Shown here: positions 1 to 64,000 of the stretch, piece after piece
Numbering within the stretch: position 1 is the stretch's first letter
How the letters are laid out: every line of letters starts with the position of its first letter
Origin: an uncultured Clostridia bacterium
Lineage (GTDB): Bacteria > Bacillota > Clostridia > TANB77 > CAG-508
Direction of reading: 5' to 3'
NCBI GenBank assembly: GCA_948485625.1
Contig: CAOMRW010000001.1
Span: 70,449-134,448 of the forward strand
DNA: 64,000 bases
The notes under the pieces: generated by a model
Seen by the model: the letters and a program-made list of their open reading frames with translations, nothing else
What the model was told of the DNA's origin: nothing
Databases searched by the model: none
Translations under genes and position numbers: made by a program

Positions 1-595
1 TGCTCCCATTCTTACACATAATTTTAATAATGCTCCTGTTTTGTTTACATGTATATATTCTAGCATTTCTTTTGATATTTGTTTTCCTTCTAATTCTGTG
101 TCTAAATATTCTCCTACTATCATTCTATCAGTTGCTTTTGTAAATTCATTAAATGCTCTTATTTTATTTTTTGTGTTGTCTTTATATTTATTTTGAGCAG
201 AATATGAAAGTTCATTGCTTATTACATTATATGCTTGGTTAAGTAGGCTATCTCCTGCAAGTAGAGCTGTTGAGTGTCCATATTTTTTGTGGTTTGTTGG
301 TTTTCCATGTCTAAAGTCGTCATTATCAATTTCTGGTAAGTCATCATGTATTAGTGAAAAGTTGTGTATCATTTCTATTGCAACTGCAAATGCCATACAT
401 TCTTCATAGTCTTTTTTAAATAGTTCATATGTTGCTATTACTAAAATTGGTCTTAATCTTTTCCCGTCCTGCCATTAAGCTATATTCCATAGAATTATTT
501 AGAATCTTTTCTGGGCATTTTTCTTTTCTTAAGTATTTTTCTAGTTCTTTATTTACTTTCTCTTGATATTCTTTTAGACTTTTTTTAAATTCCAT
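1..595 (-). pseudogene. ispA: trans-polyprenyl (farnesyl/geranylgeranyl) diphosphate synthase; its C-terminus lies outside the window and the frame is broken by one extra base at 466
   Basis: My minus-strand translation reads MEFKKSLKEYQ...MEYSLMAG. After skipping the C complementary to G466 it continues GKRLRPILV...IHNFSLIHDDLPEIDNDDFRHGKPTNHKKYG...AGDSLL. The GGKRLRP motif and the first Asp-rich motif are present. It is absent from the ORF track because it is split. Confidence 0.8.
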
Positions 596-625
596 TTTTA
601 CCTCTATAATATTTTATTACTATTA

Positions 626-1174
626 TTAAACAGACATTACTTCTTTTTCTTTATTTGCTAATATTTTGTCTATTTCTTCTACACTTTTGTCTGTTAATTT
701 TTGAATTTCATTTTCTGCTTGTTTTAGTTCATCTTCTGTTATATTTCCTTCTTTTTGTTCTGCTTTTGCTTCTTCAATTCCGTCTCTTCTTATTGCTCTT
801 ATTGCTATTTTTGCTTCTTCTGCCATTTTTTTGATGTCTTTTACTAATTCTTTTCTTCTTTCTTCTGTTAGTTCTGGGAATGCTAATCTTATTACTTTTC
901 CATCATTGTTTGGATTTATTCCTATATCTGATGCTAAGATTGCTTTTTCTATTTCTTTTAATACACTTATATCCCATGGTTGAATTACAATTAGTCTTGC
1001 TTCTGGTACTGATACTCCTGCAACTTGGTTTATTGGTGTTGGTGTTCCATAATAGTCTATTTTTACTTTGTTTAATATTGCAGGATTTGCTCTTCCTGCT
1101 CTTACTTCTGATAATTTTTCATTGTATACATTTATGCTTTTTTCCATTTTTTCTTTTATATTTGTATAATCCAT
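626..1174 (-). CDS. frr: ribosome recycling factor
   Basis: A 182 aa ORF with RRF-like sequence throughout (VRAGRANPAILN, LTEERRKELVK), in the usual neighbourhood of pyrH. Confidence 0.95.
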   Translation of the reverse strand: MDYTNIKEKMEKSINVYNEKLSEVRAGRANPAILNKVKIDYYGTPTPINQVAGVSVPEARLIVIQPWDISVLKEIEKAILASDIGINPNNDGKVIRLAFPELTEERRKELVKDIKKMAEEAKIAIRAIRRDGIEEAKAEQKEGNITEDELKQAENEIQKLTDKSVEEIDKILANKEKEVMSV

Positions 1175-1218
1175 AATTTTATTTTGTACTAATTTTTTAG
1201 TACAACTCCTTTCTTTTA

Positions 1219-2250
1219 TTAATTTTTTCTTTTTGGGGGTTCCCCTAATATTTTTGTAATATCAGTAACAAAAGCTATTATTATGACTAGCATTGTATAT
1301 AACCAAAATATTCCATCTCCTGTCAATGATATTGTTATTTTTTGCAATATTATTCCAACTAATACTACTATACTTAATAATATTACTATTTGCAATACTG
1401 CTTTTTTTGAATGTTTCGTAGCGTTTCTTACCATTTCATCATTTATAAATATTCTTTTTGCTTCTGTGTTTATATGTAAAGCTATAGAATTTGCAAATCT
1501 TTTTTCTAGTATTATTTGGTTTATTGTTTTTTTATCTACTAAATATTCTTGATTTTCTATTTCTGTTTTATATTTAATTATATTATTTCTTAATATCTCA
1601 CCTTTATCTGTATATTTACTTGCCTCTAGTAGCAATATATTTGAGATTATCTTTTCTAATATATATATCCATATATATATTAATGGTATTTGTTTATATA
1701 TAAATGTTTTTAATATAAAAAGTATAGTTATTGATATTATTGATATTTTTTTATACATTTTAGAAATTTTATTTAATTCTTCAATTTTGTATTTATCTAT
1801 TATATATTGTTTTATTAGTTCTTCTTGTAATACTTCTTTTAGGTCATTATATTGAACATTATATGAATTAAATGTATTTATTAGTTTTTCTTCTAATTCA
1901 TTTCTAGAAATTTCTGTTTTTTCTGAAAATAAGAAGTTTAATATTATTAATTCATATTTTTCAATTTTATGTGTTTCTATATCAAAGTTTTGTTTTATTG
2001 TGTAATTATATGCATTAATATCATCTCTATCATATTCTATTTTTAAATAGCCTTTTATATTTAAATTAAGTATTTCGGCTATTATAAAGTCAAAATTGTT
2101 ACTAAGTCCTTTATCATATATGTAGCCTATAATTATTGGGTCTATTTGTTCTATTTCTTCTTTTGTTTTATTTATATTTTTAGGTGTATTGTAATATTTT
2201 ATGTATATATATACAATAATTATTATGTTTATAAATATTAATACTAACAT
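1219..2250 (-). CDS. multi-pass membrane protein, possibly DUF2207-like
   Basis: A 343 aa ORF with an N-terminal TM helix, a soluble middle and several C-terminal TM helices. The family name is from recollection only. Confidence 0.45.
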   Translation of the reverse strand: MLVLIFINIIIIVYIYIKYYNTPKNINKTKEEIEQIDPIIIGYIYDKGLSNNFDFIIAEILNLNIKGYLKIEYDRDDINAYNYTIKQNFDIETHKIEKYELIILNFLFSEKTEISRNELEEKLINTFNSYNVQYNDLKEVLQEELIKQYIIDKYKIEELNKISKMYKKISIISITILFILKTFIYKQIPLIYIWIYILEKIISNILLLEASKYTDKGEILRNNIIKYKTEIENQEYLVDKKTINQIILEKRFANSIALHINTEAKRIFINDEMVRNATKHSKKAVLQIVILLSIVVLVGIILQKITISLTGDGIFWLYTMLVIIIAFVTDITKILGEPPKRKN

Positions 2251-2259
2251 TTATTCTCC

Positions 2260-2976
2260 TTATTTTACTAATGTTCCTATTTCTTCTCCTTTTACTGCTC
2301 TTACTATGTTTTCTGGGTCTGCTATTCCAAATACTAATAATGGAATATTATTGTCTTTACATAGTGCTGTTGCTGTTGCATCCATTACTTTTAGGTCTTT
2401 TTCTAATACTTCTAGATATGATATCTTGTCATATTTTTCTGCGTTTTTATCTATTTTAGGGTCTGCTGAGTATACTGCGTCTATTGCTTTTCCTAATAGT
2501 ATTATGTCTGCATTTATTTCTGTTGCTCTTAATACTGCTGCTGTGTCTGTTGTAAAATATGGGTGTCCTGTTCCTCCTGCAAATATTACTACTCTTCCTC
2601 TTTTTAAGTGTTTTTCTGCTTTTCTTATTATAAATGGTTCTGCTATTTCTCTCATTTCTATTGCTGTTTGTACTCTTGAGTTTATTCCTCTAGCTTCTAG
2701 TGCATCTTGAAGTGCTAATCCATTCATTGCTGTTGCAAGCATTCCCATATAGTCTGCTGTTGCTCTTTCCATTTGATGTCCATTTCTTCCTCTCCAGAAG
2801 TTTCCTCCTCCACATACTATTCCAACTTCTACTCCCATTTCTGTTACTTCTTTTATCTTGTCGCATATTTTTCCTACTGTTTCTACATTTACTCCTGTTT
2901 TACTTTCTCCTGCTAGTGCTTCTCCACTTAGCTTTAATAAGATTCTTTTATATTTGGCTTCTGACAATTTTTTCAC
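2260..2976 (-). CDS. pyrH: UMP kinase
   Basis: A 238 aa ORF with [20 protein letters not shown] and FTTDTAA motifs. Confidence 0.95.
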
Positions 2977-3045
2977 TCTCCTTATTTTGTTTTGTCAGTT
3001 GTATTCTATCATATATATTTTAAAATGGATAGACTTTTTAAAAAA

Positions 3046-3078
3046 ATATTCAAAGAAAGTAAAGTTTCTTTGAATATT
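3046..3078. terminator. bidirectional hairpin terminator
   Basis: A 14-bp stem (aatattcaaagaaa / tttctttgaatatt) flanked by an A-run and a T-run, between the stop of pilin-like gene a and the pyrH start. Confidence 0.5.
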
Positions 3079-3103
3079 TTTTATATGATGTTTTTTAATT
3101 TTA

Positions 3104-4545
3104 TTAATTCTTGAAAAAATCATTTATTGTTTGTTCTTCTGTAATTTCATTGTCTGTTAAGAATATTTCGTTAATTATTGTTCTAACTCCGTTATAATGT
3201 GCTCCTCCTCTATACATTTCAATAAATTTTGTTTCCTCATCTATTCGAATGCTTTTAATCTGATTTATGTTATTATTATCTTCATATTCTATAGCTTTTA
3301 TAAGTTGTTTATTTTGATTATAAAACTTTATTGCTGGAAATCCTACATATACATTTATAAATTTTCCTATACAATCCTCCTCAATCTCTATAAGTCCACC
3401 ACTTGTTCCATTTATGTATTTTCCTGTAATAGTATTTGCTCCAAAACCTGCTTGACTTTCAATATCACCATCAAATGCATTATATAAAACATCATAATAG
3501 TCTGCCCAGCTATATTCTCTTAAAGTAGTATATGGTATTGTTTTATCTAATACTCTTCCTATAATCTCGTTTGTTTTAGGGTCTTTTTTGTATGCATTAA
3601 CAAATCCTGATGTTGTTAATACTATTTTTTCTAAAGACTCTGTTGTATTTGTTGTTGTAAATTCTTTTGTATCAGATTTTATTATCTCACTATTATAATT
3701 TAGTGTTACATATACACTATATTTAGTTTCTTTATTTAAGTCATTTATAGTTATACTTGTTTCTGTTGTATTACTAATTTTCGCAGTCTCATCTAAATAA
3801 TAAGTATATATGCCATCTTCTATGCCATTTATAATATTTATTTTGCATTTTGTATCGTCTATTTCTGTTATTTCTATTTCTGGTTTTTCTATTATATTAG
3901 TAACATTTACTGTTTTTCTAGCTTTTCTTCCACTGTCTCCTATTGCAATAAAAGTATATTTTCCATTTTTAGATACTGTAAAAATTTTATGTGTGTCACT
4001 TACTTGTGTTTTTAATGTTATATTTTCTGGTTCTTGTAATATTACTGTTCCTTCTGTAATACTAGCAATTACTTCTATATCTACATTTTCTGATGTAAGT
4101 TCTTTTGTTAGTGCTTCAGCTTCAATATCTGGTTTTATTCCATTTATTTTTTCTTCAACATGTACTTGATAATTATCATCTATATAAAATGAGTATCCTT
4201 TATATTCTCCCTCTGGATAGTCTGGTGCTTGTGTTATATCCCAGTCATAATCATCTTTTCCCTCTTCATCTAAATATTCTGGTAGTTTTTTATTATGTTT
4301 TCCATATTAAACTCTTCATTTTTGATGATTGAATCTGTTTTCATAGTTGCTATTACTAAATTTAGTTCTTCCTCATATTGTGCTTGTTTAGATTTTTCAC
4401 TTGCTTCTTTTGCTCTTTCAAATAATCCACTTCCTGTTAAACTTGATATTGATATTCCTGCTAATATTAGTAGAATTATTATTGTTATTACTAATGCTAT
4501 TAATGTTATTCCTTTGTTTCCTTTTATTTTTAAGTATCTTTTCAT
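3104..4545 (-). pseudogene. large surface protein with pilin-like N-terminus, paralogue a; frame broken in an A6 run (T6 at 4286-4291)
   Basis: ORF 4270-4545 encodes MKRYLKIKGNKGITLIALVITIIILLILAGI... I checked codon by codon that the -1 frame is open from 4306 down to the stop at 3104-3106 (LPEYLDEEGKDDYDW...GDSGRKARKTVNV...). That part has no start codon, so it is missing from the ORF track. Confidence 0.8.
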
Positions 4546-4579
4546 TTGTTTCTCTCCTTTTTTAGATTTATGTTTATAC

Positions 4580-4770
4580 CATTTGTATAAGATATCTGTA
4601 ACTCGCTTTGCTCGAACAGCTTTATTTCTATATGTTTACAAATTCACTGTCGTTCATTTGTATAAGATATCTGTAACTTGCTTTGCTCGAACAGCTTTAT
4701 TTCTATATGTTTACAAATTCACTGTCGTTCATTTGTATAAGATATCTGTAACTCGCTTTGCTCGAACAGC
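4580..4770 (-). repeat. 75-bp tandem repeat, two full units (4580-4654, 4655-4729) plus 41 bp, inside the 5' leader of paralogue a
   Basis: I read this directly from the sequence. The unit is catttgtataagatatctgtaactcgctttgctcgaacagctttatttctatatgtttacaaattcactgtcgtt, with one mismatch between the units. Confidence 0.9.
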
Positions 4771-4777
4771 TATCTTA

Positions 4778-4806
4778 ATTATATATTTTGTTATTTTTAA
4801 GCACAA
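4778..4806 (-). promoter_or_regulatory. sigmaA-type promoter of paralogue a
   Basis: On the minus strand the sequence reads TTGTGC, a 17-nt spacer, then TATAAT, immediately upstream of the conserved leader. Confidence 0.5.
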
Positions 4807-4873
4807 GAAAAGTGACTACTTTTAGTAATCACTTTTTAACATAATATCTTATTGTCTAATAATTTTATTAGTA

Positions 4874-6157
4874 CTAATTTGGTAAATTTTCATTTGAATA
4901 TTCATTTCCAGATAAATCACTTTCACTGCACCATACTTCGTAAACATATAGTCCATCATTTGACACTGCTCCACTTATTCCTCCCCAATATGTTCCATCT
5001 GGAATAAGTACACTTCTTGCATGTAATAATCTTGTGTCAACTTCACCAGGTAGGCTATTTAAATAAATAGTATATTTATCAGAGAAATTTTCTTTACTAG
5101 ATCCAAAACATAACCATCCAGCCTCTCCATAAACATTATTGCAATATATAGTAATATATTTTCCCCAGCAGTCAGAATCTATTTTAAAAAGTGCTCCATA
5201 TAGTGCATATCCACTTTGAGTATCAAATTTTTTATCATAGCAATTCTGGTCAAGAGGTACCCCTTCAGTAGCATTAATAACGCTAGCTTCTTTACTTACA
5301 ATTTCTGTTTCTATATTACTTTCTTCTATCACACTTTTTGCCATTATTTTAGTAGCATTTGTTCTGATTGTTCCTGAATATATTTGCCATGTTGCTCCAT
5401 CATCTTCACTATAATAATTCTTTATAAATTCACTATCATCAAATTGAATATCTACAATAATTTTGCCTCCTTTAAATCCTTCTAATGTTAATGTAGGGAA
5501 TCTTTCTTCTTCATTGATAGTTATTATTGGTGTACTTGGTTTTATATTTTGTATATCTATAGTATTTTTTCCTTTTCTTCCTGTTGATGATATTGCTTTG
5601 AATATATAACTTCCACTTTTATTTACTGTGAATGTTGTTTCTGCTCCACTTACTTCTGTTCCATCTGGTTTTATTATTTTGGTTATTGTCCCATCTGATA
5701 CTGTTGCAGTTGCTGTTATTATTACCTCACTCGCTCCAATGTCTGTTGTATTTACTGAAAATGTTATTGTTGGTTTTGCTCCATTCATTGGTCCATTCAT
5801 TTCTACTTTTAGGTCTTTATCTATTGTATATGCGTAATCTTTATATTCTCCTTCTATTTCTTCACCATCTAATTGTGCTTCTATATCTTTTAATTTATTG
5901 GGTAATTCTTTCTCTAATAATTCTAATGTTACATTATTTCCTTTTGATATTTCTTCTATTTGTATATTCATTATTGTTGTTTCAATTTCTTCTTTTATTT
6001 GAGCCTCTAAAGATTTTTCCTTTGATTCTTTTGCTCTTCCAAATAATCCACTTCCTGTTAAACTTGCTATTGATATTCCTGCTAAGATTAATAGAATTAT
6101 TATTGTTATTACTAATGCTATTAATGTTATACCTTTATTATTTAAAAGTTTTTTCAT
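4874..6157 (-). CDS. large surface protein with pilin-like N-terminus, paralogue b
   Basis: A 427 aa ORF. Its N-terminus MKKLLNNKGITLIALVITIIILLILAGISI resembles a prepilin leader and helix but has Ala instead of Glu at +5. This is followed by a charged helix, Ig-like segments and a unique Cys/Trp-rich C-terminus. Confidence 0.8.
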   Translation of the reverse strand: MKKLLNNKGITLIALVITIIILLILAGISIASLTGSGLFGRAKESKEKSLEAQIKEEIETTIMNIQIEEISKGNNVTLELLEKELPNKLKDIEAQLDGEEIEGEYKDYAYTIDKDLKVEMNGPMNGAKPTITFSVNTTDIGASEVIITATATVSDGTITKIIKPDGTEVSGAETTFTVNKSGSYIFKAISSTGRKGKNTIDIQNIKPSTPIITINEEERFPTLTLEGFKGGKIIVDIQFDDSEFIKNYYSEDDGATWQIYSGTIRTNATKIMAKSVIEESNIETEIVSKEASVINATEGVPLDQNCYDKKFDTQSGYALYGALFKIDSDCWGKYITIYCNNVYGEAGWLCFGSSKENFSDKYTIYLNSLPGEVDTRLLHARSVLIPDGTYWGGISGAVSNDGLYVYEVWCSESDLSGNEYSNENLPN

Positions 6158-6213
6158 TTGTTTCCTCCTTAATTTAATATATGATTCTATATATTATTAT
6201 CTTTTATGAAAAA

Positions 6214-6242
6214 ATTATAGCATTGCAGGTGGTATATTGCAA
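6214..6242 (-). promoter_or_regulatory. candidate sigmaA promoter of paralogue b
   Basis: The minus strand reads TTGCAA, a 17-nt spacer, then TATAAT, about 55 nt upstream of the start codon. Confidence 0.45.
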
Positions 6243-6302
6243 CATTAAAAAAAAAATTTATTGTTATTATATAAGGCATTAATAAAATAAATGGAGTGAA
6301 AA

Positions 6303-6542
6303 ATGAATAAAGATATATATTATTTAGTAGGTCAGAATATAAAAAAACAAAGGAAATTAAAAGGATTAACACAATTAGAATTGGCTAATAAAACATTTTA
6401 TAGTTATGAATTTATTAGAAAAGTCGAATCTAAGAGTGCTTGTAGAAATACTTTTTCTTTAGATACTGTTAGCAAAATTGCTTTAGCTTTAAATATAGAC
6501 ATTAGGCTTTTGTTTGAACCTCTTGATGATGAAATTGCTTAA
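6303..6542 (+). CDS. XRE-family helix-turn-helix regulator
   Basis: A 79 aa ORF with the LKGLTQLELANK HTH signature, divergent from paralogue b. Confidence 0.8.
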   Translation: MNKDIYYLVGQNIKKQRKLKGLTQLELANKTFYSYEFIRKVESKSACRNTFSLDTVSKIALALNIDIRLLFEPLDDEIA

Positions 6543-6619
6543 TTAATATTTTTTATAACAAATAAAAAACTTAAGTTATAATTATTACTAATTTAATAAC
6601 TTAAGTTTTATTTTATGTT

Positions 6620-7498
6620 TTATTTTAATTGATTCATAACTTCTTCAGCAAAGTTTTCTTCTTTCTTCTCGATTCCTTCACCTTTTTCAAATCTAGCAAA
6701 TGCAACTACTTCACTATCTGTTTCAGCTAATAATTGTGATACTTTTTTACTTGGGTCTTTTACAAATGCTTGGTCTATTAAACATATTTCTTCATAGAAT
6801 TTTCCAATTCTACCTTGAACTATTTTTTCAGCTATTGCTTCTGGTTTTCCTTCATTCATTGTTTGAACTTTTAAGATTTCCATTTCTTTTTCTACTCTTT
6901 CAGCAGATACTTCTTCTTTTCTTACAAATTCTGGTCTTGCTGCTGCTATTTGCATACATATGTCTTTTGCAACTTCTTCTGTTCCTTTAGCCATATCTAC
7001 TAAAACAGCGATTTTTCCATCACCATGGATATATTTTGCAACTATTCCATTAGATTCAAATCTTACAAATCTTCTTATTGATAAGTTTTCTCCTATTGTT
7101 GCTATTTTTCCTACTAATGCTTCTTGTACTGTTTTTCCTTCTTCAAATTCTGCTGGTGATGCTAATAATGTTTCTACATCTGCTGGATTTGTATTAACTA
7201 TTTGTTTTGCTACATTCATAACAAATGTTTTGAATTCTTCATTTTTTGCAACGAAGTCTGTTTCTGAGTTTACTTCTACTACTGCTCCAACTTTTCTATC
7301 TTCTGATACATATGCTTCTACTAATCCTTCTGCTGCTATTCTTCCTGATTTTTTAGCTGCTTTTGCAATTCCTCTTTCTCTTAATAAGTCCATTGCTTTT
7401 TCCATGTCTCCATCTGTCTCTGTTAAAACTTTTTTGCAGTCCATCATTCCTGCTCCTGTTTTTTCTCTTAATTCTTTTACTAAACTTGCTGTAACCAT
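6620..7498 (-). CDS. tsf: elongation factor Ts
   Basis: A 292 aa ORF starting VKELREKTGAGMMDCKKVL, downstream of rpsB. Confidence 0.95.
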   Translation of the reverse strand: MVTASLVKELREKTGAGMMDCKKVLTETDGDMEKAMDLLRERGIAKAAKKSGRIAAEGLVEAYVSEDRKVGAVVEVNSETDFVAKNEEFKTFVMNVAKQIVNTNPADVETLLASPAEFEEGKTVQEALVGKIATIGENLSIRRFVRFESNGIVAKYIHGDGKIAVLVDMAKGTEEVAKDICMQIAAARPEFVRKEEVSAERVEKEMEILKVQTMNEGKPEAIAEKIVQGRIGKFYEEICLIDQAFVKDPSKKVSQLLAETDSEVVAFARFEKGEGIEKKEENFAEEVMNQLK

Positions 7499-7661
7499 TT
7501 TTTATTTCCTCCTTTTTAAGTTAGCTGTTTAGGCTATGCTGATTATATATAAGTTATTATTATAATCACTTGCTCTTAAGCTACTATATTATTTCAAAAA
7601 GAGCATAACATCTGTCCCGTCCGAATATTTTCGAACGAGCGTTGCTCGCTCTTTTCATTTA

Positions 7662-8432
7662 TTATTCTTCTTCGCTATTTGCTACTACTTCTTCCATTGA
7701 AGCTGGTTCTTCTGTTACTTCTTCCATAACAGCTTCTGTTTCAAAGCTTTCACCTTGTTTTCCTTCAATGATTGCATTTGCCATAACATCTGTTATTAAT
7801 TTTACAGCTCTTATAGCATCATCATTTCCAGGTATAGCATAATCAACTTCTTCTGGATTGCAGTTTGTATCAACTAATCCTATTAATGGTATTCCCAATT
7901 TTTTAGCTTCTAATACTGCTATATGTTCTTTTTTAGGATCTACTAAGAATATAACTCCTGGAATTTCTTCCATATCTTTAATTCCACCTAAGTTTCTTTC
8001 TAGTTTTTCCATTTCTTTCTTTAATAAGATAACTTCTTTTTTTGGTAATACATCAAATGTACCATCTTCTTGCATTGTTTCAAGATTTTTTAATCTTTGT
8101 ACTCTTGTTCTGATTGTTTCGAAGTTTGTTAACATTCCTCCTAACCATCTTTGATCAATATAGTACATTCCAGATTTTTCTGCTGCTTCTTTAACACATT
8201 CTTGTGCTTGTTTTTTTGTTCCTACAAATAGAACTGTTTTCCCTTCTTCTACTTGTTCTTTTAAGAATGCATAAGCTTCATCTAATTTTTTAGATGTTTT
8301 TTGTAAATCGATTATATGGATTCCATTTCTAGCTTGAAATATGTATTCAGCCATTTTAGGGTCCCATCTTCTTGTTTGATGTCCAAAGTGAACACCTGCT
8401 TCTAGTAATTGTTTCATTGCAACTACTGCCAT
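7662..8432 (-). CDS. rpsB: 30S ribosomal protein S2
   Basis: The ORF track gives 7662-8477. I place the start at the ATG at 8430-8432 ([23 protein letters not shown]), which is preceded by GGGAGGA. The protein has an acidic C-terminal tail. Confidence 0.93.
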
Positions 8433-8893
8433 TTTAAATTCCTCCCTTTTTGTTTTTACTTCCATAAAGTTCATCATTTAAACAGGACCAATTTCTTGGC
8501 ACTTCCCTTTAAACTTGCTTTATGTGTTTATTACGCATAATATTATAGCAACTTTTTTAACTAAATGCAAGCATTTTTCTAAAATTTGCTATTTTACTTA
8601 TAAAAAGTTTTACCCAAATAGCTTAGTTGCATACTTTTGTGCTATTGTTTTCTAGTAACCTAAAAATCATATTTTGGCAACTTGTTCTACATATTTTTCT
8701 TCTTTTGGCATTATTTTTTCAATTTCAACATCCATTTTCATTCTTATTATTTAGTTTTCATAAACTTTATCATTTTTTATTTAAATCAATTAAATTATGT
8801 AAATTTTTATATTTTTACTAAAATCTATTGATTTAATTTCTAATTTATTATAGTATATAAAAGAAATTAATGAGATTTACATAGGAGGAAAAA

Positions 8894-9760
8894 ATGCCAA
8901 GAAAAGCAAAAGAAAATGAAGAATTAAAAAGAGTAGTAAAAGATACTACTGAACTAAAAACTAAAAAAAGTAATACTAAAAAATCTACTAATAGAACTAC
9001 TAAAAATCAGGAGTTAGATGTTAAATTAGCTGATACAAAAACATCAAATTCAAGAAAAAAACCTGTTACTAAAAGTGTAACTGAAAAAAAATCTTCTACA
9101 TCAAGAAAAAATACAACAAAAAAAGATACTTCAAAAAAGTCTAAAAAGTCATCAACTGTAAAGAAACAGGTAAAACCTACGCTTGTTGAATATTATGATT
9201 TACCAGAAAGATATAATCAAACAGTAGTTAAGGTTTTAGCTCAAACTCCTAAAACTCTTTTTATTTATTGGGAAATTTCTGATTCTGATATAGAAAAATA
9301 TATAACTCAATATGGTGAAAATTTTTTTGAGACAACAAAACCAGTTTTAATTATTCATAATGATACTTTAAATTATAGTTTTGAAGTAGAAATAAATGAT
9401 TTTGCTAATAGTTGGTATTTACATATAAATGATACTAAATCAAATTATAGAATTGAGCTTGGTAGACGTCCTGTAAATAATAATGTGGATTTAAAGTCTG
9501 ATTATATTTATATAACATCGTCAAATAAAATTGAATCTCCAAATGATCATATTTTATTTAATAATTCTGAGAAAATGGTTTATTTTAGAAATGTTAAAAC
9601 TAATCATGAAATTCAAAAACCTTTATATACTCTTTCTTTCATGAAAAATATTGGAAAGATTTATGATATTTATGATTTATATTCTGAGTTATACAAGAAC
9701 GAAGATAGCCTTGAAAATTTATCAAATCCATCTTCAAATATGTCATCTCAATTTAAATAA
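8894..9760 (+). CDS. DUF4912-like protein with a Lys/Ser/Thr-rich N-terminus
   Basis: A 288 aa ORF. The segment YDLPERYNQTVVKVLAQTPKTLFIYWEIS resembles DUF4912, which commonly precedes GH57 genes. Confidence 0.65.
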   Translation: MPRKAKENEELKRVVKDTTELKTKKSNTKKSTNRTTKNQELDVKLADTKTSNSRKKPVTKSVTEKKSSTSRKNTTKKDTSKKSKKSSTVKKQVKPTLVEYYDLPERYNQTVVKVLAQTPKTLFIYWEISDSDIEKYITQYGENFFETTKPVLIIHNDTLNYSFEVEINDFANSWYLHINDTKSNYRIELGRRPVNNNVDLKSDYIYITSSNKIESPNDHILFNNSEKMVYFRNVKTNHEIQKPLYTLSFMKNIGKIYDIYDLYSELYKNEDSLENLSNPSSNMSSQFK

Positions 9761-9781
9761 TTTAAGAAGGAGAATTTTAAA

Positions 9782-11368
9782 ATGCAACAAAAAAAAGGTT
9801 ATGTAAGTTTTGTATTACATGCACATCTTCCATTTATTCATCATCCTGAAAGTGATGATTATTTAGAGGAATCTTGGTTATATGAGGCAATTTCTGAGAC
9901 ATATATACCATTACTTACAAATTTTCAAAAGTTAGTTGATGAAGGGGTTGATTTTAGAATTACAATGTCTATGACTCCACCTCTTCTTTCAATGTTAGAT
10001 AATAAATTATTACAAAGAAAATATATTAAATATTTAAAAAGATTAATCGAACTTTCTAAAAAAGAAGTTATTAGAACTGCTGGTGATGAGAGATTAAATA
10101 AATTATCTCATTATTATCTTGATAGATATTCTAATGATTTACATTTATTTAAAGATGTTTACAATTGTGATTTAATTAGTCAGTTTAAACATTTTCAAGA
10201 TATTGGTGTTCTTGAAATAATTACTTGTGGTGCTACTCATGGATATTTTCCTATTTTATATGTCAATGAAAAGACTGTTAAGGCTCAAATTGCAGTTGGT
10301 GTTCAGACTTATGAAAAATATTTTGGAAGAAAACCTCGTGGTATTTGGCTTCCTGAATGCGGTTATGTTCCAGAGTCTGATAAATATCTAAAAGAATTTG
10401 GTATTGATTATATAATTACTGAATCACATGGAATTTTATATGCAGACCCTACTCCTATTTATGGTACTTTTTCTCCTATTGTTTCTCCTGAAGGTATTAT
10501 AGCTTTTGGTAGAGATATGGAATCTTCTAGACAAGTTTGGAGTTCTATAAATGGTTATCCTGGTGATTTTAATTATAGAGAATTTTATCGTGATATTGGC
10601 TATGAGGCTGATTATGATTATATAAAACCATATATTGCTCATAATGGTGTTAGAGTCCATACTGGTATTAAATATCATAGAATTACTGGTAAAACTGAAT
10701 TTAAGGATTATTATAATCCCCAATGGGCAATGGATTCAGCTGAAAAACAATCAGGTCATTTTTTAGATTGTAGAACTGAACAAATAAATAATTTATCTCA
10801 ATATATGGACAAGCCTCCTATTATTTTGTGTCCTTATGATGCTGAGCTTTATGGTCATTGGTGGTATGAAGGTCCTTATTGGTTATATATTTTATTTAAG
10901 AAGATTTATTATGATGATTGTAATTTTAAATTAATTACACCATCTGAATACATTGATAAATATCCTGAGATTCAAGTTTGTTCACCTTGCCGTTCTAGCT
11001 GGGGTGCAAATGGTTATAGTGAGGTATGGCTTAATGAAACAAATGACTATGCTCATAAACATTTACATGTTGCTGGTGATAGAATGTGTGAATTAGCTTA
11101 TCTTTATCCAAATGCAAAAGGATTAAAGAAAAAAGCTTTAAATCAATGTGCTAGAGAATTATTATTAGCTCAAAGTAGTGACTGGTTATTTATTATTACA
11201 AATGGTACTATGGTTGATTATGCTAAGAAGAGGATTAAAGACCATATTGGTCGTTTTACTAAATTGTATTATCAAATTAAAAATGATGATATTGATGAGG
11301 ATTTTTTGAAAGATATTTCTAAGAAAGATTGTGTGTTTCCTGATATTGATTATAGTATTTATGAATAA
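9782..11368 (+). CDS. GH57-family 1,4-alpha-glucan branching enzyme-like protein
   Basis: A 528 aa ORF. The N-terminus YVSFVLHAHLPFIHH...ESWLYEAISETYIPLL is typical of GH57/DUF1957. Confidence 0.85.
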   Translation: MQQKKGYVSFVLHAHLPFIHHPESDDYLEESWLYEAISETYIPLLTNFQKLVDEGVDFRITMSMTPPLLSMLDNKLLQRKYIKYLKRLIELSKKEVIRTAGDERLNKLSHYYLDRYSNDLHLFKDVYNCDLISQFKHFQDIGVLEIITCGATHGYFPILYVNEKTVKAQIAVGVQTYEKYFGRKPRGIWLPECGYVPESDKYLKEFGIDYIITESHGILYADPTPIYGTFSPIVSPEGIIAFGRDMESSRQVWSSINGYPGDFNYREFYRDIGYEADYDYIKPYIAHNGVRVHTGIKYHRITGKTEFKDYYNPQWAMDSAEKQSGHFLDCRTEQINNLSQYMDKPPIILCPYDAELYGHWWYEGPYWLYILFKKIYYDDCNFKLITPSEYIDKYPEIQVCSPCRSSWGANGYSEVWLNETNDYAHKHLHVAGDRMCELAYLYPNAKGLKKKALNQCARELLLAQSSDWLFIITNGTMVDYAKKRIKDHIGRFTKLYYQIKNDDIDEDFLKDISKKDCVFPDIDYSIYE

Positions 11369-11372
11369 AAAA

Positions 11373-11445
11373 CTGAATTTGGGGACGGAGGAAAAAACAG
11401 TTTTAAAAAATTAAAACTGTTTTTTTCCTCCGTCCCCAAATTCAG
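11373..11445. repeat. family-1 long palindrome, copy 1 (terminator-like)
   Basis: The arm ctgaatttggggacggaggaaaaaacagtttt and its reverse complement give arms of about 32 bp, starting 5 nt after the GH57 stop. Confidence 0.85.
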
Positions 11446-11540
11446 TTTTCTTAAACAAGCTCCTTTTTAAAACATTTTGCATACTATAATGTATAAGTTT
11501 TAAAAAATTAGTAGATAATACTTGTAGAAAGGAGAATTTC

Positions 11541-12407
11541 ATGAAATCTGTGTGTATAAAAACAAATAATTCTAATTTACTAAATTATCTACTAAATGAA
11601 TTAGATTATATAGAAATTGAGCCTGTATATATTTCTTCAAATAAATTTAAACATTATAATAATATAGTTGTACATTACAGAGGAAATGATAATGAAAAGT
11701 TTATTCATGAAATTTCCTGTATTTTATCATGTTTAGTTATAGATGAGTTGGAGGAGCTTTTCCTTAAGAATCTTATCTTGAAAAATTATTTTTATTTTAA
11801 TTTTAATGAGAGAAAACATATTTTAGATATGTGCTTTGAAATTTTTACAGACGATTTTAATCTTCATTTTGATAAAAAATATAATAGTTTAATTAATAGT
11901 TTTGAAACTTATTTGACTGAAAATAAATCTTTAGTTTTAAGTGGTTTTATAAATTTTAGAATTAAAGATTATATGTTGATTTTAGAAGAAGTTGTTGATC
12001 AGGCAGTAAATGCTTTTGTTATTGAGAAAGAATATTTAGAGTTTGTTTCTTTATTAAAAGTATATATAAATTCTCAAAGTAGCAATTGTGATATTATACA
12101 TTTAATTTATAGTAATGAAAATTCAATTTTATTGGATACTGATAAAAATGTTATAAATATTTCAGATGATATTTTTAAAGCTAAATATTTGTCTGATATC
12201 TCTTTTTCTTCAAATGATTTTGCTTTAAATGGTTTACTTACTCTTCTTCCTAAAAAAATTTATATTCATCTTATTGATAATTGTGTTGATGAATTTATTC
12301 ATACTTTGGGCTTAGTTTTTGAAAATAGAGTTGAAATTTGTACTGATTGTAATATTTGCAAACTGTATAAGAATAATAAAGTAAAAAGAACTATAATAAA
12401 AAAATAA
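11541..12407 (+). CDS. ytxC: sporulation protein YtxC-like
   Basis: A 288 aa ORF. GFINFRIKDY and EKEYLEFVSLLKVYI resemble the YtxC family. Confidence 0.65.
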   Translation: MKSVCIKTNNSNLLNYLLNELDYIEIEPVYISSNKFKHYNNIVVHYRGNDNEKFIHEISCILSCLVIDELEELFLKNLILKNYFYFNFNERKHILDMCFEIFTDDFNLHFDKKYNSLINSFETYLTENKSLVLSGFINFRIKDYMLILEEVVDQAVNAFVIEKEYLEFVSLLKVYINSQSSNCDIIHLIYSNENSILLDTDKNVINISDDIFKAKYLSDISFSSNDFALNGLLTLLPKKIYIHLIDNCVDEFIHTLGLVFENRVEICTDCNICKLYKNNKVKRTIIKK

Positions 12408-12433
12408 ATTTTATTATAGTTCTTTTTATGGCA

Positions 12434-12856
12434 TTACTTTTTTATATAATATGAAGAAAACCATAAGGTGAATGGATCTTTGTAGTTATTTATAGAACCT
12501 TTGATTGTAGTAATTTGTATATTATCACTCTTTTGAATCTCTGGTTGCAATTCTTTCCATAATGTTTCATATCTTTGTTCTTCAATAGACTGTTTCCAAG
12601 AAATAAGTAATATATTATCAAATAATTTCTTTTTAAATTCTTTTTCTGATAATTTTATTACTTTTTCTTTTTTTCCATTAATATATTTTCTTAATTTTTC
12701 TAATATTGATGTTTTTTGTTTATTGTTAGTAGATGTATTTATTTTTAGATAAATTCTTCCCCCGTATCCTTGAATCTCAATACTCTCGTTGCATTTCTTA
12801 ATAGCTAACTCTTTCCGTTCTTCTACACATTGATTAAAATAAGTAATTCTTGCCAT
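12434..12856 (-). CDS. hypothetical protein
   Basis: The ORF track gives 12434-12901. The ATG at 12854-12856 (MARITYFNQ) follows GGAGGA. The gene contains one of the few in-frame CGG codons (12815-12817). Confidence 0.5.
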   Translation of the reverse strand: MARITYFNQCVEERKELAIKKCNESIEIQGYGGRIYLKINTSTNNKQKTSILEKLRKYINGKKEKVIKLSEKEFKKKLFDNILLISWKQSIEEQRYETLWKELQPEIQKSDNIQITTIKGSINNYKDPFTLWFSSYYIKK

Positions 12857-12963
12857 TATTTTTCCTCCATTAATTTTGAAAAAATTATTTCTAAATTTCA
12901 TTTTAAAAAGTTTATATATTAATATGTTATTTATTATATATCATATATTCCAAAAATACAACA

Positions 12964-13031
12964 TGAATTTGGGGACGGAGGAAAAAAACAGTTTTTTAAA
13001 AAACTGTTTTTTTCCTCCGTCCCCAAATTCA
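12964..13031. repeat. family-1 long palindrome, copy 2
   Basis: The arm tgaatttggggacggaggaaaaaaacagtttttt and its reverse complement abut the gpr stop codon. Confidence 0.85.
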
Positions 13032-13032
13032 G

Positions 13033-14043
13033 TTACATACTTAAATTAATTCCTTTTGCGACTACATCTTTCATATTTTCTATTAAGTCGTCAATTTCTT
13101 TTGGTGTTACTATTAAATTAAAGTCTCCTGGAAGTAATGCTTCTTTTATTTCTTCATAATTGTCTTGTTCTTTTAGTTGGTTTAAATAATCATTTGATTT
13201 TGCTTCTTCTTGTAATTTTGTTATAAATAAATCTAATGAATCATTTACAAGTACTGCTGTTTCTACAACTGTTGGTATTCCTATTGCTATAACTGGTATT
13301 CCTAATGTTGCTTGGCTTATTTCTGCTCTTGTATTTCCAACTCCTGCTCCTGGTACTATTCCTGTGTCTGATAATTGTACTGTACTACTTATTCTTTCAA
13401 TACTTCTTGATGCTAGTGCATCTATTACTATTACTAGCTTTGGATTGATGTTGTCTACTATTCCTTTTAGTATTTCTAGTGTTTCTATTCCTGTTGTTCC
13501 AAGAACTCCTGGTGATATTGCACTTACCATTCTTGTTCCTTCTTCTACATATTGTGGTAAATAATTTATTATATGTCTTGTTATCTCTATTTCATTTATT
13601 ACTTTTGGTCCTAAGCTATCTGGTGTTACATATATGTTTCCTAGTCCAACTACTAATATTTCTCCTTGTTTGTCTATATGTGTATCTATTACTTTTTTTA
13701 GTTCATTTGATAATGTTTCAGCTGATTTTTCTATATCTTCATCTTGTGCTATTCTTAGTTTCTTTATATCTATAGTTATATAGTTTCCTTTTGGTTTTCC
13801 TATTGCTTTTTCTCCTTCTTCATTTGTTATTTTTACTCTTTCTACTGATATATTTTCATTTATCTCTTCTTTTTCGCTTTCTATTCCTTGTATTTCATTT
13901 TCAATACTATTTGCTTTTTTATATAAGTCTCTTCTTTCTGATGCTAAGTCTGTTCTGAAATTGAATTGTTTTGTTTGTTTTCCAATTGTTTCTGGATTTT
14001 TGGGCGGATTTGTTTGATTTGATGAATTTGAATTTTCTAACAT
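13033..14043 (-). CDS. gpr: germination protease (GPR endopeptidase)
   Basis: A 336 aa ORF with VVGLGNIYVTPDSLGP and IDALASRSIERISSTVQLSDTGIVPGAGVGN. Confidence 0.9.
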   Translation of the reverse strand: MLENSNSSNQTNPPKNPETIGKQTKQFNFRTDLASERRDLYKKANSIENEIQGIESEKEEINENISVERVKITNEEGEKAIGKPKGNYITIDIKKLRIAQDEDIEKSAETLSNELKKVIDTHIDKQGEILVVGLGNIYVTPDSLGPKVINEIEITRHIINYLPQYVEEGTRMVSAISPGVLGTTGIETLEILKGIVDNINPKLVIVIDALASRSIERISSTVQLSDTGIVPGAGVGNTRAEISQATLGIPVIAIGIPTVVETAVLVNDSLDLFITKLQEEAKSNDYLNQLKEQDNYEEIKEALLPGDFNLIVTPKEIDDLIENMKDVVAKGINLSM

Positions 14044-14129
14044 AAAAACCTCACTTTCTTTATTTTATTGTGAGGTTTTTTTATTTTTTTATTCATTTTA
14101 ATTTATAAAATTTTAATTTTTAATTGTAA

Positions 14130-15725
14130 TTAATGATATATACAATCTAATCCCATGCAAATTCTCCGAGAATATACTCCATATTCATCATTTGAAACTC
14201 CTGGTTCAGTTATTCTAAAAGTAGTTTCGTCGACTTGTGGAGTAAAGTTAATATAATTTCCATCATTCCATTCTCCCTCTTCTCCCAATCCATAATAGCT
14301 TAAGCAACCATACGAAGCATGGCTAACACTAATTCCACTGAAAGAATGTCTCAAAAACGCTTGGCTGATACCAAGAATAGTACAATTTTTAAGTTCAACT
14401 GGGGTACCTGAATAATTACTACCCATGAAATAAGAAGCTCCACCACAATTTCCAGGTAAATCGAACAATACATTATTAAATCCTAAATATCCCCCTACAC
14501 TAGTATAGTTATAGAATGGTTGTAAATCTTTCCAAACTAATTTATTAAAAACGTGGTGACCATTTGCACTATCTATCCCATCCACATACAGATTAGTTCT
14601 CTCTATTACAGTACTCAACCCGCGACCATAAAATGAAACCTTACCTGGAGAAGTTAATAAACCTTGAACCATACTATATGTGCCTGATGATAAATAAATG
14701 TTATATTCGTAACCTGAAACAATGATACCATTACCAGTCATTTTAGTTAATGTTTTATAAGGATTGCTTTCTGTACCATCTCCAGTTTCATCATTTCCAT
14801 TGTTTGCATCTATATAAATCTCCTTAGGTCGAATTAAAGTTGTTTGTTTTACTTCTAATGATGTTTTATTATTTCCTGCTTTATCATATGCTATTACTTG
14901 TACTATATATTCTGTTCCTTCTTCTAGTTCTGTTACTGTATATGTTGGACTTGTTGTTTCATATGCTTCTTTTCCACTTATATTATATACATATTTTCCT
15001 ATTCCACTTTTTACACTACTTGTTGTTGCTTCTCCATCTTCTGCTTCTACTTTTATTGTAAATGTATCTGCTGTTACTTCTTCTATTGTTACTTCTGCTT
15101 TTGTTGGTGCTACTGTATCTATTTTTTGTACTTTTAATGGTTTTGTTTTTGTTTCTCCTGCACTGTCTGTTACTGCTACTTGATATTCCCCATTTTGTGT
15201 TATTGTAAATGTTCCATCTGCATTTCTTGTTAATCCATTTACTTCTATATTTGTTATATTTCCATTTGTCGATTTTGCATTTACTGTTAATGTTATATTT
15301 CCGTTTGTGTATCCTTTTGGTGTTAATGTACAGTAAAAGCTTATTCCTTTTATTGTGTCTCCTACTGTTACCTTTAAATTAGTGTCTATTGTATATTCAT
15401 ATCCTTTATATTCTCCATTTATTTAAGTATCATTTAATGTTGCTGTTATTCCTTCTAGCTTATTTGCTAATTGTCCATCTTCTCCTGCTAAGCTTTCTAA
15501 TGTTACATTATTTCCTTTTGATATTTCTTCTATTTGTATGTCCATTATTGCCATTTCTATTTCTTCTTTTATTTGGGCTTGTTCTGATTTTTCTTTTGAC
15601 TCTTTTGCTCTTTCAAATAATCCATTTCCTGTCAGACTTGCTATTGATATTCCTGCTAAGATTAGTAGGATTATTATTGTTATTATTAATGCAATTAATG
15701 TAATACCTTTACTTTGTTTTTTCAT
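14130..15725 (-). pseudogene. large surface protein with pilin-like N-terminus, paralogue c; a single in-frame TAA at 15423-15425
   Basis: ORFs 15423-15725 and 14130-14741 are in the same frame. I checked that every codon between 14742 and 15422 is open. The downstream part encodes Ig/Fn3-like segments and a beta-helix-like C-terminus (IYIDANNGNDETGDGTESNPYKTL). Confidence 0.8.
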
Positions 15726-15744
15726 TCTTTTTTATTCCTCCTTT

Positions 15745-15862
15745 GTATTTTCTAGTTACATATCTGATTACAAATTCACTTTCTTCTTTTGTATAAGATA
15801 TTTATTTCTCTCTTCTTTTGGACAACTACTTTAATTATATATTTACTTATTTTTCATAACAA
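15745..15862 (-). promoter_or_regulatory. promoter (TTGTTA, 17 nt, TATAAT at 15834-15862) plus conserved leader of paralogue c
   Basis: It aligns with the leaders at 4730-4806 and 17885-18007, for example the shared ...gaatttgtaa... and ...atcttatacaaa... stretches. Confidence 0.5.
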
Positions 15863-16059
15863 GAAAAGTTATTGTTTTTTTGTGTTTACTTTTTACATAA
15901 TATTAATAATCGACTCTTTTGAAGTCTTTTAAAATAAGTCTTCAATGTACTTTTCGTAATAATTTTTATTTTATTAAATACTTTCTGTCATAATAAAAAG
16001 TGTAATAATTAATTATTGATTTTAATTAGCTATTACACTTTTATGTTCAAAATAACTAT

Positions 16060-17769
16060 TTATTCTGTTTTATATACTTCATAAACTATAGGTTCTGAAG
16101 TATATGTTGCTCTTATTCCTATATATTTAACATCTTCTGTTATTGTTATGGTATCAGTTACCCCTCCAACACCATCGACTATATAAGTACTATTATAAAT
16201 ATCTGCAAAAGGATATGAATGTCCATCACTTCTAAAATCTCTATATCCATACAACCATAGCTTTGTTCCTCCATTGCCTTCACCTTTAATTTTCCATGTT
16301 GTTCCTATAGCACTACTATCAACTTCAAATAGAAAACCTGAATAGTCTTTAGCTTGTACTCTTTCTTCTAAATTTCCATCAAATAAAGTTTTAGGAGCTG
16401 CTCCATTTCCATAACATTCTCCTGCACTTAAATCTAATGCATATGTTACTTTATTTCCTTCTACTTTTTTTACATTTTTTATTCCATCTGATGTAAGTAT
16501 TGGATATTCAAGTGCTCCATAAGCCTTTATAGATACCTCATAAATTTCTAGATATACATCTGAATATATTACTATAGATTTCGTATTTTCTGGTATTATT
16601 GCTGTTGTATCATTAATAATTCCTGTTCCTACACTTGAAGTTTTATATGTTTTTATTAAATTGTTGTTTGAGTCTAAATATGCTATATTTAATTGTCTTT
16701 CATAACCACTTGTTGTTCTAAATAATCTAAATTTAATACTCATATTTGTACTCCATGTTGTTTCATCCACTAAAAATTTAGCATTATAAGTTTCTCCAAT
16801 ACCTTGAATATTTGAATATGGATAATCAAATACTGTTTCATTATTACCATCATAACTTTCTGGTCTTAAATAATTCTGTGATATTGTTAATGTTTTTTCT
16901 GCTATTTCTGATTCTAATTTACTTTCACTTTCTATTACACTTTTTGCTTCTATTTTTGTACTACTTGTTGTTATTTTTCCTGTATATAATTTCCAATCTC
17001 CACCATCTTCTCTGTAATAGTTTTTAATAATATTGCTATCATCATATTTTACTTCTATTACATATTGACCTGCTTTAATTTCTGTTGATGTAAATAGAGG
17101 ATATCCGCCTTCTTGTACTATAGTAATTTCTGGTGTTGCAGGTTTAATATTTATAATATCTTTTGTATTTTTTCCTTTTCTTCCTGTCGATGATATTGCT
17201 TTAAATACATAGCTTCCGCTTTTATTTACTGTGAATGTTGTTTCTGCTCCACTTGTTTCTGTTCCATCTGGCTTTATTATCTTCTCTATTGTTCCATCTG
17301 ATACTGTTGCAGTTGCTGTTATTATTACTTCTGTTGCTCCAATGTCTGTTGTGTTTACTGAAAATGTTATTGTTGGTTTTTCTCCACTCATTGGTCCATT
17401 TATTTCTACATTTAAATCTTTGTCTATTGTATAGCCATAATCCTTATATTCTCCTTCTATTTCTTCTCCATTTAATTCGGCTTCTATATCTTTTAGTTTA
17501 TTAGGTAATTCTTTTTCTAGTAATTCTAATGTTACATTGTTTCCTTTTGATGTTTCTTCTATTTGTATGTCCATTATTGCCATTTCTATTTCTTCTTTTA
17601 TTTGAGCTTCTAAAGATTTCTCTTTTGATTCTTTTGCTCTTTCAAATAGTCCACTTCCTGTTAAAGAAGCTATTGATATTCCTGCTAAGATTAGTAAGAT
17701 TATTATTGTTATTACTAATGCAATTAATGTTATGGCTTTTTGATTTTTGATTTTTAATTTTTTATTCAT
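16060..17769 (-). CDS. large surface protein with pilin-like N-terminus, paralogue d
   Basis: The ORF track gives 16060-17823. The ATG at 17767-17769 (MNKKLKIKNQKAITLIALVITIIIL) follows GAGGAG. The first roughly 300 aa are close to paralogue b and the C-terminal half is unique. Confidence 0.8.
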   Translation of the reverse strand: MNKKLKIKNQKAITLIALVITIIILLILAGISIASLTGSGLFERAKESKEKSLEAQIKEEIEMAIMDIQIEETSKGNNVTLELLEKELPNKLKDIEAELNGEEIEGEYKDYGYTIDKDLNVEINGPMSGEKPTITFSVNTTDIGATEVIITATATVSDGTIEKIIKPDGTETSGAETTFTVNKSGSYVFKAISSTGRKGKNTKDIINIKPATPEITIVQEGGYPLFTSTEIKAGQYVIEVKYDDSNIIKNYYREDGGDWKLYTGKITTSSTKIEAKSVIESESKLESEIAEKTLTISQNYLRPESYDGNNETVFDYPYSNIQGIGETYNAKFLVDETTWSTNMSIKFRLFRTTSGYERQLNIAYLDSNNNLIKTYKTSSVGTGIINDTTAIIPENTKSIVIYSDVYLEIYEVSIKAYGALEYPILTSDGIKNVKKVEGNKVTYALDLSAGECYGNGAAPKTLFDGNLEERVQAKDYSGFLFEVDSSAIGTTWKIKGEGNGGTKLWLYGYRDFRSDGHSYPFADIYNSTYIVDGVGGVTDTITITEDVKYIGIRATYTSEPIVYEVYKTE

Positions 17770-17884
17770 CTTTTTCTCCTCTTTCGTTTTATACAGGAAC
17801 TTCCTGTATATTAAATATAACACAATATTTATTTTTATTCAATCTTTAAATTTGATGTTATATTATTGTAAATTAACTGAAATA

Positions 17885-18007
17885 TTTCTGTAATACTCTC
17901 TTTTCTATTGTTTGCAAATTCACTGTCGTTCTTTTGTATAAAATATTTGTAGCTCACTTTCTTTGGACAGTTATCTTAATTATATATTTTATTAATTTTA
18001 TATGCAA
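17885..18007 (-). promoter_or_regulatory. promoter (TTGCAT, 17 nt, TATAAT at 17979-18007) plus conserved leader of paralogue d
   Basis: It has the same architecture and sequence blocks as the leaders of paralogues a and c. Confidence 0.5.
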
Positions 18008-18224
18008 TGAAAATTCTAGTTTCAGTAAGTATTTTTTGACATAATATCATTTTCTTTTTAATTTTTTATATTATTGCAGGTTGTTTCTGTAAAAAATTGT
18101 AAATTTCTATTATATAATGCATATTATAAAAATTATTTAACCTATTAATATTACAAATTTAGCTATTTTTGCATATAGTTTATATTTTATAGGTTAATTA
18201 TTTATGGAGGATTAGTTAGATATT

Positions 18225-18485
18225 ATGAAAGTAAAAACATTAAATGGTAATCTAAACATTGTTGGTAGAAATTTAAAAAAATATAGAATGCTAAAGAAAT
18301 TTTCTCAACCAGAAATATGTAGACAATTAGATTTAATTGGTGTAACTATGTATAATTGTGATATCTATGAGATTGAATATGGAAAGAAAACTGTTAAGGA
18401 TTTTGAAGCTTTAGCTTTTTGTAAAGTTTTAGGAATTTCTTTAGATGATTTATATTCTGATACAGATAAATATTATGAAGCTTAA
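18225..18485 (+). CDS. XRE-family helix-turn-helix regulator
   Basis: An 86 aa ORF, HTH-like (LKKFSQPEICRQLDL), divergent from paralogue d. Confidence 0.7.
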   Translation: MKVKTLNGNLNIVGRNLKKYRMLKKFSQPEICRQLDLIGVTMYNCDIYEIEYGKKTVKDFEALAFCKVLGISLDDLYSDTDKYYEA

Positions 18486-18497
18486 AAAATGTTGGAT

Positions 18498-19253
18498 TTA
18501 TTTATTTCCAACATTTTTTATTTGATCTATTATTTTATTTATTTCATCAAGTCTTTTTTCTTCCATTTTCTCTATTTGTATCTTAAACATTTCTAAGTCT
18601 CCAGTAGTAGCATATGTATCTAATGCATCATAATATTCTAGTCTATCTTCTACCCTTATACTAATTGGTAAAAATTCATCAGACATTAATTGGTAATTCA
18701 TTAGTAATCTTGATGTTCTTCCATTTCCGTCTGGGAATGGATGTATTTTTACAAATTCAGCATGTGTCCATGCGGCTAATTCTATTGTATCCATTTTTTC
18801 TCTGTTTATCTTTAAGTCCTCATAAAATAATTTCAATTGATTATACATATCATTTGGTGTTGGTGGCGTATGTTTTGCACCTGTTATTATAACATCTGTA
18901 CTACGATAAATTCCACCTTGCATTATGTTATCTGTTAATATTTCATGTATATCTTTTATTATATTTTCATTTAGTTCTTCTTTTTTTTCAATACATCTTT
19001 TTACATATTCAAATGCTTTATTATGATTTATAACTTCATATATTTCTCTTAATCTTTTTCCTCCTATTGATATATTATCTTCTAAGACTGTTTTTGTTTC
19101 AATAAGAGTTAATGTATTTCCTTCTATTGTTGTTGAATTATATGTAAAATCAATATCAAATGCTTTGTCAATTTTCTCTTTTAGTTCGTTTGTTATTATT
19201 TCTTTATTCTTATTATAGAAATCTTTCTTTTTTAATAAAGCTGAATTTATCAT
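18498..19253 (-). CDS. Fic family protein
   Basis: A 251 aa ORF with the Fic motif HPFPDGNGRTSR. Confidence 0.9.
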   Translation of the reverse strand: MINSALLKKKDFYNKNKEIITNELKEKIDKAFDIDFTYNSTTIEGNTLTLIETKTVLEDNISIGGKRLREIYEVINHNKAFEYVKRCIEKKEELNENIIKDIHEILTDNIMQGGIYRSTDVIITGAKHTPPTPNDMYNQLKLFYEDLKINREKMDTIELAAWTHAEFVKIHPFPDGNGRTSRLLMNYQLMSDEFLPISIRVEDRLEYYDALDTYATTGDLEMFKIQIEKMEEKRLDEINKIIDQIKNVGNK

Positions 19254-19307
19254 TATTATATCCTTTCTTTTTGATATATCTATCTTTATGCTTTACAATT
19301 TTTATCT

Positions 19308-20969
19308 TTAAAAAATACCAACAATATCTCCATTCCTATCAATATCAATATTTTCAGCAGCAGGTACTCTTGGTAGTCCTGGCATTGTCATTATTTTTCC
19401 TGAAATTGCAACAACAAATCCTGCTCCTGCTTTTAAATTTATATCTCTTATAGTAATTTTGAAAGGCTCTTTACATTCTAAGTTTTTAGCATCATCTGAG
19501 AATGAATATTGAGTTTTTGCGATGCATACTGGTAAATTTCCAAATCCTAGACTCTCAATTCTGTCTATTTCCTTTTGGGCTTCTTCTGAAAATTCAACTC
19601 CTATAGCACCATATATTTCTCTTGCCACTTTTTCTATTTTTGTTTTTATATCATCTTGTAAATCATAAGTAAATTTAAAGTCTTCTTGTTTTTCTGTTAA
19701 AGATACTAATTTTTGTGCAATATCCACTGCACCTTCTCCACCTTTTGCCCAACCTTCAACAAGACTTACTTCTATTCCTTTATTTTTCATTTCTTCTTGT
19801 ATATATTCTATTTCGTTTTCAATATCTGTACTATATCTATTTATTGCAACTATAACATTTAGTCCAAATTTATCTTTTATGTTTTCTATATGTTTATATA
19901 AGTTACTCATTCCATTTTTTAGTCCATCTAAATTTTCTTCTTGAATTTTATCTTTTTCAATTCCACCATGATATTTTAATGCTTTTATTGTTGCAACAAT
20001 TACAACTGCATTTGGTTTTATTCCTGCTTTTCTACATTTTATATCTAAGAACTTTTCAGCTCCTAAATCTGCACCAAATCCAGCTTCAGTAATTGTATAA
20101 TCTGCTAATTTCATTGCCATTTTTGTTGCAATTATACTATTACATCCATGTGCTATATTAGCAAATGGCCCTCCATGTAATATTGCTGGTGTATGTTCTA
20201 ATGTTTGTACTAAATTAGGTTTTATTGCATCTTTTAAAAGTACTGTCATTGCACCTTCTGCTTTTAAGTCTTTTGCATATATAGGTTTTTTATTTGAATT
20301 ATATCCTATAATTATATTTCCTAATTTTTCTTTTAAATCTTCAATATCTTTTGACAAACATAATATTGCCATAATTTCAGATGCAACAGTAATATCAAAT
20401 CCATCTTCTCTTGGAACTATATTTTTCTCTCCTGATAGCCCTGTTTGAACTTTTCTTAATTGTCTATCATTTAAATCAACACATCTTTTCCATGTAACTT
20501 CTTTAATATCTAATTCGTTTCCAAAATAAATGTGATTATCTATTATACTTGATAGTAAATTATTTGCTGCTGTCATTGCATGAATATCTCCAGTAAAATG
20601 AAGATTAATATCTTCCATTGGTGCAACTTGGACATGTCCACCTCCAGTTGCGCCTCCTTTTATTCCAAACACAGGTCCTAAAGATGGTTCTCTTAATGCT
20701 AATATAGATTTTTTTCCTATTTTTGAAAATCCATCTGCAATAGCTATTGATACTGTTGTTTTTCCTTCTCCTAATGGTGTTGGATTAATAGCTGTTACTA
20801 ATATCAATTTTCCGTCTTTTTTATCTTTTAACTCCTCAAATAGTGAATTAGATATTTTTGCTTTATACTTTCCATAACATTCTATATATTCTTCATTAAT
20901 ATCTAATTTTTGTGCAATATCATTTATTTTATTTAGTTTTGTATTTCTTGCAATTTCTATATCAGTCAT
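19308..20969 (-). CDS. fhs: formate-tetrahydrofolate ligase
   Basis: A 553 aa ORF with PTPLGEGKTT and EPSLGPVFGIKGGATGGG. Confidence 0.95.
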   Translation of the reverse strand: MTDIEIARNTKLNKINDIAQKLDINEEYIECYGKYKAKISNSLFEELKDKKDGKLILVTAINPTPLGEGKTTVSIAIADGFSKIGKKSILALREPSLGPVFGIKGGATGGGHVQVAPMEDINLHFTGDIHAMTAANNLLSSIIDNHIYFGNELDIKEVTWKRCVDLNDRQLRKVQTGLSGEKNIVPREDGFDITVASEIMAILCLSKDIEDLKEKLGNIIIGYNSNKKPIYAKDLKAEGAMTVLLKDAIKPNLVQTLEHTPAILHGGPFANIAHGCNSIIATKMAMKLADYTITEAGFGADLGAEKFLDIKCRKAGIKPNAVVIVATIKALKYHGGIEKDKIQEENLDGLKNGMSNLYKHIENIKDKFGLNVIVAINRYSTDIENEIEYIQEEMKNKGIEVSLVEGWAKGGEGAVDIAQKLVSLTEKQEDFKFTYDLQDDIKTKIEKVAREIYGAIGVEFSEEAQKEIDRIESLGFGNLPVCIAKTQYSFSDDAKNLECKEPFKITIRDINLKAGAGFVVAISGKIMTMPGLPRVPAAENIDIDRNGDIVGIF

Positions 20970-20995
20970 TTTATCTCATCTCCTTTTATATTTTC

Positions 20996-21458
20996 TTAAG
21001 CAATAATACCTACAATAATTCCAATTAAAGCTCCAACAAATACTTGTACTGGAGTATGTCCTAACACTTCTACTAATTTTTCTGAAACTTGTACTCCAGT
21101 AAGTCCTGGTGTTTCAATAATTTTATTTAGTAATGTTGCTTGTTTTCCTGCTGCTCTTCTTATTCCACATGCATCGTACATAACAACTGCTGCTAATATT
21201 AATGATACAGCAAAAATAGGTGTATCTACTCCTTGATATTTTCCAATTAAAGTTGCTAGTCCTGTAACAATTGCTGAATGAGAACTTGGCATTCCGTCCT
21301 GCTCCAATTATTCTTTTAAAATTAAACTTCTTTGTTGTTACTAAATCATAAATTACCTTAAATGTTTGAATAAAAAACCATAATAAAAATGGTATATATA
21401 TATATTTATTTTGTATGGCTCCCATAAAATTATTCACTTTCTTAACTCCCCTTTTCAA
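20996..21458 (-). pseudogene. divergent PAP2 / DUF212 (YuiD-like) membrane protein; frame broken by one extra base at 21296
   Basis: ORFs 21123-21458 and 20996-21307 overlap. Skipping the C complementary to G21296 gives ...KRIIGAGGMPSSHSAIVTGLA..., the family signature. The true start may be the GTG at 21437 or the ATG at 21425. Confidence 0.75.
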
Positions 21459-21475
21459 TATAATGAATGATATTT

Positions 21476-21700
21476 TTATTCATCTGCTATAAAATCTGTT
21501 TCTTCAATTTTTTCATCTTTTTTAAGCAAAATTGTTATCTTCTTTTCTGCTTCTTCTAAAATTTTATTACATTCTTTTGATATTTTTATTCCTTCTTCAA
21601 ATTTAGATATTGATTCATCTAAATTTAATTCTCCTTTTTCTAATTCATTTACTATATTTTCTAAATTTTCGATATTTTCCTCGAAGTTTGATTTACTCAT
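21476..21700 (-). CDS. xseB: exodeoxyribonuclease VII small subunit
   Basis: A 74 aa ORF immediately downstream of xseA, with the typical helical sequence. Confidence 0.85.
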   Translation of the reverse strand: MSKSNFEENIENLENIVNELEKGELNLDESISKFEEGIKISKECNKILEEAEKKITILLKKDEKIEETDFIADE

Positions 21701-21733
21701 TTATCATTTCTCCATTCTATTTTCCTATTCTCT

Positions 21734-21783
21734 AACAGTTTTAATTTTATTATATATGTACCTATAATAAAATTAAAACTGTT
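21734..21783. terminator. 15-bp-stem hairpin
   Basis: The stem aacagttttaatttt / aaaattaaaactgtt lies between the 21796 gene stop and the xseB start. Confidence 0.45.
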
Positions 21784-21795
21784 GTAAAATAAGTT

Positions 21796-22305
21796 CTATT
21801 CTGTTACAGCTCCTGTTCTTATATTTACATTATATATAGTAACAATATTTCTATCTGTTGCATTTCTTACTGAAACTTCATATTCATCTTGATTTTTGAT
21901 TTTTGCTTCAAATATATATGATTCTATAGAAATTCCCCATTCTTTCTGTGCTAATTCTATAGCTGTTTTTTCATTATCTATTTCTACATTTCCAGTATTA
22001 CTTTCTTGTTCTTCTTTTCCCACAATAGGATTATTTTGATTTGTATTAGTATTTTCATCATTATTTACATTTTCATTTGTTATTTCATTTTCTATTGTAT
22101 TATCTTCTATTACTTCGTTATTTATAATATTTTCTTCATTTTTGTTTTGGTGTACATCATCAATATAATCTACCATACTATCCATTTCACTTTTTTGTTG
22201 ATTTGACTTGTCATTTAATCCTTTTTTACTTATTCCTATTATAATTCCTGTAATAATTGTTGCTACTATTACTATCCCTACTAATATTTTTTCTCCTGTT
22301 GTCAT
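21796..22305 (-). CDS. membrane-anchored hypothetical protein, Asn/Glu-rich
   Basis: A 169 aa ORF with one N-terminal TM helix. Confidence 0.5.
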   Translation of the reverse strand: MTTGEKILVGIVIVATIITGIIIGISKKGLNDKSNQQKSEMDSMVDYIDDVHQNKNEENIINNEVIEDNTIENEITNENVNNDENTNTNQNNPIVGKEEQESNTGNVEIDNEKTAIELAQKEWGISIESYIFEAKIKNQDEYEVSVRNATDRNIVTIYNVNIRTGAVTE

Positions 22306-22322
22306 ATTTTTCTCTCCTTTTC

Positions 22323-23516
22323 CTATAAGATTTCTGCTTGTTTTTTTCCATCTATAAATCTTATCTCTATTTTATCTCCTGTTTTTATATTTTCTTTGCT
22401 TTTTATTATTATCCCATTTTGTTCTACTAATGAATATCCTCTTGTTAATGTTTTTAAAGGACTTAATGCATCTAATTTTGAAACTAATTCTATATATTTT
22501 GTTTTTTCTTCTTTTTGTTTTGTTCTAACTATATTTTCTAATCTTTTTATTTGTGTATCTATTTTTAAATAATTGTCATTTATGTCCCTTAAGGGGTCTT
22601 TAAAAATTCTACTTGTCATACATTTTTCATATCTTAATTTCATTATTTCTATCTTTTTTATTAATGATAATCTTAATCTATTTTGATATGTATTTATTTT
22701 TTGTTTTATTTCATATATATCTGGAACAGCAAGTTCAGCTGCTGCTGAGGGTGTTGGTGCTCTTAAGTCTGCAACAAAGTCTGATATTGAAAAGTCAGTT
22801 TCATGTCCTACTGCTGATATTATTGGTATTTCTGAATTATAAATTGCATGTGCTACTATTTCTTCATTAAATGGCCATAAATCTTCTAATGAACCTCCTC
22901 CTCTTGCTAGGATTAATACATCTGCTAATTTATTTTCATTCATAAATCTAATTCCTTCTGCAATTTTTTCTGCTGCACCATCTCCTTGTACAGGTACTGG
23001 ATATAATTTTATGCATACATTTGGATTTCTTCTTGTACTTACATTTATTATATCTCTTATTACTGAACCTGTCTGTGATGTTAGAACTCCTATTGTATTT
23101 GGCATTTTAGGAATTTTCTTTTTATGTGTTTCATCAAAATATCCATCTTGTTCTAATTGTTTTTTTAATTCTTCATATTTTTTATATAATATTCCTACAC
23201 CATCTTCTTGCATTGCTTTTACATATATTTGATATACTCCATCTCTTTCAAATACTGAAACTCCTCCAACTAAAAATACTTTCATTCCATCTTTTGGCAT
23301 AAATTCTAGTCTTTGTGCATAACTTTTAAACATTATGCATTTTATTAATGAATTCTCATCTTTTAATGTAAAATACATGTGACCAGTGTAATGGTTTTTA
23401 AAATTAGATATTTCGCCTTTTACTAATATATTGTTTAAATATTCATCATCTGCTATTTTATCTTTAATATAATTATTCAATTGGCTTACACTTATCGCCA
23501 TACTTTCATAATTCAT
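22323..23516 (-). CDS. xseA: exodeoxyribonuclease VII large subunit
   Basis: A 397 aa ORF with an OB-fold N-terminus and GRGGGSLEDLWPFN. Confidence 0.93.
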   Translation of the reverse strand: MNYESMAISVSQLNNYIKDKIADDEYLNNILVKGEISNFKNHYTGHMYFTLKDENSLIKCIMFKSYAQRLEFMPKDGMKVFLVGGVSVFERDGVYQIYVKAMQEDGVGILYKKYEELKKQLEQDGYFDETHKKKIPKMPNTIGVLTSQTGSVIRDIINVSTRRNPNVCIKLYPVPVQGDGAAEKIAEGIRFMNENKLADVLILARGGGSLEDLWPFNEEIVAHAIYNSEIPIISAVGHETDFSISDFVADLRAPTPSAAAELAVPDIYEIKQKINTYQNRLRLSLIKKIEIMKLRYEKCMTSRIFKDPLRDINDNYLKIDTQIKRLENIVRTKQKEEKTKYIELVSKLDALSPLKTLTRGYSLVEQNGIIIKSKENIKTGDKIEIRFIDGKKQAEIL

Positions 23517-23519
23517 CTA

Positions 23520-23924
23520 CTACATATCCTTTACTATACTTGCTAATATTCCATTTACAAAGTTTTTAGATTTATCTTCACCATATTTTTTTGCAAGTTC
23601 TACTGCTTCATTTATTGCTACTTTATATGGTATATCATTATATTTTATTTCATATATTGCAAGCTTTAATATTGATAAATCCATTTTTGAAATTCTGTTT
23701 AATTTCCATTCTTCTTTTAAATTCTTCTCTATATCTTTTAATATTTGTTCTTCATTTTTGTTTATTCCCAAAATTACATCAGAGATATATTTTATTGTTT
23801 CTTCTTCTTTTATTTCATTACTTTCAAAAAATAAATCTATTTGTTCTTGAATTTTCTCAGGTTTTTGAATTTCTAAGCTATATATTAATTTGAAAGCATT
23901 TTCTCTCATTGCTGATCTATTCAT
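23520..23924 (-). CDS. nusB: transcription antitermination factor NusB
   Basis: A 134 aa ORF with an [12 protein letters not shown] start and [13 protein letters not shown]. Confidence 0.9.
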
Positions 23925-23947
23925 TTTTTCTTCCTTCCACTTAAATA

Positions 23948-24151
23948 TTACATTTTGTCTATAAATTTTTTCAATTTTGCTTTAACATCTTCTTTATTTT
24001 GTTGTACATAATTTCCTATAAAAGCTCCTGCTAGTATTAATAGAACTCCTACTATTAATGCATATAATCTTGTTGCTAATACTACTATTGCTATAATTAT
24101 TCCTATTATTGCTCCTCTATATTGACTTATAAATTTTTTAAATTCATCCAT
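23948..24151 (-). CDS. small integral membrane protein (DUF2273-like)
   Basis: A 67 aa ORF with two TM helices, in the usual position in an asp23 cluster. Confidence 0.6.
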
Positions 24152-24181
24152 ATTATTTGCTCCCTTCTTGATTTTATGTTT

Positions 24182-24742
24182 CTATTTTTCTATGTTAGTT
24201 TGTTTTTCTTGGATAGCTTTTTTTACAGTTATATTTACTTCTTTTACTTCTAAGTCTGTTGTTTCTTTTACTTTATTTTTTATTTTATTTTGTAGGTCTG
24301 CTGATAAATCTTTTATTATTGTATCTGCTCCTACTACTATATTTACAAAGATGTTGACATTATTTTCTTTGTCTAATTCAACTCTTGATGTAACTTCTTT
24401 TGCCATTTTATATTCTTTTGTAACAACTTCTACTAAGTTTTCAATTGTTTCTTTTGATATCATTAGTTTGCCATTATCATTTGCTAAAAGAACTCCTTGT
24501 TTTTCTTTTAATTCTTTTTTTGATGTTGGGTCAAAGAATATACATCTAATTGATAGTAATATGAATATTATACTTACTCCTAAAATTATTTTTGACGATG
24601 TTTCAGATATTATTAGTGTTTTTATTAGACTTTGTACTATATTTATGTCTAACCATCCAAATATTAATAAACATGCTATTACTGATAATATTAATATTAT
24701 ATTTGAATATAATATTAGTGCGATTTTTTCTATAATTTTCAT
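24182..24742 (-). CDS. amaP: alkaline shock response membrane anchor protein AmaP-like
   Basis: A 186 aa ORF with N-terminal TM helices, directly downstream of asp23. Confidence 0.6.
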   Translation of the reverse strand: MKIIEKIALILYSNIILILSVIACLLIFGWLDINIVQSLIKTLIISETSSKIILGVSIIFILLSIRCIFFDPTSKKELKEKQGVLLANDNGKLMISKETIENLVEVVTKEYKMAKEVTSRVELDKENNVNIFVNIVVGADTIIKDLSADLQNKIKNKVKETTDLEVKEVNITVKKAIQEKQTNIEK

Positions 24743-24768
24743 TTCTTTTACCTCTCTTTATTTAAATA

Positions 24769-25248
24769 TTATTCATTTGAGTCTTGTTGCTCTTCTGTTT
24801 TATTTTGATTTTCTTCAATTTCTTCATTTCTTATTATGTCTGTATTTACTCCTTGAACATGTACATTTACTTCTTCTACTTTAAATCCTGTCATTCCCTC
24901 TACTGCTTTTTTTACTCTATTTTGTATTTCAAATGCAACATCTGGTATTCTTGAACCATATTCTACTATAATATTTACATCTATTTTGGCAGTATTTTCT
25001 GCCTTTTCTACTTTTATTCCTTTTGCTAGATTTTTCTTTCCACTTAATACTTCTGTTATTCCTCCTGCAAATCCTCCTGACATTGATGCAACTCCTTGTA
25101 CTTCTGATACTGCTACTCCTGCTATTACTGCTATTACATCATTTGATATTTCTATCCCATTTTCTGTATTATCTGTATTTTCTACTTTTTGCTTGATTTC
25201 TTCCTCTTTTATTTCTTCATTTTCTGTTTTTATTTCTTTTTCATCCAT
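24769..25248 (-). CDS. Asp23/Gls24 family envelope stress protein
   Basis: A 159 aa ORF with ISNDVIAVIAGVAVSEVQGVASM. Confidence 0.85.
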   Translation of the reverse strand: MDEKEIKTENEEIKEEEIKQKVENTDNTENGIEISNDVIAVIAGVAVSEVQGVASMSGGFAGGITEVLSGKKNLAKGIKVEKAENTAKIDVNIIVEYGSRIPDVAFEIQNRVKKAVEGMTGFKVEEVNVHVQGVNTDIIRNEEIEENQNKTEEQQDSNE

Positions 25249-25345
25249 GAAAAAACCTCCTTTTCAATTTAAAAATTGATATACTTATAATATGGTATAA
25301 GTATATCAATCTTTAGGATTTTTTACAACCTTTTTGTATTATTTT

Positions 25346-26302
25346 TTATTCAAATACTTCAAATTCATCAATTGAATTTCCTCTTAAGAAATCGCATATA
25401 TTCATTCTCTTAGCATTTTCTCCTTGAATTTCTAAAACACTTAATATTCCTTTTTTAGTTTTTATAAATAATCCATCTCTTTGGTCTGATATTAAAACTG
25501 TTCCATTTCTGAAAATTTCAACATTTTCTTCATCATATTCTATATTTTCTGCAATATTTACTTTCCAGAATTTAATTTTTTTACCATTTAAAAAAGTATA
25601 AGCTCCCATAATTGGATTTAATCCTCTTACTAGATTTTTGATTTCTTGTGCTGTTTTATTTTCCCAATCAATTTTAGCTATTTCTTTATCTAGCATAGGT
25701 GCAACTGTAAAATCATCACCTTGTTTTTCTCTTGGAGCTGTTCCGTTTTCAATTTGTTTTAAAGTTTCTACTAATAAGTTTCCTCCTATTTTAGAAAGTC
25801 TTTCCCATAATTCACCTGTTGTTTCATTATCACCAATTTCTACTTCTTCTTTTAAAATCATATCTCCTGTATCCATTCCAACATCCATATACATTGTTGT
25901 TATACCTGTTTTTTTATCTCCATTTAAAACTGCCCATTGTATTGGTGCTGCTCCTCTATATTTAGGAAGTAATGACCCATGGACATTTATACATCCTAAT
26001 TTTGGTATATCTAGTATTTCTTTTGGTAGAATTTTTCCATATGCTACAACACATATAATATCTGGATTTAGTGATTTTATTTCATCTATAAATTCTTCAT
26101 TTTTTCTTACTTTTACTGGTTGATATATTGGTATATTTTTTTCTACTGCAAATTCTTTTACTGGTGATGCAACTAATTTCATTCCTCTTCCTTTTGGTTT
26201 GTCTGGATTTGTTACAACTCCTATTATTTTGTGTCCTGCATTATATACTGCTTCTAAACTTTCTTTTGCAAAATCTGGTGTTCCCATAAATAATATATTC
26301 AT
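25346..26302 (-). CDS. fmt: methionyl-tRNA formyltransferase
   Basis: A 318 aa ORF with MNILFMGTPDFA and INVHGSLLPKYRGAAPIQ. Confidence 0.95.
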   Translation of the reverse strand: MNILFMGTPDFAKESLEAVYNAGHKIIGVVTNPDKPKGRGMKLVASPVKEFAVEKNIPIYQPVKVRKNEEFIDEIKSLNPDIICVVAYGKILPKEILDIPKLGCINVHGSLLPKYRGAAPIQWAVLNGDKKTGITTMYMDVGMDTGDMILKEEVEIGDNETTGELWERLSKIGGNLLVETLKQIENGTAPREKQGDDFTVAPMLDKEIAKIDWENKTAQEIKNLVRGLNPIMGAYTFLNGKKIKFWKVNIAENIEYDEENVEIFRNGTVLISDQRDGLFIKTKKGILSVLEIQGENAKRMNICDFLRGNSIDEFEVFE

Positions 26303-26318
26303 ATTTATCTCGTCCTTT

Positions 26319-26795
26319 CTATTTTTCAGGTTCTACATACTCAAGAGTTCCTGGCAAAATCTTATCCATAAAAACTTCTCCATCTAAATGGTCACATTCA
26401 TGACAAATAGCCTGTGCTAATAAGTCTTTCGCTTTTACTTTAACTCTTTTTCCATTTCTATCAGTATATTCAGCAGTTACTTCTTCAGGTCTTTTCACCT
26501 TTGCAAATTTATTTGGAAAACTTAAGCATCCTTCATCAACTTCATGCTCTCCCTTAGTTTTCAAAATAATTGGATTAATTAGAACAATTGGGCCTTTATC
26601 ATCATATAAATCAATAACTACTACTCTTTTTAAAACACCAACTTGAACAGCAGCTAGTCCTACTCCATTATATTTATGCATTGTATCTATCATATCATCT
26701 ATTAAAACTTGTAGTTTATCATCTATTGTTTCAACTTCTCTAGATTTTTTACTTAATATTTCGTCTCCTTCTAATCTTAAATTTCTTATTGCCAT
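26319..26795 (-). CDS. def: peptide deformylase
   Basis: The ORF track gives 26319-26813. I place the start at the ATG at 26793-26795 (MAIRNLR). The EGCLSFP and HECDHL motifs are present. Confidence 0.93.
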   Translation of the reverse strand: MAIRNLRLEGDEILSKKSREVETIDDKLQVLIDDMIDTMHKYNGVGLAAVQVGVLKRVVVIDLYDDKGPIVLINPIILKTKGEHEVDEGCLSFPNKFAKVKRPEEVTAEYTDRNGKRVKVKAKDLLAQAICHECDHLDGEVFMDKILPGTLEYVEPEK

Positions 26796-26811
26796 TTTTA
26801 TTCCCCTTTCC

Positions 26812-26965
26812 ATGTCCCAAAGGGACGTTTCTTTTGGGACAAAAATGTCCCAAAATCCCCATTCTTGAAATATTCTTTAATTTCAAATTAATATTTTTAT
26901 TTAACAAATAACATGTGTCCCTAATGGGACAAAAATGTCCCAAAAGAAACGTCCCTTTGGGACAT
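26812..26965. repeat. 154-bp MITE-like structured element made of five GTCCC/GGGAC hairpins with roughly 45-bp inverted ends
   Basis: The hairpins are at 26814-26826, 26835-26852, 26917-26930, 26925-26942 and 26951-26963. The outer 29 nt of the two ends are exact reverse complements. The element fills the priA-def spacer. Confidence 0.8.
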
Positions 26966-29199
26966 CACGCCATATTATTTGGATTCACATCTATTGTAAT
27001 TTTAGTATTTTTTAAATCTTTGTTGTATATTTCTTTTAATAAATTATTCAAAACTTCATTTGCTCTTTCGTTCATATTGCCTTTTATAATAATTCTCCAT
27101 CTATATTTATTTTGTATTTTGTCAATTGGAGATGGCATTGGTTTGAATATTTTAAATTCTTCATTATTTAAATTGTTTTTTGCATATTCATAAGCTATTT
27201 CTGAAACTTTTTTTATTTCTGTTTCATCTGTACTATTAAATCCAATTATTATTATATCGCAAAATGGTGGATATTTCAACTGTTTTCTTAATATGATTTC
27301 TTTGTCATAGAATTTTTCATAATTTTGTTTTTTGGCATCTTGTATGCTGAAATTTTCTGGATTGTAGCTTTGTATTATTACTTTTCCTGGTAAATTCTCT
27401 CTTCCTGCTCTTCCTGCTACTTGTGTTAGTATCTGGAATGTTCTTTCTGTTGCTCTATAGTCGTCTATATTTAGTGAGCTATCTGCTGCTATAACTCCTA
27501 CTAGTGTTACTTTTGGAAAGTGATGTCCTTTTACTACCATTTGTGTTCCTATTAGTATATCTATATCTTCATTTTTAAATTTGTTTAATATTTCTTCATG
27601 TGAATTTTTTTTAGTTACTGTGTCTACATCCATTCTGATTGTTTTAGCTTGTGGAAATTGTTTATGGATTTCTTGTTCTAGTTTTTGTGTTCCTGTTCCA
27701 AAATATCTTATTTTATCGCTTTTACATTCTGGGCATTCTTTTACTAATTTTTCTTCATATCCACAGTAATGGCATTTTAATTTATTTTCATAACTGTGAT
27801 ATGTCATACTAATATTACAGTTTTTACATTTAACAGTATATCCACAATTTCTACACATTATAAATGTTGAATATCCTCTTCTGTTTAAAAATAGTATTGT
27901 TTGTAATTTATTTTTTAAATTCTTTTCTATTTCTTGATATAAATCAAAGCTTAACATTGACCTGTTTCCATTTGCAAGTTCTTGTTTTAAGTCTATTACT
28001 TCTACTTTTGGTAGATTTGATTGATTTGCTCTTTTTGTTAGTTTTAATAATTTAATTTTTCTATTATCTGAATTATAAAAAGTTGTTATATCTGGTGTTG
28101 CGCTTCCTAATAATAATGGTATTTTTTCTTCTTGTGCAATTTTTTTTGCAATTTCTTTTGCATTATATTTAGGAGTTGCTTCAGATTTATATGAACTATC
28201 ATGTTCTTCATCTATTATTATAATTCCTAAATTTTTAACAGGTGCAAATATTGCTGACCTTGCTCCTATTACAATTTTTGCTTTTTCTTCTTTTATTCGC
28301 TCCCATTCATCATGTCTTTCCCCAATTGATAATTTACTGTGCAAAACTGCTATTTGTTCTTTTCCAAATCTTGATATAAATCTATCTAGCATTTGGGGTG
28401 TTAATGAAATTTCTGGAACTAATATAATAGCAGATTTATTACTTTTTATAACTTTATCTATTAATTGAAGATAGACTTCTGTCTTTCCAGAACCTGTAAC
28501 ACCATATAATAAAAATTGCTTATATTCATTTTGATCTATTATTTTAGCGACTTCATTAAAAGCATTTTCTTGTTCTTCTGTTAATTTTAAATTTTGTGTA
28601 TTTTCTATTTCTTTATTGTTTAATGGATTTCTTTCAATTTTCTTTTCTACTAATTCTAAATATTTATTTTTTATAAGTGTATTTATTATTGCTCTTGAAC
28701 AGTCTGTGAATGTTTCAACTTCTGGTATAGTGCATCCTTGATTATCTTTTATAAAATTTAGTATTTTTATTTGTTTATCTGATTTTATTTTTTTATTTTC
28801 TATATCAAAATTTATTTCATTAAATTCTTTTTTTAAGTATATTACATTTATTTTTTTGTCTTGTATTCTTTTATTTACATTCTTAGTTCTTGTTCCTGGA
28901 GTTTGCATTAGTTTTATACATTCTGAAATATTGCAAAAGTATCTCTTTGCCATCCAATTTGCTAATTCTATTTGTTTATCTGTTAAACCTGTTTCAACTT
29001 TTGCTATATCTTTAATTTTAAATTCTGAACTATCTTTTATTTTTACAACATGTGCCTCTTCTAGACTTTTAAATGAACCAAATGGTACTAAAACTTTGCT
29101 TCCTATAGCAATTAGTGCTTCTAATTCTTTTGGTATGTTATAGTCAAATGTTCTATTTAATTTTTTTGCTGTAGAATTTATTATTACTTCTGCTACCAT
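26965..29199 (-). CDS. priA: primosomal protein N' (replication restart helicase)
   Basis: A 744 aa ORF with GVTGSGKTEVY, DEEHD and a Cys4 cluster (CRNCGY...CKNC...CHYCGY...CPEC). Confidence 0.95.
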   Translation of the reverse strand: MVAEVIINSTAKKLNRTFDYNIPKELEALIAIGSKVLVPFGSFKSLEEAHVVKIKDSSEFKIKDIAKVETGLTDKQIELANWMAKRYFCNISECIKLMQTPGTRTKNVNKRIQDKKINVIYLKKEFNEINFDIENKKIKSDKQIKILNFIKDNQGCTIPEVETFTDCSRAIINTLIKNKYLELVEKKIERNPLNNKEIENTQNLKLTEEQENAFNEVAKIIDQNEYKQFLLYGVTGSGKTEVYLQLIDKVIKSNKSAIILVPEISLTPQMLDRFISRFGKEQIAVLHSKLSIGERHDEWERIKEEKAKIVIGARSAIFAPVKNLGIIIIDEEHDSSYKSEATPKYNAKEIAKKIAQEEKIPLLLGSATPDITTFYNSDNRKIKLLKLTKRANQSNLPKVEVIDLKQELANGNRSMLSFDLYQEIEKNLKNKLQTILFLNRRGYSTFIMCRNCGYTVKCKNCNISMTYHSYENKLKCHYCGYEEKLVKECPECKSDKIRYFGTGTQKLEQEIHKQFPQAKTIRMDVDTVTKKNSHEEILNKFKNEDIDILIGTQMVVKGHHFPKVTLVGVIAADSSLNIDDYRATERTFQILTQVAGRAGRENLPGKVIIQSYNPENFSIQDAKKQNYEKFYDKEIILRKQLKYPPFCDIIIIGFNSTDETEIKKVSEIAYEYAKNNLNNEEFKIFKPMPSPIDKIQNKYRWRIIIKGNMNERANEVLNNLLKEIYNKDLKNTKITIDVNPNNMA

Positions 29200-29280
29200 T
29201 TTTCACTCCTTTCACTACGCTTCGCTCTGTTCATCTTCATCCAAATCTAATGTTTAAAGAATTTATTTCATAAATTCTGC

Positions 29281-29323
29281 ATAAGCTATCTGTAACTCAC
29301 TTTGTTCGAACGGCTATCTTAAT
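29281..29323 (-). promoter_or_regulatory. copy of the pilin-leader core box in the priA 5' region
   Basis: ataagctatctgtaactcactttgttcgaacggctatcttaat aligns with 4736-4778 (tataagatatctgtaactcgctttgctcgaacagctatcttaat). Confidence 0.5.
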
Positions 29324-29524
29324 TTCGTCTGCCAAATGTCTCCTTGGAGATATTTATTTTCCTCCATTTCGTACCACAGGTTGTTTAATATTTTCTTGTA
29401 TAAGATATATCATATTTATTATACTAAATCAAGAAAAAATTTTTTCAAAATTATTAACATTTATTCTCTTTTGTGTTATACTATTTTTCAAAATTTAAAA
29501 TATAAATGAAATAGGTGTAAAATT

Positions 29525-30388
29525 ATGGATAATGAAAGATTTAATTTGACTAAAAAAGCTGGTATATATGGTATTGTTGGAAATATATTTTTATTAATTA
29601 TAAAGGCTATTGCTGGTTTTGTTTTTAAAAGTCAATCTATGATTGCTGATAGCTTTAATAGCGCTGGTGATATTTTTGCTTCTTTAATGACTTTTATAGG
29701 TAATAAAATATCAAGTGCTCCTAATGATGATGATCATAACTTTGGTCATGGAAAAGCTGAATATATTTTTTCTATGTTTATAGGAATTTCTATGGTTTTT
29801 GTGGCTAGTAAATTATTTTATGATTCTATTTCTACTTTAATTTTAGGTAGTAAATTAGAGTTTTCTTGGATTTTAATTGTTGTTTGTATTATAACGATTT
29901 TTATAAAGCTTTTTCTATTTTTATATACTAGAAAAGCTTCTAAAAAATGTAATAATATTTTGTTAGATTCAAATATGAAAGACCATAAAAATGATTGTAT
30001 TGTCACTTCTTTTACATTAATTTCAATAATTCTTTCTTTGTTTGGAATTTATTGGTTTGATAGTGTTGTTGGTATTGGTATTTCTATTTGGATTGGTTAT
30101 ACTGGTATTTCTATATTTATTGAAAGTTACAATGTTTTAATGGATATCTCTATTGATGATAAAACTAAAGATTTAATTTTGGATATTATTCATACTTATA
30201 AAGAAGTTAAAAATGTAGAAGCTATTTCTTCTTCACCAGTTGGTGCTCAACATATAATTTTTATAACTATTTGTTTAGATGGTAATATGTCTACTTTTGA
30301 AAGTCATTCTTTGGCAAATAGTATTGAGGAAACTATTAGTAATTTGGATAATGTATATAAGACTATTGTTCATGTTGAACCTGTTTAA
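29525..30388 (+). CDS. cation diffusion facilitator family transporter
   Basis: A 287 aa ORF with six TM helices, SMIADSFNSAGD and HNFGHGKAE. Confidence 0.85.
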   Translation: MDNERFNLTKKAGIYGIVGNIFLLIIKAIAGFVFKSQSMIADSFNSAGDIFASLMTFIGNKISSAPNDDDHNFGHGKAEYIFSMFIGISMVFVASKLFYDSISTLILGSKLEFSWILIVVCIITIFIKLFLFLYTRKASKKCNNILLDSNMKDHKNDCIVTSFTLISIILSLFGIYWFDSVVGIGISIWIGYTGISIFIESYNVLMDISIDDKTKDLILDIIHTYKEVKNVEAISSSPVGAQHIIFITICLDGNMSTFESHSLANSIEETISNLDNVYKTIVHVEPV

Positions 30389-30485
30389 AATGTTAATGGG
30401 ATTGAGTCTTCTGTTCTCTAATCCCTCTTTTTATATTATTAAAGCAAAGGAGAGATTAAGAAAACTTATCCTCCTAACCTCTCTT

Positions 30486-31229
30486 TTATTCTGTTATACT
30501 TACTAATTTTGAACCTAAATTTATGTCATCACCATGTGATACTTGAACATAATAGTTTCCTATTCTAGGAACATAAAAACTTAATCCATTCGCTGTGCTC
30601 CAATATGCATCTCCATCTGCTTTATATTTAACATTCCAATTGCTTATATATCCTGAATACTGAATATTTGTTATTTCTACTTTCCATTTATTATTTTCTT
30701 TTGAAAATGTTACTTCAAAACTTCCTTCTTTAGGATTTTTGTCTTTATATCTTACATTATATATTTCATCATCTATTTGGTCTATCATGTAATAAATATT
30801 ATCTTCATATTCATATCCTACACTATGAATAACATATCCATATTCAATATTGATTATATATTCTTCTAATATACCATCAAATCCTAATTCATTTTTTATA
30901 TGTTCACTATTAAAATATCTAAAACCATTTTTTATATTTATTTTTTCTTCTTGTGTTTTATTTTTAAAAATGATGTCTGAAATAGCTGTTATATTAAAAA
31001 TGCTTTTTTGTTCTTCTGTTAATTCTTGTCCCATTTCTATATCATTATTTTGGCTTAATTCATTTACTTTAGTTTGTAATATTACAAGTTCATCTTTAAA
31101 TTCAGTAAATGCTGCATATTCCATTGTCGATTTACCTACATTTGTTCCTACTGAAACTAGTATAAGTAATACTATAATTGTTATAACTAATGTTATTAAT
31201 GTTACACCATTTTCTTTTGTTTTTTTCAT
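30486..31229 (-). CDS. smaller protein with pilin-like N-terminus, paralogue e
   Basis: The ORF track gives 30486-31247. The ATG at 31227-31229 (MKKTKENGVTLITLVITIIVLLIL) follows AGGAGG. Thr replaces Glu at +5. Confidence 0.7.
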   Translation of the reverse strand: MKKTKENGVTLITLVITIIVLLILVSVGTNVGKSTMEYAAFTEFKDELVILQTKVNELSQNNDIEMGQELTEEQKSIFNITAISDIIFKNKTQEEKINIKNGFRYFNSEHIKNELGFDGILEEYIINIEYGYVIHSVGYEYEDNIYYMIDQIDDEIYNVRYKDKNPKEGSFEVTFSKENNKWKVEITNIQYSGYISNWNVKYKADGDAYWSTANGLSFYVPRIGNYYVQVSHGDDINLGSKLVSITE

Positions 31230-31448
31230 TACAGTCCTCCTATACAAATTTGTTTGAAGTTGCTTTTTTATATTCTTTTTAATGTAATTTTCTTTAAATT
31301 TCTATTTTATTATATACTTTTTTTATTATTTTTGTAAATACTATTATAAGATTTTTATTAATAACACTACATCTCCTATAAAAGTTGAAAAAATAATAGA
31401 CAAAAAATTAAAATTATGCTAATATTAAATAGTATTTTTTAAATATAT

Positions 31449-31523
31449 TGGGGTATCGCCAAGCGGTAAGGCATCGGACTCTGACTCCGACATTCCTGTG
31501 TTCGAATCACAGTACCCCAGCCA
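31449..31523 (+). tRNA. tRNA-Gln (anticodon CTG)
   Basis: I folded the cloverleaf by hand. The acceptor is TGGGGTA/TACCCCA, the anticodon arm is TCGGA-CTCTGAC-TCCGA, the T-loop is TTCGAAT and CCA is encoded. Confidence 0.9.
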
Positions 31524-31529
31524 TAAAAT

Positions 31530-31556
31530 AAAGGTTTCATAATTACTGAAACCTTT
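31530..31556. terminator. bidirectional hairpin shared by tRNA-Gln and the ChW gene
   Basis: A 9-bp stem (aaaggtttc / gaaaccttt) followed by a T-run. It overlaps the stop codon at 31555. Confidence 0.55.
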
Positions 31557-32913
31557 ATTTTAAATTATATGTTCCTACATCTTTATTCCAAGTATTTAAC
31601 AAATGTTGTTTTTCTGTTTTGGGAATTAAACTTATTCTAAATGCTGTCATCGGCTTATTTTTGTTATATATACATTCTTGTCCATCTGAACATGCTTTTA
31701 TCCATCCAACTCCATCTACTAAAATTTGATATACTATTGAAAAGTTAGAGTAGTCTTTTAATTTTATATTTATTCCACAAATTCCATATTTATATTGTGT
31801 AGATATATTTAATGGTATTGGATTTCTTCCATTTGTATCTGTGTTATTGACAAAATTTATACCACTTCCTCCAAATTGAAAATATTTTTTGTTTTCTATT
31901 GTTACTAGGTCATTTGTATTCATTGATTTATATTTTTCTTTTTCAGGATTATATCCATAATTATACAACATTTTTGATGTGGTACATCTAGCTGATGTTC
32001 CCTCTCCCCAATGTGTATAAATATATGAATTTACTTGCATAAAATCTTTTTCTATATTTCCTTCAAATCTAAAAGCTATTGCTTCTGTTTTGAGTTTAGT
32101 ATTTTTGCTTACTGCTTTATCTCCTGCTATATCATAATTCCCATGTCCAAATGTCCATCCTACTTCTGAATTATGTGAGGCATATATTAGATTTATGTAT
32201 GTAGCTTTTGTTATATTTATAGTAATATTAGATTTATTTCCAGCATAGTCTATTATTGGTAATTCATATGATATATTGTTATTGAATTCTTTTTTAGCTT
32301 CTAATTTATTATTTGAGGTAAAGTTCCATCCATCTAGATTTCTTATATTTTCATTCACTTTTATAATTGCATTTACTTTTCCCTGTGTTATTTGTTCTTC
32401 ATTAAAAGTCCCTTTTGGTGCTATATTATCTATTGTTATATTTGTATCAATTTCGGTTTTTTCACTTTTTAATTTTGAAGTATCAATGGCAGTCCCCTCT
32501 AAAATTTCTATTTTTAATTTTCCATTTCCGGTAATATTTTTTATTTGTATCTGATATATTATTTCTTCTTTTGAATCTTTTTCTTTTATAAATTCTATAT
32601 TGTCTATTTTGACATATTCATTATCTATTTTTAATTTTATATGTTCTTTATCACAAAATACTTCTTTTAAATTTTTATCTGTAATTTTTATTCTTGTTTT
32701 TATTGTATGAGTTTTATTAGCATATTTTTCATATCCAATATTAGTGTTGTTTATATCTATTAACTCTATTTTTGGTTTTGTTTTGTCTATATTTATATTT
32801 GCTATATAAAATTCATTATTTATTATGTATTTTGCATTTACTATTGTATTTAATAGTATACAAAATGTGCTAATAGCTAAAATACTTAATAATTTGTTTT
32901 TTATTTTCTTCAC
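31555..32913 (-). CDS. secreted protein with C-terminal ChW (clostridial hydrophobic W) repeats
   Basis: A 452 aa ORF with a signal peptide (...NTIVNA-KY). YASHNSEVGWTFGHGNYDIAGD...EAIAFRFEG and YQILVDGVGWIKACSDGQECI...TAFRISL look like ChW repeats. Confidence 0.65.
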   Translation of the reverse strand: MKKIKNKLLSILAISTFCILLNTIVNAKYIINNEFYIANINIDKTKPKIELIDINNTNIGYEKYANKTHTIKTRIKITDKNLKEVFCDKEHIKLKIDNEYVKIDNIEFIKEKDSKEEIIYQIQIKNITGNGKLKIEILEGTAIDTSKLKSEKTEIDTNITIDNIAPKGTFNEEQITQGKVNAIIKVNENIRNLDGWNFTSNNKLEAKKEFNNNISYELPIIDYAGNKSNITINITKATYINLIYASHNSEVGWTFGHGNYDIAGDKAVSKNTKLKTEAIAFRFEGNIEKDFMQVNSYIYTHWGEGTSARCTTSKMLYNYGYNPEKEKYKSMNTNDLVTIENKKYFQFGGSGINFVNNTDTNGRNPIPLNISTQYKYGICGINIKLKDYSNFSIVYQILVDGVGWIKACSDGQECIYNKNKPMTAFRISLIPKTEKQHLLNTWNKDVGTYNLK

Positions 32914-32916
32914 CTC

Positions 32917-33549
32917 CTAAGATTTCTCTTCTCCTAGTGTATATATGTCAAATTGATATGTTCTAATGTTTCCAGAGTCTTTTGTGTCTTGAATATCTTC
33001 ATATTCTTTGTTTTTATTATTTTCATAATTCCAATACCAATCTATTTTTATATTTATTTTTTCATTTTTAGTTATATATCCTGTTAGACTTTTTGATAGT
33101 TCTTCTAATGTATCTGCTTCTCCTAATATGTTTTCGTTTTTTGATGCTTTAAATTTTAAATTTTTTGGTTTTTGATTTTTACTATAAAAATCTACTTTAT
33201 ATTTTAAATTTTGATTTGAGTCTAATAATATATCAAAACTTCCTTGTGTTCCTGGTGCAATTTTTTCATATATAAGTGTTTTGTTGTTTATTGTTTTTGA
33301 TAAATCTATTGTTTTAAAGTCTATATTTTTATAACTTATCTTAAAATTGTATTGTTGATTTTCTTCTTTATTTTCTGTATTATTATTTAAATTTTTATTT
33401 AGGTTTCCATTTGATAATAGTTTTAGAAATAAAATATCATCTATTATTTGTGGTTTAGATAATTCTTTTAGAAAAAATATTTTTATGAATAATATAATAA
33501 AGATTAGGATTGGAATTAAAATTAATTTTTTATTTAAGTTCTTTTTCAT
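32917..33549 (-). CDS. TasA/BsaA-like SipW-type-signal secreted protein
   Basis: A 210 aa ORF. It shares KIAPGTQGSFDILLDS and the C-terminal Y-FD-motif with the 34178 gene. Confidence 0.5.
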   Translation of the reverse strand: MKKNLNKKLILIPILIFIILFIKIFFLKELSKPQIIDDILFLKLLSNGNLNKNLNNNTENKEENQQYNFKISYKNIDFKTIDLSKTINNKTLIYEKIAPGTQGSFDILLDSNQNLKYKVDFYSKNQKPKNLKFKASKNENILGEADTLEELSKSLTGYITKNEKINIKIDWYWNYENNKNKEYEDIQDTKDSGNIRTYQFDIYTLGEEKS

Positions 33550-33558
33550 TTAATCACC

Positions 33559-34128
33559 TTATGCCTTTACCTGTTCAGTATGAACTTTGACTTGAATTTT
33601 TTCCATAATATCATTTATTGAATTTGATTTATTTTCATCATATGTTATTTTTATTTTATATTCTCTTTCTTCTTTTTTATTTTTTGAAATTTGTATATAT
33701 TGTGTTTTATTTTCATTTAAGTTTAATTTATTTTCATTTTCATATAATTCTATATTTATGGATTCATCCACATTAGGTGAAATTTCTATATAATATTTTA
33801 AATCTGTTTCTGTTATTTTATTTTGTGCATTATAGTTTTTAATTTTAAAAGTATACATCCCATAATTTTTAGTTGCAGTTATATCTATGCTTGGATTATT
33901 TTCTATTAGTAAAATTGGTTCTGCTATTTGTGTTTTTCCGTTTATTATTACTTGTTCAAAAACTTTTGCCATGCTGTATCCACAAAATAGTAACAAAATG
34001 GTGATAAATATTATTAAAATTGCTGTTATTAATTTTGTATTTTTTTGATTTGAATTTTCTTCTTTATTTATTTTTCCTTTATTAAATATTGGCAAGTTTA
34101 TATATTTTATATTTTCTTTTTTATTCAT
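33559..34128 (-). CDS. membrane-anchored or secreted hypothetical protein in the same operon
   Basis: A 189 aa ORF with one TM helix and then a beta-rich sequence. Confidence 0.45.
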   Translation of the reverse strand: MNKKENIKYINLPIFNKGKINKEENSNQKNTKLITAILIIFITILLLFCGYSMAKVFEQVIINGKTQIAEPILLIENNPSIDITATKNYGMYTFKIKNYNAQNKITETDLKYYIEISPNVDESINIELYENENKLNLNENKTQYIQISKNKKEEREYKIKITYDENKSNSINDIMEKIQVKVHTEQVKA

Positions 34129-34177
34129 GTCTCCTCCTTTTATAAAAGCATTTTCATATTTTTTATATTAATAGTTA

Positions 34178-34771
34178 TTAATTATTGGGTTCTACTTGTG
34201 TTCCAGATACTATAACATCAAAAGTATAATTACTTATTCTTTTTGCATCTTGTGTATCTATTAAATCACTTGCTGCTATTTCTTGTGCTGTGTTTCCTGT
34301 TTCATATTTCCATTTCCATCCAATGTCTAGGACTCTTATTTTATTTTCATCATTTGCATTTATTGTTCCTGTTAATGTTTCTTGCAATTGTGTTAAGGAA
34401 TTATATGTGTTTCCTCCATATGTAAATTTTAAATTTGTAGGTTTTTGTGATTCATTTTCTAATCTTACAACATAGTTTACTCCTACTTCTGAGCCTGTTG
34501 AATCTATTTTTATTTGAAATGTTCCTTCTGTTCCTGGTGCTATTTTGTTATTTATTATTTTTGAATTATTTAATGTTGATTCTAAAGAAATTCTCTGAAT
34601 TTGTTCTTCTTTTTCATTTACTTTAAAATTCCAATTTGCTATGTCTGCTGTTCCTTGTCCTGTTACTTTAGACATGTATTTTGCATATGCATGTCCTCCT
34701 ACAAATGCTAATATTATTACTGCAAGTGCAATAACTACTAATACTATTTTTTTGCTTTTCTTCAATAGCAT
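34178..34771 (-). CDS. TasA/BsaA-like SipW-type-signal secreted protein
   Basis: A 197 aa ORF. The N-terminus ...AFVGGHAYAKY resembles the TasA/camelysin signal region. KIAPGTEGTFQIKIDS is present. The real start may be the TTG at 34763-34765. Confidence 0.55.
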   Translation of the reverse strand: MLLKKSKKIVLVVIALAVIILAFVGGHAYAKYMSKVTGQGTADIANWNFKVNEKEEQIQRISLESTLNNSKIINNKIAPGTEGTFQIKIDSTGSEVGVNYVVRLENESQKPTNLKFTYGGNTYNSLTQLQETLTGTINANDENKIRVLDIGWKWKYETGNTAQEIAASDLIDTQDAKRISNYTFDVIVSGTQVEPNN

Positions 34772-34891
34772 TCCTCCTCTTATTCAATTTTTAACTTTTT
34801 TTGGATTTTTTTCGATTTAATTTGATTTAAACAAAGTTCTTTCGAACTGTTTTTTGAATTTAATTTATAAAAAATATGAAAATGTATTTTG

Positions 34892-34920
34892 ATTATACTT
34901 CCAAAAAATGGATTTGTCAA
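34892..34920 (-). promoter_or_regulatory. consensus sigmaA promoter of the TasA-like operon
   Basis: The minus strand reads TTGACA, a 17-nt spacer, then TATAAT. Two further TTGACA-like boxes lie just upstream (34921-34950). Confidence 0.55.
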
Positions 34921-35007
34921 CAAAAACTTTTCGACAAAAATTGACATATTACTATATTTTTAAAGAGCATCTGGAAATTCCAAATGCTCTTTTTAAGTAT
35001 AATTTGT

Positions 35008-36225
35008 TTAATGTTCATTTTTTGTCATTCTTTCATAGAACATTCTCCAACTTTTTTTGTACTCCTCTTCATCATCTTTAAAGATTCCATTTGCTTCTGC
35101 TTTTTTGATAATTTCTGTAAATTCATCTTGTAATGTTTCTACCAGCTTCTTGAAGTCAATTTTTTCTTGAGAAATGTATTTCTCAAATTTAGATTTTTGC
35201 CAATCCTCTTGAAGCTTTTCAAAAACAGGTCCTTGATGATAAAGTGAATAAATCCGATAATAATTAGAAGCACTTTTAATCATTTCTGTCAAATATCTTT
35301 CTCTTGCAGTTATTGCTTTTTCATTATCAATACCATATAAAGAATTGTAACAATACTGAACTGCTTCTTTATCTGCTGGGTCTTCACTATAGAAATCATC
35401 ACCATAATTTATTCTGTGTTCTATGTTTGCAGAGCAATTTAAAATAGCAATTTTTATATCAAGTGCATATTCCTTAGGGAAACTTAGCTTTTTGCAAATT
35501 CTTACAAGTTCTCTTGCTGGTGCAATCCAATCATAGTCAGATTTGCTATCTGTCATTACTTTTTCATGAAGTTCTTTAGCTGTTAATACATGTTTTATAT
35601 CTTTACATTCATGAATTAGATACCTATGACCAAAAAAATCCATTGTGTCCTTTTCTCCTTCTGAATAGTTTTTTATAAATCTTTTCTTTTTTTGATCCAT
35701 ATATGTTTTTAGTAAAAGTGTGGCTATAAATACTAGAATGCATATAAAAAAGTAGCATGCAAGAAGAATTAATATTCCACATAAGATAGAAAAAACTTTA
35801 TTCCCCAAGCTATAAGATTTAATATATTCATCCAAACTTTCTATTTCGATGCTATATTTTTCTTCTAAAATTTTGTAATCATTAGATAATGTGATTGTTG
35901 CATTATATGTATTTTGGTCTGTCGAGTCATCTTGTAAATAATAATAAAAGTATATACTTTCATTATCATTATAGATATTATATCGCACTTTATCATTGAA
36001 AATTTTTCTTGTGTCTATGCTAACTCCTTCTTGAATGGATTCTCTTGCAATGTCTTTTAATAATTTGCACTTTTCTTTTTTGTTTTCGTAACTGTTCATT
36101 ATTTTTTGTTCATTTTGTAGTTTCTCAAATATTATTCTACTTGAAATAATGACAGTTACTATACTTAAAAGAATAGCAACAAGTATTATGGCTAATGTTG
36201 ATATAAACCGCTTCTTTCTTTTCAT
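35008..36225 (-). CDS. two-TM membrane protein with an unknown roughly 230 aa cytoplasmic domain
   Basis: A 405 aa ORF in which I recognise no motif. It carries two in-frame CGG codons (35254, 36208). Confidence 0.55.
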   Translation of the reverse strand: MKRKKRFISTLAIILVAILLSIVTVIISSRIIFEKLQNEQKIMNSYENKKEKCKLLKDIARESIQEGVSIDTRKIFNDKVRYNIYNDNESIYFYYYLQDDSTDQNTYNATITLSNDYKILEEKYSIEIESLDEYIKSYSLGNKVFSILCGILILLACYFFICILVFIATLLLKTYMDQKKKRFIKNYSEGEKDTMDFFGHRYLIHECKDIKHVLTAKELHEKVMTDSKSDYDWIAPARELVRICKKLSFPKEYALDIKIAILNCSANIEHRINYGDDFYSEDPADKEAVQYCYNSLYGIDNEKAITARERYLTEMIKSASNYYRIYSLYHQGPVFEKLQEDWQKSKFEKYISQEKIDFKKLVETLQDEFTEIIKKAEANGIFKDDEEEYKKSWRMFYERMTKNEH

Positions 36226-36425
36226 GAATATTCCTCCTTCAATATTTATTGTGTTGTTTGCTTGTTATAAATGTTAACTCCTTAAGGAGATAAGCAAATT
36301 TAGTCTTTGCTTATTATATTATATATTTACATAAAATTCAAGTATTTATCTTTAAAAATCCTATAGAGATTCCCTATAGGTTTTAAATATGTAGTTATAG
36401 ATCAATATGTAATTATTTTATGTTA
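36226..36425 (-). repeat. terminator-promoter-leader module, copy A
   Basis: About three quarters identical by eye to 36653-36850 over about 180 bp. It includes a cctatag...ctatagg hairpin, TTGAAT...TATAAT and a ctcc-ttaa-ggag hairpin before the SD. Confidence 0.7.
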
Positions 36426-36436
36426 TGGATAATAGT

Positions 36437-36652
36437 CTAAATTTTGTATTTAGATTTATGTGATTTTGAAAATTCAATTAAGTCATCTAAATTGTCTTCA
36501 CATTTATCTTTAATAGAATATGCTATATTTTTGCTTATTTTAACGTTAATAGTATCTTCTTTTAAAAGAAAATATATTTGTAATCCAATTATAATAGCTA
36601 ATATTGCAACAAAAATAATGCCTATAATAATATCCACATTTTTCTCCTCCAA
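36437..36652 (-). CDS. small single-TM protein
   Basis: A 71 aa ORF with a GGAGGAG SD. Confidence 0.5.
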   Translation of the reverse strand: MEEKNVDIIIGIIFVAILAIIIGLQIYFLLKEDTINVKISKNIAYSIKDKCEDNLDDLIEFSKSHKSKYKI

Positions 36653-36850
36653 TATTAATTGTGCTGTTTACTTATTTTCTATGTTAAGCTCCAAAAGGAG
36701 ATTATAAAATTTTGTCTTTCGATAGCATATCATATATTTATGTAAAATTCTAGTGTTTAGCTAAAAATAATCCTATAGAAATTTCTCTATATTATTTAAA
36801 CATGTAGTTATAAATCAATATATTTGAATATAGCTATACTTTTTATTTCT
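36653..36850 (-). repeat. terminator-promoter-leader module, copy B
   Basis: See copy A. Its SD-proximal hairpin is ctcc-tttt-ggag. Confidence 0.7.
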
Positions 36851-36957
36851 TTTTCATTTTATTTATTCAAATTGATTAGGTAATTGGTATATAGTAATTC
36901 CACCTTTTCTTTCCCAATTAATTATTATATTATCAAATTCTTTTGCTTTAAATAAGT

Positions 36958-37548
36958 CTAATTTATTATATTCTTCCTAATTATTTTACAAATTTGTTCT
37001 GTTTTATCTTTTCCTGATATTGTTTCATAAATGTTTAATATTTCTCTAATAATCATATTTTCGTCATCTTTGATATTCGAAAATAAATATGGTGTATATA
37101 TAACGTCAGCTAAAAATAAATCAAAATTTAATTTTTTAAATCCTACTTTTTCATAAAAATTCTTTCTCTTTTCTCTTATTAAATTTTCTTTTGCATTTTT
37201 ACCTAATCCAACTTTTTCAATCTCTATAAAAATACCCCTATTGTCTCTTTCCTGTTCTAATAAAATTTGTAATGCTTTAGTACCAAATTTATTATTTCTA
37301 TATTGTGGTAGTATAGCTAAGTAATCTAAAATAACATATCCTTTATCTTTAACTTTATTTACTATCATAAATCCAATTATTTCATTTTTATATAAAATTT
37401 CTATAATTCTTGTGTAGTGCTTTTCATAAGAGGAGTGTAATAATTCTATTGGCTTTCTTTCATCTTCTGGGAATATGTCTAAATAATATGAATATAATTC
37501 TTTTTTAAATTTGTCTATGTTTATATCTTTTAATTTTATATCTTCCAT
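36958..37548 (-). CDS. GNAT family N-acetyltransferase
   Basis: A 196 aa ORF. LAILPQYRNNKFGTKAL resembles the acetyl-CoA binding motif. Confidence 0.7.
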   Translation of the reverse strand: MEDIKLKDINIDKFKKELYSYYLDIFPEDERKPIELLHSSYEKHYTRIIEILYKNEIIGFMIVNKVKDKGYVILDYLAILPQYRNNKFGTKALQILLEQERDNRGIFIEIEKVGLGKNAKENLIREKRKNFYEKVGFKKLNFDLFLADVIYTPYLFSNIKDDENMIIREILNIYETISGKDKTEQICKIIRKNIIN

Positions 37549-37653
37549 AAATTTTTATTTTCCTCCTATTAATTCCTTTCAATAATAATATCAGCTATAC
37601 AAAAAAGCCGTTTCTTTTGAAACGGTCTTTTTATATTTTATTAAACTTTTTAT

Positions 37654-37728
37654 TGGCTGGGCTGGCTAGATTCGAACTAGCGCATGCCAGAGTCAAAGTC
37701 TGGTGCCTTACCGCTTGGCTACAGCCCA
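37654..37728 (-). tRNA. tRNA-Gln (anticodon TTG)
   Basis: Hand-folded. The acceptor is TGGGCTG..., the anticodon arm is CCAGA-CTTTGAC-TCTGG and CCA is encoded. Confidence 0.9.
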
Positions 37729-37743
37729 ATATCAAATTAAAAC

Positions 37744-37821
37744 TGGGGTGGAAGATGGGACTCGAACCCACGGTCTCCAGTGCCACAAACTGGCGCGTTA
37801 ACCAACTACGCTACATCCACC
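37744..37821 (-). tRNA. tRNA-His (anticodon GTG)
   Basis: Hand-folded. It has the extra 5' G(-1), the anticodon loop TTGTGGC and an encoded CCA. There is one T-T mismatch in the acceptor stem. Confidence 0.88.
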
Positions 37822-37993
37822 ATAGCTCACGTGCTTGTTTTCTTGGCACTTTTATATTTTAACTCATTTACTATAAGTTTGTCAAGCCTATTTTGGTATT
37901 TTTTTAATTATTTTTATTTACATAATTTTACTTTTATGTTATACTTATTATAGTAGTTGTAGTAATAGTCTAAAGTTTATTTAGGAGGAAAAT

Positions 37994-38155
37994 ATGCAAA
38001 ACATAATTATGGCTATTTCAGTTGTTTTTTCAGTGTTAGAGATTATATGTCTTTCTGTAGATATTTATCTATTCTACTACAAGAAGAAAAAAAGACAGGC
38101 TCTATGTGCTATGGCCTTTGCTCTTTTATCAGGAGCAATTTCACTGGGATTATGA
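37994..38155 (+). CDS. 53 aa hydrophobic peptide (two predicted helices)
   Basis: It is not in the ORF track because it is under 60 aa. An AGGAGG SD lies 6 nt upstream. The sequence is MQNIIMAISVVFSVLEIICLSVDIYLFYYKKKKRQALCAMAFALLSGAISLGL. A hairpin terminator lies at 38251-38285. Confidence 0.4.
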   Translation: MQNIIMAISVVFSVLEIICLSVDIYLFYYKKKKRQALCAMAFALLSGAISLGL

Positions 38156-38367
38156 GGAGAAACTATCTTTATGGTAATTTGTTTTATATTTTCTGTTGTA
38201 GCTTTCTGGTCATGTCTGTATCTCGAATGCTGATAGACATTGTAAAAAAGGCCATCTTATTGAAAAATAAGGTGGCCTTTTTATATTGAACATTTTTAAT
38301 ATAAATACTATGAATATTTAATACAAATTCTAATATAATGTATTAATAAATTTTATGGAGGAAAGTT

Positions 38368-38754
38368 ATGGAAAATATTCAAATAGGAGAAAATAAATCT
38401 ATAATAAATATATTGAAAGGTGTTGGTATATCATTAATATCTACTGTACTTTTATTAATAATATTTTCAATAGTATTAACATATTCAAGTATACAAGAAA
38501 GTGCAATTAATCCAGTAATTATGATAATAACAGCAATAAGTATATTAATCGGAAGTTCAATTAGTAATATGAAAATTAAAAAAAATGGATTAATAAATGG
38601 AGCTATTATAGGAGCAATATATATTATAACAATATATCTCATTTCTAGTATTTTGAATTGGAAATTTTCATTAAATGTACAATCTATAATAATGATAACA
38701 ATGAGTATAGTATTTGGAATTTTAGGAGGAATAATAGGAGTTAATAGAAAATAG
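38368..38754 (+). CDS. small multi-TM membrane protein (YrzE/TIGR04086-like)
   Basis: A 128 aa ORF with four hydrophobic helices. Confidence 0.5.
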   Translation: MENIQIGENKSIINILKGVGISLISTVLLLIIFSIVLTYSSIQESAINPVIMIITAISILIGSSISNMKIKKNGLINGAIIGAIYIITIYLISSILNWKFSLNVQSIIMITMSIVFGILGGIIGVNRK

Positions 38755-38868
38755 CTTTATCTTTTTAATATATTTATTTGTGTTCCATTCTTTATTAAAT
38801 GTATAATGGTTGACTTTTGATTTTATCCATGTATAATAATTATATATTTTAATAAAGGATTTGATGGC

Positions 38869-41220
38869 ATGAATAATTATTTAAAGAAACTAGAATATAA
38901 TAAAATTTTAGAAAAATTATCTACTTATGCAATAACATATTTAGGAAAAGATTTATGTTTAAATCTTTTACCTTCTAATGAAAAGGATGAAGTTGAATAT
39001 ATTTTAAAGGAAACTGAAGAATCTGTAAATATTTTGTATAGGAGTAATAATCCTCCTATTTATGAAATTGCTGATAATACAATTAATATAAAAACTTTAG
39101 AGTCCTATGGTACTCTTTCTATAAAGTCTATTTTAGATATATGTAATATATTAACTATTTCAGAAAAACTAAAAAAATATTTTTATGCAGATTATATAAA
39201 TGATGATGAGTTTATGTGTTTAAGAATTTTATTTTCTCAATTGTATTCAAATACTTCAATTATTGAAAAAATATCACATAGCATAATTGATGAAAATACA
39301 ATTGATGATAATGCTTCAAAAGAATTATTTAATATTAGAAAAAAGCAAAGAAATATTGAACAAGATATAAAATCTAAATTAAATACATTTCTTCATTCTT
39401 CAACATATTCTAAATATATACAAGAAAATGTTGTAACTTTAAGAAATGATAGATATGTAATTCCTGTTAAAGAAGAGTATAAATCTCAAATTAAAGGATT
39501 TGTGCATGATATATCTAGTTCTGGCTCTACAGTTTTTATAGAGCCTATATCTGTTTTTGAACTTAATAATGAAATTGCAAATTTAAAGATTGAAGAAAGT
39601 TTGGAAATTGAAAAAATATTACAAAATTTAAGCAAGCTTTTTTATCCTTATATTGATGAGATAAAAAGTGATATTTCTTTAATTTCAAAATTAGATTTTA
39701 TATTTGCAAAGGCTAAATATTCTAGAGAAATTAAAGGAATTACTCCTTTAATTAGTGAAGATAAAAAAATTATATTAAATAATGCTAAACATCCATTACT
39801 TGACCCTAATATAGCTGTTCCTATTTCACTTACATTAGGTGAAAATTTCTCTACTTTAGTTATAACTGGTCCAAATACAGGAGGAAAAACTGTAACTTTA
39901 AAAACTATTGGTCTTTTGACTCTTATGGCATGTAGTGGTCTTAATATTCCTGCTTCTGAGAAAAGTAGTATTTATGTATTTGATAAAATATTTGCTGATA
40001 TTGGTGATGACCAAAGTATTTCAGATTCACTTAGTACTTTTTCATCACATATGAAAAATATTGTTGATATTGTAAATAATTGTACTGAGAATTCATTAAT
40101 TTTAGTTGATGAATTAGGCTCTGGTACTGACCCAATTGAAGGAGCTTCTCTTGCAATTAGTATTTTGGATTATTTTAAAAGTAATCATTGTTTAACTGTT
40201 GCAACTACACATTATCAGGAACTAAAAAAATATGCTTTAATAACTGATAGGTTTGAAAATGCTTCTGTTGAATTTGATATAAATACTCTTTCTCCTACTT
40301 ATCATTTATTAATTGGTGTTCCTGGAAAAAGTAATGCATTTGAGATTAGTAACAAACTTGGACTTCCCGAGAATATTATTAATATGGCTAAATTAAGTCT
40401 AAGTAAGAAAGATGTTGATTTTGAAGAATTATTAAAAACTATTTATGATAATAAATCTCAAATTGAAAATGAAAGAATTCAAATCTCAAAAGAATTAGAA
40501 ACTGTTTCTAATCTAAGAAAGTCTTTGCAAAAGGACAATTCAAAATTATTGGAACAAGAAAAAGAAATTATTAATAATGCTAAAATTAAGGCTAGAAATA
40601 TTTTATTAGATGCAAAAGAAGAAGCTAATGAAATTATTTCTAAAATGAATAATATTTCTATTTCTAATAGTGAATTAAATAATTTGCGAAATCAGTTAAA
40701 TAAAGATATTAAAGATATTTCTATCATTTCATCTGAGCCACAAGTTTCTGAACAGTTATTAAATATTAAAGATATTAAACCTAACATGGAGGTCTTTGTT
40801 ACTTCATTTGGTAAAAATGGTATTGTTTTATCAAATGTTTCAAAGTCTAATGAAGTTCAAGTGCAAATTGGTAGTATAAAGTTAAATGTGAATATAAAAT
40901 ATTTACAAAAGATTAATAATTCAGGTAAGAAATTATCTTCTTCTGTTTCATATAATTCTGTTTCAAAAACAAGAAATGCTAAGTCTGAAGTAAATGTTAT
41001 AGGTTTGAACGTTGAGGAGGCAGTTTTTGTTGTAGATAAGTTTTTGGATGATAGTTCTCTTGCAAAACTTCAAACTGTTAGAATTGTTCATGGTAAAGGT
41101 ACTGGAAAATTGCGTGAGGGTATTCACAAATTTTTGAAGTCTAATTCTCTTGTTAAGTCTTTTAGATTGGGAACTTATGGTGAGGGCGAAATGGGAGTTA
41201 CTGTTGTGGAACTAAAATAA
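38869..41220 (+). CDS. mutS2: endonuclease MutS2
   Basis: A 783 aa ORF with a GPNTGGKT Walker A motif and a C-terminal Smr domain (VRIVHGKGTGKLR). Confidence 0.95.
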   Translation: MNNYLKKLEYNKILEKLSTYAITYLGKDLCLNLLPSNEKDEVEYILKETEESVNILYRSNNPPIYEIADNTINIKTLESYGTLSIKSILDICNILTISEKLKKYFYADYINDDEFMCLRILFSQLYSNTSIIEKISHSIIDENTIDDNASKELFNIRKKQRNIEQDIKSKLNTFLHSSTYSKYIQENVVTLRNDRYVIPVKEEYKSQIKGFVHDISSSGSTVFIEPISVFELNNEIANLKIEESLEIEKILQNLSKLFYPYIDEIKSDISLISKLDFIFAKAKYSREIKGITPLISEDKKIILNNAKHPLLDPNIAVPISLTLGENFSTLVITGPNTGGKTVTLKTIGLLTLMACSGLNIPASEKSSIYVFDKIFADIGDDQSISDSLSTFSSHMKNIVDIVNNCTENSLILVDELGSGTDPIEGASLAISILDYFKSNHCLTVATTHYQELKKYALITDRFENASVEFDINTLSPTYHLLIGVPGKSNAFEISNKLGLPENIINMAKLSLSKKDVDFEELLKTIYDNKSQIENERIQISKELETVSNLRKSLQKDNSKLLEQEKEIINNAKIKARNILLDAKEEANEIISKMNNISISNSELNNLRNQLNKDIKDISIISSEPQVSEQLLNIKDIKPNMEVFVTSFGKNGIVLSNVSKSNEVQVQIGSIKLNVNIKYLQKINNSGKKLSSSVSYNSVSKTRNAKSEVNVIGLNVEEAVFVVDKFLDDSSLAKLQTVRIVHGKGTGKLREGIHKFLKSNSLVKSFRLGTYGEGEMGVTVVELK

Positions 41221-41221
41221 A

Positions 41222-41277
41222 CTGAATTTTGGGACGGAGGAAAAAAAACAGTTTTTTTCCTCCGTCCCAAAATTCAG
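41222..41277. repeat. family-1 long palindrome, copy 3 (short form)
   Basis: The arm ctgaattttgggacggaggaaaaaaa and its reverse complement sit exactly between the convergent stops of mutS2 and the dCMP deaminase gene. Confidence 0.85.
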
Positions 41278-41278
41278 C

Positions 41279-41788
41279 TTATTTTAGTTCTATTTCTATT
41301 TTCTTTTCTTCTTTTAAATCTATTTTTCTATATTTAACTCCACAACTATCAAATAGTTTTCTTGAAGCTATATTATTTTCTTCATTTGCATATTTGTCAC
41401 ATAAATAAATAACTTCTTTTATTCCTGATTGAATAATAATTTTTGCACATTCATTACAAGGAAATAAATCTACGTATATTTTTGCGCTTTCTAAATCTTT
41501 TCTACTTCCTCTATAGTTTAAAATTGCATTTAGTTCTGCATGACATACATAAGGATATTTGGTGTCTAGATTATTTCCTTCTCTTGCCCAAGGGAAATTA
41601 TCATCACTAAATCCATTTGGTGTTCCATTATATCCTATTGATAAAATTCTATTATCATTGCTTACTATACATGCTCCTACTTGTGTTGATGGGTCTTTGC
41701 TTCTCATTGCTGATAATTTTGCTATTGCCATAAAGTATTCTTCCCAACTTATATAGTTTTGTCTCTTTTTTCCTAAATTATTATCCAT
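41279..41788 (-). CDS. deoxycytidylate (dCMP) deaminase
   Basis: A 169 aa ORF with HAELNAI and PCNECAK zinc motifs. Confidence 0.9.
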
Positions 41789-41889
41789 ATAATCTCCTCC
41801 TTATATGAATTATATTACTATATAATTTAGCAAATATCAATACTTTACGTAAAAAGTAATGTAAATAATCTATGGTAATAATGGACCAA

Positions 41890-41922
41890 GTGGGGATTAA
41901 AGACCTGGCCCCCTATCCCCAC
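41890..41922. repeat. family-2 GC-rich hairpin unit, single copy
   Basis: The unit gtggggattaaagacctggccccctatccccac has an 8-bp stem (gtggggat/atccccac) and overlaps the splB stop codon. Confidence 0.8.
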
Positions 41923-42920
41923 TAAACAATATACATTATTTCATTATTTGGAAAGTATTTTTTCATTTGTTCTCTTATGAATTTTTCCCCATCTTCTCTA
42001 TATTGATTTTTATACATGTATTTTCCTTTTCCTCTACCTGTCATTAATTCTTTATTATATAAATTAATTGCATTTGGGAATGCTTCTTCGTTTATTTTAG
42101 TGTGTACAAAACTATATGTCATAAAAATAATTTCAAAGAATACATCTTTTTTTACTTTTTCTGTTAAATTTTCTGCTAGTTGTTTTATTAATTCTGAATA
42201 TAATTTTTTCCAGTCTTCTACCATTATCACAGGTGCTATTAATATTCCTATTTTGTATCCCGCTTCTTTTAATTTATTTATTGCTTCTATTCTTCCTTTT
42301 AATCTTGATGTTCCAAATTCTACTCTATTTATAATTTGTTCTGGGTTGATACTCATTCTAATAGTTACTTTTCCTTGATGATCTACATTTAATATATCAT
42401 CTACCATATCAAATTTTGTTGGAAATGTAAGATGCCCTTTTGGTGAATCTTTGAAGTTTTCTATTGTCCATGGTAGATTTCCTGTTATTGTATTTTCTAA
42501 TATCAAATCACTATTACTTCCTATTTCAAATGTTAAATCTTTTTCTGATTTATTAGCAACTTTTATTATTTTGTCTAGCATTTGTTCTCTATTTACAAAT
42601 AGTCTTAAATATGCACATTTATTATAATTACATACTAGATAACAATACATACATGCTGCAGTGCATCCTGATGAGGTGTATGGTACTAGATAGTCTGATG
42701 TTTTGTGGTTTTCTACAAATTTGTGAGTTTTTCTTATTCCTATTATTAGATTTTTTTTCATATCCATAAATTCGCTGTTTTGTTTTTTTCTCATTTCTTC
42801 TATATTATTATGGTTTTCTATTTCTATTTTAGGAATTTCTTTGTATTTTTCTAATAATTCTTTTCCTAGTTTATAATTTTCAATTTCTTTTTCAAAATAA
42901 ATAGCTTTAGGTTTAAACAT
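41922..42920 (-). CDS. splB: spore photoproduct lyase
   Basis: The ORF track gives 41922-42950. The ATG at 42918-42920 follows GGAGAG. The radical-SAM cluster CTAACMYCY is present. Confidence 0.88.
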   Translation of the reverse strand: MFKPKAIYFEKEIENYKLGKELLEKYKEIPKIEIENHNNIEEMRKKQNSEFMDMKKNLIIGIRKTHKFVENHKTSDYLVPYTSSGCTAACMYCYLVCNYNKCAYLRLFVNREQMLDKIIKVANKSEKDLTFEIGSNSDLILENTITGNLPWTIENFKDSPKGHLTFPTKFDMVDDILNVDHQGKVTIRMSINPEQIINRVEFGTSRLKGRIEAINKLKEAGYKIGILIAPVIMVEDWKKLYSELIKQLAENLTEKVKKDVFFEIIFMTYSFVHTKINEEAFPNAINLYNKELMTGRGKGKYMYKNQYREDGEKFIREQMKKYFPNNEIMYIV

Positions 42921-42986
42921 TTTTCTCTCCTTTTTAGTTGATTTTTTCAACTTTTTATTAGTTTAACCTAAAGCTTTTTATTTTAT

Positions 42987-43475
42987 TTATTTTTTTATAT
43001 ATGTTATATATTCATAATCAAAATCATTTATTCCGTCTTCTGGTCCTTTTTCTCTTTCTACTTCTTTCCATTCATTTTCATCAATTTTTGGAAATATTGT
43101 ATCACCTTCAAAGTCTTTTCCTAGTTGTGTTACATACATCTTTTTAGAATATGGCATTAATAAATTATATACTATTGCTCCTCCTATTACAAAATGTTCT
43201 TCTTCATCATCCATATATTCTTGTAATTCTAAAAGTGAATGTACTACTTTTACATAGTCTGAATCTATGTTGAAATCTGGATTTCTACTTAATATTATGT
43301 GTTTTCTGTTTGGTAATATTCCACCTAAAGATTCAAATGTTTTTCTTCCCATTATTATTGTGTGTCCAGATGTTTTTTCTTTAAATCTTTTTAAGTCATC
43401 TGGTAGTTTCCACAACATTGTATTGTCTTTTCCTATTATATTATTTTTTGCTTTTGCTACTATTATACTTAACAT
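42987..43475 (-). CDS. folA: dihydrofolate reductase
   Basis: The ORF track gives 42987-43499. I place the start at 43473-43475 (MLSIIVAKAKNNIIGKDNTMLWKLPDDLKRFK). Confidence 0.9.
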   Translation of the reverse strand: MLSIIVAKAKNNIIGKDNTMLWKLPDDLKRFKEKTSGHTIIMGRKTFESLGGILPNRKHIILSRNPDFNIDSDYVKVVHSLLELQEYMDDEEEHFVIGGAIVYNLLMPYSKKMYVTQLGKDFEGDTIFPKIDENEWKEVEREKGPEDGINDFDYEYITYIKK

Positions 43476-43559
43476 TTCTTTTGCTCCTCTTATAATCATA
43501 TTTTATATAAAATTGCATAGAAAGAATCTCTTCCTATGCTATATTCGATTTTTGATTAC

Positions 43560-44417
43560 TTAAATTGCAACTGGAATTTTTCCAAGTTTTATTTCTTTAT
43601 TGTAATCATAATCTTGAATTTCAAAGTCTTCTACTTTAAACTCGTAGAAATCTTTTGTTGGATTTTTTATAACTAATTTTGGACTACATTCAACTGGTTC
43701 TGCTTCAATTAATTTCTGGATTAGTGGTATATGTCTATCATATATGTGACAATCGCCAATGTTGTGTGTTAATGTTCCAACTTCTAATCCTGCTACTTGG
43801 GCAAACATACATAATAATGCTGCATATTGCATTGTATTCCATCCATTTGCTGCTAGCATATCTTGTGAGCGTTGATTTAATATAAGATGAAGTTTTCCAC
43901 CTTTTACTAACCATTGTGTAGAATATGCGCATGGCTCTAAATTCATGTCTTTTAATTCTGCATGATTAAAAAGATTTGTCATAATTCTACGACTAGCTGG
44001 GTCATTTTTCAAAAGATATAAAGCATAATCAATTTGGTCCATTTCTTTTATTCCTTCTTTTGTTTTGAATTTATATTTTTGTGCAAATTGATATCCATAT
44101 GCTTTACCTATTGTTCCATCTTCTCCTGCCCATTGGTCCCAAATATGTGAATTTAATTCACTTACTTTATTAGATTTCTTCTGCCAAATCCATAATATTT
44201 CATCAATTGCTCTTGTTACAGTTTTACTGTTGTTTCTTAATGTTATCATCGGAAATTCTTTTCCTACATCATATACATTTTGAACTCCAACAATAGAAAT
44301 GTAATTTGCTTCTGCTCCATCTTCCCATCTTGTTCTTACTCCTGTTCCCTCTGATGAATAACCTTCTTCAATGATTTTTTTGCATGTCTCAATAAAATGT
44401 CTGTCTGCTTGTGTCAT
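43560..44417 (-). CDS. thyA: thymidylate synthase (ThyA)
   Basis: A 285 aa ORF containing LEPCAYSTQWLV and NQRSQDM. Confidence 0.92.
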   Translation of the reverse strand: MTQADRHFIETCKKIIEEGYSSEGTGVRTRWEDGAEANYISIVGVQNVYDVGKEFPMITLRNNSKTVTRAIDEILWIWQKKSNKVSELNSHIWDQWAGEDGTIGKAYGYQFAQKYKFKTKEGIKEMDQIDYALYLLKNDPASRRIMTNLFNHAELKDMNLEPCAYSTQWLVKGGKLHLILNQRSQDMLAANGWNTMQYAALLCMFAQVAGLEVGTLTHNIGDCHIYDRHIPLIQKLIEAEPVECSPKLVIKNPTKDFYEFKVEDFEIQDYDYNKEIKLGKIPVAI

Positions 44418-44538
44418 ATAAAATCCTCCTTTTTATATATTACTGTCTTTAGTTTCTTTTGAATTATATCATAAGAATTTACATATTTCTACAATTTTTT
44501 AAATTTTATTTATTAATTTAAACTCATCTACAAAAATC

Positions 44539-44577
44539 GACAAACAAGTGAAACATTTTTGCACTGTCCCACTTGTT
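44539..44577. repeat. family-3 terminator-like repeat, copy 1
   Basis: gacaaacaagtgaaacatttttgcactgtcccacttgt, with the stem acaagtg/cacttgt, lies directly after the radical SAM gene stop. Confidence 0.7.
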
Positions 44578-45465
44578 TTATTTTTCCCATTTTGGTACGT
44601 ATTCTTCTTCATGTTCTCCAAGTTCTTGAATGTATCCATTTTCTAAATTTAGTCTATATAAATATTTTTCTATTTGTTGGTACTCTTCTTTTGTTAGTTT
44701 TCTGTTAATTTCTTCGATTTCTTTTGCTTTATATGTAGGAAAATATTGTGCCATAACACTTACATATACTTCATTCATATTATCATTAATCCATTTTAAA
44801 ACTCTTCTTGAATTTAAAATATTATTTGGTAATACTAAATGTCTAATAATCATTCCTTTTTGCATAATTCCATTTTCATTAAAAGTGGGTTGTCCTACTT
44901 GTTTATGCATTTCTTTTATGGCTTTTGTTGCGATTTCAAAATAATTATCCACTTTTGATAAACGTTTTGCTAATAAATTGTCTGAATATTTTAGGTCTGG
45001 TAAATATATGTCTATATAACCATCTAACATTTTAATTGTTTCTACTTTTTCATATCCATTTGTGTTATATATTATTGGTATTTTTAATCCTTTTTTTCTT
45101 GCTATTTTTATTGCTTCTATTATTTGTGGGACATAGCTTGTTGGTGTTACTAAATTGATGTTTTCTACATCTTTTTCTTGTTGTTTTATAAATATTTCTG
45201 CTAATTCTTGTATTGATATTTCTTTTCCTTTTCCTTGTTGGCTTATTTCATAATTTTGGCAGAATACACAATTTAAATTGCAATTTGAAAAAAAGACTGT
45301 TCCTGAGCCTTTTTTTCCACTTATACATGGTTCTTCAAAATTGTGTGTTGAATATAATGCTATTTTTACTGTGTCTTTTGATTTACATCTTCCTATTTGT
45401 CCTGCTTTTCTATTTATTTTACAGTTATGTGGACAAATTGTACATTTTTCTAATATGCTTGTCAT
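44578..45465 (-). CDS. radical SAM protein (PflX-like activase family)
   Basis: A 295 aa ORF with an N-terminal Cys cluster and CNLNCVFCQN. Confidence 0.8.
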   Translation of the reverse strand: MTSILEKCTICPHNCKINRKAGQIGRCKSKDTVKIALYSTHNFEEPCISGKKGSGTVFFSNCNLNCVFCQNYEISQQGKGKEISIQELAEIFIKQQEKDVENINLVTPTSYVPQIIEAIKIARKKGLKIPIIYNTNGYEKVETIKMLDGYIDIYLPDLKYSDNLLAKRLSKVDNYFEIATKAIKEMHKQVGQPTFNENGIMQKGMIIRHLVLPNNILNSRRVLKWINDNMNEVYVSVMAQYFPTYKAKEIEEINRKLTKEEYQQIEKYLYRLNLENGYIQELGEHEEEYVPKWEK

Positions 45466-45494
45466 TTTTGTTTTCCTATCTTTCTACATTTTTT

Positions 45495-45537
45495 GACAAA
45501 TAAATGAAACATTTTTGCACTGTCCCAAATGTTTCAT
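45495..45537. repeat. family-3 terminator-like repeat, copy 2
   Basis: gacaaataaatgaaacatttttgcactgtcccaaatgtttcat has the same core as copy 1 but a different stem (atgaaacattt/aaatgtttcat). Confidence 0.7.
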
Positions 45538-46220
45538 TTTACTTTTTCTATAAATATTTTTCCTTCAGTATTTTTTGTTAATTCAATTTTTTTACTTGTA
45601 AATTTGTTTATATTTTCTTTTACTGTATCTATTATCTTTGTTTCATTTTCATTACTTTTTATTGTTGCAATTGTTTCTTCTTCTAAATTTTTTATATAAA
45701 TGTCATAGATTTCATTTTCTTCTATTCCCATAGCATTTTCATAGTCTTCTAAGTATTCTATTATTTCTACTTCATATTTATTTCTGTTTTTCTTTATTTC
45801 TTTTATATAGAAAACATCGTCTAATGTGTCTAGTCCTATTCCTGTTGTTATGTATTTTCCTATATTTTCATCATAGTATATATATTCTGAACCTTCTTTA
45901 GGAAATTGTTTTTTGAAGTTTTCTCCAAATATTTCAATTGCTTTTTCTTGAATTTCTTCATATGATAATTCATATTCTTCTAAATTCTTTTTTACTACTT
46001 CCCATATCCATAATTCTGGTGCATTATTAATATTGTCAAATTGGGGTAATGCTTCTTCTGTTATTTCTTGCCACATATATATTTTGTTTATGTATTCTTC
46101 TATTTCTTTAACTTCTGAAATGGTTACATTATTTTGATTTTGGTTATTTTTGTATATATACATTCCAATAAAAATTACTAATAATACACATATTATTGCT
46201 AGTAGTCTTTTCATTAGCAT
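45534..46220 (-). CDS. membrane-anchored hypothetical protein
   Basis: A 228 aa ORF with one N-terminal TM helix, starting 11 nt downstream of the ftsZ-like gene. Confidence 0.55.
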   Translation of the reverse strand: MLMKRLLAIICVLLVIFIGMYIYKNNQNQNNVTISEVKEIEEYINKIYMWQEITEEALPQFDNINNAPELWIWEVVKKNLEEYELSYEEIQEKAIEIFGENFKKQFPKEGSEYIYYDENIGKYITTGIGLDTLDDVFYIKEIKKNRNKYEVEIIEYLEDYENAMGIEENEIYDIYIKNLEEETIATIKSNENETKIIDTVKENINKFTSKKIELTKNTEGKIFIEKVK

Positions 46221-46231
46221 TCATCTCCTGT

Positions 46232-47200
46232 TTATTGCTTAACTTCTACTTTTTCTTCTACTCCAGTTGCAATTACAGTAACACAAACTTCATCTCCTAT
46301 ATTTTCATCTATTACTGTCCCAAATATGATGTTTGCGTCTTCACTTACTCTTTCATTTATTATAGCTATAGCACTGTTTATTTCTATAAGGCTTAGTGTA
46401 TTATTTCCTCTTATATTTACTATTACGCCTTTTGCTCCTTCTATTTTGCTTTCAGTTAATGGGTTTTCTATTGCTTGTATTACAGCATCTTCTATCTTTT
46501 TCTCTCCTCTGGCACTTCCTATTCCCATATATGCTTTTCCTCTATAACTCATTGTTGTTTTTATGTCTGCAAAGTCTATATTTACTTCTCCTATTGATGT
46601 TAGTAAATCTGTTATGCTTGTTATTCCTTGTTCTAATATGTTATCTGCTAGTGAAAATGCGTTATTTAGTGTTATTTTGGAGTCTGTTACTTTTAGAAGA
46701 TTGTCATTTAATACGACTATTAAATCATCTACATTTTCTTTTAATCTTTCTGCTCCTTTTTCTGCTCTTAGTTTTCTTGCTTTTCCTTCAAACATAAATG
46801 GTTTTGTTACTATTCCTATTGTTAGTATTCCCATTTCTTTTGCTATTTCAGCTATGATTGGTGCTGCACCTGTTCCTGTGCCTCCTCCCATTCCTGCTGC
46901 TATAAATACTAAGTCTGCTCCTCTTAGTATTTGTTTTATTTCTTCTTTATTTTCTATAGCTGCTCTTTCTCCTATTATTTCATTTGCTCCTGCTCCTAGT
47001 CCTCTTGTAGTTTGAACTCCTATTTGTAAAGTGTTACTTGTTCTTGATCTTTTTAAAGTTCCTGTCTCTGTATTTATCATGTAGAATGATACTCCTTTGA
47101 CATTATCTTCTATCATTCTATTTATTGCATTATTCCCTGCTCCACCTACTCCTATTACTTTTATTTTTAGCATTCTGTCTATATCTCTTATATCGTTCAT
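46232..47200 (-). CDS. FtsZ-family GTPase, short paralogue
   Basis: A 322 aa ORF with GVGGAGNNA, GMGGGTGTGAAP and NIDFADIK. It ends right after the globular core. Confidence 0.85.
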   Translation of the reverse strand: MNDIRDIDRMLKIKVIGVGGAGNNAINRMIEDNVKGVSFYMINTETGTLKRSRTSNTLQIGVQTTRGLGAGANEIIGERAAIENKEEIKQILRGADLVFIAAGMGGGTGTGAAPIIAEIAKEMGILTIGIVTKPFMFEGKARKLRAEKGAERLKENVDDLIVVLNDNLLKVTDSKITLNNAFSLADNILEQGITSITDLLTSIGEVNIDFADIKTTMSYRGKAYMGIGSARGEKKIEDAVIQAIENPLTESKIEGAKGVIVNIRGNNTLSLIEINSAIAIINERVSEDANIIFGTVIDENIGDEVCVTVIATGVEEKVEVKQ

Positions 47201-47389
47201 TATTCAACTTCCTCCTTGATTTCCTTTTGTTTCCATTTTGTTTTTTATTATATATAAAAAGAGTAAAAAATACAACTATTTTTTGACTTTTTTCTTAATT
47301 TTAGTTGTTTATTAGCATTTTAAAAAGAAAAAGATTTATAAAAACTCTGTAATTCTCTATTGCCATAGAGTTTTTATATTTCCTTTTCT

Positions 47390-48003
47390 TTATTTTTTTG
47401 CTATAAATACTATATAATTTTTCTTGTGTTCAAATCTTATAGTTTCTCTTTCATCTATTTTTATAATATTAAAATCAGATAAATATTTTTTACATCATTA
47501 ACATCAAATAATCTTATTTCTTTATCTTTATACTCGTAAAAATGATATTCAATTTCTTTGGCTTCGTTTCCTATTACTTTTAGCCCTTCAATTCCATTAA
47601 CACTTCCAATAAATAATCCATCTTCTTTTAAAATTCTATTTATTTCTAGCATTAACTTTCTAGTATCTTCATCAGAAAAATAATGGATAGATAAATTTGC
47701 AAATACTAAGTCAAATTCATTATCTGAAAAAGGTAACTTATTTCTCATATCTAATTTTACTACATTTTCATTAAAGCTTTTAACTTTATTTAAAGCTATA
47801 TCTGATATATCAGATGATACTACATCATATCCATATTTAATTAGTTGTTTTGAATATTGTCCTATTCCACATCCTAAGTCTAAGCATTTACCTGTTGAAT
47901 TAAGGTATGTCTTATACTCCTCTATCCATAAATCTTCTTCTAAATCTTTATTTATATGATTAGCCCAATATTCATCATTTTTGAAATAATCATTTGCACT
48001 CAT
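47390..48003 (-). pseudogene. class I SAM-dependent methyltransferase; frame broken in an A6 run (T6 at 47486-47491)
   Basis: ORF 47461-48003 has LDLGCGIGQYS. The -1 frame continues KKYLSDFNIIKIDERETIRFEHKKNYIVFIAKK to the stop at 47390-47392. Confidence 0.7.
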
Positions 48004-48029
48004 ATTACTACCTCTTTTCCTTTATTTTT

Positions 48030-48866
48030 TTATTTTTTCTTTAAACTTTTTTTATTTTCTTTCTCTAATTGTTTTAAACTTTTCTTAGGTGTTGGTAAGT
48101 CTTCTGGCATAGTTCCTCCTAGTTCTTTTATCGTCTTTCTTATTTTGAATCCAACTTCATAATGAGCTTTATTAGCTTCTTTTTCACTTTGAATATTATC
48201 TCTTTTTAATTTTTGTTCTGTTTGAGATATTCTAAATAAATTTGCTATAAGTTCATCACTTCCCATATTATCTAAAATATCTTCTCTGTATCTCAATCCT
48301 TTTCTTTTAGCAATATCATCTGCTGTTTCTCCATTGTATAAACCTTTATACCCAAAATTATGAAACTTATCAAAATTTTTAACTCCTACATTTTTAGCAG
48401 TTTGATTAAGTGAATAATTGCCTTTCTTTGTTAAGTTTCTTTGATAAAATCTCTTTTCATCTTCTGTTAATGAACTATATTCTTTTTCGCTAATCTCTTG
48501 TTTTCTAGTCTGTATAGCAAAATATGTTTGTGCAAGAGCAATAACTTTTTTTCTTGTATCTCCATTTTGTGCTATTAAATAGCATGCATAACGTGTTAAT
48601 TTATAGTCTCTAATGTTTTTTGTTGCACCTTTAGGCATTTTTATCGTTTTGTCGATGTCGACAAAATGTTCAATAACAGTAATCTCGCTGTTTTCACAAG
48701 ATTTTTTTGCTTTGTTTATTACATTTTCAAATTTTCGCCATTCCTTATAATTTAAAACTGATTGTAATTCTCTAGCATCCCAATATTCTATTCCATTTTC
48801 ATCAATATGCTTTATATCTTCAAAAGTCTGATTTGTATAATTTTCCTTTTTATCTAGTTCATTCAT
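48030..48866 (-). CDS. dinD: DNA damage-inducible protein D
   Basis: A 278 aa ORF that resembles E. coli DinD along its length as I recall it (LTRYACYLIAQNGD, QTYFAIQTR, ELGGTMPEDLPTP). Confidence 0.8.
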   Translation of the reverse strand: MNELDKKENYTNQTFEDIKHIDENGIEYWDARELQSVLNYKEWRKFENVINKAKKSCENSEITVIEHFVDIDKTIKMPKGATKNIRDYKLTRYACYLIAQNGDTRKKVIALAQTYFAIQTRKQEISEKEYSSLTEDEKRFYQRNLTKKGNYSLNQTAKNVGVKNFDKFHNFGYKGLYNGETADDIAKRKGLRYREDILDNMGSDELIANLFRISQTEQKLKRDNIQSEKEANKAHYEVGFKIRKTIKELGGTMPEDLPTPKKSLKQLEKENKKSLKKK

Positions 48867-49040
48867 TTGAAATCATCTCCATTTCTTACTATTTGATATC
48901 TTATTATATTTGTAAGTAAATTTCAATATATTCATAAACTTTTTTTTTCTAATTAATAAGATTTTTTGAATTACTCTTTTTTAGTTATCTATAGTTATCT
49001 TTCTTATATAATTCTGCAAAATTAGAAACTTATAAATGTA

Positions 49041-49421
49041 TTATTTATAAATTTCATAGTAAGTTTCTTTATAAAAACTATTCTCTCTTAGCATTTTGTC
49101 AATAGATTCAAATTCGCATTCTGCAAATTGGCAACATAATTTTAATATTTCTTTTTCATTATTACTATTTAAAACGTATTTCTCGATTTCGCCATTTTTG
49201 AATCTAAAGATAAATACCTTATCTTTGCCTAAATATTCGTTCCAAAATCCCATTTTAAGTGTTTTGTATATATATTTTTCAAATATTTCAGTTTTGTCTT
49301 CGTCAAATATAACTCCATAATTATTTCCTAATGTTTTTATTTTAAAATTATTTTGTTCAAGTTCATCAATATTATTTATTCCCATTAAATAACTATAGTT
49401 CATATTTTTTCCTCTTTTCAT
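49041..49421 (-). CDS. hypothetical protein
   Basis: A 126 aa ORF. Its ATG overlaps the stop of the preceding small ORF (ATGA). Confidence 0.45.
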   Translation of the reverse strand: MKRGKNMNYSYLMGINNIDELEQNNFKIKTLGNNYGVIFDEDKTEIFEKYIYKTLKMGFWNEYLGKDKVFIFRFKNGEIEKYVLNSNNEKEILKLCCQFAECEFESIDKMLRENSFYKETYYEIYK

Positions 49422-49561
49422 TTTATTGTTTTTTCTACGATTAAATCATAATCTTGAGTGTCATTTAAGGGGATTGATACAATATATCCATTAGAAGTAT
49501 AATAAGCTATAGCCATGCCTAACCCTGTATTCCCTTTTTCTTTATTTGTTTTTAAATTCAT
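49418..49561 (-). CDS. 47 aa ORF resembling the N-terminus of a small PD-(D/E)XK endonuclease family; probably a remnant
   Basis: My translation is MNLKTNKEKGNTGLGMAIAYYTSNGYIVSIPLNDTQDYDLIVEKTIK. The G..E/G...L...GY.VS.P..D...YDLI pattern is from recollection. The expected downstream Q/E-x-K part is missing. Confidence 0.3.
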   Translation of the reverse strand: MNLKTNKEKGNTGLGMAIAYYTSNGYIVSIPLNDTQDYDLIVEKTIK

Positions 49562-49597
49562 ACTATTTCTATCTCAAGAACTTTTGTTTGTTTTTAT

Positions 49598-49628
49598 TAA
49601 AAAAAATAAATCAAGTTAACCTTGATTT
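49598..49628 (-). terminator. rho-independent terminator
   Basis: An 8-bp stem (aaatcaag / cttgattt), a 5-nt loop and a T8 tract on the minus strand. Confidence 0.6.
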
Positions 49629-49790
49629 ATGGTGCCCTAGCGAAGGACGTATGCGAAAAATACCTTGCACAAAACCACCTTATTATCCGTTTCAAAATCA
49701 GTTATAGCAATAGTTTCAAAAATATGTATACCCACCATCGGTGTTTTTTGTCTATTACTATGTTTTTAATTTAACATAACTTTTTATATT
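49629..49790 (-). ncRNA. candidate structured RNA or long 3' UTR downstream of the 376 aa gene
   Basis: A locally GC-enriched stretch (ggtg...gcaagg...ccttcgc...cacc pairings) between a weak TTGTCA-17-TAAATT box and the terminator. I do not recognise a family. Confidence 0.25.
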
Positions 49791-49844
49791 TGACAAGTGG
49801 CTTTTATAAATTTTATATGTTTTAATTAATATTTTTGCTATATG

Positions 49845-50966
49845 CTATGATATTTCCGAAAATTTAAAATATAATTTTCTATTTTTATTTATTCTATAAA
49901 CTCCATTTCCATTCTTTAAACTTAAATGAATATATGCCTGCATTGGCGTTTGTCTTTTTAACTTTACAATTTCATCTATACCTTTAATAATTAATTCCTC
50001 TTTTATAATTGTACTGAAATACATTAAAAATTCTTCTGCTGTTATATTAGGATTAAGTGCAATCATATTTTGAGTTGTTTCAAAAAAGAAATTTTTCTTA
50101 TTATCACTATATACATTTGGTTCAGAAGATTTGTATAATTCTATTCCATCTATATCTATCTTTTCATATTTACTTTCTAAATTTTTATTTGATTTATATT
50201 GTATATTGGTATTTTCTATCTGTCTCATACTTACTATTATTGGAGATCCTTGGCATATTTGAAATATTTTATTTGGATATACTATCATTTCACTTTTTAT
50301 TATATTGTTTCTTAAATCTATACAATTTATTATATTTCCAAAACTAATATTTTCTTTAAATATTAATATATCAACTTTTTTATCACAAATTTTTTGTATC
50401 TTTTTTACTAAATTATAGTCTCTATAAATCTCGTATTTTTCTAATTTTAAACCTTTTGTATCCACTATTTTTGAAAAGTGTTCTCCTTTATCGTTGGTAT
50501 ATATCTGGCAGAAATCTTCAACTTCTACTATTAATCCAAAAATTTTTCCTATTGAATAATTTGTCTTATAAGTATCTAGCCTTAATAACTTTTGCTCTAT
50601 CATATCAATTAGGTTTTTTCTCATATATCTTATATTACTTCTAATATCTTCATCCGAAAAGGTTAAAGTACCAAATATATCACTTTTATATCTTGATTTT
50701 CTATCTACTTTGTTTTTAATTACTTTTCCCATAGAAAAACACTTTTGGTTTTTATTATACTTTCTTTCATAACTGTCAATAGAAAATTTTTCAAAATAAT
50801 ACTGCTTATATGCATAGTCTGGACCACCCTTTTTATCTAACTCTTCTAAATAGATTAAGTTTCTTAGTACTTCTAATATATTATCATCACATTTATTTAC
50901 TTTATTAACTGTTCTAGTGTTTCTTATTTCTTCTAAAAATTTACTTTCATTTATACCATTATCCAT
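49845..50966 (-). CDS. hypothetical protein, no recognisable motif
   Basis: The ORF track gives 49845-50975 with a GTG start. An ATG at 50964-50966 (MDNGINESKF) is more likely. It starts 20 nt after the reconstructed dinD-2 stop. Confidence 0.55.
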   Translation of the reverse strand: MDNGINESKFLEEIRNTRTVNKVNKCDDNILEVLRNLIYLEELDKKGGPDYAYKQYYFEKFSIDSYERKYNKNQKCFSMGKVIKNKVDRKSRYKSDIFGTLTFSDEDIRSNIRYMRKNLIDMIEQKLLRLDTYKTNYSIGKIFGLIVEVEDFCQIYTNDKGEHFSKIVDTKGLKLEKYEIYRDYNLVKKIQKICDKKVDILIFKENISFGNIINCIDLRNNIIKSEMIVYPNKIFQICQGSPIIVSMRQIENTNIQYKSNKNLESKYEKIDIDGIELYKSSEPNVYSDNKKNFFFETTQNMIALNPNITAEEFLMYFSTIIKEELIIKGIDEIVKLKRQTPMQAYIHLSLKNGNGVYRINKNRKLYFKFSEIS

Positions 50967-50985
50967 TTTTATCACAACTCTTTGT

Positions 50986-51820
50986 TTATTTTTTCAAACT
51001 TTTTTTATTTTCTTTTTCTAATTGCTTTAGGCTCTTTTTAGGTGTAGGCAATTCTTCTGGCATAGTTCCGTCCTGCCTGTTTAATGGCTTTTCTAACTAT
51101 TTTTCCAATTTTATTATGAGTATCGCAAGCTTTCTTTTCAGTATCAACTTTATCTCTTTTTAATCTTGATTCTGTTTGTGTTATACGAAATAGATTAGCT
51201 GCAAGTTCTTCACTTCCCATATTATCTAAAATATCTTCTCTATATCTTAATCCTTTTCTTTTGGCAATATCATCAGCCGTTTCTCCATTGTATAAACCTT
51301 TATATCCAGCATTATGAAATTTATCAAAATTCTTAACTCCTGCATTTTTAGCTGTTTGGTTAAGTGAATAATTTCCTTTTTTTGTTAAGTTTCTTTGATA
51401 AAATCTCTTTTCATCTTCTGTTAATGAACTATATTCTTTTTCACTAATTTCTTGTTTTCTAGTTTGAATCGCAAAATATGTTTGTGCAAGAGCAACAATT
51501 TTTAATCTTGGATTTGCATTTTGAGCTATAAGATAGCAGGCATATCGTGTTAATTTATAATCTTTTTGTTCTCTTTTCGCACCAGAACCTATTTCAACCA
51601 TTTTGTTGTCAACAACGAAATGGTCAATGTCAGTTATTTCAGAGTTTTGACAAGCTATCTTCGCTTTTTCAATTACTGCATCAAAATATCTCCAATCCTT
51701 ATAACTTAAAACTTTCATCAATTCTCTTGCATACCAAAATTCAATTCCATTTTCGTCAATATGTTTTATATCTTCAAAAGTTTTATTATTATAATTTTCT
51801 TTGTTATCTAATTCTTTCAT
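50986..51820 (-). pseudogene. dinD: DNA damage-inducible protein D, second copy; frame broken by one extra base at 51070
   Basis: ORF 51038-51820 ends ...KQAGRNYARRIAYT. Skipping the C complementary to G51070 gives ...KQAGGTMPEELPTPKKSLKQLEKENKKSLKK with a stop at 50986-50988, collinear with copy 1. Confidence 0.8.
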
Positions 51821-51862
51821 TTATCAACATCTCCTTTCTTTGCTATAATTATTTTCTTGTTT

Positions 51863-52414
51863 TTAGTTTATAACACTATAATGAGCTTGTACTATATCTT
51901 CCTGTTCTCTTATAATTTTTTCAAGTTTTAGTTTGTTTTCAAAATAGTTACCTTTAAATAGTGGTATTCCTTTATTTAATACAAACGGATTATAATTTAA
52001 AATAATATTATCTACTATTCCTTTTTCCATAAAAGCATTATTTATAGTTGCACCACCAGAAATGAATAATTTTTCGTATTTCATTTTTTCACATACTTTT
52101 AAACAATCTTCTATCGAATTGCAATATGTAATATTTGAACATTGATTTTTCTTATTACTTGTTTCACTTAGAATAATTATATTTATGTCTTTTAAATCAT
52201 TTAAATAGTCTTCTCCCCTAGACACTATATTGTACCAAGTTTTTCTGCCCCATATTAATACATCATATTCCTTTAAAAATTCTAACATTATCTCCCAGCC
52301 TCTGTAAGATAGAAAATCCTCATTTCCATCTTCTGTTGCAATTAGTCCATTAATAGAACATGCCATTTCAACTGTTATCTTTCTCATAATCTTCTCCTTT
52401 ATATTGATTTTCAT
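51863..52414 (-). CDS. dihydrofolate reductase family protein (RibD C-terminal domain type)
   Basis: A 183 aa ORF with SINGLIA...WGRKTW...LFISGGATINNAF. Its start overlaps the upstream stop (ATGA). Confidence 0.7.
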   Translation of the reverse strand: MKINIKEKIMRKITVEMACSINGLIATEDGNEDFLSYRGWEIMLEFLKEYDVLIWGRKTWYNIVSRGEDYLNDLKDINIIILSETSNKKNQCSNITYCNSIEDCLKVCEKMKYEKLFISGGATINNAFMEKGIVDNIILNYNPFVLNKGIPLFKGNYFENKLKLEKIIREQEDIVQAHYSVIN

Positions 52415-52749
52415 AAATCATCTTCTTCTATTAGAGGAATTATATCTATTGCTGGTTCTTCATAAGGATGGACTTCTTTTAATCTTTTTAGTACTCTTTT
52501 AACTATACTAACATCACATCTTACTTCTAATTTTTCTTCTTCTACAAATTCTAATTTATTTTTTTCTCCAATATATGGATTAGCATCATCTAAAGGTTTA
52601 AAAGTTCCTACACACTTTGTAGATATAGTACAATCTGTATAATTTCCTATAATTCCTGCTCCTTCATCACAAACAGCACTTCTAACTTCTTTGCTATTTT
52701 CAACTGGTACAGTTACAATAATTTTTACTTTTTTAACATCAAATTTCAT
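52411..52749 (-). CDS. small conserved-looking protein, possibly the stand-alone NIF3-insert/PII-like (COG3323) type
   Basis: A 112 aa ORF. The family call is from recollection only. Confidence 0.35.
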   Translation of the reverse strand: MKFDVKKVKIIVTVPVENSKEVRSAVCDEGAGIIGNYTDCTISTKCVGTFKPLDDANPYIGEKNKLEFVEEEKLEVRCDVSIVKRVLKRLKEVHPYEEPAIDIIPLIEEDDL

Positions 52750-52758
52750 CTTTCTCTC

Positions 52759-53388
52759 CTATATTTCATATTTTTTTAATCGTTCTATATATGTTTTTAT
52801 ACTATCATCATTTATATCTTCTGGTTTTATGTTGCAATGTTCCATAATCTGCTTTTCTATACCTAGAGAACATTCTATTAAATGATTTGCTTTTTCTTCA
52901 TTAGACCATACAGATAATGGTTTATCTTTATATCTAACTTTTGCATCTTCTAATCTTTCTTTTATTCCTACTACTCCATCTGGTGCTACTCTTTGGTCAC
53001 AATAAGCACAAATCTTCCTTTCATAAGAATCTGATTTTAATGTTTCTTCATTTTTTCTCGACCTTTTTCCATCTAATATAACAATTTCTTTTTCAGTTAA
53101 CCCCTCTTGTTTTCCAATTTCTAAATTGATTTCATGGTCATTAGTTCCATATTTGTCAAAATACTTTTTTCTTATTTTTATAAATTCTTCATCTTTTGAA
53201 AAGTCTTCTGGTATTTTTACCATATTTCCCATGTCATGCAATAGACTTACTCTAATAATTGATTCTTTATCTATTTCTTGTCCATTCCAGTTATCTATTA
53301 TTAAATTACTACATGCAGCAACTCTTAACATATGCATTTGTAGATTTTCTGGTAAATGATATTTATTATATATTTTTATAATATTCAT
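52759..53388 (-). CDS. HD domain phosphohydrolase
   Basis: A 209 aa ORF with H...LLHDMGN. Confidence 0.7.
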   Translation of the reverse strand: MNIIKIYNKYHLPENLQMHMLRVAACSNLIIDNWNGQEIDKESIIRVSLLHDMGNMVKIPEDFSKDEEFIKIRKKYFDKYGTNDHEINLEIGKQEGLTEKEIVILDGKRSRKNEETLKSDSYERKICAYCDQRVAPDGVVGIKERLEDAKVRYKDKPLSVWSNEEKANHLIECSLGIEKQIMEHCNIKPEDINDDSIKTYIERLKKYEI

Positions 53389-53478
53389 ATTATTTAATCA
53401 CTCTTTTCAAACAAATATTTTAAAATTTTACCTATGCGATTAGCAAAATTTGATATTTCATTAAAAAATTCTCGAAGT

Positions 53479-54255
53479 TTAATTATGTTTATTTTTTATA
53501 TATTCTTTTGCACATTTTCTTATATCTTCCATCTTTTGTTTTGTATCATCATTTTTATATTCAATTCTATCTACAAGAATATCTATGTAATTACTTTCTT
53601 GCACATATTTTAAAGATATATCAAAATTCACATCAAATATAAAACCTATTACACAAATCCAATAGTCAATTATTGTTTTTCTATCTCCCAATTTTATACA
53701 TTTGTGTTTCATAAAATCTTCATATACTTTTGGACTTACCACCTCATCATTTATAGTTTCCTTATTATATATTTTGGGAAACATATCTTCAAATTTATCA
53801 TCTTGTTTAACTCTGAAATTATCAATCTTATCTGCATCTCTTATTATTTTACAATGAAGTAATTCAATATCATTTAAGTTGTCTTCTATTTTAAATTTAT
53901 TATGATTATATATTGCTTTATTAATTATATTATCATATTTCCTATCTTCTATAAATTTTGTTATTAAGTTCTCCTCAAACAATACTTTTACGCCAAATTC
54001 CGCATGTTCTATTTTTTTATCATCGAACTCATTAAATTCTTTTATTTGCTCAAATCTTCCTATATCGTGTAGCAATGCTATTATTTTTGCAAGTTCGATA
54101 TTTTCTTTATCTAATTCTAGTCCTGTTGCTATATATTCACTTTTTTTAACTACTTCGTATGTATGTCTTATCTTTAATTTAATACTGCCATTTTCTAAAT
54201 CATAGTCCTTTAAGTATTCTTTGAAACTTTCTTGTGATTTTTCAAAATCAATCAT
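53479..54255 (-). CDS. HD domain phosphohydrolase
   Basis: A 258 aa ORF with RHTYEV...ALLHDIGRFEQ...RDADKIDN. Confidence 0.75.
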   Translation of the reverse strand: MIDFEKSQESFKEYLKDYDLENGSIKLKIRHTYEVVKKSEYIATGLELDKENIELAKIIALLHDIGRFEQIKEFNEFDDKKIEHAEFGVKVLFEENLITKFIEDRKYDNIINKAIYNHNKFKIEDNLNDIELLHCKIIRDADKIDNFRVKQDDKFEDMFPKIYNKETINDEVVSPKVYEDFMKHKCIKLGDRKTIIDYWICVIGFIFDVNFDISLKYVQESNYIDILVDRIEYKNDDTKQKMEDIRKCAKEYIKNKHN

Positions 54256-54282
54256 TTTAAAACCTTTCTATACTTTATATTA

Positions 54283-54713
54283 TTATAATACCTCTATTGT
54301 ATCCAATGGATATATTTTATTTTCCCTAAGCATCTCTAATGTTCTCTTTATTAACTTTTCATCTCTTAAATCTTTGCAATCCATATTTTCTAATTCTTCT
54401 TTTGAAATCCATTTTACATCTAAAATTTCTTCTTTATTAAAACATATTTTTTCTTCTAATAACTCTGTTGTAAAGGTTATTATCATAAATGTAGTGTTTT
54501 CTAATTCTCCGTTCATTATTGGAAGCATATTTTTTAATCTAACCTTACATCCAGTTTCTTCAAATATTTCTCTAATAGCACCTTCAAATATTGTTTCTCC
54601 ATCTTCTAAATGTCCTGCAGGAACATTCCATTTCCATAACATTTCTTTTTTGCCTCTTTTACCATTAATATTTTGTTGTCCTTTTCAATAATTCCTCCTA
54701 CAATAATTTTCAT
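54283..54713 (-). pseudogene. NUDIX hydrolase; frame broken in an A6 run (T6 at 54646-54651)
   Basis: An ATG at 54711-54713 follows GGAGGA and opens MKIIVGGIIEKDNKILMVKEAKK. The -1 frame then continues into ORF 54283-54642 (WNVPAGHLEDGETIFEGAIREIFEETG, the Nudix box). Confidence 0.75.
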
Positions 54714-54865
54714 TGTAATTTTCCTCCATCTTAAAATTTGCTATAAAAATGTTGCAAATTTCGAGTTTTCCTTATTTATATCACAAAATCAGTATAAAAA
54801 CAATTATTTCCAGAAATTAATGTAAAAGAGATTGCTACTGTTTATATAACAATCTCTTCGCATTA

Positions 54866-56239
54866 TTATCTATTTAAAGTTCTATCTTTTTTCTTTGCTT
54901 TTGTAATATCTTCTTGTCCATTTTTCATTTGCATTTCAAATTTTATTACTTCTTTAACCTTTTGGGTATCTTCTAAAATATAATTTGCTGTTTTTAGATT
55001 TTTTCTATACTTATTTAAAGTTGTAGTGCATTCGTTTCGTTTTTCTTTGTATTCTTCTATTAAGTTATCATCTTTGCAATTTCTTAGCTTATTTCTGTAT
55101 TTTTGCCTTAAATTAGCCACATCTTCAATATCTTTTTCAGTTTGTGAAATATAGCTTTTTACATCTTCTGTTGTTTTTAGCTTTTCGGTTACAATAAGTT
55201 TGATCTCATTAGAATATCGTTCCATTTTTCTTACTTCTTGTTTCATTTCTGGAGATAATGGCTGATATTTTTCTCGTTTTGGTAGTAATCCTAATAAATG
55301 AAATAACAGTAAAAATAGCACATCAATTCCGTTCATTTTACTAATATCTCTAAACTTTCCTTTATACTTGTAAACTTTGTATTTTTGCTTTTTCTTTTTT
55401 GGGTGTATAAATTCCATATATCTATTTTGATAATAATACGGATTGTGTTCAACCTTATTTGCAATGTTCTTTGGCAAGTATTGTTCTCCTAAATGATACA
55501 TTCTTATTGCTTTTTTATCATTTATTGAACGAATTGTTGGATACTTTTTATTGTAATCATCATTGATTATATAACCTTTTTTGAGCATTATCTTTTTAAA
55601 TTGTCCGTAATTTATGCACATTTCCATTGTTTCATCAATAGCTTGTCTTATTACATTATACTTTGTTAGCTCTCCTCGTTTTTCTGCAAAATATATACTT
55701 CTTGGTGTTTTTCCTATTGGCTTTTCAATAACTGTTAGTCCATATTCTTTGCATAGGTCATCTGATAACTCTCTGAAATGATAATATGCTCCTTTATTAC
55801 AATTAAACTTCTTTCCTGTAAACATATTAACTGAATTTACTACAAAATGATTATGATATGTGCCAGTATTAAAATGGGTAGCAACTACAACTTGATATTC
55901 ACTCCACATCTTTTCTGCAAGTTTTACTCCAATTTTGTGTGCCAATTCTGGTGAAACTTCTCCTGTTTTAAAACTTTGGTATGCGTGATATGCAACATTT
56001 CCTGTACATTTATCAAACCTATTTTGTACTGTTGTCATTTCTTCATAAGCTGTTTCTGCTTTACAATTTACACCAGTTACATACATAGTTTTTTCATTTT
56101 TATCTATGGTTTTCTCGTCATTTTCTGCATATTTTAATACTTGTTTTAAATCTAAAAATGTTGTCTTTTCTGGATTTTTTGCATAGCTTATTACACGAGA
56201 TATACTATCTTTAATTGCCCATATTTTCGTTGTTGCCAC
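54866..56239 (-). CDS. relaxase/mobilisation nuclease (MobA/VirD2 superfamily, TnpZ-like)
   Basis: A 457 aa ORF. HAYQSF and ATHFNTGTYHNHFVVNSV form a His-rich metal motif. Confidence 0.8.
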   Translation of the reverse strand: MATTKIWAIKDSISRVISYAKNPEKTTFLDLKQVLKYAENDEKTIDKNEKTMYVTGVNCKAETAYEEMTTVQNRFDKCTGNVAYHAYQSFKTGEVSPELAHKIGVKLAEKMWSEYQVVVATHFNTGTYHNHFVVNSVNMFTGKKFNCNKGAYYHFRELSDDLCKEYGLTVIEKPIGKTPRSIYFAEKRGELTKYNVIRQAIDETMEMCINYGQFKKIMLKKGYIINDDYNKKYPTIRSINDKKAIRMYHLGEQYLPKNIANKVEHNPYYYQNRYMEFIHPKKKKQKYKVYKYKGKFRDISKMNGIDVLFLLLFHLLGLLPKREKYQPLSPEMKQEVRKMERYSNEIKLIVTEKLKTTEDVKSYISQTEKDIEDVANLRQKYRNKLRNCKDDNLIEEYKEKRNECTTTLNKYRKNLKTANYILEDTQKVKEVIKFEMQMKNGQEDITKAKKKDRTLNR

Positions 56240-56534
56240 TCACATCATCTCCATCATTTTTGTAATTGTAAATGTCTAAAAAGTCACTTTGCATTTTTGT
56301 TATTTTCTCTTTTATTTCTTCATCACTCATATAAGGAAATTCATTCTTTAATTCAACAATTCCATTGTAAATTTTGCGAAGTTCTTCATCTGGTATTGAA
56401 TAAATTTCTTTTTGTAATCCTGACTTTCTTAAATAAGATGATAAGTTTAAGTTGCTCTTTTTAGCATTTCTTTGTAATTTTTTCTTTTCATTTTCACTCA
56501 CTCTAACATTAATTCCTATTGTTCTATTTCTCAT
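56211..56534 (-). CDS. MobC-like relaxosome accessory protein
   Basis: A 107 aa ORF. Its N-terminus RTIGINVRVSENEKKKLQRNAKKSNLNLSSYLRKSGL is of the ribbon-helix-helix type. Confidence 0.7.
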   Translation of the reverse strand: MRNRTIGINVRVSENEKKKLQRNAKKSNLNLSSYLRKSGLQKEIYSIPDEELRKIYNGIVELKNEFPYMSDEEIKEKITKMQSDFLDIYNYKNDGDDVSGNNENMGN

Positions 56535-56661
56535 AATTTTTCACTTCCTTTTTGATAAATCTTCGTTCTACTTTTTACAAAATTTTTCTTAAAATCTTTT
56601 AATTCCTTATACAATTTTCAATCTATTTTTTTAACTTTTTATTTTATAAGGTAGGGGTTAT

Positions 56662-56718
56662 AGGGGAAGATTTTTCCCCTTTCAGCGTAAGCTGTCGGTT
56701 TTGTGGCAATACAAAACC
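56662..56718. other. candidate oriT (two inverted repeats upstream of mobC)
   Basis: aggggaagatttttcccct and ggttttgtggcaatacaaaacc. I could not identify the nick site. Confidence 0.3.
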
Positions 56719-56787
56719 TATGCTCGCTACACTTATAGACATTAAATATGGCAATACATTTGTCTGTTTGCTCCTACCAGTATTTTC

Positions 56788-57192
56788 TTATACATATATT
56801 AGTTCATTTAATATAATTTCTTCTGCTGTACTTTTAAAATTATTCATCATACTAACCCAATATAATTGGTCTGTATTTTTCATTTCTTCTGTTATATTAT
56901 TTTGCTTTTTTAATTGTTCAATTATAAGATTAATTCTATTGTCTGCTGTTTCTTGAATCTTTTTTAGATATTTATTCAAAGTTCCTTTTGTAAACATTAT
57001 CATATATTCTGCTTTCTTATTTTCTTTTAAAAATTTTAGTCTCATTCTTCCATATTTGTTTAACATAATTTTTTCTTTTTCTAATACTAAATTTGGCATA
57101 TAATAATCTCCAACTTTTGTGTATTCAATTCCATATTTATTTTCAATTTTGTTTTCTTTTAATTCTTTATTTTTCATTTTCAATTCCTCCAT
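56788..57192 (-). CDS. tnpV: TnpV-like transposon protein
   Basis: A 134 aa ORF. VGDYYMPNL...KYGRMRLKFLKENK...WVSMMNNFKSTAEEIILNELIY matches my recollection of the TnpV family. Confidence 0.75.
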   Translation of the reverse strand: MEELKMKNKELKENKIENKYGIEYTKVGDYYMPNLVLEKEKIMLNKYGRMRLKFLKENKKAEYMIMFTKGTLNKYLKKIQETADNRINLIIEQLKKQNNITEEMKNTDQLYWVSMMNNFKSTAEEIILNELIYV

Positions 57193-57202
57193 TTATAATT
57201 TT

Positions 57203-59046
<1,844 letters not shown>

Positions 59047-59287
59047 TTATGAATAGAAAGGCAACTAAAAAAGTGCCACATAGCATAGTTTTAGCTATTA
59101 GCACTTTTAGAGTTTTTACATTTATTATTACTATCTCTTTAATTTTCTTTTTAATAACACAAATAAGAACCTCACCCACTTACGCAATCAAAGATTGCTT
59201 GTGGGTACCCGAGAACCTTGTTACTCATGTAATAAACCAATATAGTATAATTTTTAAAAAAACTCTAAAATGCTTTGCCGTTCTATG

Positions 59288-59608
<321 letters not shown>

Positions 59609-59724
59609 TCAAAAAAAGACCGCTTCATTTTTGAAACGGTTTAAAGCTTTTGTGTTGTCAAATTCTTATAATCTTGGAATTAAGTTATATCAAGCATTAT
59701 AGAGAGTTCGACAAAAACTCGTCT

Positions 59725-59810
59725 TGGTGGGCAGGGAAGGATTCGAACCTTCGTACTCAAATGAGAACAGATTTACAGTCTGCCGCCTTTAGCCACTCGG
59801 CCACCTACCC
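59725..59810 (-). tRNA. tRNA-Tyr (anticodon GTA)
   Basis: Hand-folded. It reads GGGTAGGTGGCCGAGTGG..., has the anticodon loop CTGTAAA and a long variable arm, and encodes CCA. Confidence 0.9.
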
Positions 59811-59914
59811 ATATTTAATTTTTAGAAATGTAATAAAAGCTTATGTCACTTTTATTGACAATAGTTATTATAATATTTTTATAATTTTTTGTCAATACAT
59901 TTCTAAAAATTTTT

Positions 59915-61165
59915 TTATTTTTCTGTCTTTTGTATTTTTAGTAATTTTTCATCTTTATTAACTATTTTTACTATTTCATCAGCTTTTAATTTTCCTGCTC
60001 TTGTTATTGAATTTAGTCCATATTTTTCATTTAATGAGTCAATAACACTGTCAAGCTTTTTCTGTTTTTCATTATCTTGTAAATCTTCAAATAGTGATAT
60101 TTGCATTTCACTTTTTTCTAATAAATTGTCAACTCTTACTCCTATTAATCTAATGAATATTCCTGTTTTGAACATTTCATTTAATAATTGTTTTGCTTTT
60201 TTTAATATTGTTTTTGTATTACATGTAGGATTATCTAGTTTTGCCTGATGTGAAAAATCTTCAAAATCTTTTGTTCTTAATTGAACACTTACACTATTGG
60301 CTATCATATCTTGTTTTCTTAGTCTATAAGATACTTGTTCCGTTAGTGCAAGTAAAACTTCTTCTAATTGTTCTATATTATTAATATCAACTGGTAATGT
60401 TATTGAGTTTCCTATGCTTTTTGGTTTTTCTTGTACATATTGTACTTCTGAATTATCTATTCCATTTGCATATTCCCACATTATTTTTCCATGTTTTCCG
60501 AATTTTTTTATTATCATGTTTTTATCATAATTTGCTAAATCTCCTATTGTTCTAATTTTCATGTTATATAATTTAGGAACTGTTTTCTTTCCAATCATAA
60601 ATAATTCTGATATTGGTAAATTCCACATCTTTGTTTGAATCTCGTCTTCAAAAAGTGTGTGTACTTTATCAGGTTTAGTAAAATCTGATGCCATTTTAGC
60701 AAGTAATTTATTATGTGCAACTCCTATATTTACTGTAAATCCTAATTCTTCTTTTACTCTTTTATTAATTTCTTTTGCTTTATTTAATAATGTATCTTTC
60801 ATTAAGTAATTTGTCATATCTAAAAAGCATTCATCTATTGAAAATCTTTCTATTTTGTCTGTATATTCTGATAATAGACTATATAATTTATTAGAATATT
60901 CTCTATATATTTTAAAATTCCCTTGATAAACTTGTAAATTATTGCATTTCTGCCTTGCACTATATAATGACTCTCCTGTTATAATTCCAAACTGTTTTGC
61001 TTTTGGACTCTTTGCTAAAACTATCCCTGATCTTTTAGTTTCATCTCCTCCAATTACAGCAACTTCATCTCTTATGTCTATTTTTTCTCCATTTTTTAGT
61101 TTACTTACTGCAAGCCATGATAAAAATGCATTATTTACATCAACATGTAATATTTGCCTTTCCAT
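59915..61165 (-). CDS. dinB: Y-family DNA polymerase IV
   Basis: A 416 aa ORF with ILHVDVNNAFLSW, SIDECFLD and NKLLAKMASD. Confidence 0.88.
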   Translation of the reverse strand: MERQILHVDVNNAFLSWLAVSKLKNGEKIDIRDEVAVIGGDETKRSGIVLAKSPKAKQFGIITGESLYSARQKCNNLQVYQGNFKIYREYSNKLYSLLSEYTDKIERFSIDECFLDMTNYLMKDTLLNKAKEINKRVKEELGFTVNIGVAHNKLLAKMASDFTKPDKVHTLFEDEIQTKMWNLPISELFMIGKKTVPKLYNMKIRTIGDLANYDKNMIIKKFGKHGKIMWEYANGIDNSEVQYVQEKPKSIGNSITLPVDINNIEQLEEVLLALTEQVSYRLRKQDMIANSVSVQLRTKDFEDFSHQAKLDNPTCNTKTILKKAKQLLNEMFKTGIFIRLIGVRVDNLLEKSEMQISLFEDLQDNEKQKKLDSVIDSLNEKYGLNSITRAGKLKADEIVKIVNKDEKLLKIQKTEK

Positions 61166-61252
61166 ATTAATATCACCATCTTAATAATAAAACATTTGTT
61201 TTCGTTTGTCAATATTTTATATGCATAAAAATAAAATTTTGGTATTATGTAG

Positions 61253-61363
61253 GTGGGGATTGGGGGCCAGGTCTTTAATCCCCATTATATATCACTCTAT
61301 ATTATTTGTCTTAAAGCATATTTTTATATAATGGGGATTAAAGACCTGGCCCCCAATCCCCAC
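61253..61363. repeat. family-2 GC-rich hairpin units, an inverted pair (61253-61285 and 61331-61363)
   Basis: gtggggattgggggccaggtctttaatccccat and its reverse complement are separated by 45 nt of AT-rich sequence, downstream of the 61398 gene stop. Confidence 0.85.
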
Positions 61364-61397
61364 AAAAACCTAGGCTCTAATCATCAAAACTTCTACT

Positions 61398-62456
61398 TTA
61401 CATATTTAATTTATATTGTAAATCTCCTAATTTTTCAGTTGTTACATATCCTGCTTCTGCTTTTATTACATCTGGAATTCTGTTCACAACTGTTGCACAT
61501 GTCAATTCTACTGTTGATGGTTTTTCTACCGTTATTGTAGTAGTTGGTTCTCCCTCTACAGTCCAAACATTTTTATCAAATTCATCTGGTGCATATACTT
61601 TTCCTATACACTCTGATTCTATTGTTATTCCTTCTTTTGTTTCAGTTGTTACAACTGCACTCATTCCTGTTGCATCTCCTGCTTTTACTGTCATTCCTAA
61701 TGTTGATGAATATATATCTTCTTTATATGTTTGTGGTACACATTTTTGTGTTTGACTTATAACTGTTAATCCAAGTTTTGAGCATAACCATCCATTTACA
61801 TTCCACATATATGATGGTGCAAATTCTCCTTTTTCTATTATTTTGTTTCTTTCTTCTTCTGATATGTTATCTGCTGTTGCTATTTGTTTTTCGAATTCGT
61901 CTAATGTTAATCCTGCTCCATGTGCTTCTGCTAATGCAATTCCATATTCTTCAACATTATAGCTTGAACTTCCTTTTATCTTTGTTATTTTTTGTGTCGA
62001 TCCAGCAATAGATGTTATAAGTTGTCCCCAATATATATCTTGATATCCTGTTCCTGTTATTGTACAATTATTCTTTTTTGCTAATTCATCAATTTTATTT
62101 GTTAATGTTGGGTTTGAATTTTGTGGATAGAATGCTTCTTCACATGTTGATATTGCATTTATTCCAAGTTCAGCACATAACATATATGGTTCTTCTAATT
62201 CAGATATTAAACTTCTTGTTGTTATTATACATATATCTGGTTTTACTGCTTTCATCATTTCTTTTGCACTTTCTGTTGATGTTACTGTTACTCCTATTTT
62301 TTCTTGTCCTAATATTTCTCCTATGTCTTTTCCTATTACTTCTGGGTTTATATCTACAGCACCTACTATTTCAATTCCTTTTTCTAGCATATATCTCATT
62401 GTATATATACTCATTTTTCCTACGCCATATTGAATAGCTTTAATTTTTTGTTCCAT
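61398..62456 (-). CDS. NAD(P)-binding DapB-like / amine dehydrogenase family protein (2,4-diaminopentanoate dehydrogenase-like)
   Basis: A 352 aa ORF with an N-terminal Rossmann-like IQYGVGKM. The family call is from recollection. Confidence 0.45.
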   Translation of the reverse strand: MEQKIKAIQYGVGKMSIYTMRYMLEKGIEIVGAVDINPEVIGKDIGEILGQEKIGVTVTSTESAKEMMKAVKPDICIITTRSLISELEEPYMLCAELGINAISTCEEAFYPQNSNPTLTNKIDELAKKNNCTITGTGYQDIYWGQLITSIAGSTQKITKIKGSSSYNVEEYGIALAEAHGAGLTLDEFEKQIATADNISEEERNKIIEKGEFAPSYMWNVNGWLCSKLGLTVISQTQKCVPQTYKEDIYSSTLGMTVKAGDATGMSAVVTTETKEGITIESECIGKVYAPDEFDKNVWTVEGEPTTTITVEKPSTVELTCATVVNRIPDVIKAEAGYVTTEKLGDLQYKLNM

Positions 62457-62593
62457 ATAGAAACCTCCTTTGTATTTTATTTTATATATTTTTTTTAATT
62501 ATATACATAATTAGATTTATAAACAAGCAAATACACTAAATTTTCAAAAAAAATAAATTCTTTGAAATTATTTTTCAAAGAATTTATTTTTTA

Positions 62594-62670
62594 TGGTGCT
62601 CCCTCAAGGATTCGAACCTTGGACCCACCGGTTATGAGCCGGTTGCTCTGACCAACTGAGCTAAGGGAGC
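62594..62670 (-). tRNA. tRNA with anticodon CAT; it resembles tRNA-Ile2 (lysidine type) more than elongator or initiator Met
   Basis: Hand-folded. It reads GCTCCCTTAGCTCAGTTGGTCAGAGC..., has the anticodon arm CCGG-CTCATAA-CCGG and encodes CCA. It lacks the three G-C pairs typical of an initiator. Confidence 0.85.
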
Positions 62671-62845
62671 AACTTATTAAATTATTTCTTGCTTAACGCA
62701 AGATAAAGTATATACTATTTTTTATATATTGTCAATACATTTTTTTATTTTTTTCCAAAATTATAAAACTTTTATAATTTATTTATATTTTAATCATTTA
62801 AGAGGGATTTTAAGATTTATTCTTTATAATCCCTCTTTTATTTTA

Positions 62846-63691
62846 TTAAGAATTTTCTCCTCTTCCTTCTGGAAGTGCTGGATATTGTAAAACAACTCTA
62901 ACTTTAGTTATGTATCTTATTGCTCTTACAATTTTACTATTTTTAATTCTTTCCCATAATGATGGTTTAGCTTCAAATGTAGTTTCTTCAATATATTCTT
63001 GTTGAACTTGTTCTTGAGTAGCTATTTCTTGTACTTCTTCAATCTTTTCTACTTTTGCTGGTTCTTCAACTGGTGTTGGTATAGTTTTTAATGCATCTGC
63101 AACTTCTATTCCTATATAACTTAATGCTTTTGATCTATCTTCTATTCTTTCCATATCTATTTCTATATGTAAGTTAGATTCTAGATTGTTTACTCTAGCA
63201 TTTAATAGTTTCATTGCATCTATATGATTTTGTGATTTATCACTTTTGCATTTTCCTACTATATTTAATGTGTCTATTATATCTTCTGAAAAATTCTTTT
63301 CTGCTTCTTTTACTTTTGCTTTCCAGTCTGTTTCTTTATTATCAACTATTTCAATTAGCTCTTTTAATTGTCCAGCTAAAGAAATATTTTGTTCTCTTTG
63401 TCTAATTAATTCTTCAATTCTTTTTGTATTTTCCTCAAATTGATTTGTTGCAAATTCAACTAGGCCATAAGAAGCTTTATATACACTACTAGGGAAATTT
63501 TTCTTTTTAGGATATTCTATTAAATAAGTTTTTATAGATTCTATTAAATCTTTAAAGTAAGCATCTTCTTCTAATTGCACAATTTGCTTCTTACTATTAG
63601 GATTTATCATCTTTTGAACTTTTTCTATGTTTGATAAAATTTTCTCTTCCGTGATTACCATTCTCACGTTTACTATGCCAGATTTAGACAT
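62846..63691 (-). CDS. hypothetical coiled-coil-rich protein
   Basis: The ORF track gives 62846-63700. An ATG at 63689-63691 (MSKSGIV) is the likelier start. Confidence 0.5.
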   Translation of the reverse strand: MSKSGIVNVRMVITEEKILSNIEKVQKMINPNSKKQIVQLEEDAYFKDLIESIKTYLIEYPKKKNFPSSVYKASYGLVEFATNQFEENTKRIEELIRQREQNISLAGQLKELIEIVDNKETDWKAKVKEAEKNFSEDIIDTLNIVGKCKSDKSQNHIDAMKLLNARVNNLESNLHIEIDMERIEDRSKALSYIGIEVADALKTIPTPVEEPAKVEKIEEVQEIATQEQVQQEYIEETTFEAKPSLWERIKNSKIVRAIRYITKVRVVLQYPALPEGRGENS

Positions 63692-63837
63692 TGTAAACAA
63701 CCTCCTTTATCTTACGCTTTATTGCTTTTCATGTTTCTTTTATAATTATACAATATTAAACAAAAAACTACAATAGAATTGCAGTTTTTTTATTTTACAT
63801 TTTTATTACAATTTTGTTACATTTCTGTAATATTTCA

Positions 63838-64000
63838 TTATACTTTTTTCATTTCTTCATGTCTTTTTATTTTTCTTGTAGTTGTTTTTATTAATTCTTC
63901 ATCTGTTACAATTATATCTTTTATATATTTATATGTAGGCATAGTTTTGTTTATACTTTTTATTTCTTTCCATAATTTATCTTTTATTTCTTGTTTATCT
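63838..64000 (-). CDS. C-terminal end of an AMP-binding (acyl-CoA synthetase-like) enzyme, partial
   Basis: My translation is ...WKEIKSINKTMPTYKYIKDIIVTDEELIKTTTRKIKRHEEMKKV, with the stop at 63838-63840. The tail pattern is typical of long-chain acyl-CoA ligases. Confidence 0.45.
   Translation of the reverse strand, partial: DKQEIKDKLWKEIKSINKTMPTYKYIKDIIVTDEELIKTTTRKIKRHEEMKKV

Follow-up and report, generated by a model that had tools for sequence, protein, structure and literature searches.

Glu at position 5 (Glu5) is treated as a hallmark of bacterial type IV pilins. The type IV pilus (T4P) clusters of Clostridia, such as those of C. perfringens and C. difficile, comprise pilA, pilB, pilC, pilD, pilM, pilN, pilO and pilT, and canonical clostridial pilins begin, as far as is known, with G|FTLIE. 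In model systems, homopolymers do not assemble without Glu5 (PMC4471445, PMC10191384), although mutagenesis has shown that PilD processing does not depend on it and that subunits mutated at Glu5 can enter filaments together with wild-type ones (PMC4471445). In archaeal type IV pilins, Glu5 is often missing (PMC4471445). The concept of modular pilins is well established (PMC8179133), examples being S. sanguinis PilB (with a vWA module) and PilC (with a lectin module), ETEC CofB and Thermus ComZ, in which the pilus presents the extra modules for adhesion (PMC8179133, PMC9934059).

The window analysed here, a 64 kb stretch of the chromosome of a spore-forming, uncultured gut Clostridia MAG of 26% GC, possessed five minus-strand genes (a to e) sharing a prepilin-like N-terminus, in which [GA]-[IV]-T-L-I-[AT]-L-[VI]-I-T-I-I comes after a short leader rich in Lys. 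The 30-nt DNA pattern ACATTAATWRCATTARTWATAACAATWATA matched exactly five places, those of a to e, with 0 matches expected from 100 shuffles. Residue +5 was Ala in a-d and Thr in e, and was Glu in none of the five, and residue -1 was Gly in a, b, c and e and Ala in d (KAITLIAL). A sequence-only reading of this DNA had placed the five genes where the pattern found them and had recognized the replacement of Glu5 by Ala or Thr. Its description of a K-G start common to all five was right for a, b, c and e but not for d, and its gene coordinates stood, except that a is not a single ORF (A6 frameshift) and c contains an in-frame TAA. A phage origin was rejected, as a search of 2.9 million viral contigs gave only five matches, all of them at contig ends. 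With a probability of about 0.7, genes a to e encode modular type IV pilins belonging to a system found in related genomes.

Among the five, gene b (4874..6157, minus strand) was intact and encoded a predicted modular pilin of 427 aa, with 5 Cys and 4 Trp in its C-terminal ~140 aa. Its class III-like signal and alpha1N, K-G|ITLIALVITIIILLILAGISIA, were located at 6065..6136 (minus strand), the equivalent segments starting at ~4515 in a, 15710 in c, 17739 in d and 31211 in e. Gene d (16060..17769, minus strand), also intact, encoded a predicted modular pilin of 569 aa with Ala at -1, of which the C-terminal 275 aa were all-beta and near-orphan. The short and divergent gene e (30486..31229, minus strand; 247 aa; G|VTLITL, Thr5) had only its N-terminus in common with a-d, and this N-terminus resembled an operon-encoded G|VTLIS pilin-like protein of the relatives (tblastn, E = 4.7e-4).

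The two remaining genes carried lesions. Three-frame translation and the DNA of an A6 homopolymer tract (4286..4291, minus strand) located a -1 frameshift in gene a (3104..4545, minus strand); A7 would restore the frame and yield ...NIIKKLPEYLDEEG..., matching homologue P0001. The reconstructed product of 480 aa comprised the pilin module, a stalk and an all-new C-terminal module, and the identical gene sequence was also present in the Logan assembly of run SRR10593864. Gene c (14130..15725, minus strand; 531 codons) contained one in-frame TAA (15423..15425, minus strand) at a position occupied by Glu in P0099, a close homologue (GAA to TAA), and its frame was open for ~430 codons more past this TAA. 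The middle region of c was fn3-like, and its C-terminus (NPYKT) was related to homologues with DUF1565, a beta-helix cap. Such long open frames after the lesions at 26% GC indicate that the lesions are either very recent or reversible. Moreover, synonymous differences outnumbered replacements in the codons of the alpha1N segment of a-d, which fits purifying selection. Genetic code 4 or 25 was rejected as the origin of the broken ORFs, the lesions consisting of one TAA and one frameshift and all other genes being normal in table 11.

Genes a-d possessed a common N-terminal module of ~130 aa, as the sequence-only reading had described, and several lines of evidence point to a type IV pilin for this module. 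When its profile was compared with PDB sequences, type IV pilins took the first five places (a geopilin at 4.4e-4, S. sanguinis PilE1 at 3e-3, then MshA, another geopilin entry and PilA), and each alignment was in register starting at the leader. AlphaFold2 modelled the module with three helices (H3-36, H41-74 and H81-91) and four strands, at a mean pLDDT of 79 and with a pilin-like topology; a Foldseek search of this model against the PDB returned nothing significant (best E of 0.19). In d, where the module corresponds to residues 1-130 (17380..17769, minus strand) and is supported by the AlphaFold2 model and the PDB profile matches, the layout was a leader, the hydrophobic alpha1N, a TGSG break, a charged alpha1C, a short helix and four strands. 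The hydrophobic segment ITLIALVITIIILLILAGISIA following the putative cleavage site of b had the length of ~21 residues that characterizes the alpha1N of type IV pilins.

The module profile recovered 20,389 protein clusters at E<=1e-10. Residue -1 was Gly in 108 of the 111 motif copies from the fetched loci, and Gly (111) or Ala (21) in most of 135 diverse representatives, and Glu5 was found in none of these 246 family copies. The Pfam model N_methyl (PF07963) gave 15.5-18.1 bits for a-d, below its cut-off of 21.2, and no match for e, and TIGR02532 (NCBIfam) gave no match at E<=0.1. A literature search found no paper on this peptide motif.

Beyond the common module, the C-termini of a-d were unrelated to one another. 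At the DNA level, b and d were 86-93% identical over the first ~800 nt and dropped to ~40% beyond, which shows that the swappable C-termini proposed by the sequence-only reading are real and that the genes are mosaic. The Ig-like modules that it had placed between the two ends were represented by sub-threshold Pfam matches only (fn3 with 23.8 bits for a cut-off of 25, plus Big_13 and Y_Y_Y). Homologues had C-terminal DUF1565, DUF6273, whose binding fold resembles that of C-type lectins (PMC10743442), or fn3 matches under the threshold. Among PDB sequences, nothing meaningful matched the C-termini of b, c or d; in a search of 5.8 billion proteins, that of d retrieved no more than a piece of its own sequence, and its AlphaFold2 model, based on a 3-sequence alignment, was unreliable (pLDDT 52). 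The near-orphan, swappable C-terminal modules of a-d probably bind ligands. Each of the four proteins therefore combined a pilin module with extra modules that are not T4P-specific, the combination by which modular pilins are recognized.

Pilus assembly genes were absent from the 64 kb window, according to Pfam scans of 60 ORFs and tblastn searches with PilM/N/O/D/B/T/C (best E of 0.5), in agreement with the sequence-only reading, and a to e were scattered among housekeeping genes outside any pilus operon. The same N-terminus was found in complete T4P operons of eight related species-level MAGs with a GC content of 26-29%. There, short pilins of 132-169 aa starting with K-G|ITLIALVITIIVLLILAG were encoded between pilO and pilD, by single genes or tandem pairs, and shared with the long proteins of the window both the N-terminus G|ITLIALVITII.LLILAG and Ala5. 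The operon order was pilM/N, pilN-like, pilO-like, the pilin, pilD, two pilin-like genes, pilB, pilT and pilC, and the Pfam domains of one such operon (L046) were PilN (5.5e-5), A24_N_bact (2e-29), T2SSE (4e-104 and 3e-44) and T2SSF (8e-29). The PilD homologue of the clade had no detectable Peptidase_A24 domain and was without the GxGD motif. The lineage includes Clostridium sp. CAG:440, whose PilB was present, as near-identical variants, on at least 1000 contigs.

The operon pilins were recovered by an HMM of the long-protein N-terminal modules with 83-93 bits (E of 1e-25 to 1e-28), and d matched the L046 pilin by BLASTP with an E of 1e-16. In five MAGs, the operon and dispersed long members were found together, and the first ~32 mature residues of the long members were close to those of the short pilin of their own MAG (31/32 in CAUWGA01). 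Over 1.08 Mb of flanking DNA, T4P genes were present at only 8 of 80 family loci. The operon locus included rpsB in three of the eight MAGs (L010, L036 and L064, 84-87% identical to the rpsB of the window), where the operon adjoins this gene. Beside rpsB, the operon was absent both from the window and from L061, the closest relative with data (rpsB 91% identical), and may have been moved or lost.

The major subunit is probably the short Ala5 pilin of the operon; when two operons were scanned for promoters and terminators to choose between the candidates, the results remained at chance level. As these short pilins are also Ala5, a missing Glu5 does not mark a to e as tip pilins, one of the two roles that the sequence-only reading had suggested for the family. 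Its conclusion that the family could not be placed in a described system has likewise to be abandoned in view of the operons of the eight related species, and its core idea of a cassette-style adhesin family on a pilin-type N-terminus without Glu5 holds.

Compared with the described modular pilins, the window proteins had the same class III signal and small pilin module, extended by bulky C-terminal modules without pilus specificity. They differed in having Ala or Thr instead of Glu at position 5, in scoring under the IPR012902/PF07963 threshold on which the catalogue of modular pilins relies, in being encoded by multi-copy genes dispersed outside the pilus operon, and, for a-d, in having near-orphan C-terminal modules exchanged between paralogues. 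With the tip minor pilins GspK, PilX and PilK and S. sanguinis PilA, they shared the lack of an acidic residue at +5 and could, like them, cap a filament (PMC10191384, PMC9934059), and a tip location of a to e is possible. However, unlike in GspK/PilX/PilK systems, the short, duplicated operon pilins of the clade itself are also without Glu5, the AlphaFold2 module model contained no alpha-domain of the GspK type, and the genes were not in a minor-pilin operon. The related loci possessed a gene set equal to that of clostridial T4P clusters, including the retraction ATPase PilT, but the putative major pilin of the clade begins with G|ITLIA, PilD has a divergent membrane domain, and one of the pilin-like proteins of the operons has Asp5 or Glu5. 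Archaeal substrate-binding proteins also have a class III signal on large proteins that are not filament-like; in contrast to these, the lineage is bacterial and its machinery of bacterial type (A24_N_bact domain, PilT, PilMNO).

Archaeal sugar-binding proteins with class III signals (the 'bindosome') suggest another use of such an N-terminus. On this model, a to e would be surface adhesins for which the pilin-type N-terminus is a mere membrane anchor, cleaved by PilD or not, and they would never polymerize, which we consider unlikely. It would agree with genes dispersed among housekeeping genes and not in pilus operons, with T4P genes at so few family loci, with the bulk of the C-terminal modules, and with a missing Glu5, which disfavours assembly in model systems (PMC4471445). 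However, a simple anchor leaves unexplained why alpha1N matches, almost residue for residue, that of the operon pilin encoded by the same MAG, why the residue at -1 is nearly always small and why a pilin-like globular module is conserved, and bulky modules do not prevent the assembly of bacterial modular pilins (PMC8179133, PMC9934059).

The lesions and the lack of an operon in the window could also be read as the trace of a host genome that has lost its T4P machinery and in which the family genes are drifting to pseudogenes. The frameshift in a, the nonsense codon in c, the window devoid of machinery genes and the lack of an operon next to rpsB, its site in three relatives, are consistent with such a relic, but b, d and e are intact, a and c keep ~390-430 open codons past the lesion at 26% GC, and the N-terminal codon differences are mostly synonymous, making this scenario quite improbable. 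Still less probably, a to e are secreted or wall proteins of the usual Sec-dependent kind, with a long Gram-positive signal peptide that signal peptidase I would remove, for instance after SIA in AGISIA|SL. Although a possible S-I-A|S site is present behind the hydrophobic stretch in a-d, it is not conserved family-wide (VSLNLIAG, ITIINLAE, VTINVLIG, ISIQAITN), and homologues have no conserved small-x-small site after LILAG, whereas the [GA]-ITL motif ahead of the hydrophobic stretch is conserved and present in pilus operons, and the best PDB matches are pilins in register.

Each of the proteins begins with a short basic leader that ends in Gly or Ala (-1); next come a hydrophobic alpha1N of ~22 residues, nearly identical to that of the short operon-encoded pilins of the clade, and a pilin module of ~125 aa, to which a-d add spacer domains with a weak Ig/fn3 likeness and a C-terminal module that varies. 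The prepilin peptidase PilD would cut after the -1 residue at the cytoplasmic face, and alpha1N would keep the mature protein anchored in the membrane until a PilB/PilC/PilMNO machine incorporates it into the pilus, where its alpha1N would make the core contacts that the short pilin makes with its own. The T4P machinery, which we infer for the host from its relatives, probably displays the proteins in this way. The pilus would bear the C-terminal module outward, either on its tip or at scattered points of the shaft, and the module would probably bind host, dietary or microbial ligands there. Diversity would arise through the exchange of C-terminal cassettes by recombination at the conserved 5' module, and gene disruption, as in a and c, would switch single variants off.

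At the level of the lineage, we tentatively propose, at somewhat less than an even chance, that a widespread clade of gut Clostridia has a T4P whose major subunit is Ala5 and is cut by a PilD with a membrane domain that has lost GxGD, and that this Ala5 N-terminus heads a very large family of interchangeable modular adhesin pilins (about 20,000 clusters at 50% identity) that current detectors miss. Every family member tested was under the PF07963 cut-off, and motif-based predictors requiring Glu5 are expected to miss the family as well. A whole lineage of abundant gut bacteria, including Clostridium sp. CAG:440, combines a complete T4P operon with Ala5 pilins and places their N-terminus on numerous dispersed proteins whose putative binding modules can be swapped, and offers a natural test case for the real role of Glu5. 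If the proposal holds, this residue would not be needed for bacterial T4P homopolymerization, and pilin diversity in the gut microbiome would be substantially under-counted. The family also constitutes a large unannotated set of candidate adhesins relevant to gut colonisation, and suggests a route by which small-genome anaerobes may vary their surface specificity, through cassette exchange on a pilin carrier combined with on/off gene lesions.

All five genes with the prepilin-like N-terminus were found, all on the minus strand (a, 3104-4545; b, 4874-6157; c, 14130-15725; d, 16060-17769; e, 30486-31229, a short and divergent member of the family). A degenerate DNA pattern of 30 nt, encoding T-L-I-[AT]-L-[VI]-I-T-I-I, had one match in each of the five genes and no other, where 0 were expected. 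The K-G start that the sequence-only reading had described for all five was present in a, b, c and e, but not in d, where position -1 relative to the predicted cleavage site is Ala (GCC) instead of Gly. Among a-d, about eleven synonymous differences in the N-terminal codons outnumbered three replacement differences, which argues for selection on the N-terminal peptide and not only recent duplication. The DNA of b and d was 86-93% identical over ~800 nt from the start codon and then dropped to about 40%, a mosaic as expected from C-terminal cassette exchange on a conserved 5' module; their upstream regions were not conserved.

Two of the genes carried lesions. Gene a left its reading frame past codon ~86: an A6 tract lies there (4286-4291), and A7 would restore ...NIIKKLPEYLDEEG..., as in the homologue P0001; A6 recurred in the Logan assembly of run SRR10593864, possibly derived from the same reads. 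Gene c had one in-frame TAA (15423-15425), at a place occupied by Glu in the close homologue P0099. As ~390-430 more codons remained open past the lesion in both genes, although the genome has only 26% GC, both lesions must have arisen very recently or be reversible, and may reflect either decay or phase variation.

The Pfam N_methyl model matched a-d at 15.5-18.1 bits, under its 21.2 cut-off, and did not match e, and NCBIfam gave only weak GspG or PpdD matches. When all PDB sequences were searched with a profile built on the N-terminal module (138 aa), the five best matches were all type IV pilins (geopilin, 4.4e-4; Streptococcus sanguinis PilE1, 3e-3; MshA; a further geopilin entry; PilA), and the alignments stayed in register over both the basic leader and alpha1N. 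The AlphaFold2 model of the module (mean pLDDT 79) comprised helix 3-36, a TGSG break, helices 41-74 and 81-91 and four strands, a predicted order of elements that is pilin-like, and a Foldseek search of this model against the PDB gave no significant match.

The family is large. Gene d had more than 1000 protein matches in a set of 5.8 billion proteins, nearly all unnamed or 'hypothetical' and from uncultured gut Clostridia, and the similarity was confined to the N-terminal 35-70% of the protein. Out of 1.84 billion cluster representatives, the module profile retrieved 31,608 with E<=1e-3, of which 20,389 reached E<=1e-10, and at least 433 stretches of GTDB species genomes encoded relatives. 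All 80 loci retrieved came from gut MAGs labelled Clostridia, Clostridium sp. (including CAG:440 and CAG:389), Clostridiales, Clostridiaceae or Bacillota, many with isolate names pointing to human (e.g. Hadza), rabbit, chicken, sheep or mouse samples; one MAG often supplied several loci, and members ranged from about 130 to 1184 aa. Glu never occurred at position +5, either in 111 motif copies from the fetched loci (Ala in 106; Gly at -1 in 108) or in 135 diverse representatives (Ala 119, Ser 8, Val 6; at -1, Gly 111 and Ala 21). A phage-borne family was ruled out, since only 5 relatives occurred among 2.9 million viral contigs, every one at a contig end.

The window has 25-29% GC, with most of its genes on the minus strand. 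What surrounds a-e is the normal gene content of a spore-forming Firmicute chromosome: among 60 ORFs, Pfam identified frr, pyrH, tsf, rpsB, gpr (germination protease), ytxC, fhs, xseA, nusB, fmt, def, priA, mutS2, splB, thyA, folA and ftsZ. The gene d protein had an exact match on contig CATNBH010000002.1 of MAG GCA_950096955.1, and the gene was also present on a second NCBI contig, 150,003 bp long. Family genes were flanked by tsf and pyrH in the window (3104-6157) but followed dnaJ in L061, the closest relative (9941-11860), which indicates that they are frequently gained, lost or relocated among close relatives. A Fic/DOC family gene (18498-19253, minus strand) directly followed d. Upstream of e, beyond a lone plus-strand tRNA-Gln(CTG) (31449-31523), five minus-strand genes (31555-36225) each encoded an N-terminal TM/signal segment and had no Pfam match; two of them (32917-33549 and 34178-34771) were paralogues (35% identity, E 1e-23). 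Another region (41279-53388), possibly of prophage or element origin, contained a run of nucleotide-metabolism genes (dCMP deaminase, DHFR, ThyA, RibD_C and HD proteins), among which lay two Bro-N genes, one radical SAM gene, one methyltransferase gene and the gene of a short FtsZ-family protein of 322 aa. What looks like a small integrative mobilisable element adjoined tRNA-Tyr (59725-59810); its minus-strand genes (54866-58504) encoded a MobA/VirD2 relaxase, TnpV and a serine recombinase.

Concerning the C-terminal modules, that of c was related to homologues carrying DUF1565, a motif that caps beta-helices (BLAST against family members, E 1e-4 to 5e-22; Pfam on homologue P0009). The C-termini of b and d had no Pfam or PDB sequence match; that of d was essentially an orphan and was predicted, with low confidence, to be all-beta. 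The last domain of many gene d homologues was DUF6273 or one with the record PF22842, and a homologue so recorded gave a DUF1565 match on rescan. Earlier work described DUF6273 as a binding fold resembling C-type lectins and as a target of diversity-generating retroelements (PMC10743442). The architecture suggests ligand binding by the C-terminal modules.

Eight loci, each from a different MAG species (L010, L036 of Clostridium sp. CAG:440, L042, L046, L049, L053, L064 and L081), had short family members (132-169 aa), single or in tandem pairs, within a complete type IV pilus operon. The order was pilM/N (~540 aa), pilN-like and pilO-like genes, one short pilin gene or two, pilD (~270 aa), a pilin-like gene of 140 aa whose +5 residue is acidic (11733-12155 in L046, and equivalents), another pilin-like gene of 150 aa whose product begins G|[VI]TLIS, pilB (~545 aa), pilT (~365 aa) and pilC (~448 aa). 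Pfam matches in L046 were PilN, A24_N_bact (2e-29), T2SSE with MshEN (4e-104), T2SSE (3e-44) and T2SSF (8e-29). The pilC ORF of L036 (15103-16463) had only 302 aa, perhaps through a truncation or frameshift in this assembly. The window rpsB was 84-87% identical to those of L010, L036 and L064, with matching GC content, placing all four in the same family-level lineage; the operon lay beside rpsB in these three loci, and not in the window or L061 (rpsB 91% identical).

An HMM built from the long proteins scored the operon pilins at 83-93 bits. Five MAGs possessed the operon together with dispersed long members, and in these the short and long proteins were almost identical over their first ~32 mature residues, the part of a pilin that forms the filament core. 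The PilD homologues (10908-11720 in L046, 10496-11311 in L036, and six other operon loci) had a strong A24_N_bact match with four conserved Cys, and no match to Peptidase_A24 (PF01478) even at E<=5. They possessed two invariant Asp, in AG[IV]D.E..KI and L..D[TV]I[TS]LK; GxGD was absent, the second Asp standing in the latter motif rather than in GxGDxKL.

On this sequence evidence, a-e appear to be modular type IV pilins as defined by Raynaud et al. (PMC8179133), with modules grafted onto a pilin carrier. The earlier idea of a pilin-like adhesin cassette was essentially right, and the family, which could not then be placed in a described system, is now attached to a defined type IV pilus system of related MAGs. 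Cleavage by PilD does not need Glu5, and Glu5 mutants form no homopolymer yet can co-assemble with wild-type subunits (PMC4471445). Subunits without Glu5 normally cap the tip (PMC10191384, PMC9934059). Ala5 also occurs, in this clade, on the operon's own short, duplicated pilins. The sole acidic +5 of the operon was on the 140-aa gene just after pilD (Asp in 7 loci, Glu in L046), a reversal of the usual pattern. This acidic-5 protein could alternatively be the major pilin, with the whole Ala5 family co-assembling. Because the Ala5 operon pilins are short and duplicated, with an alpha1N that varies far less between species than the alpha1N of the acidic-5 protein and with variable C-termini rich in Ser and Thr, we consider them the probable major subunit (roughly 0.7). 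Whichever pilin is major, a-e seem built to enter the same filament. What sets these pilins apart is the size of a family that standard pilin models do not detect, a divergent PilD, and Ala5 on the probable major pilin as well.
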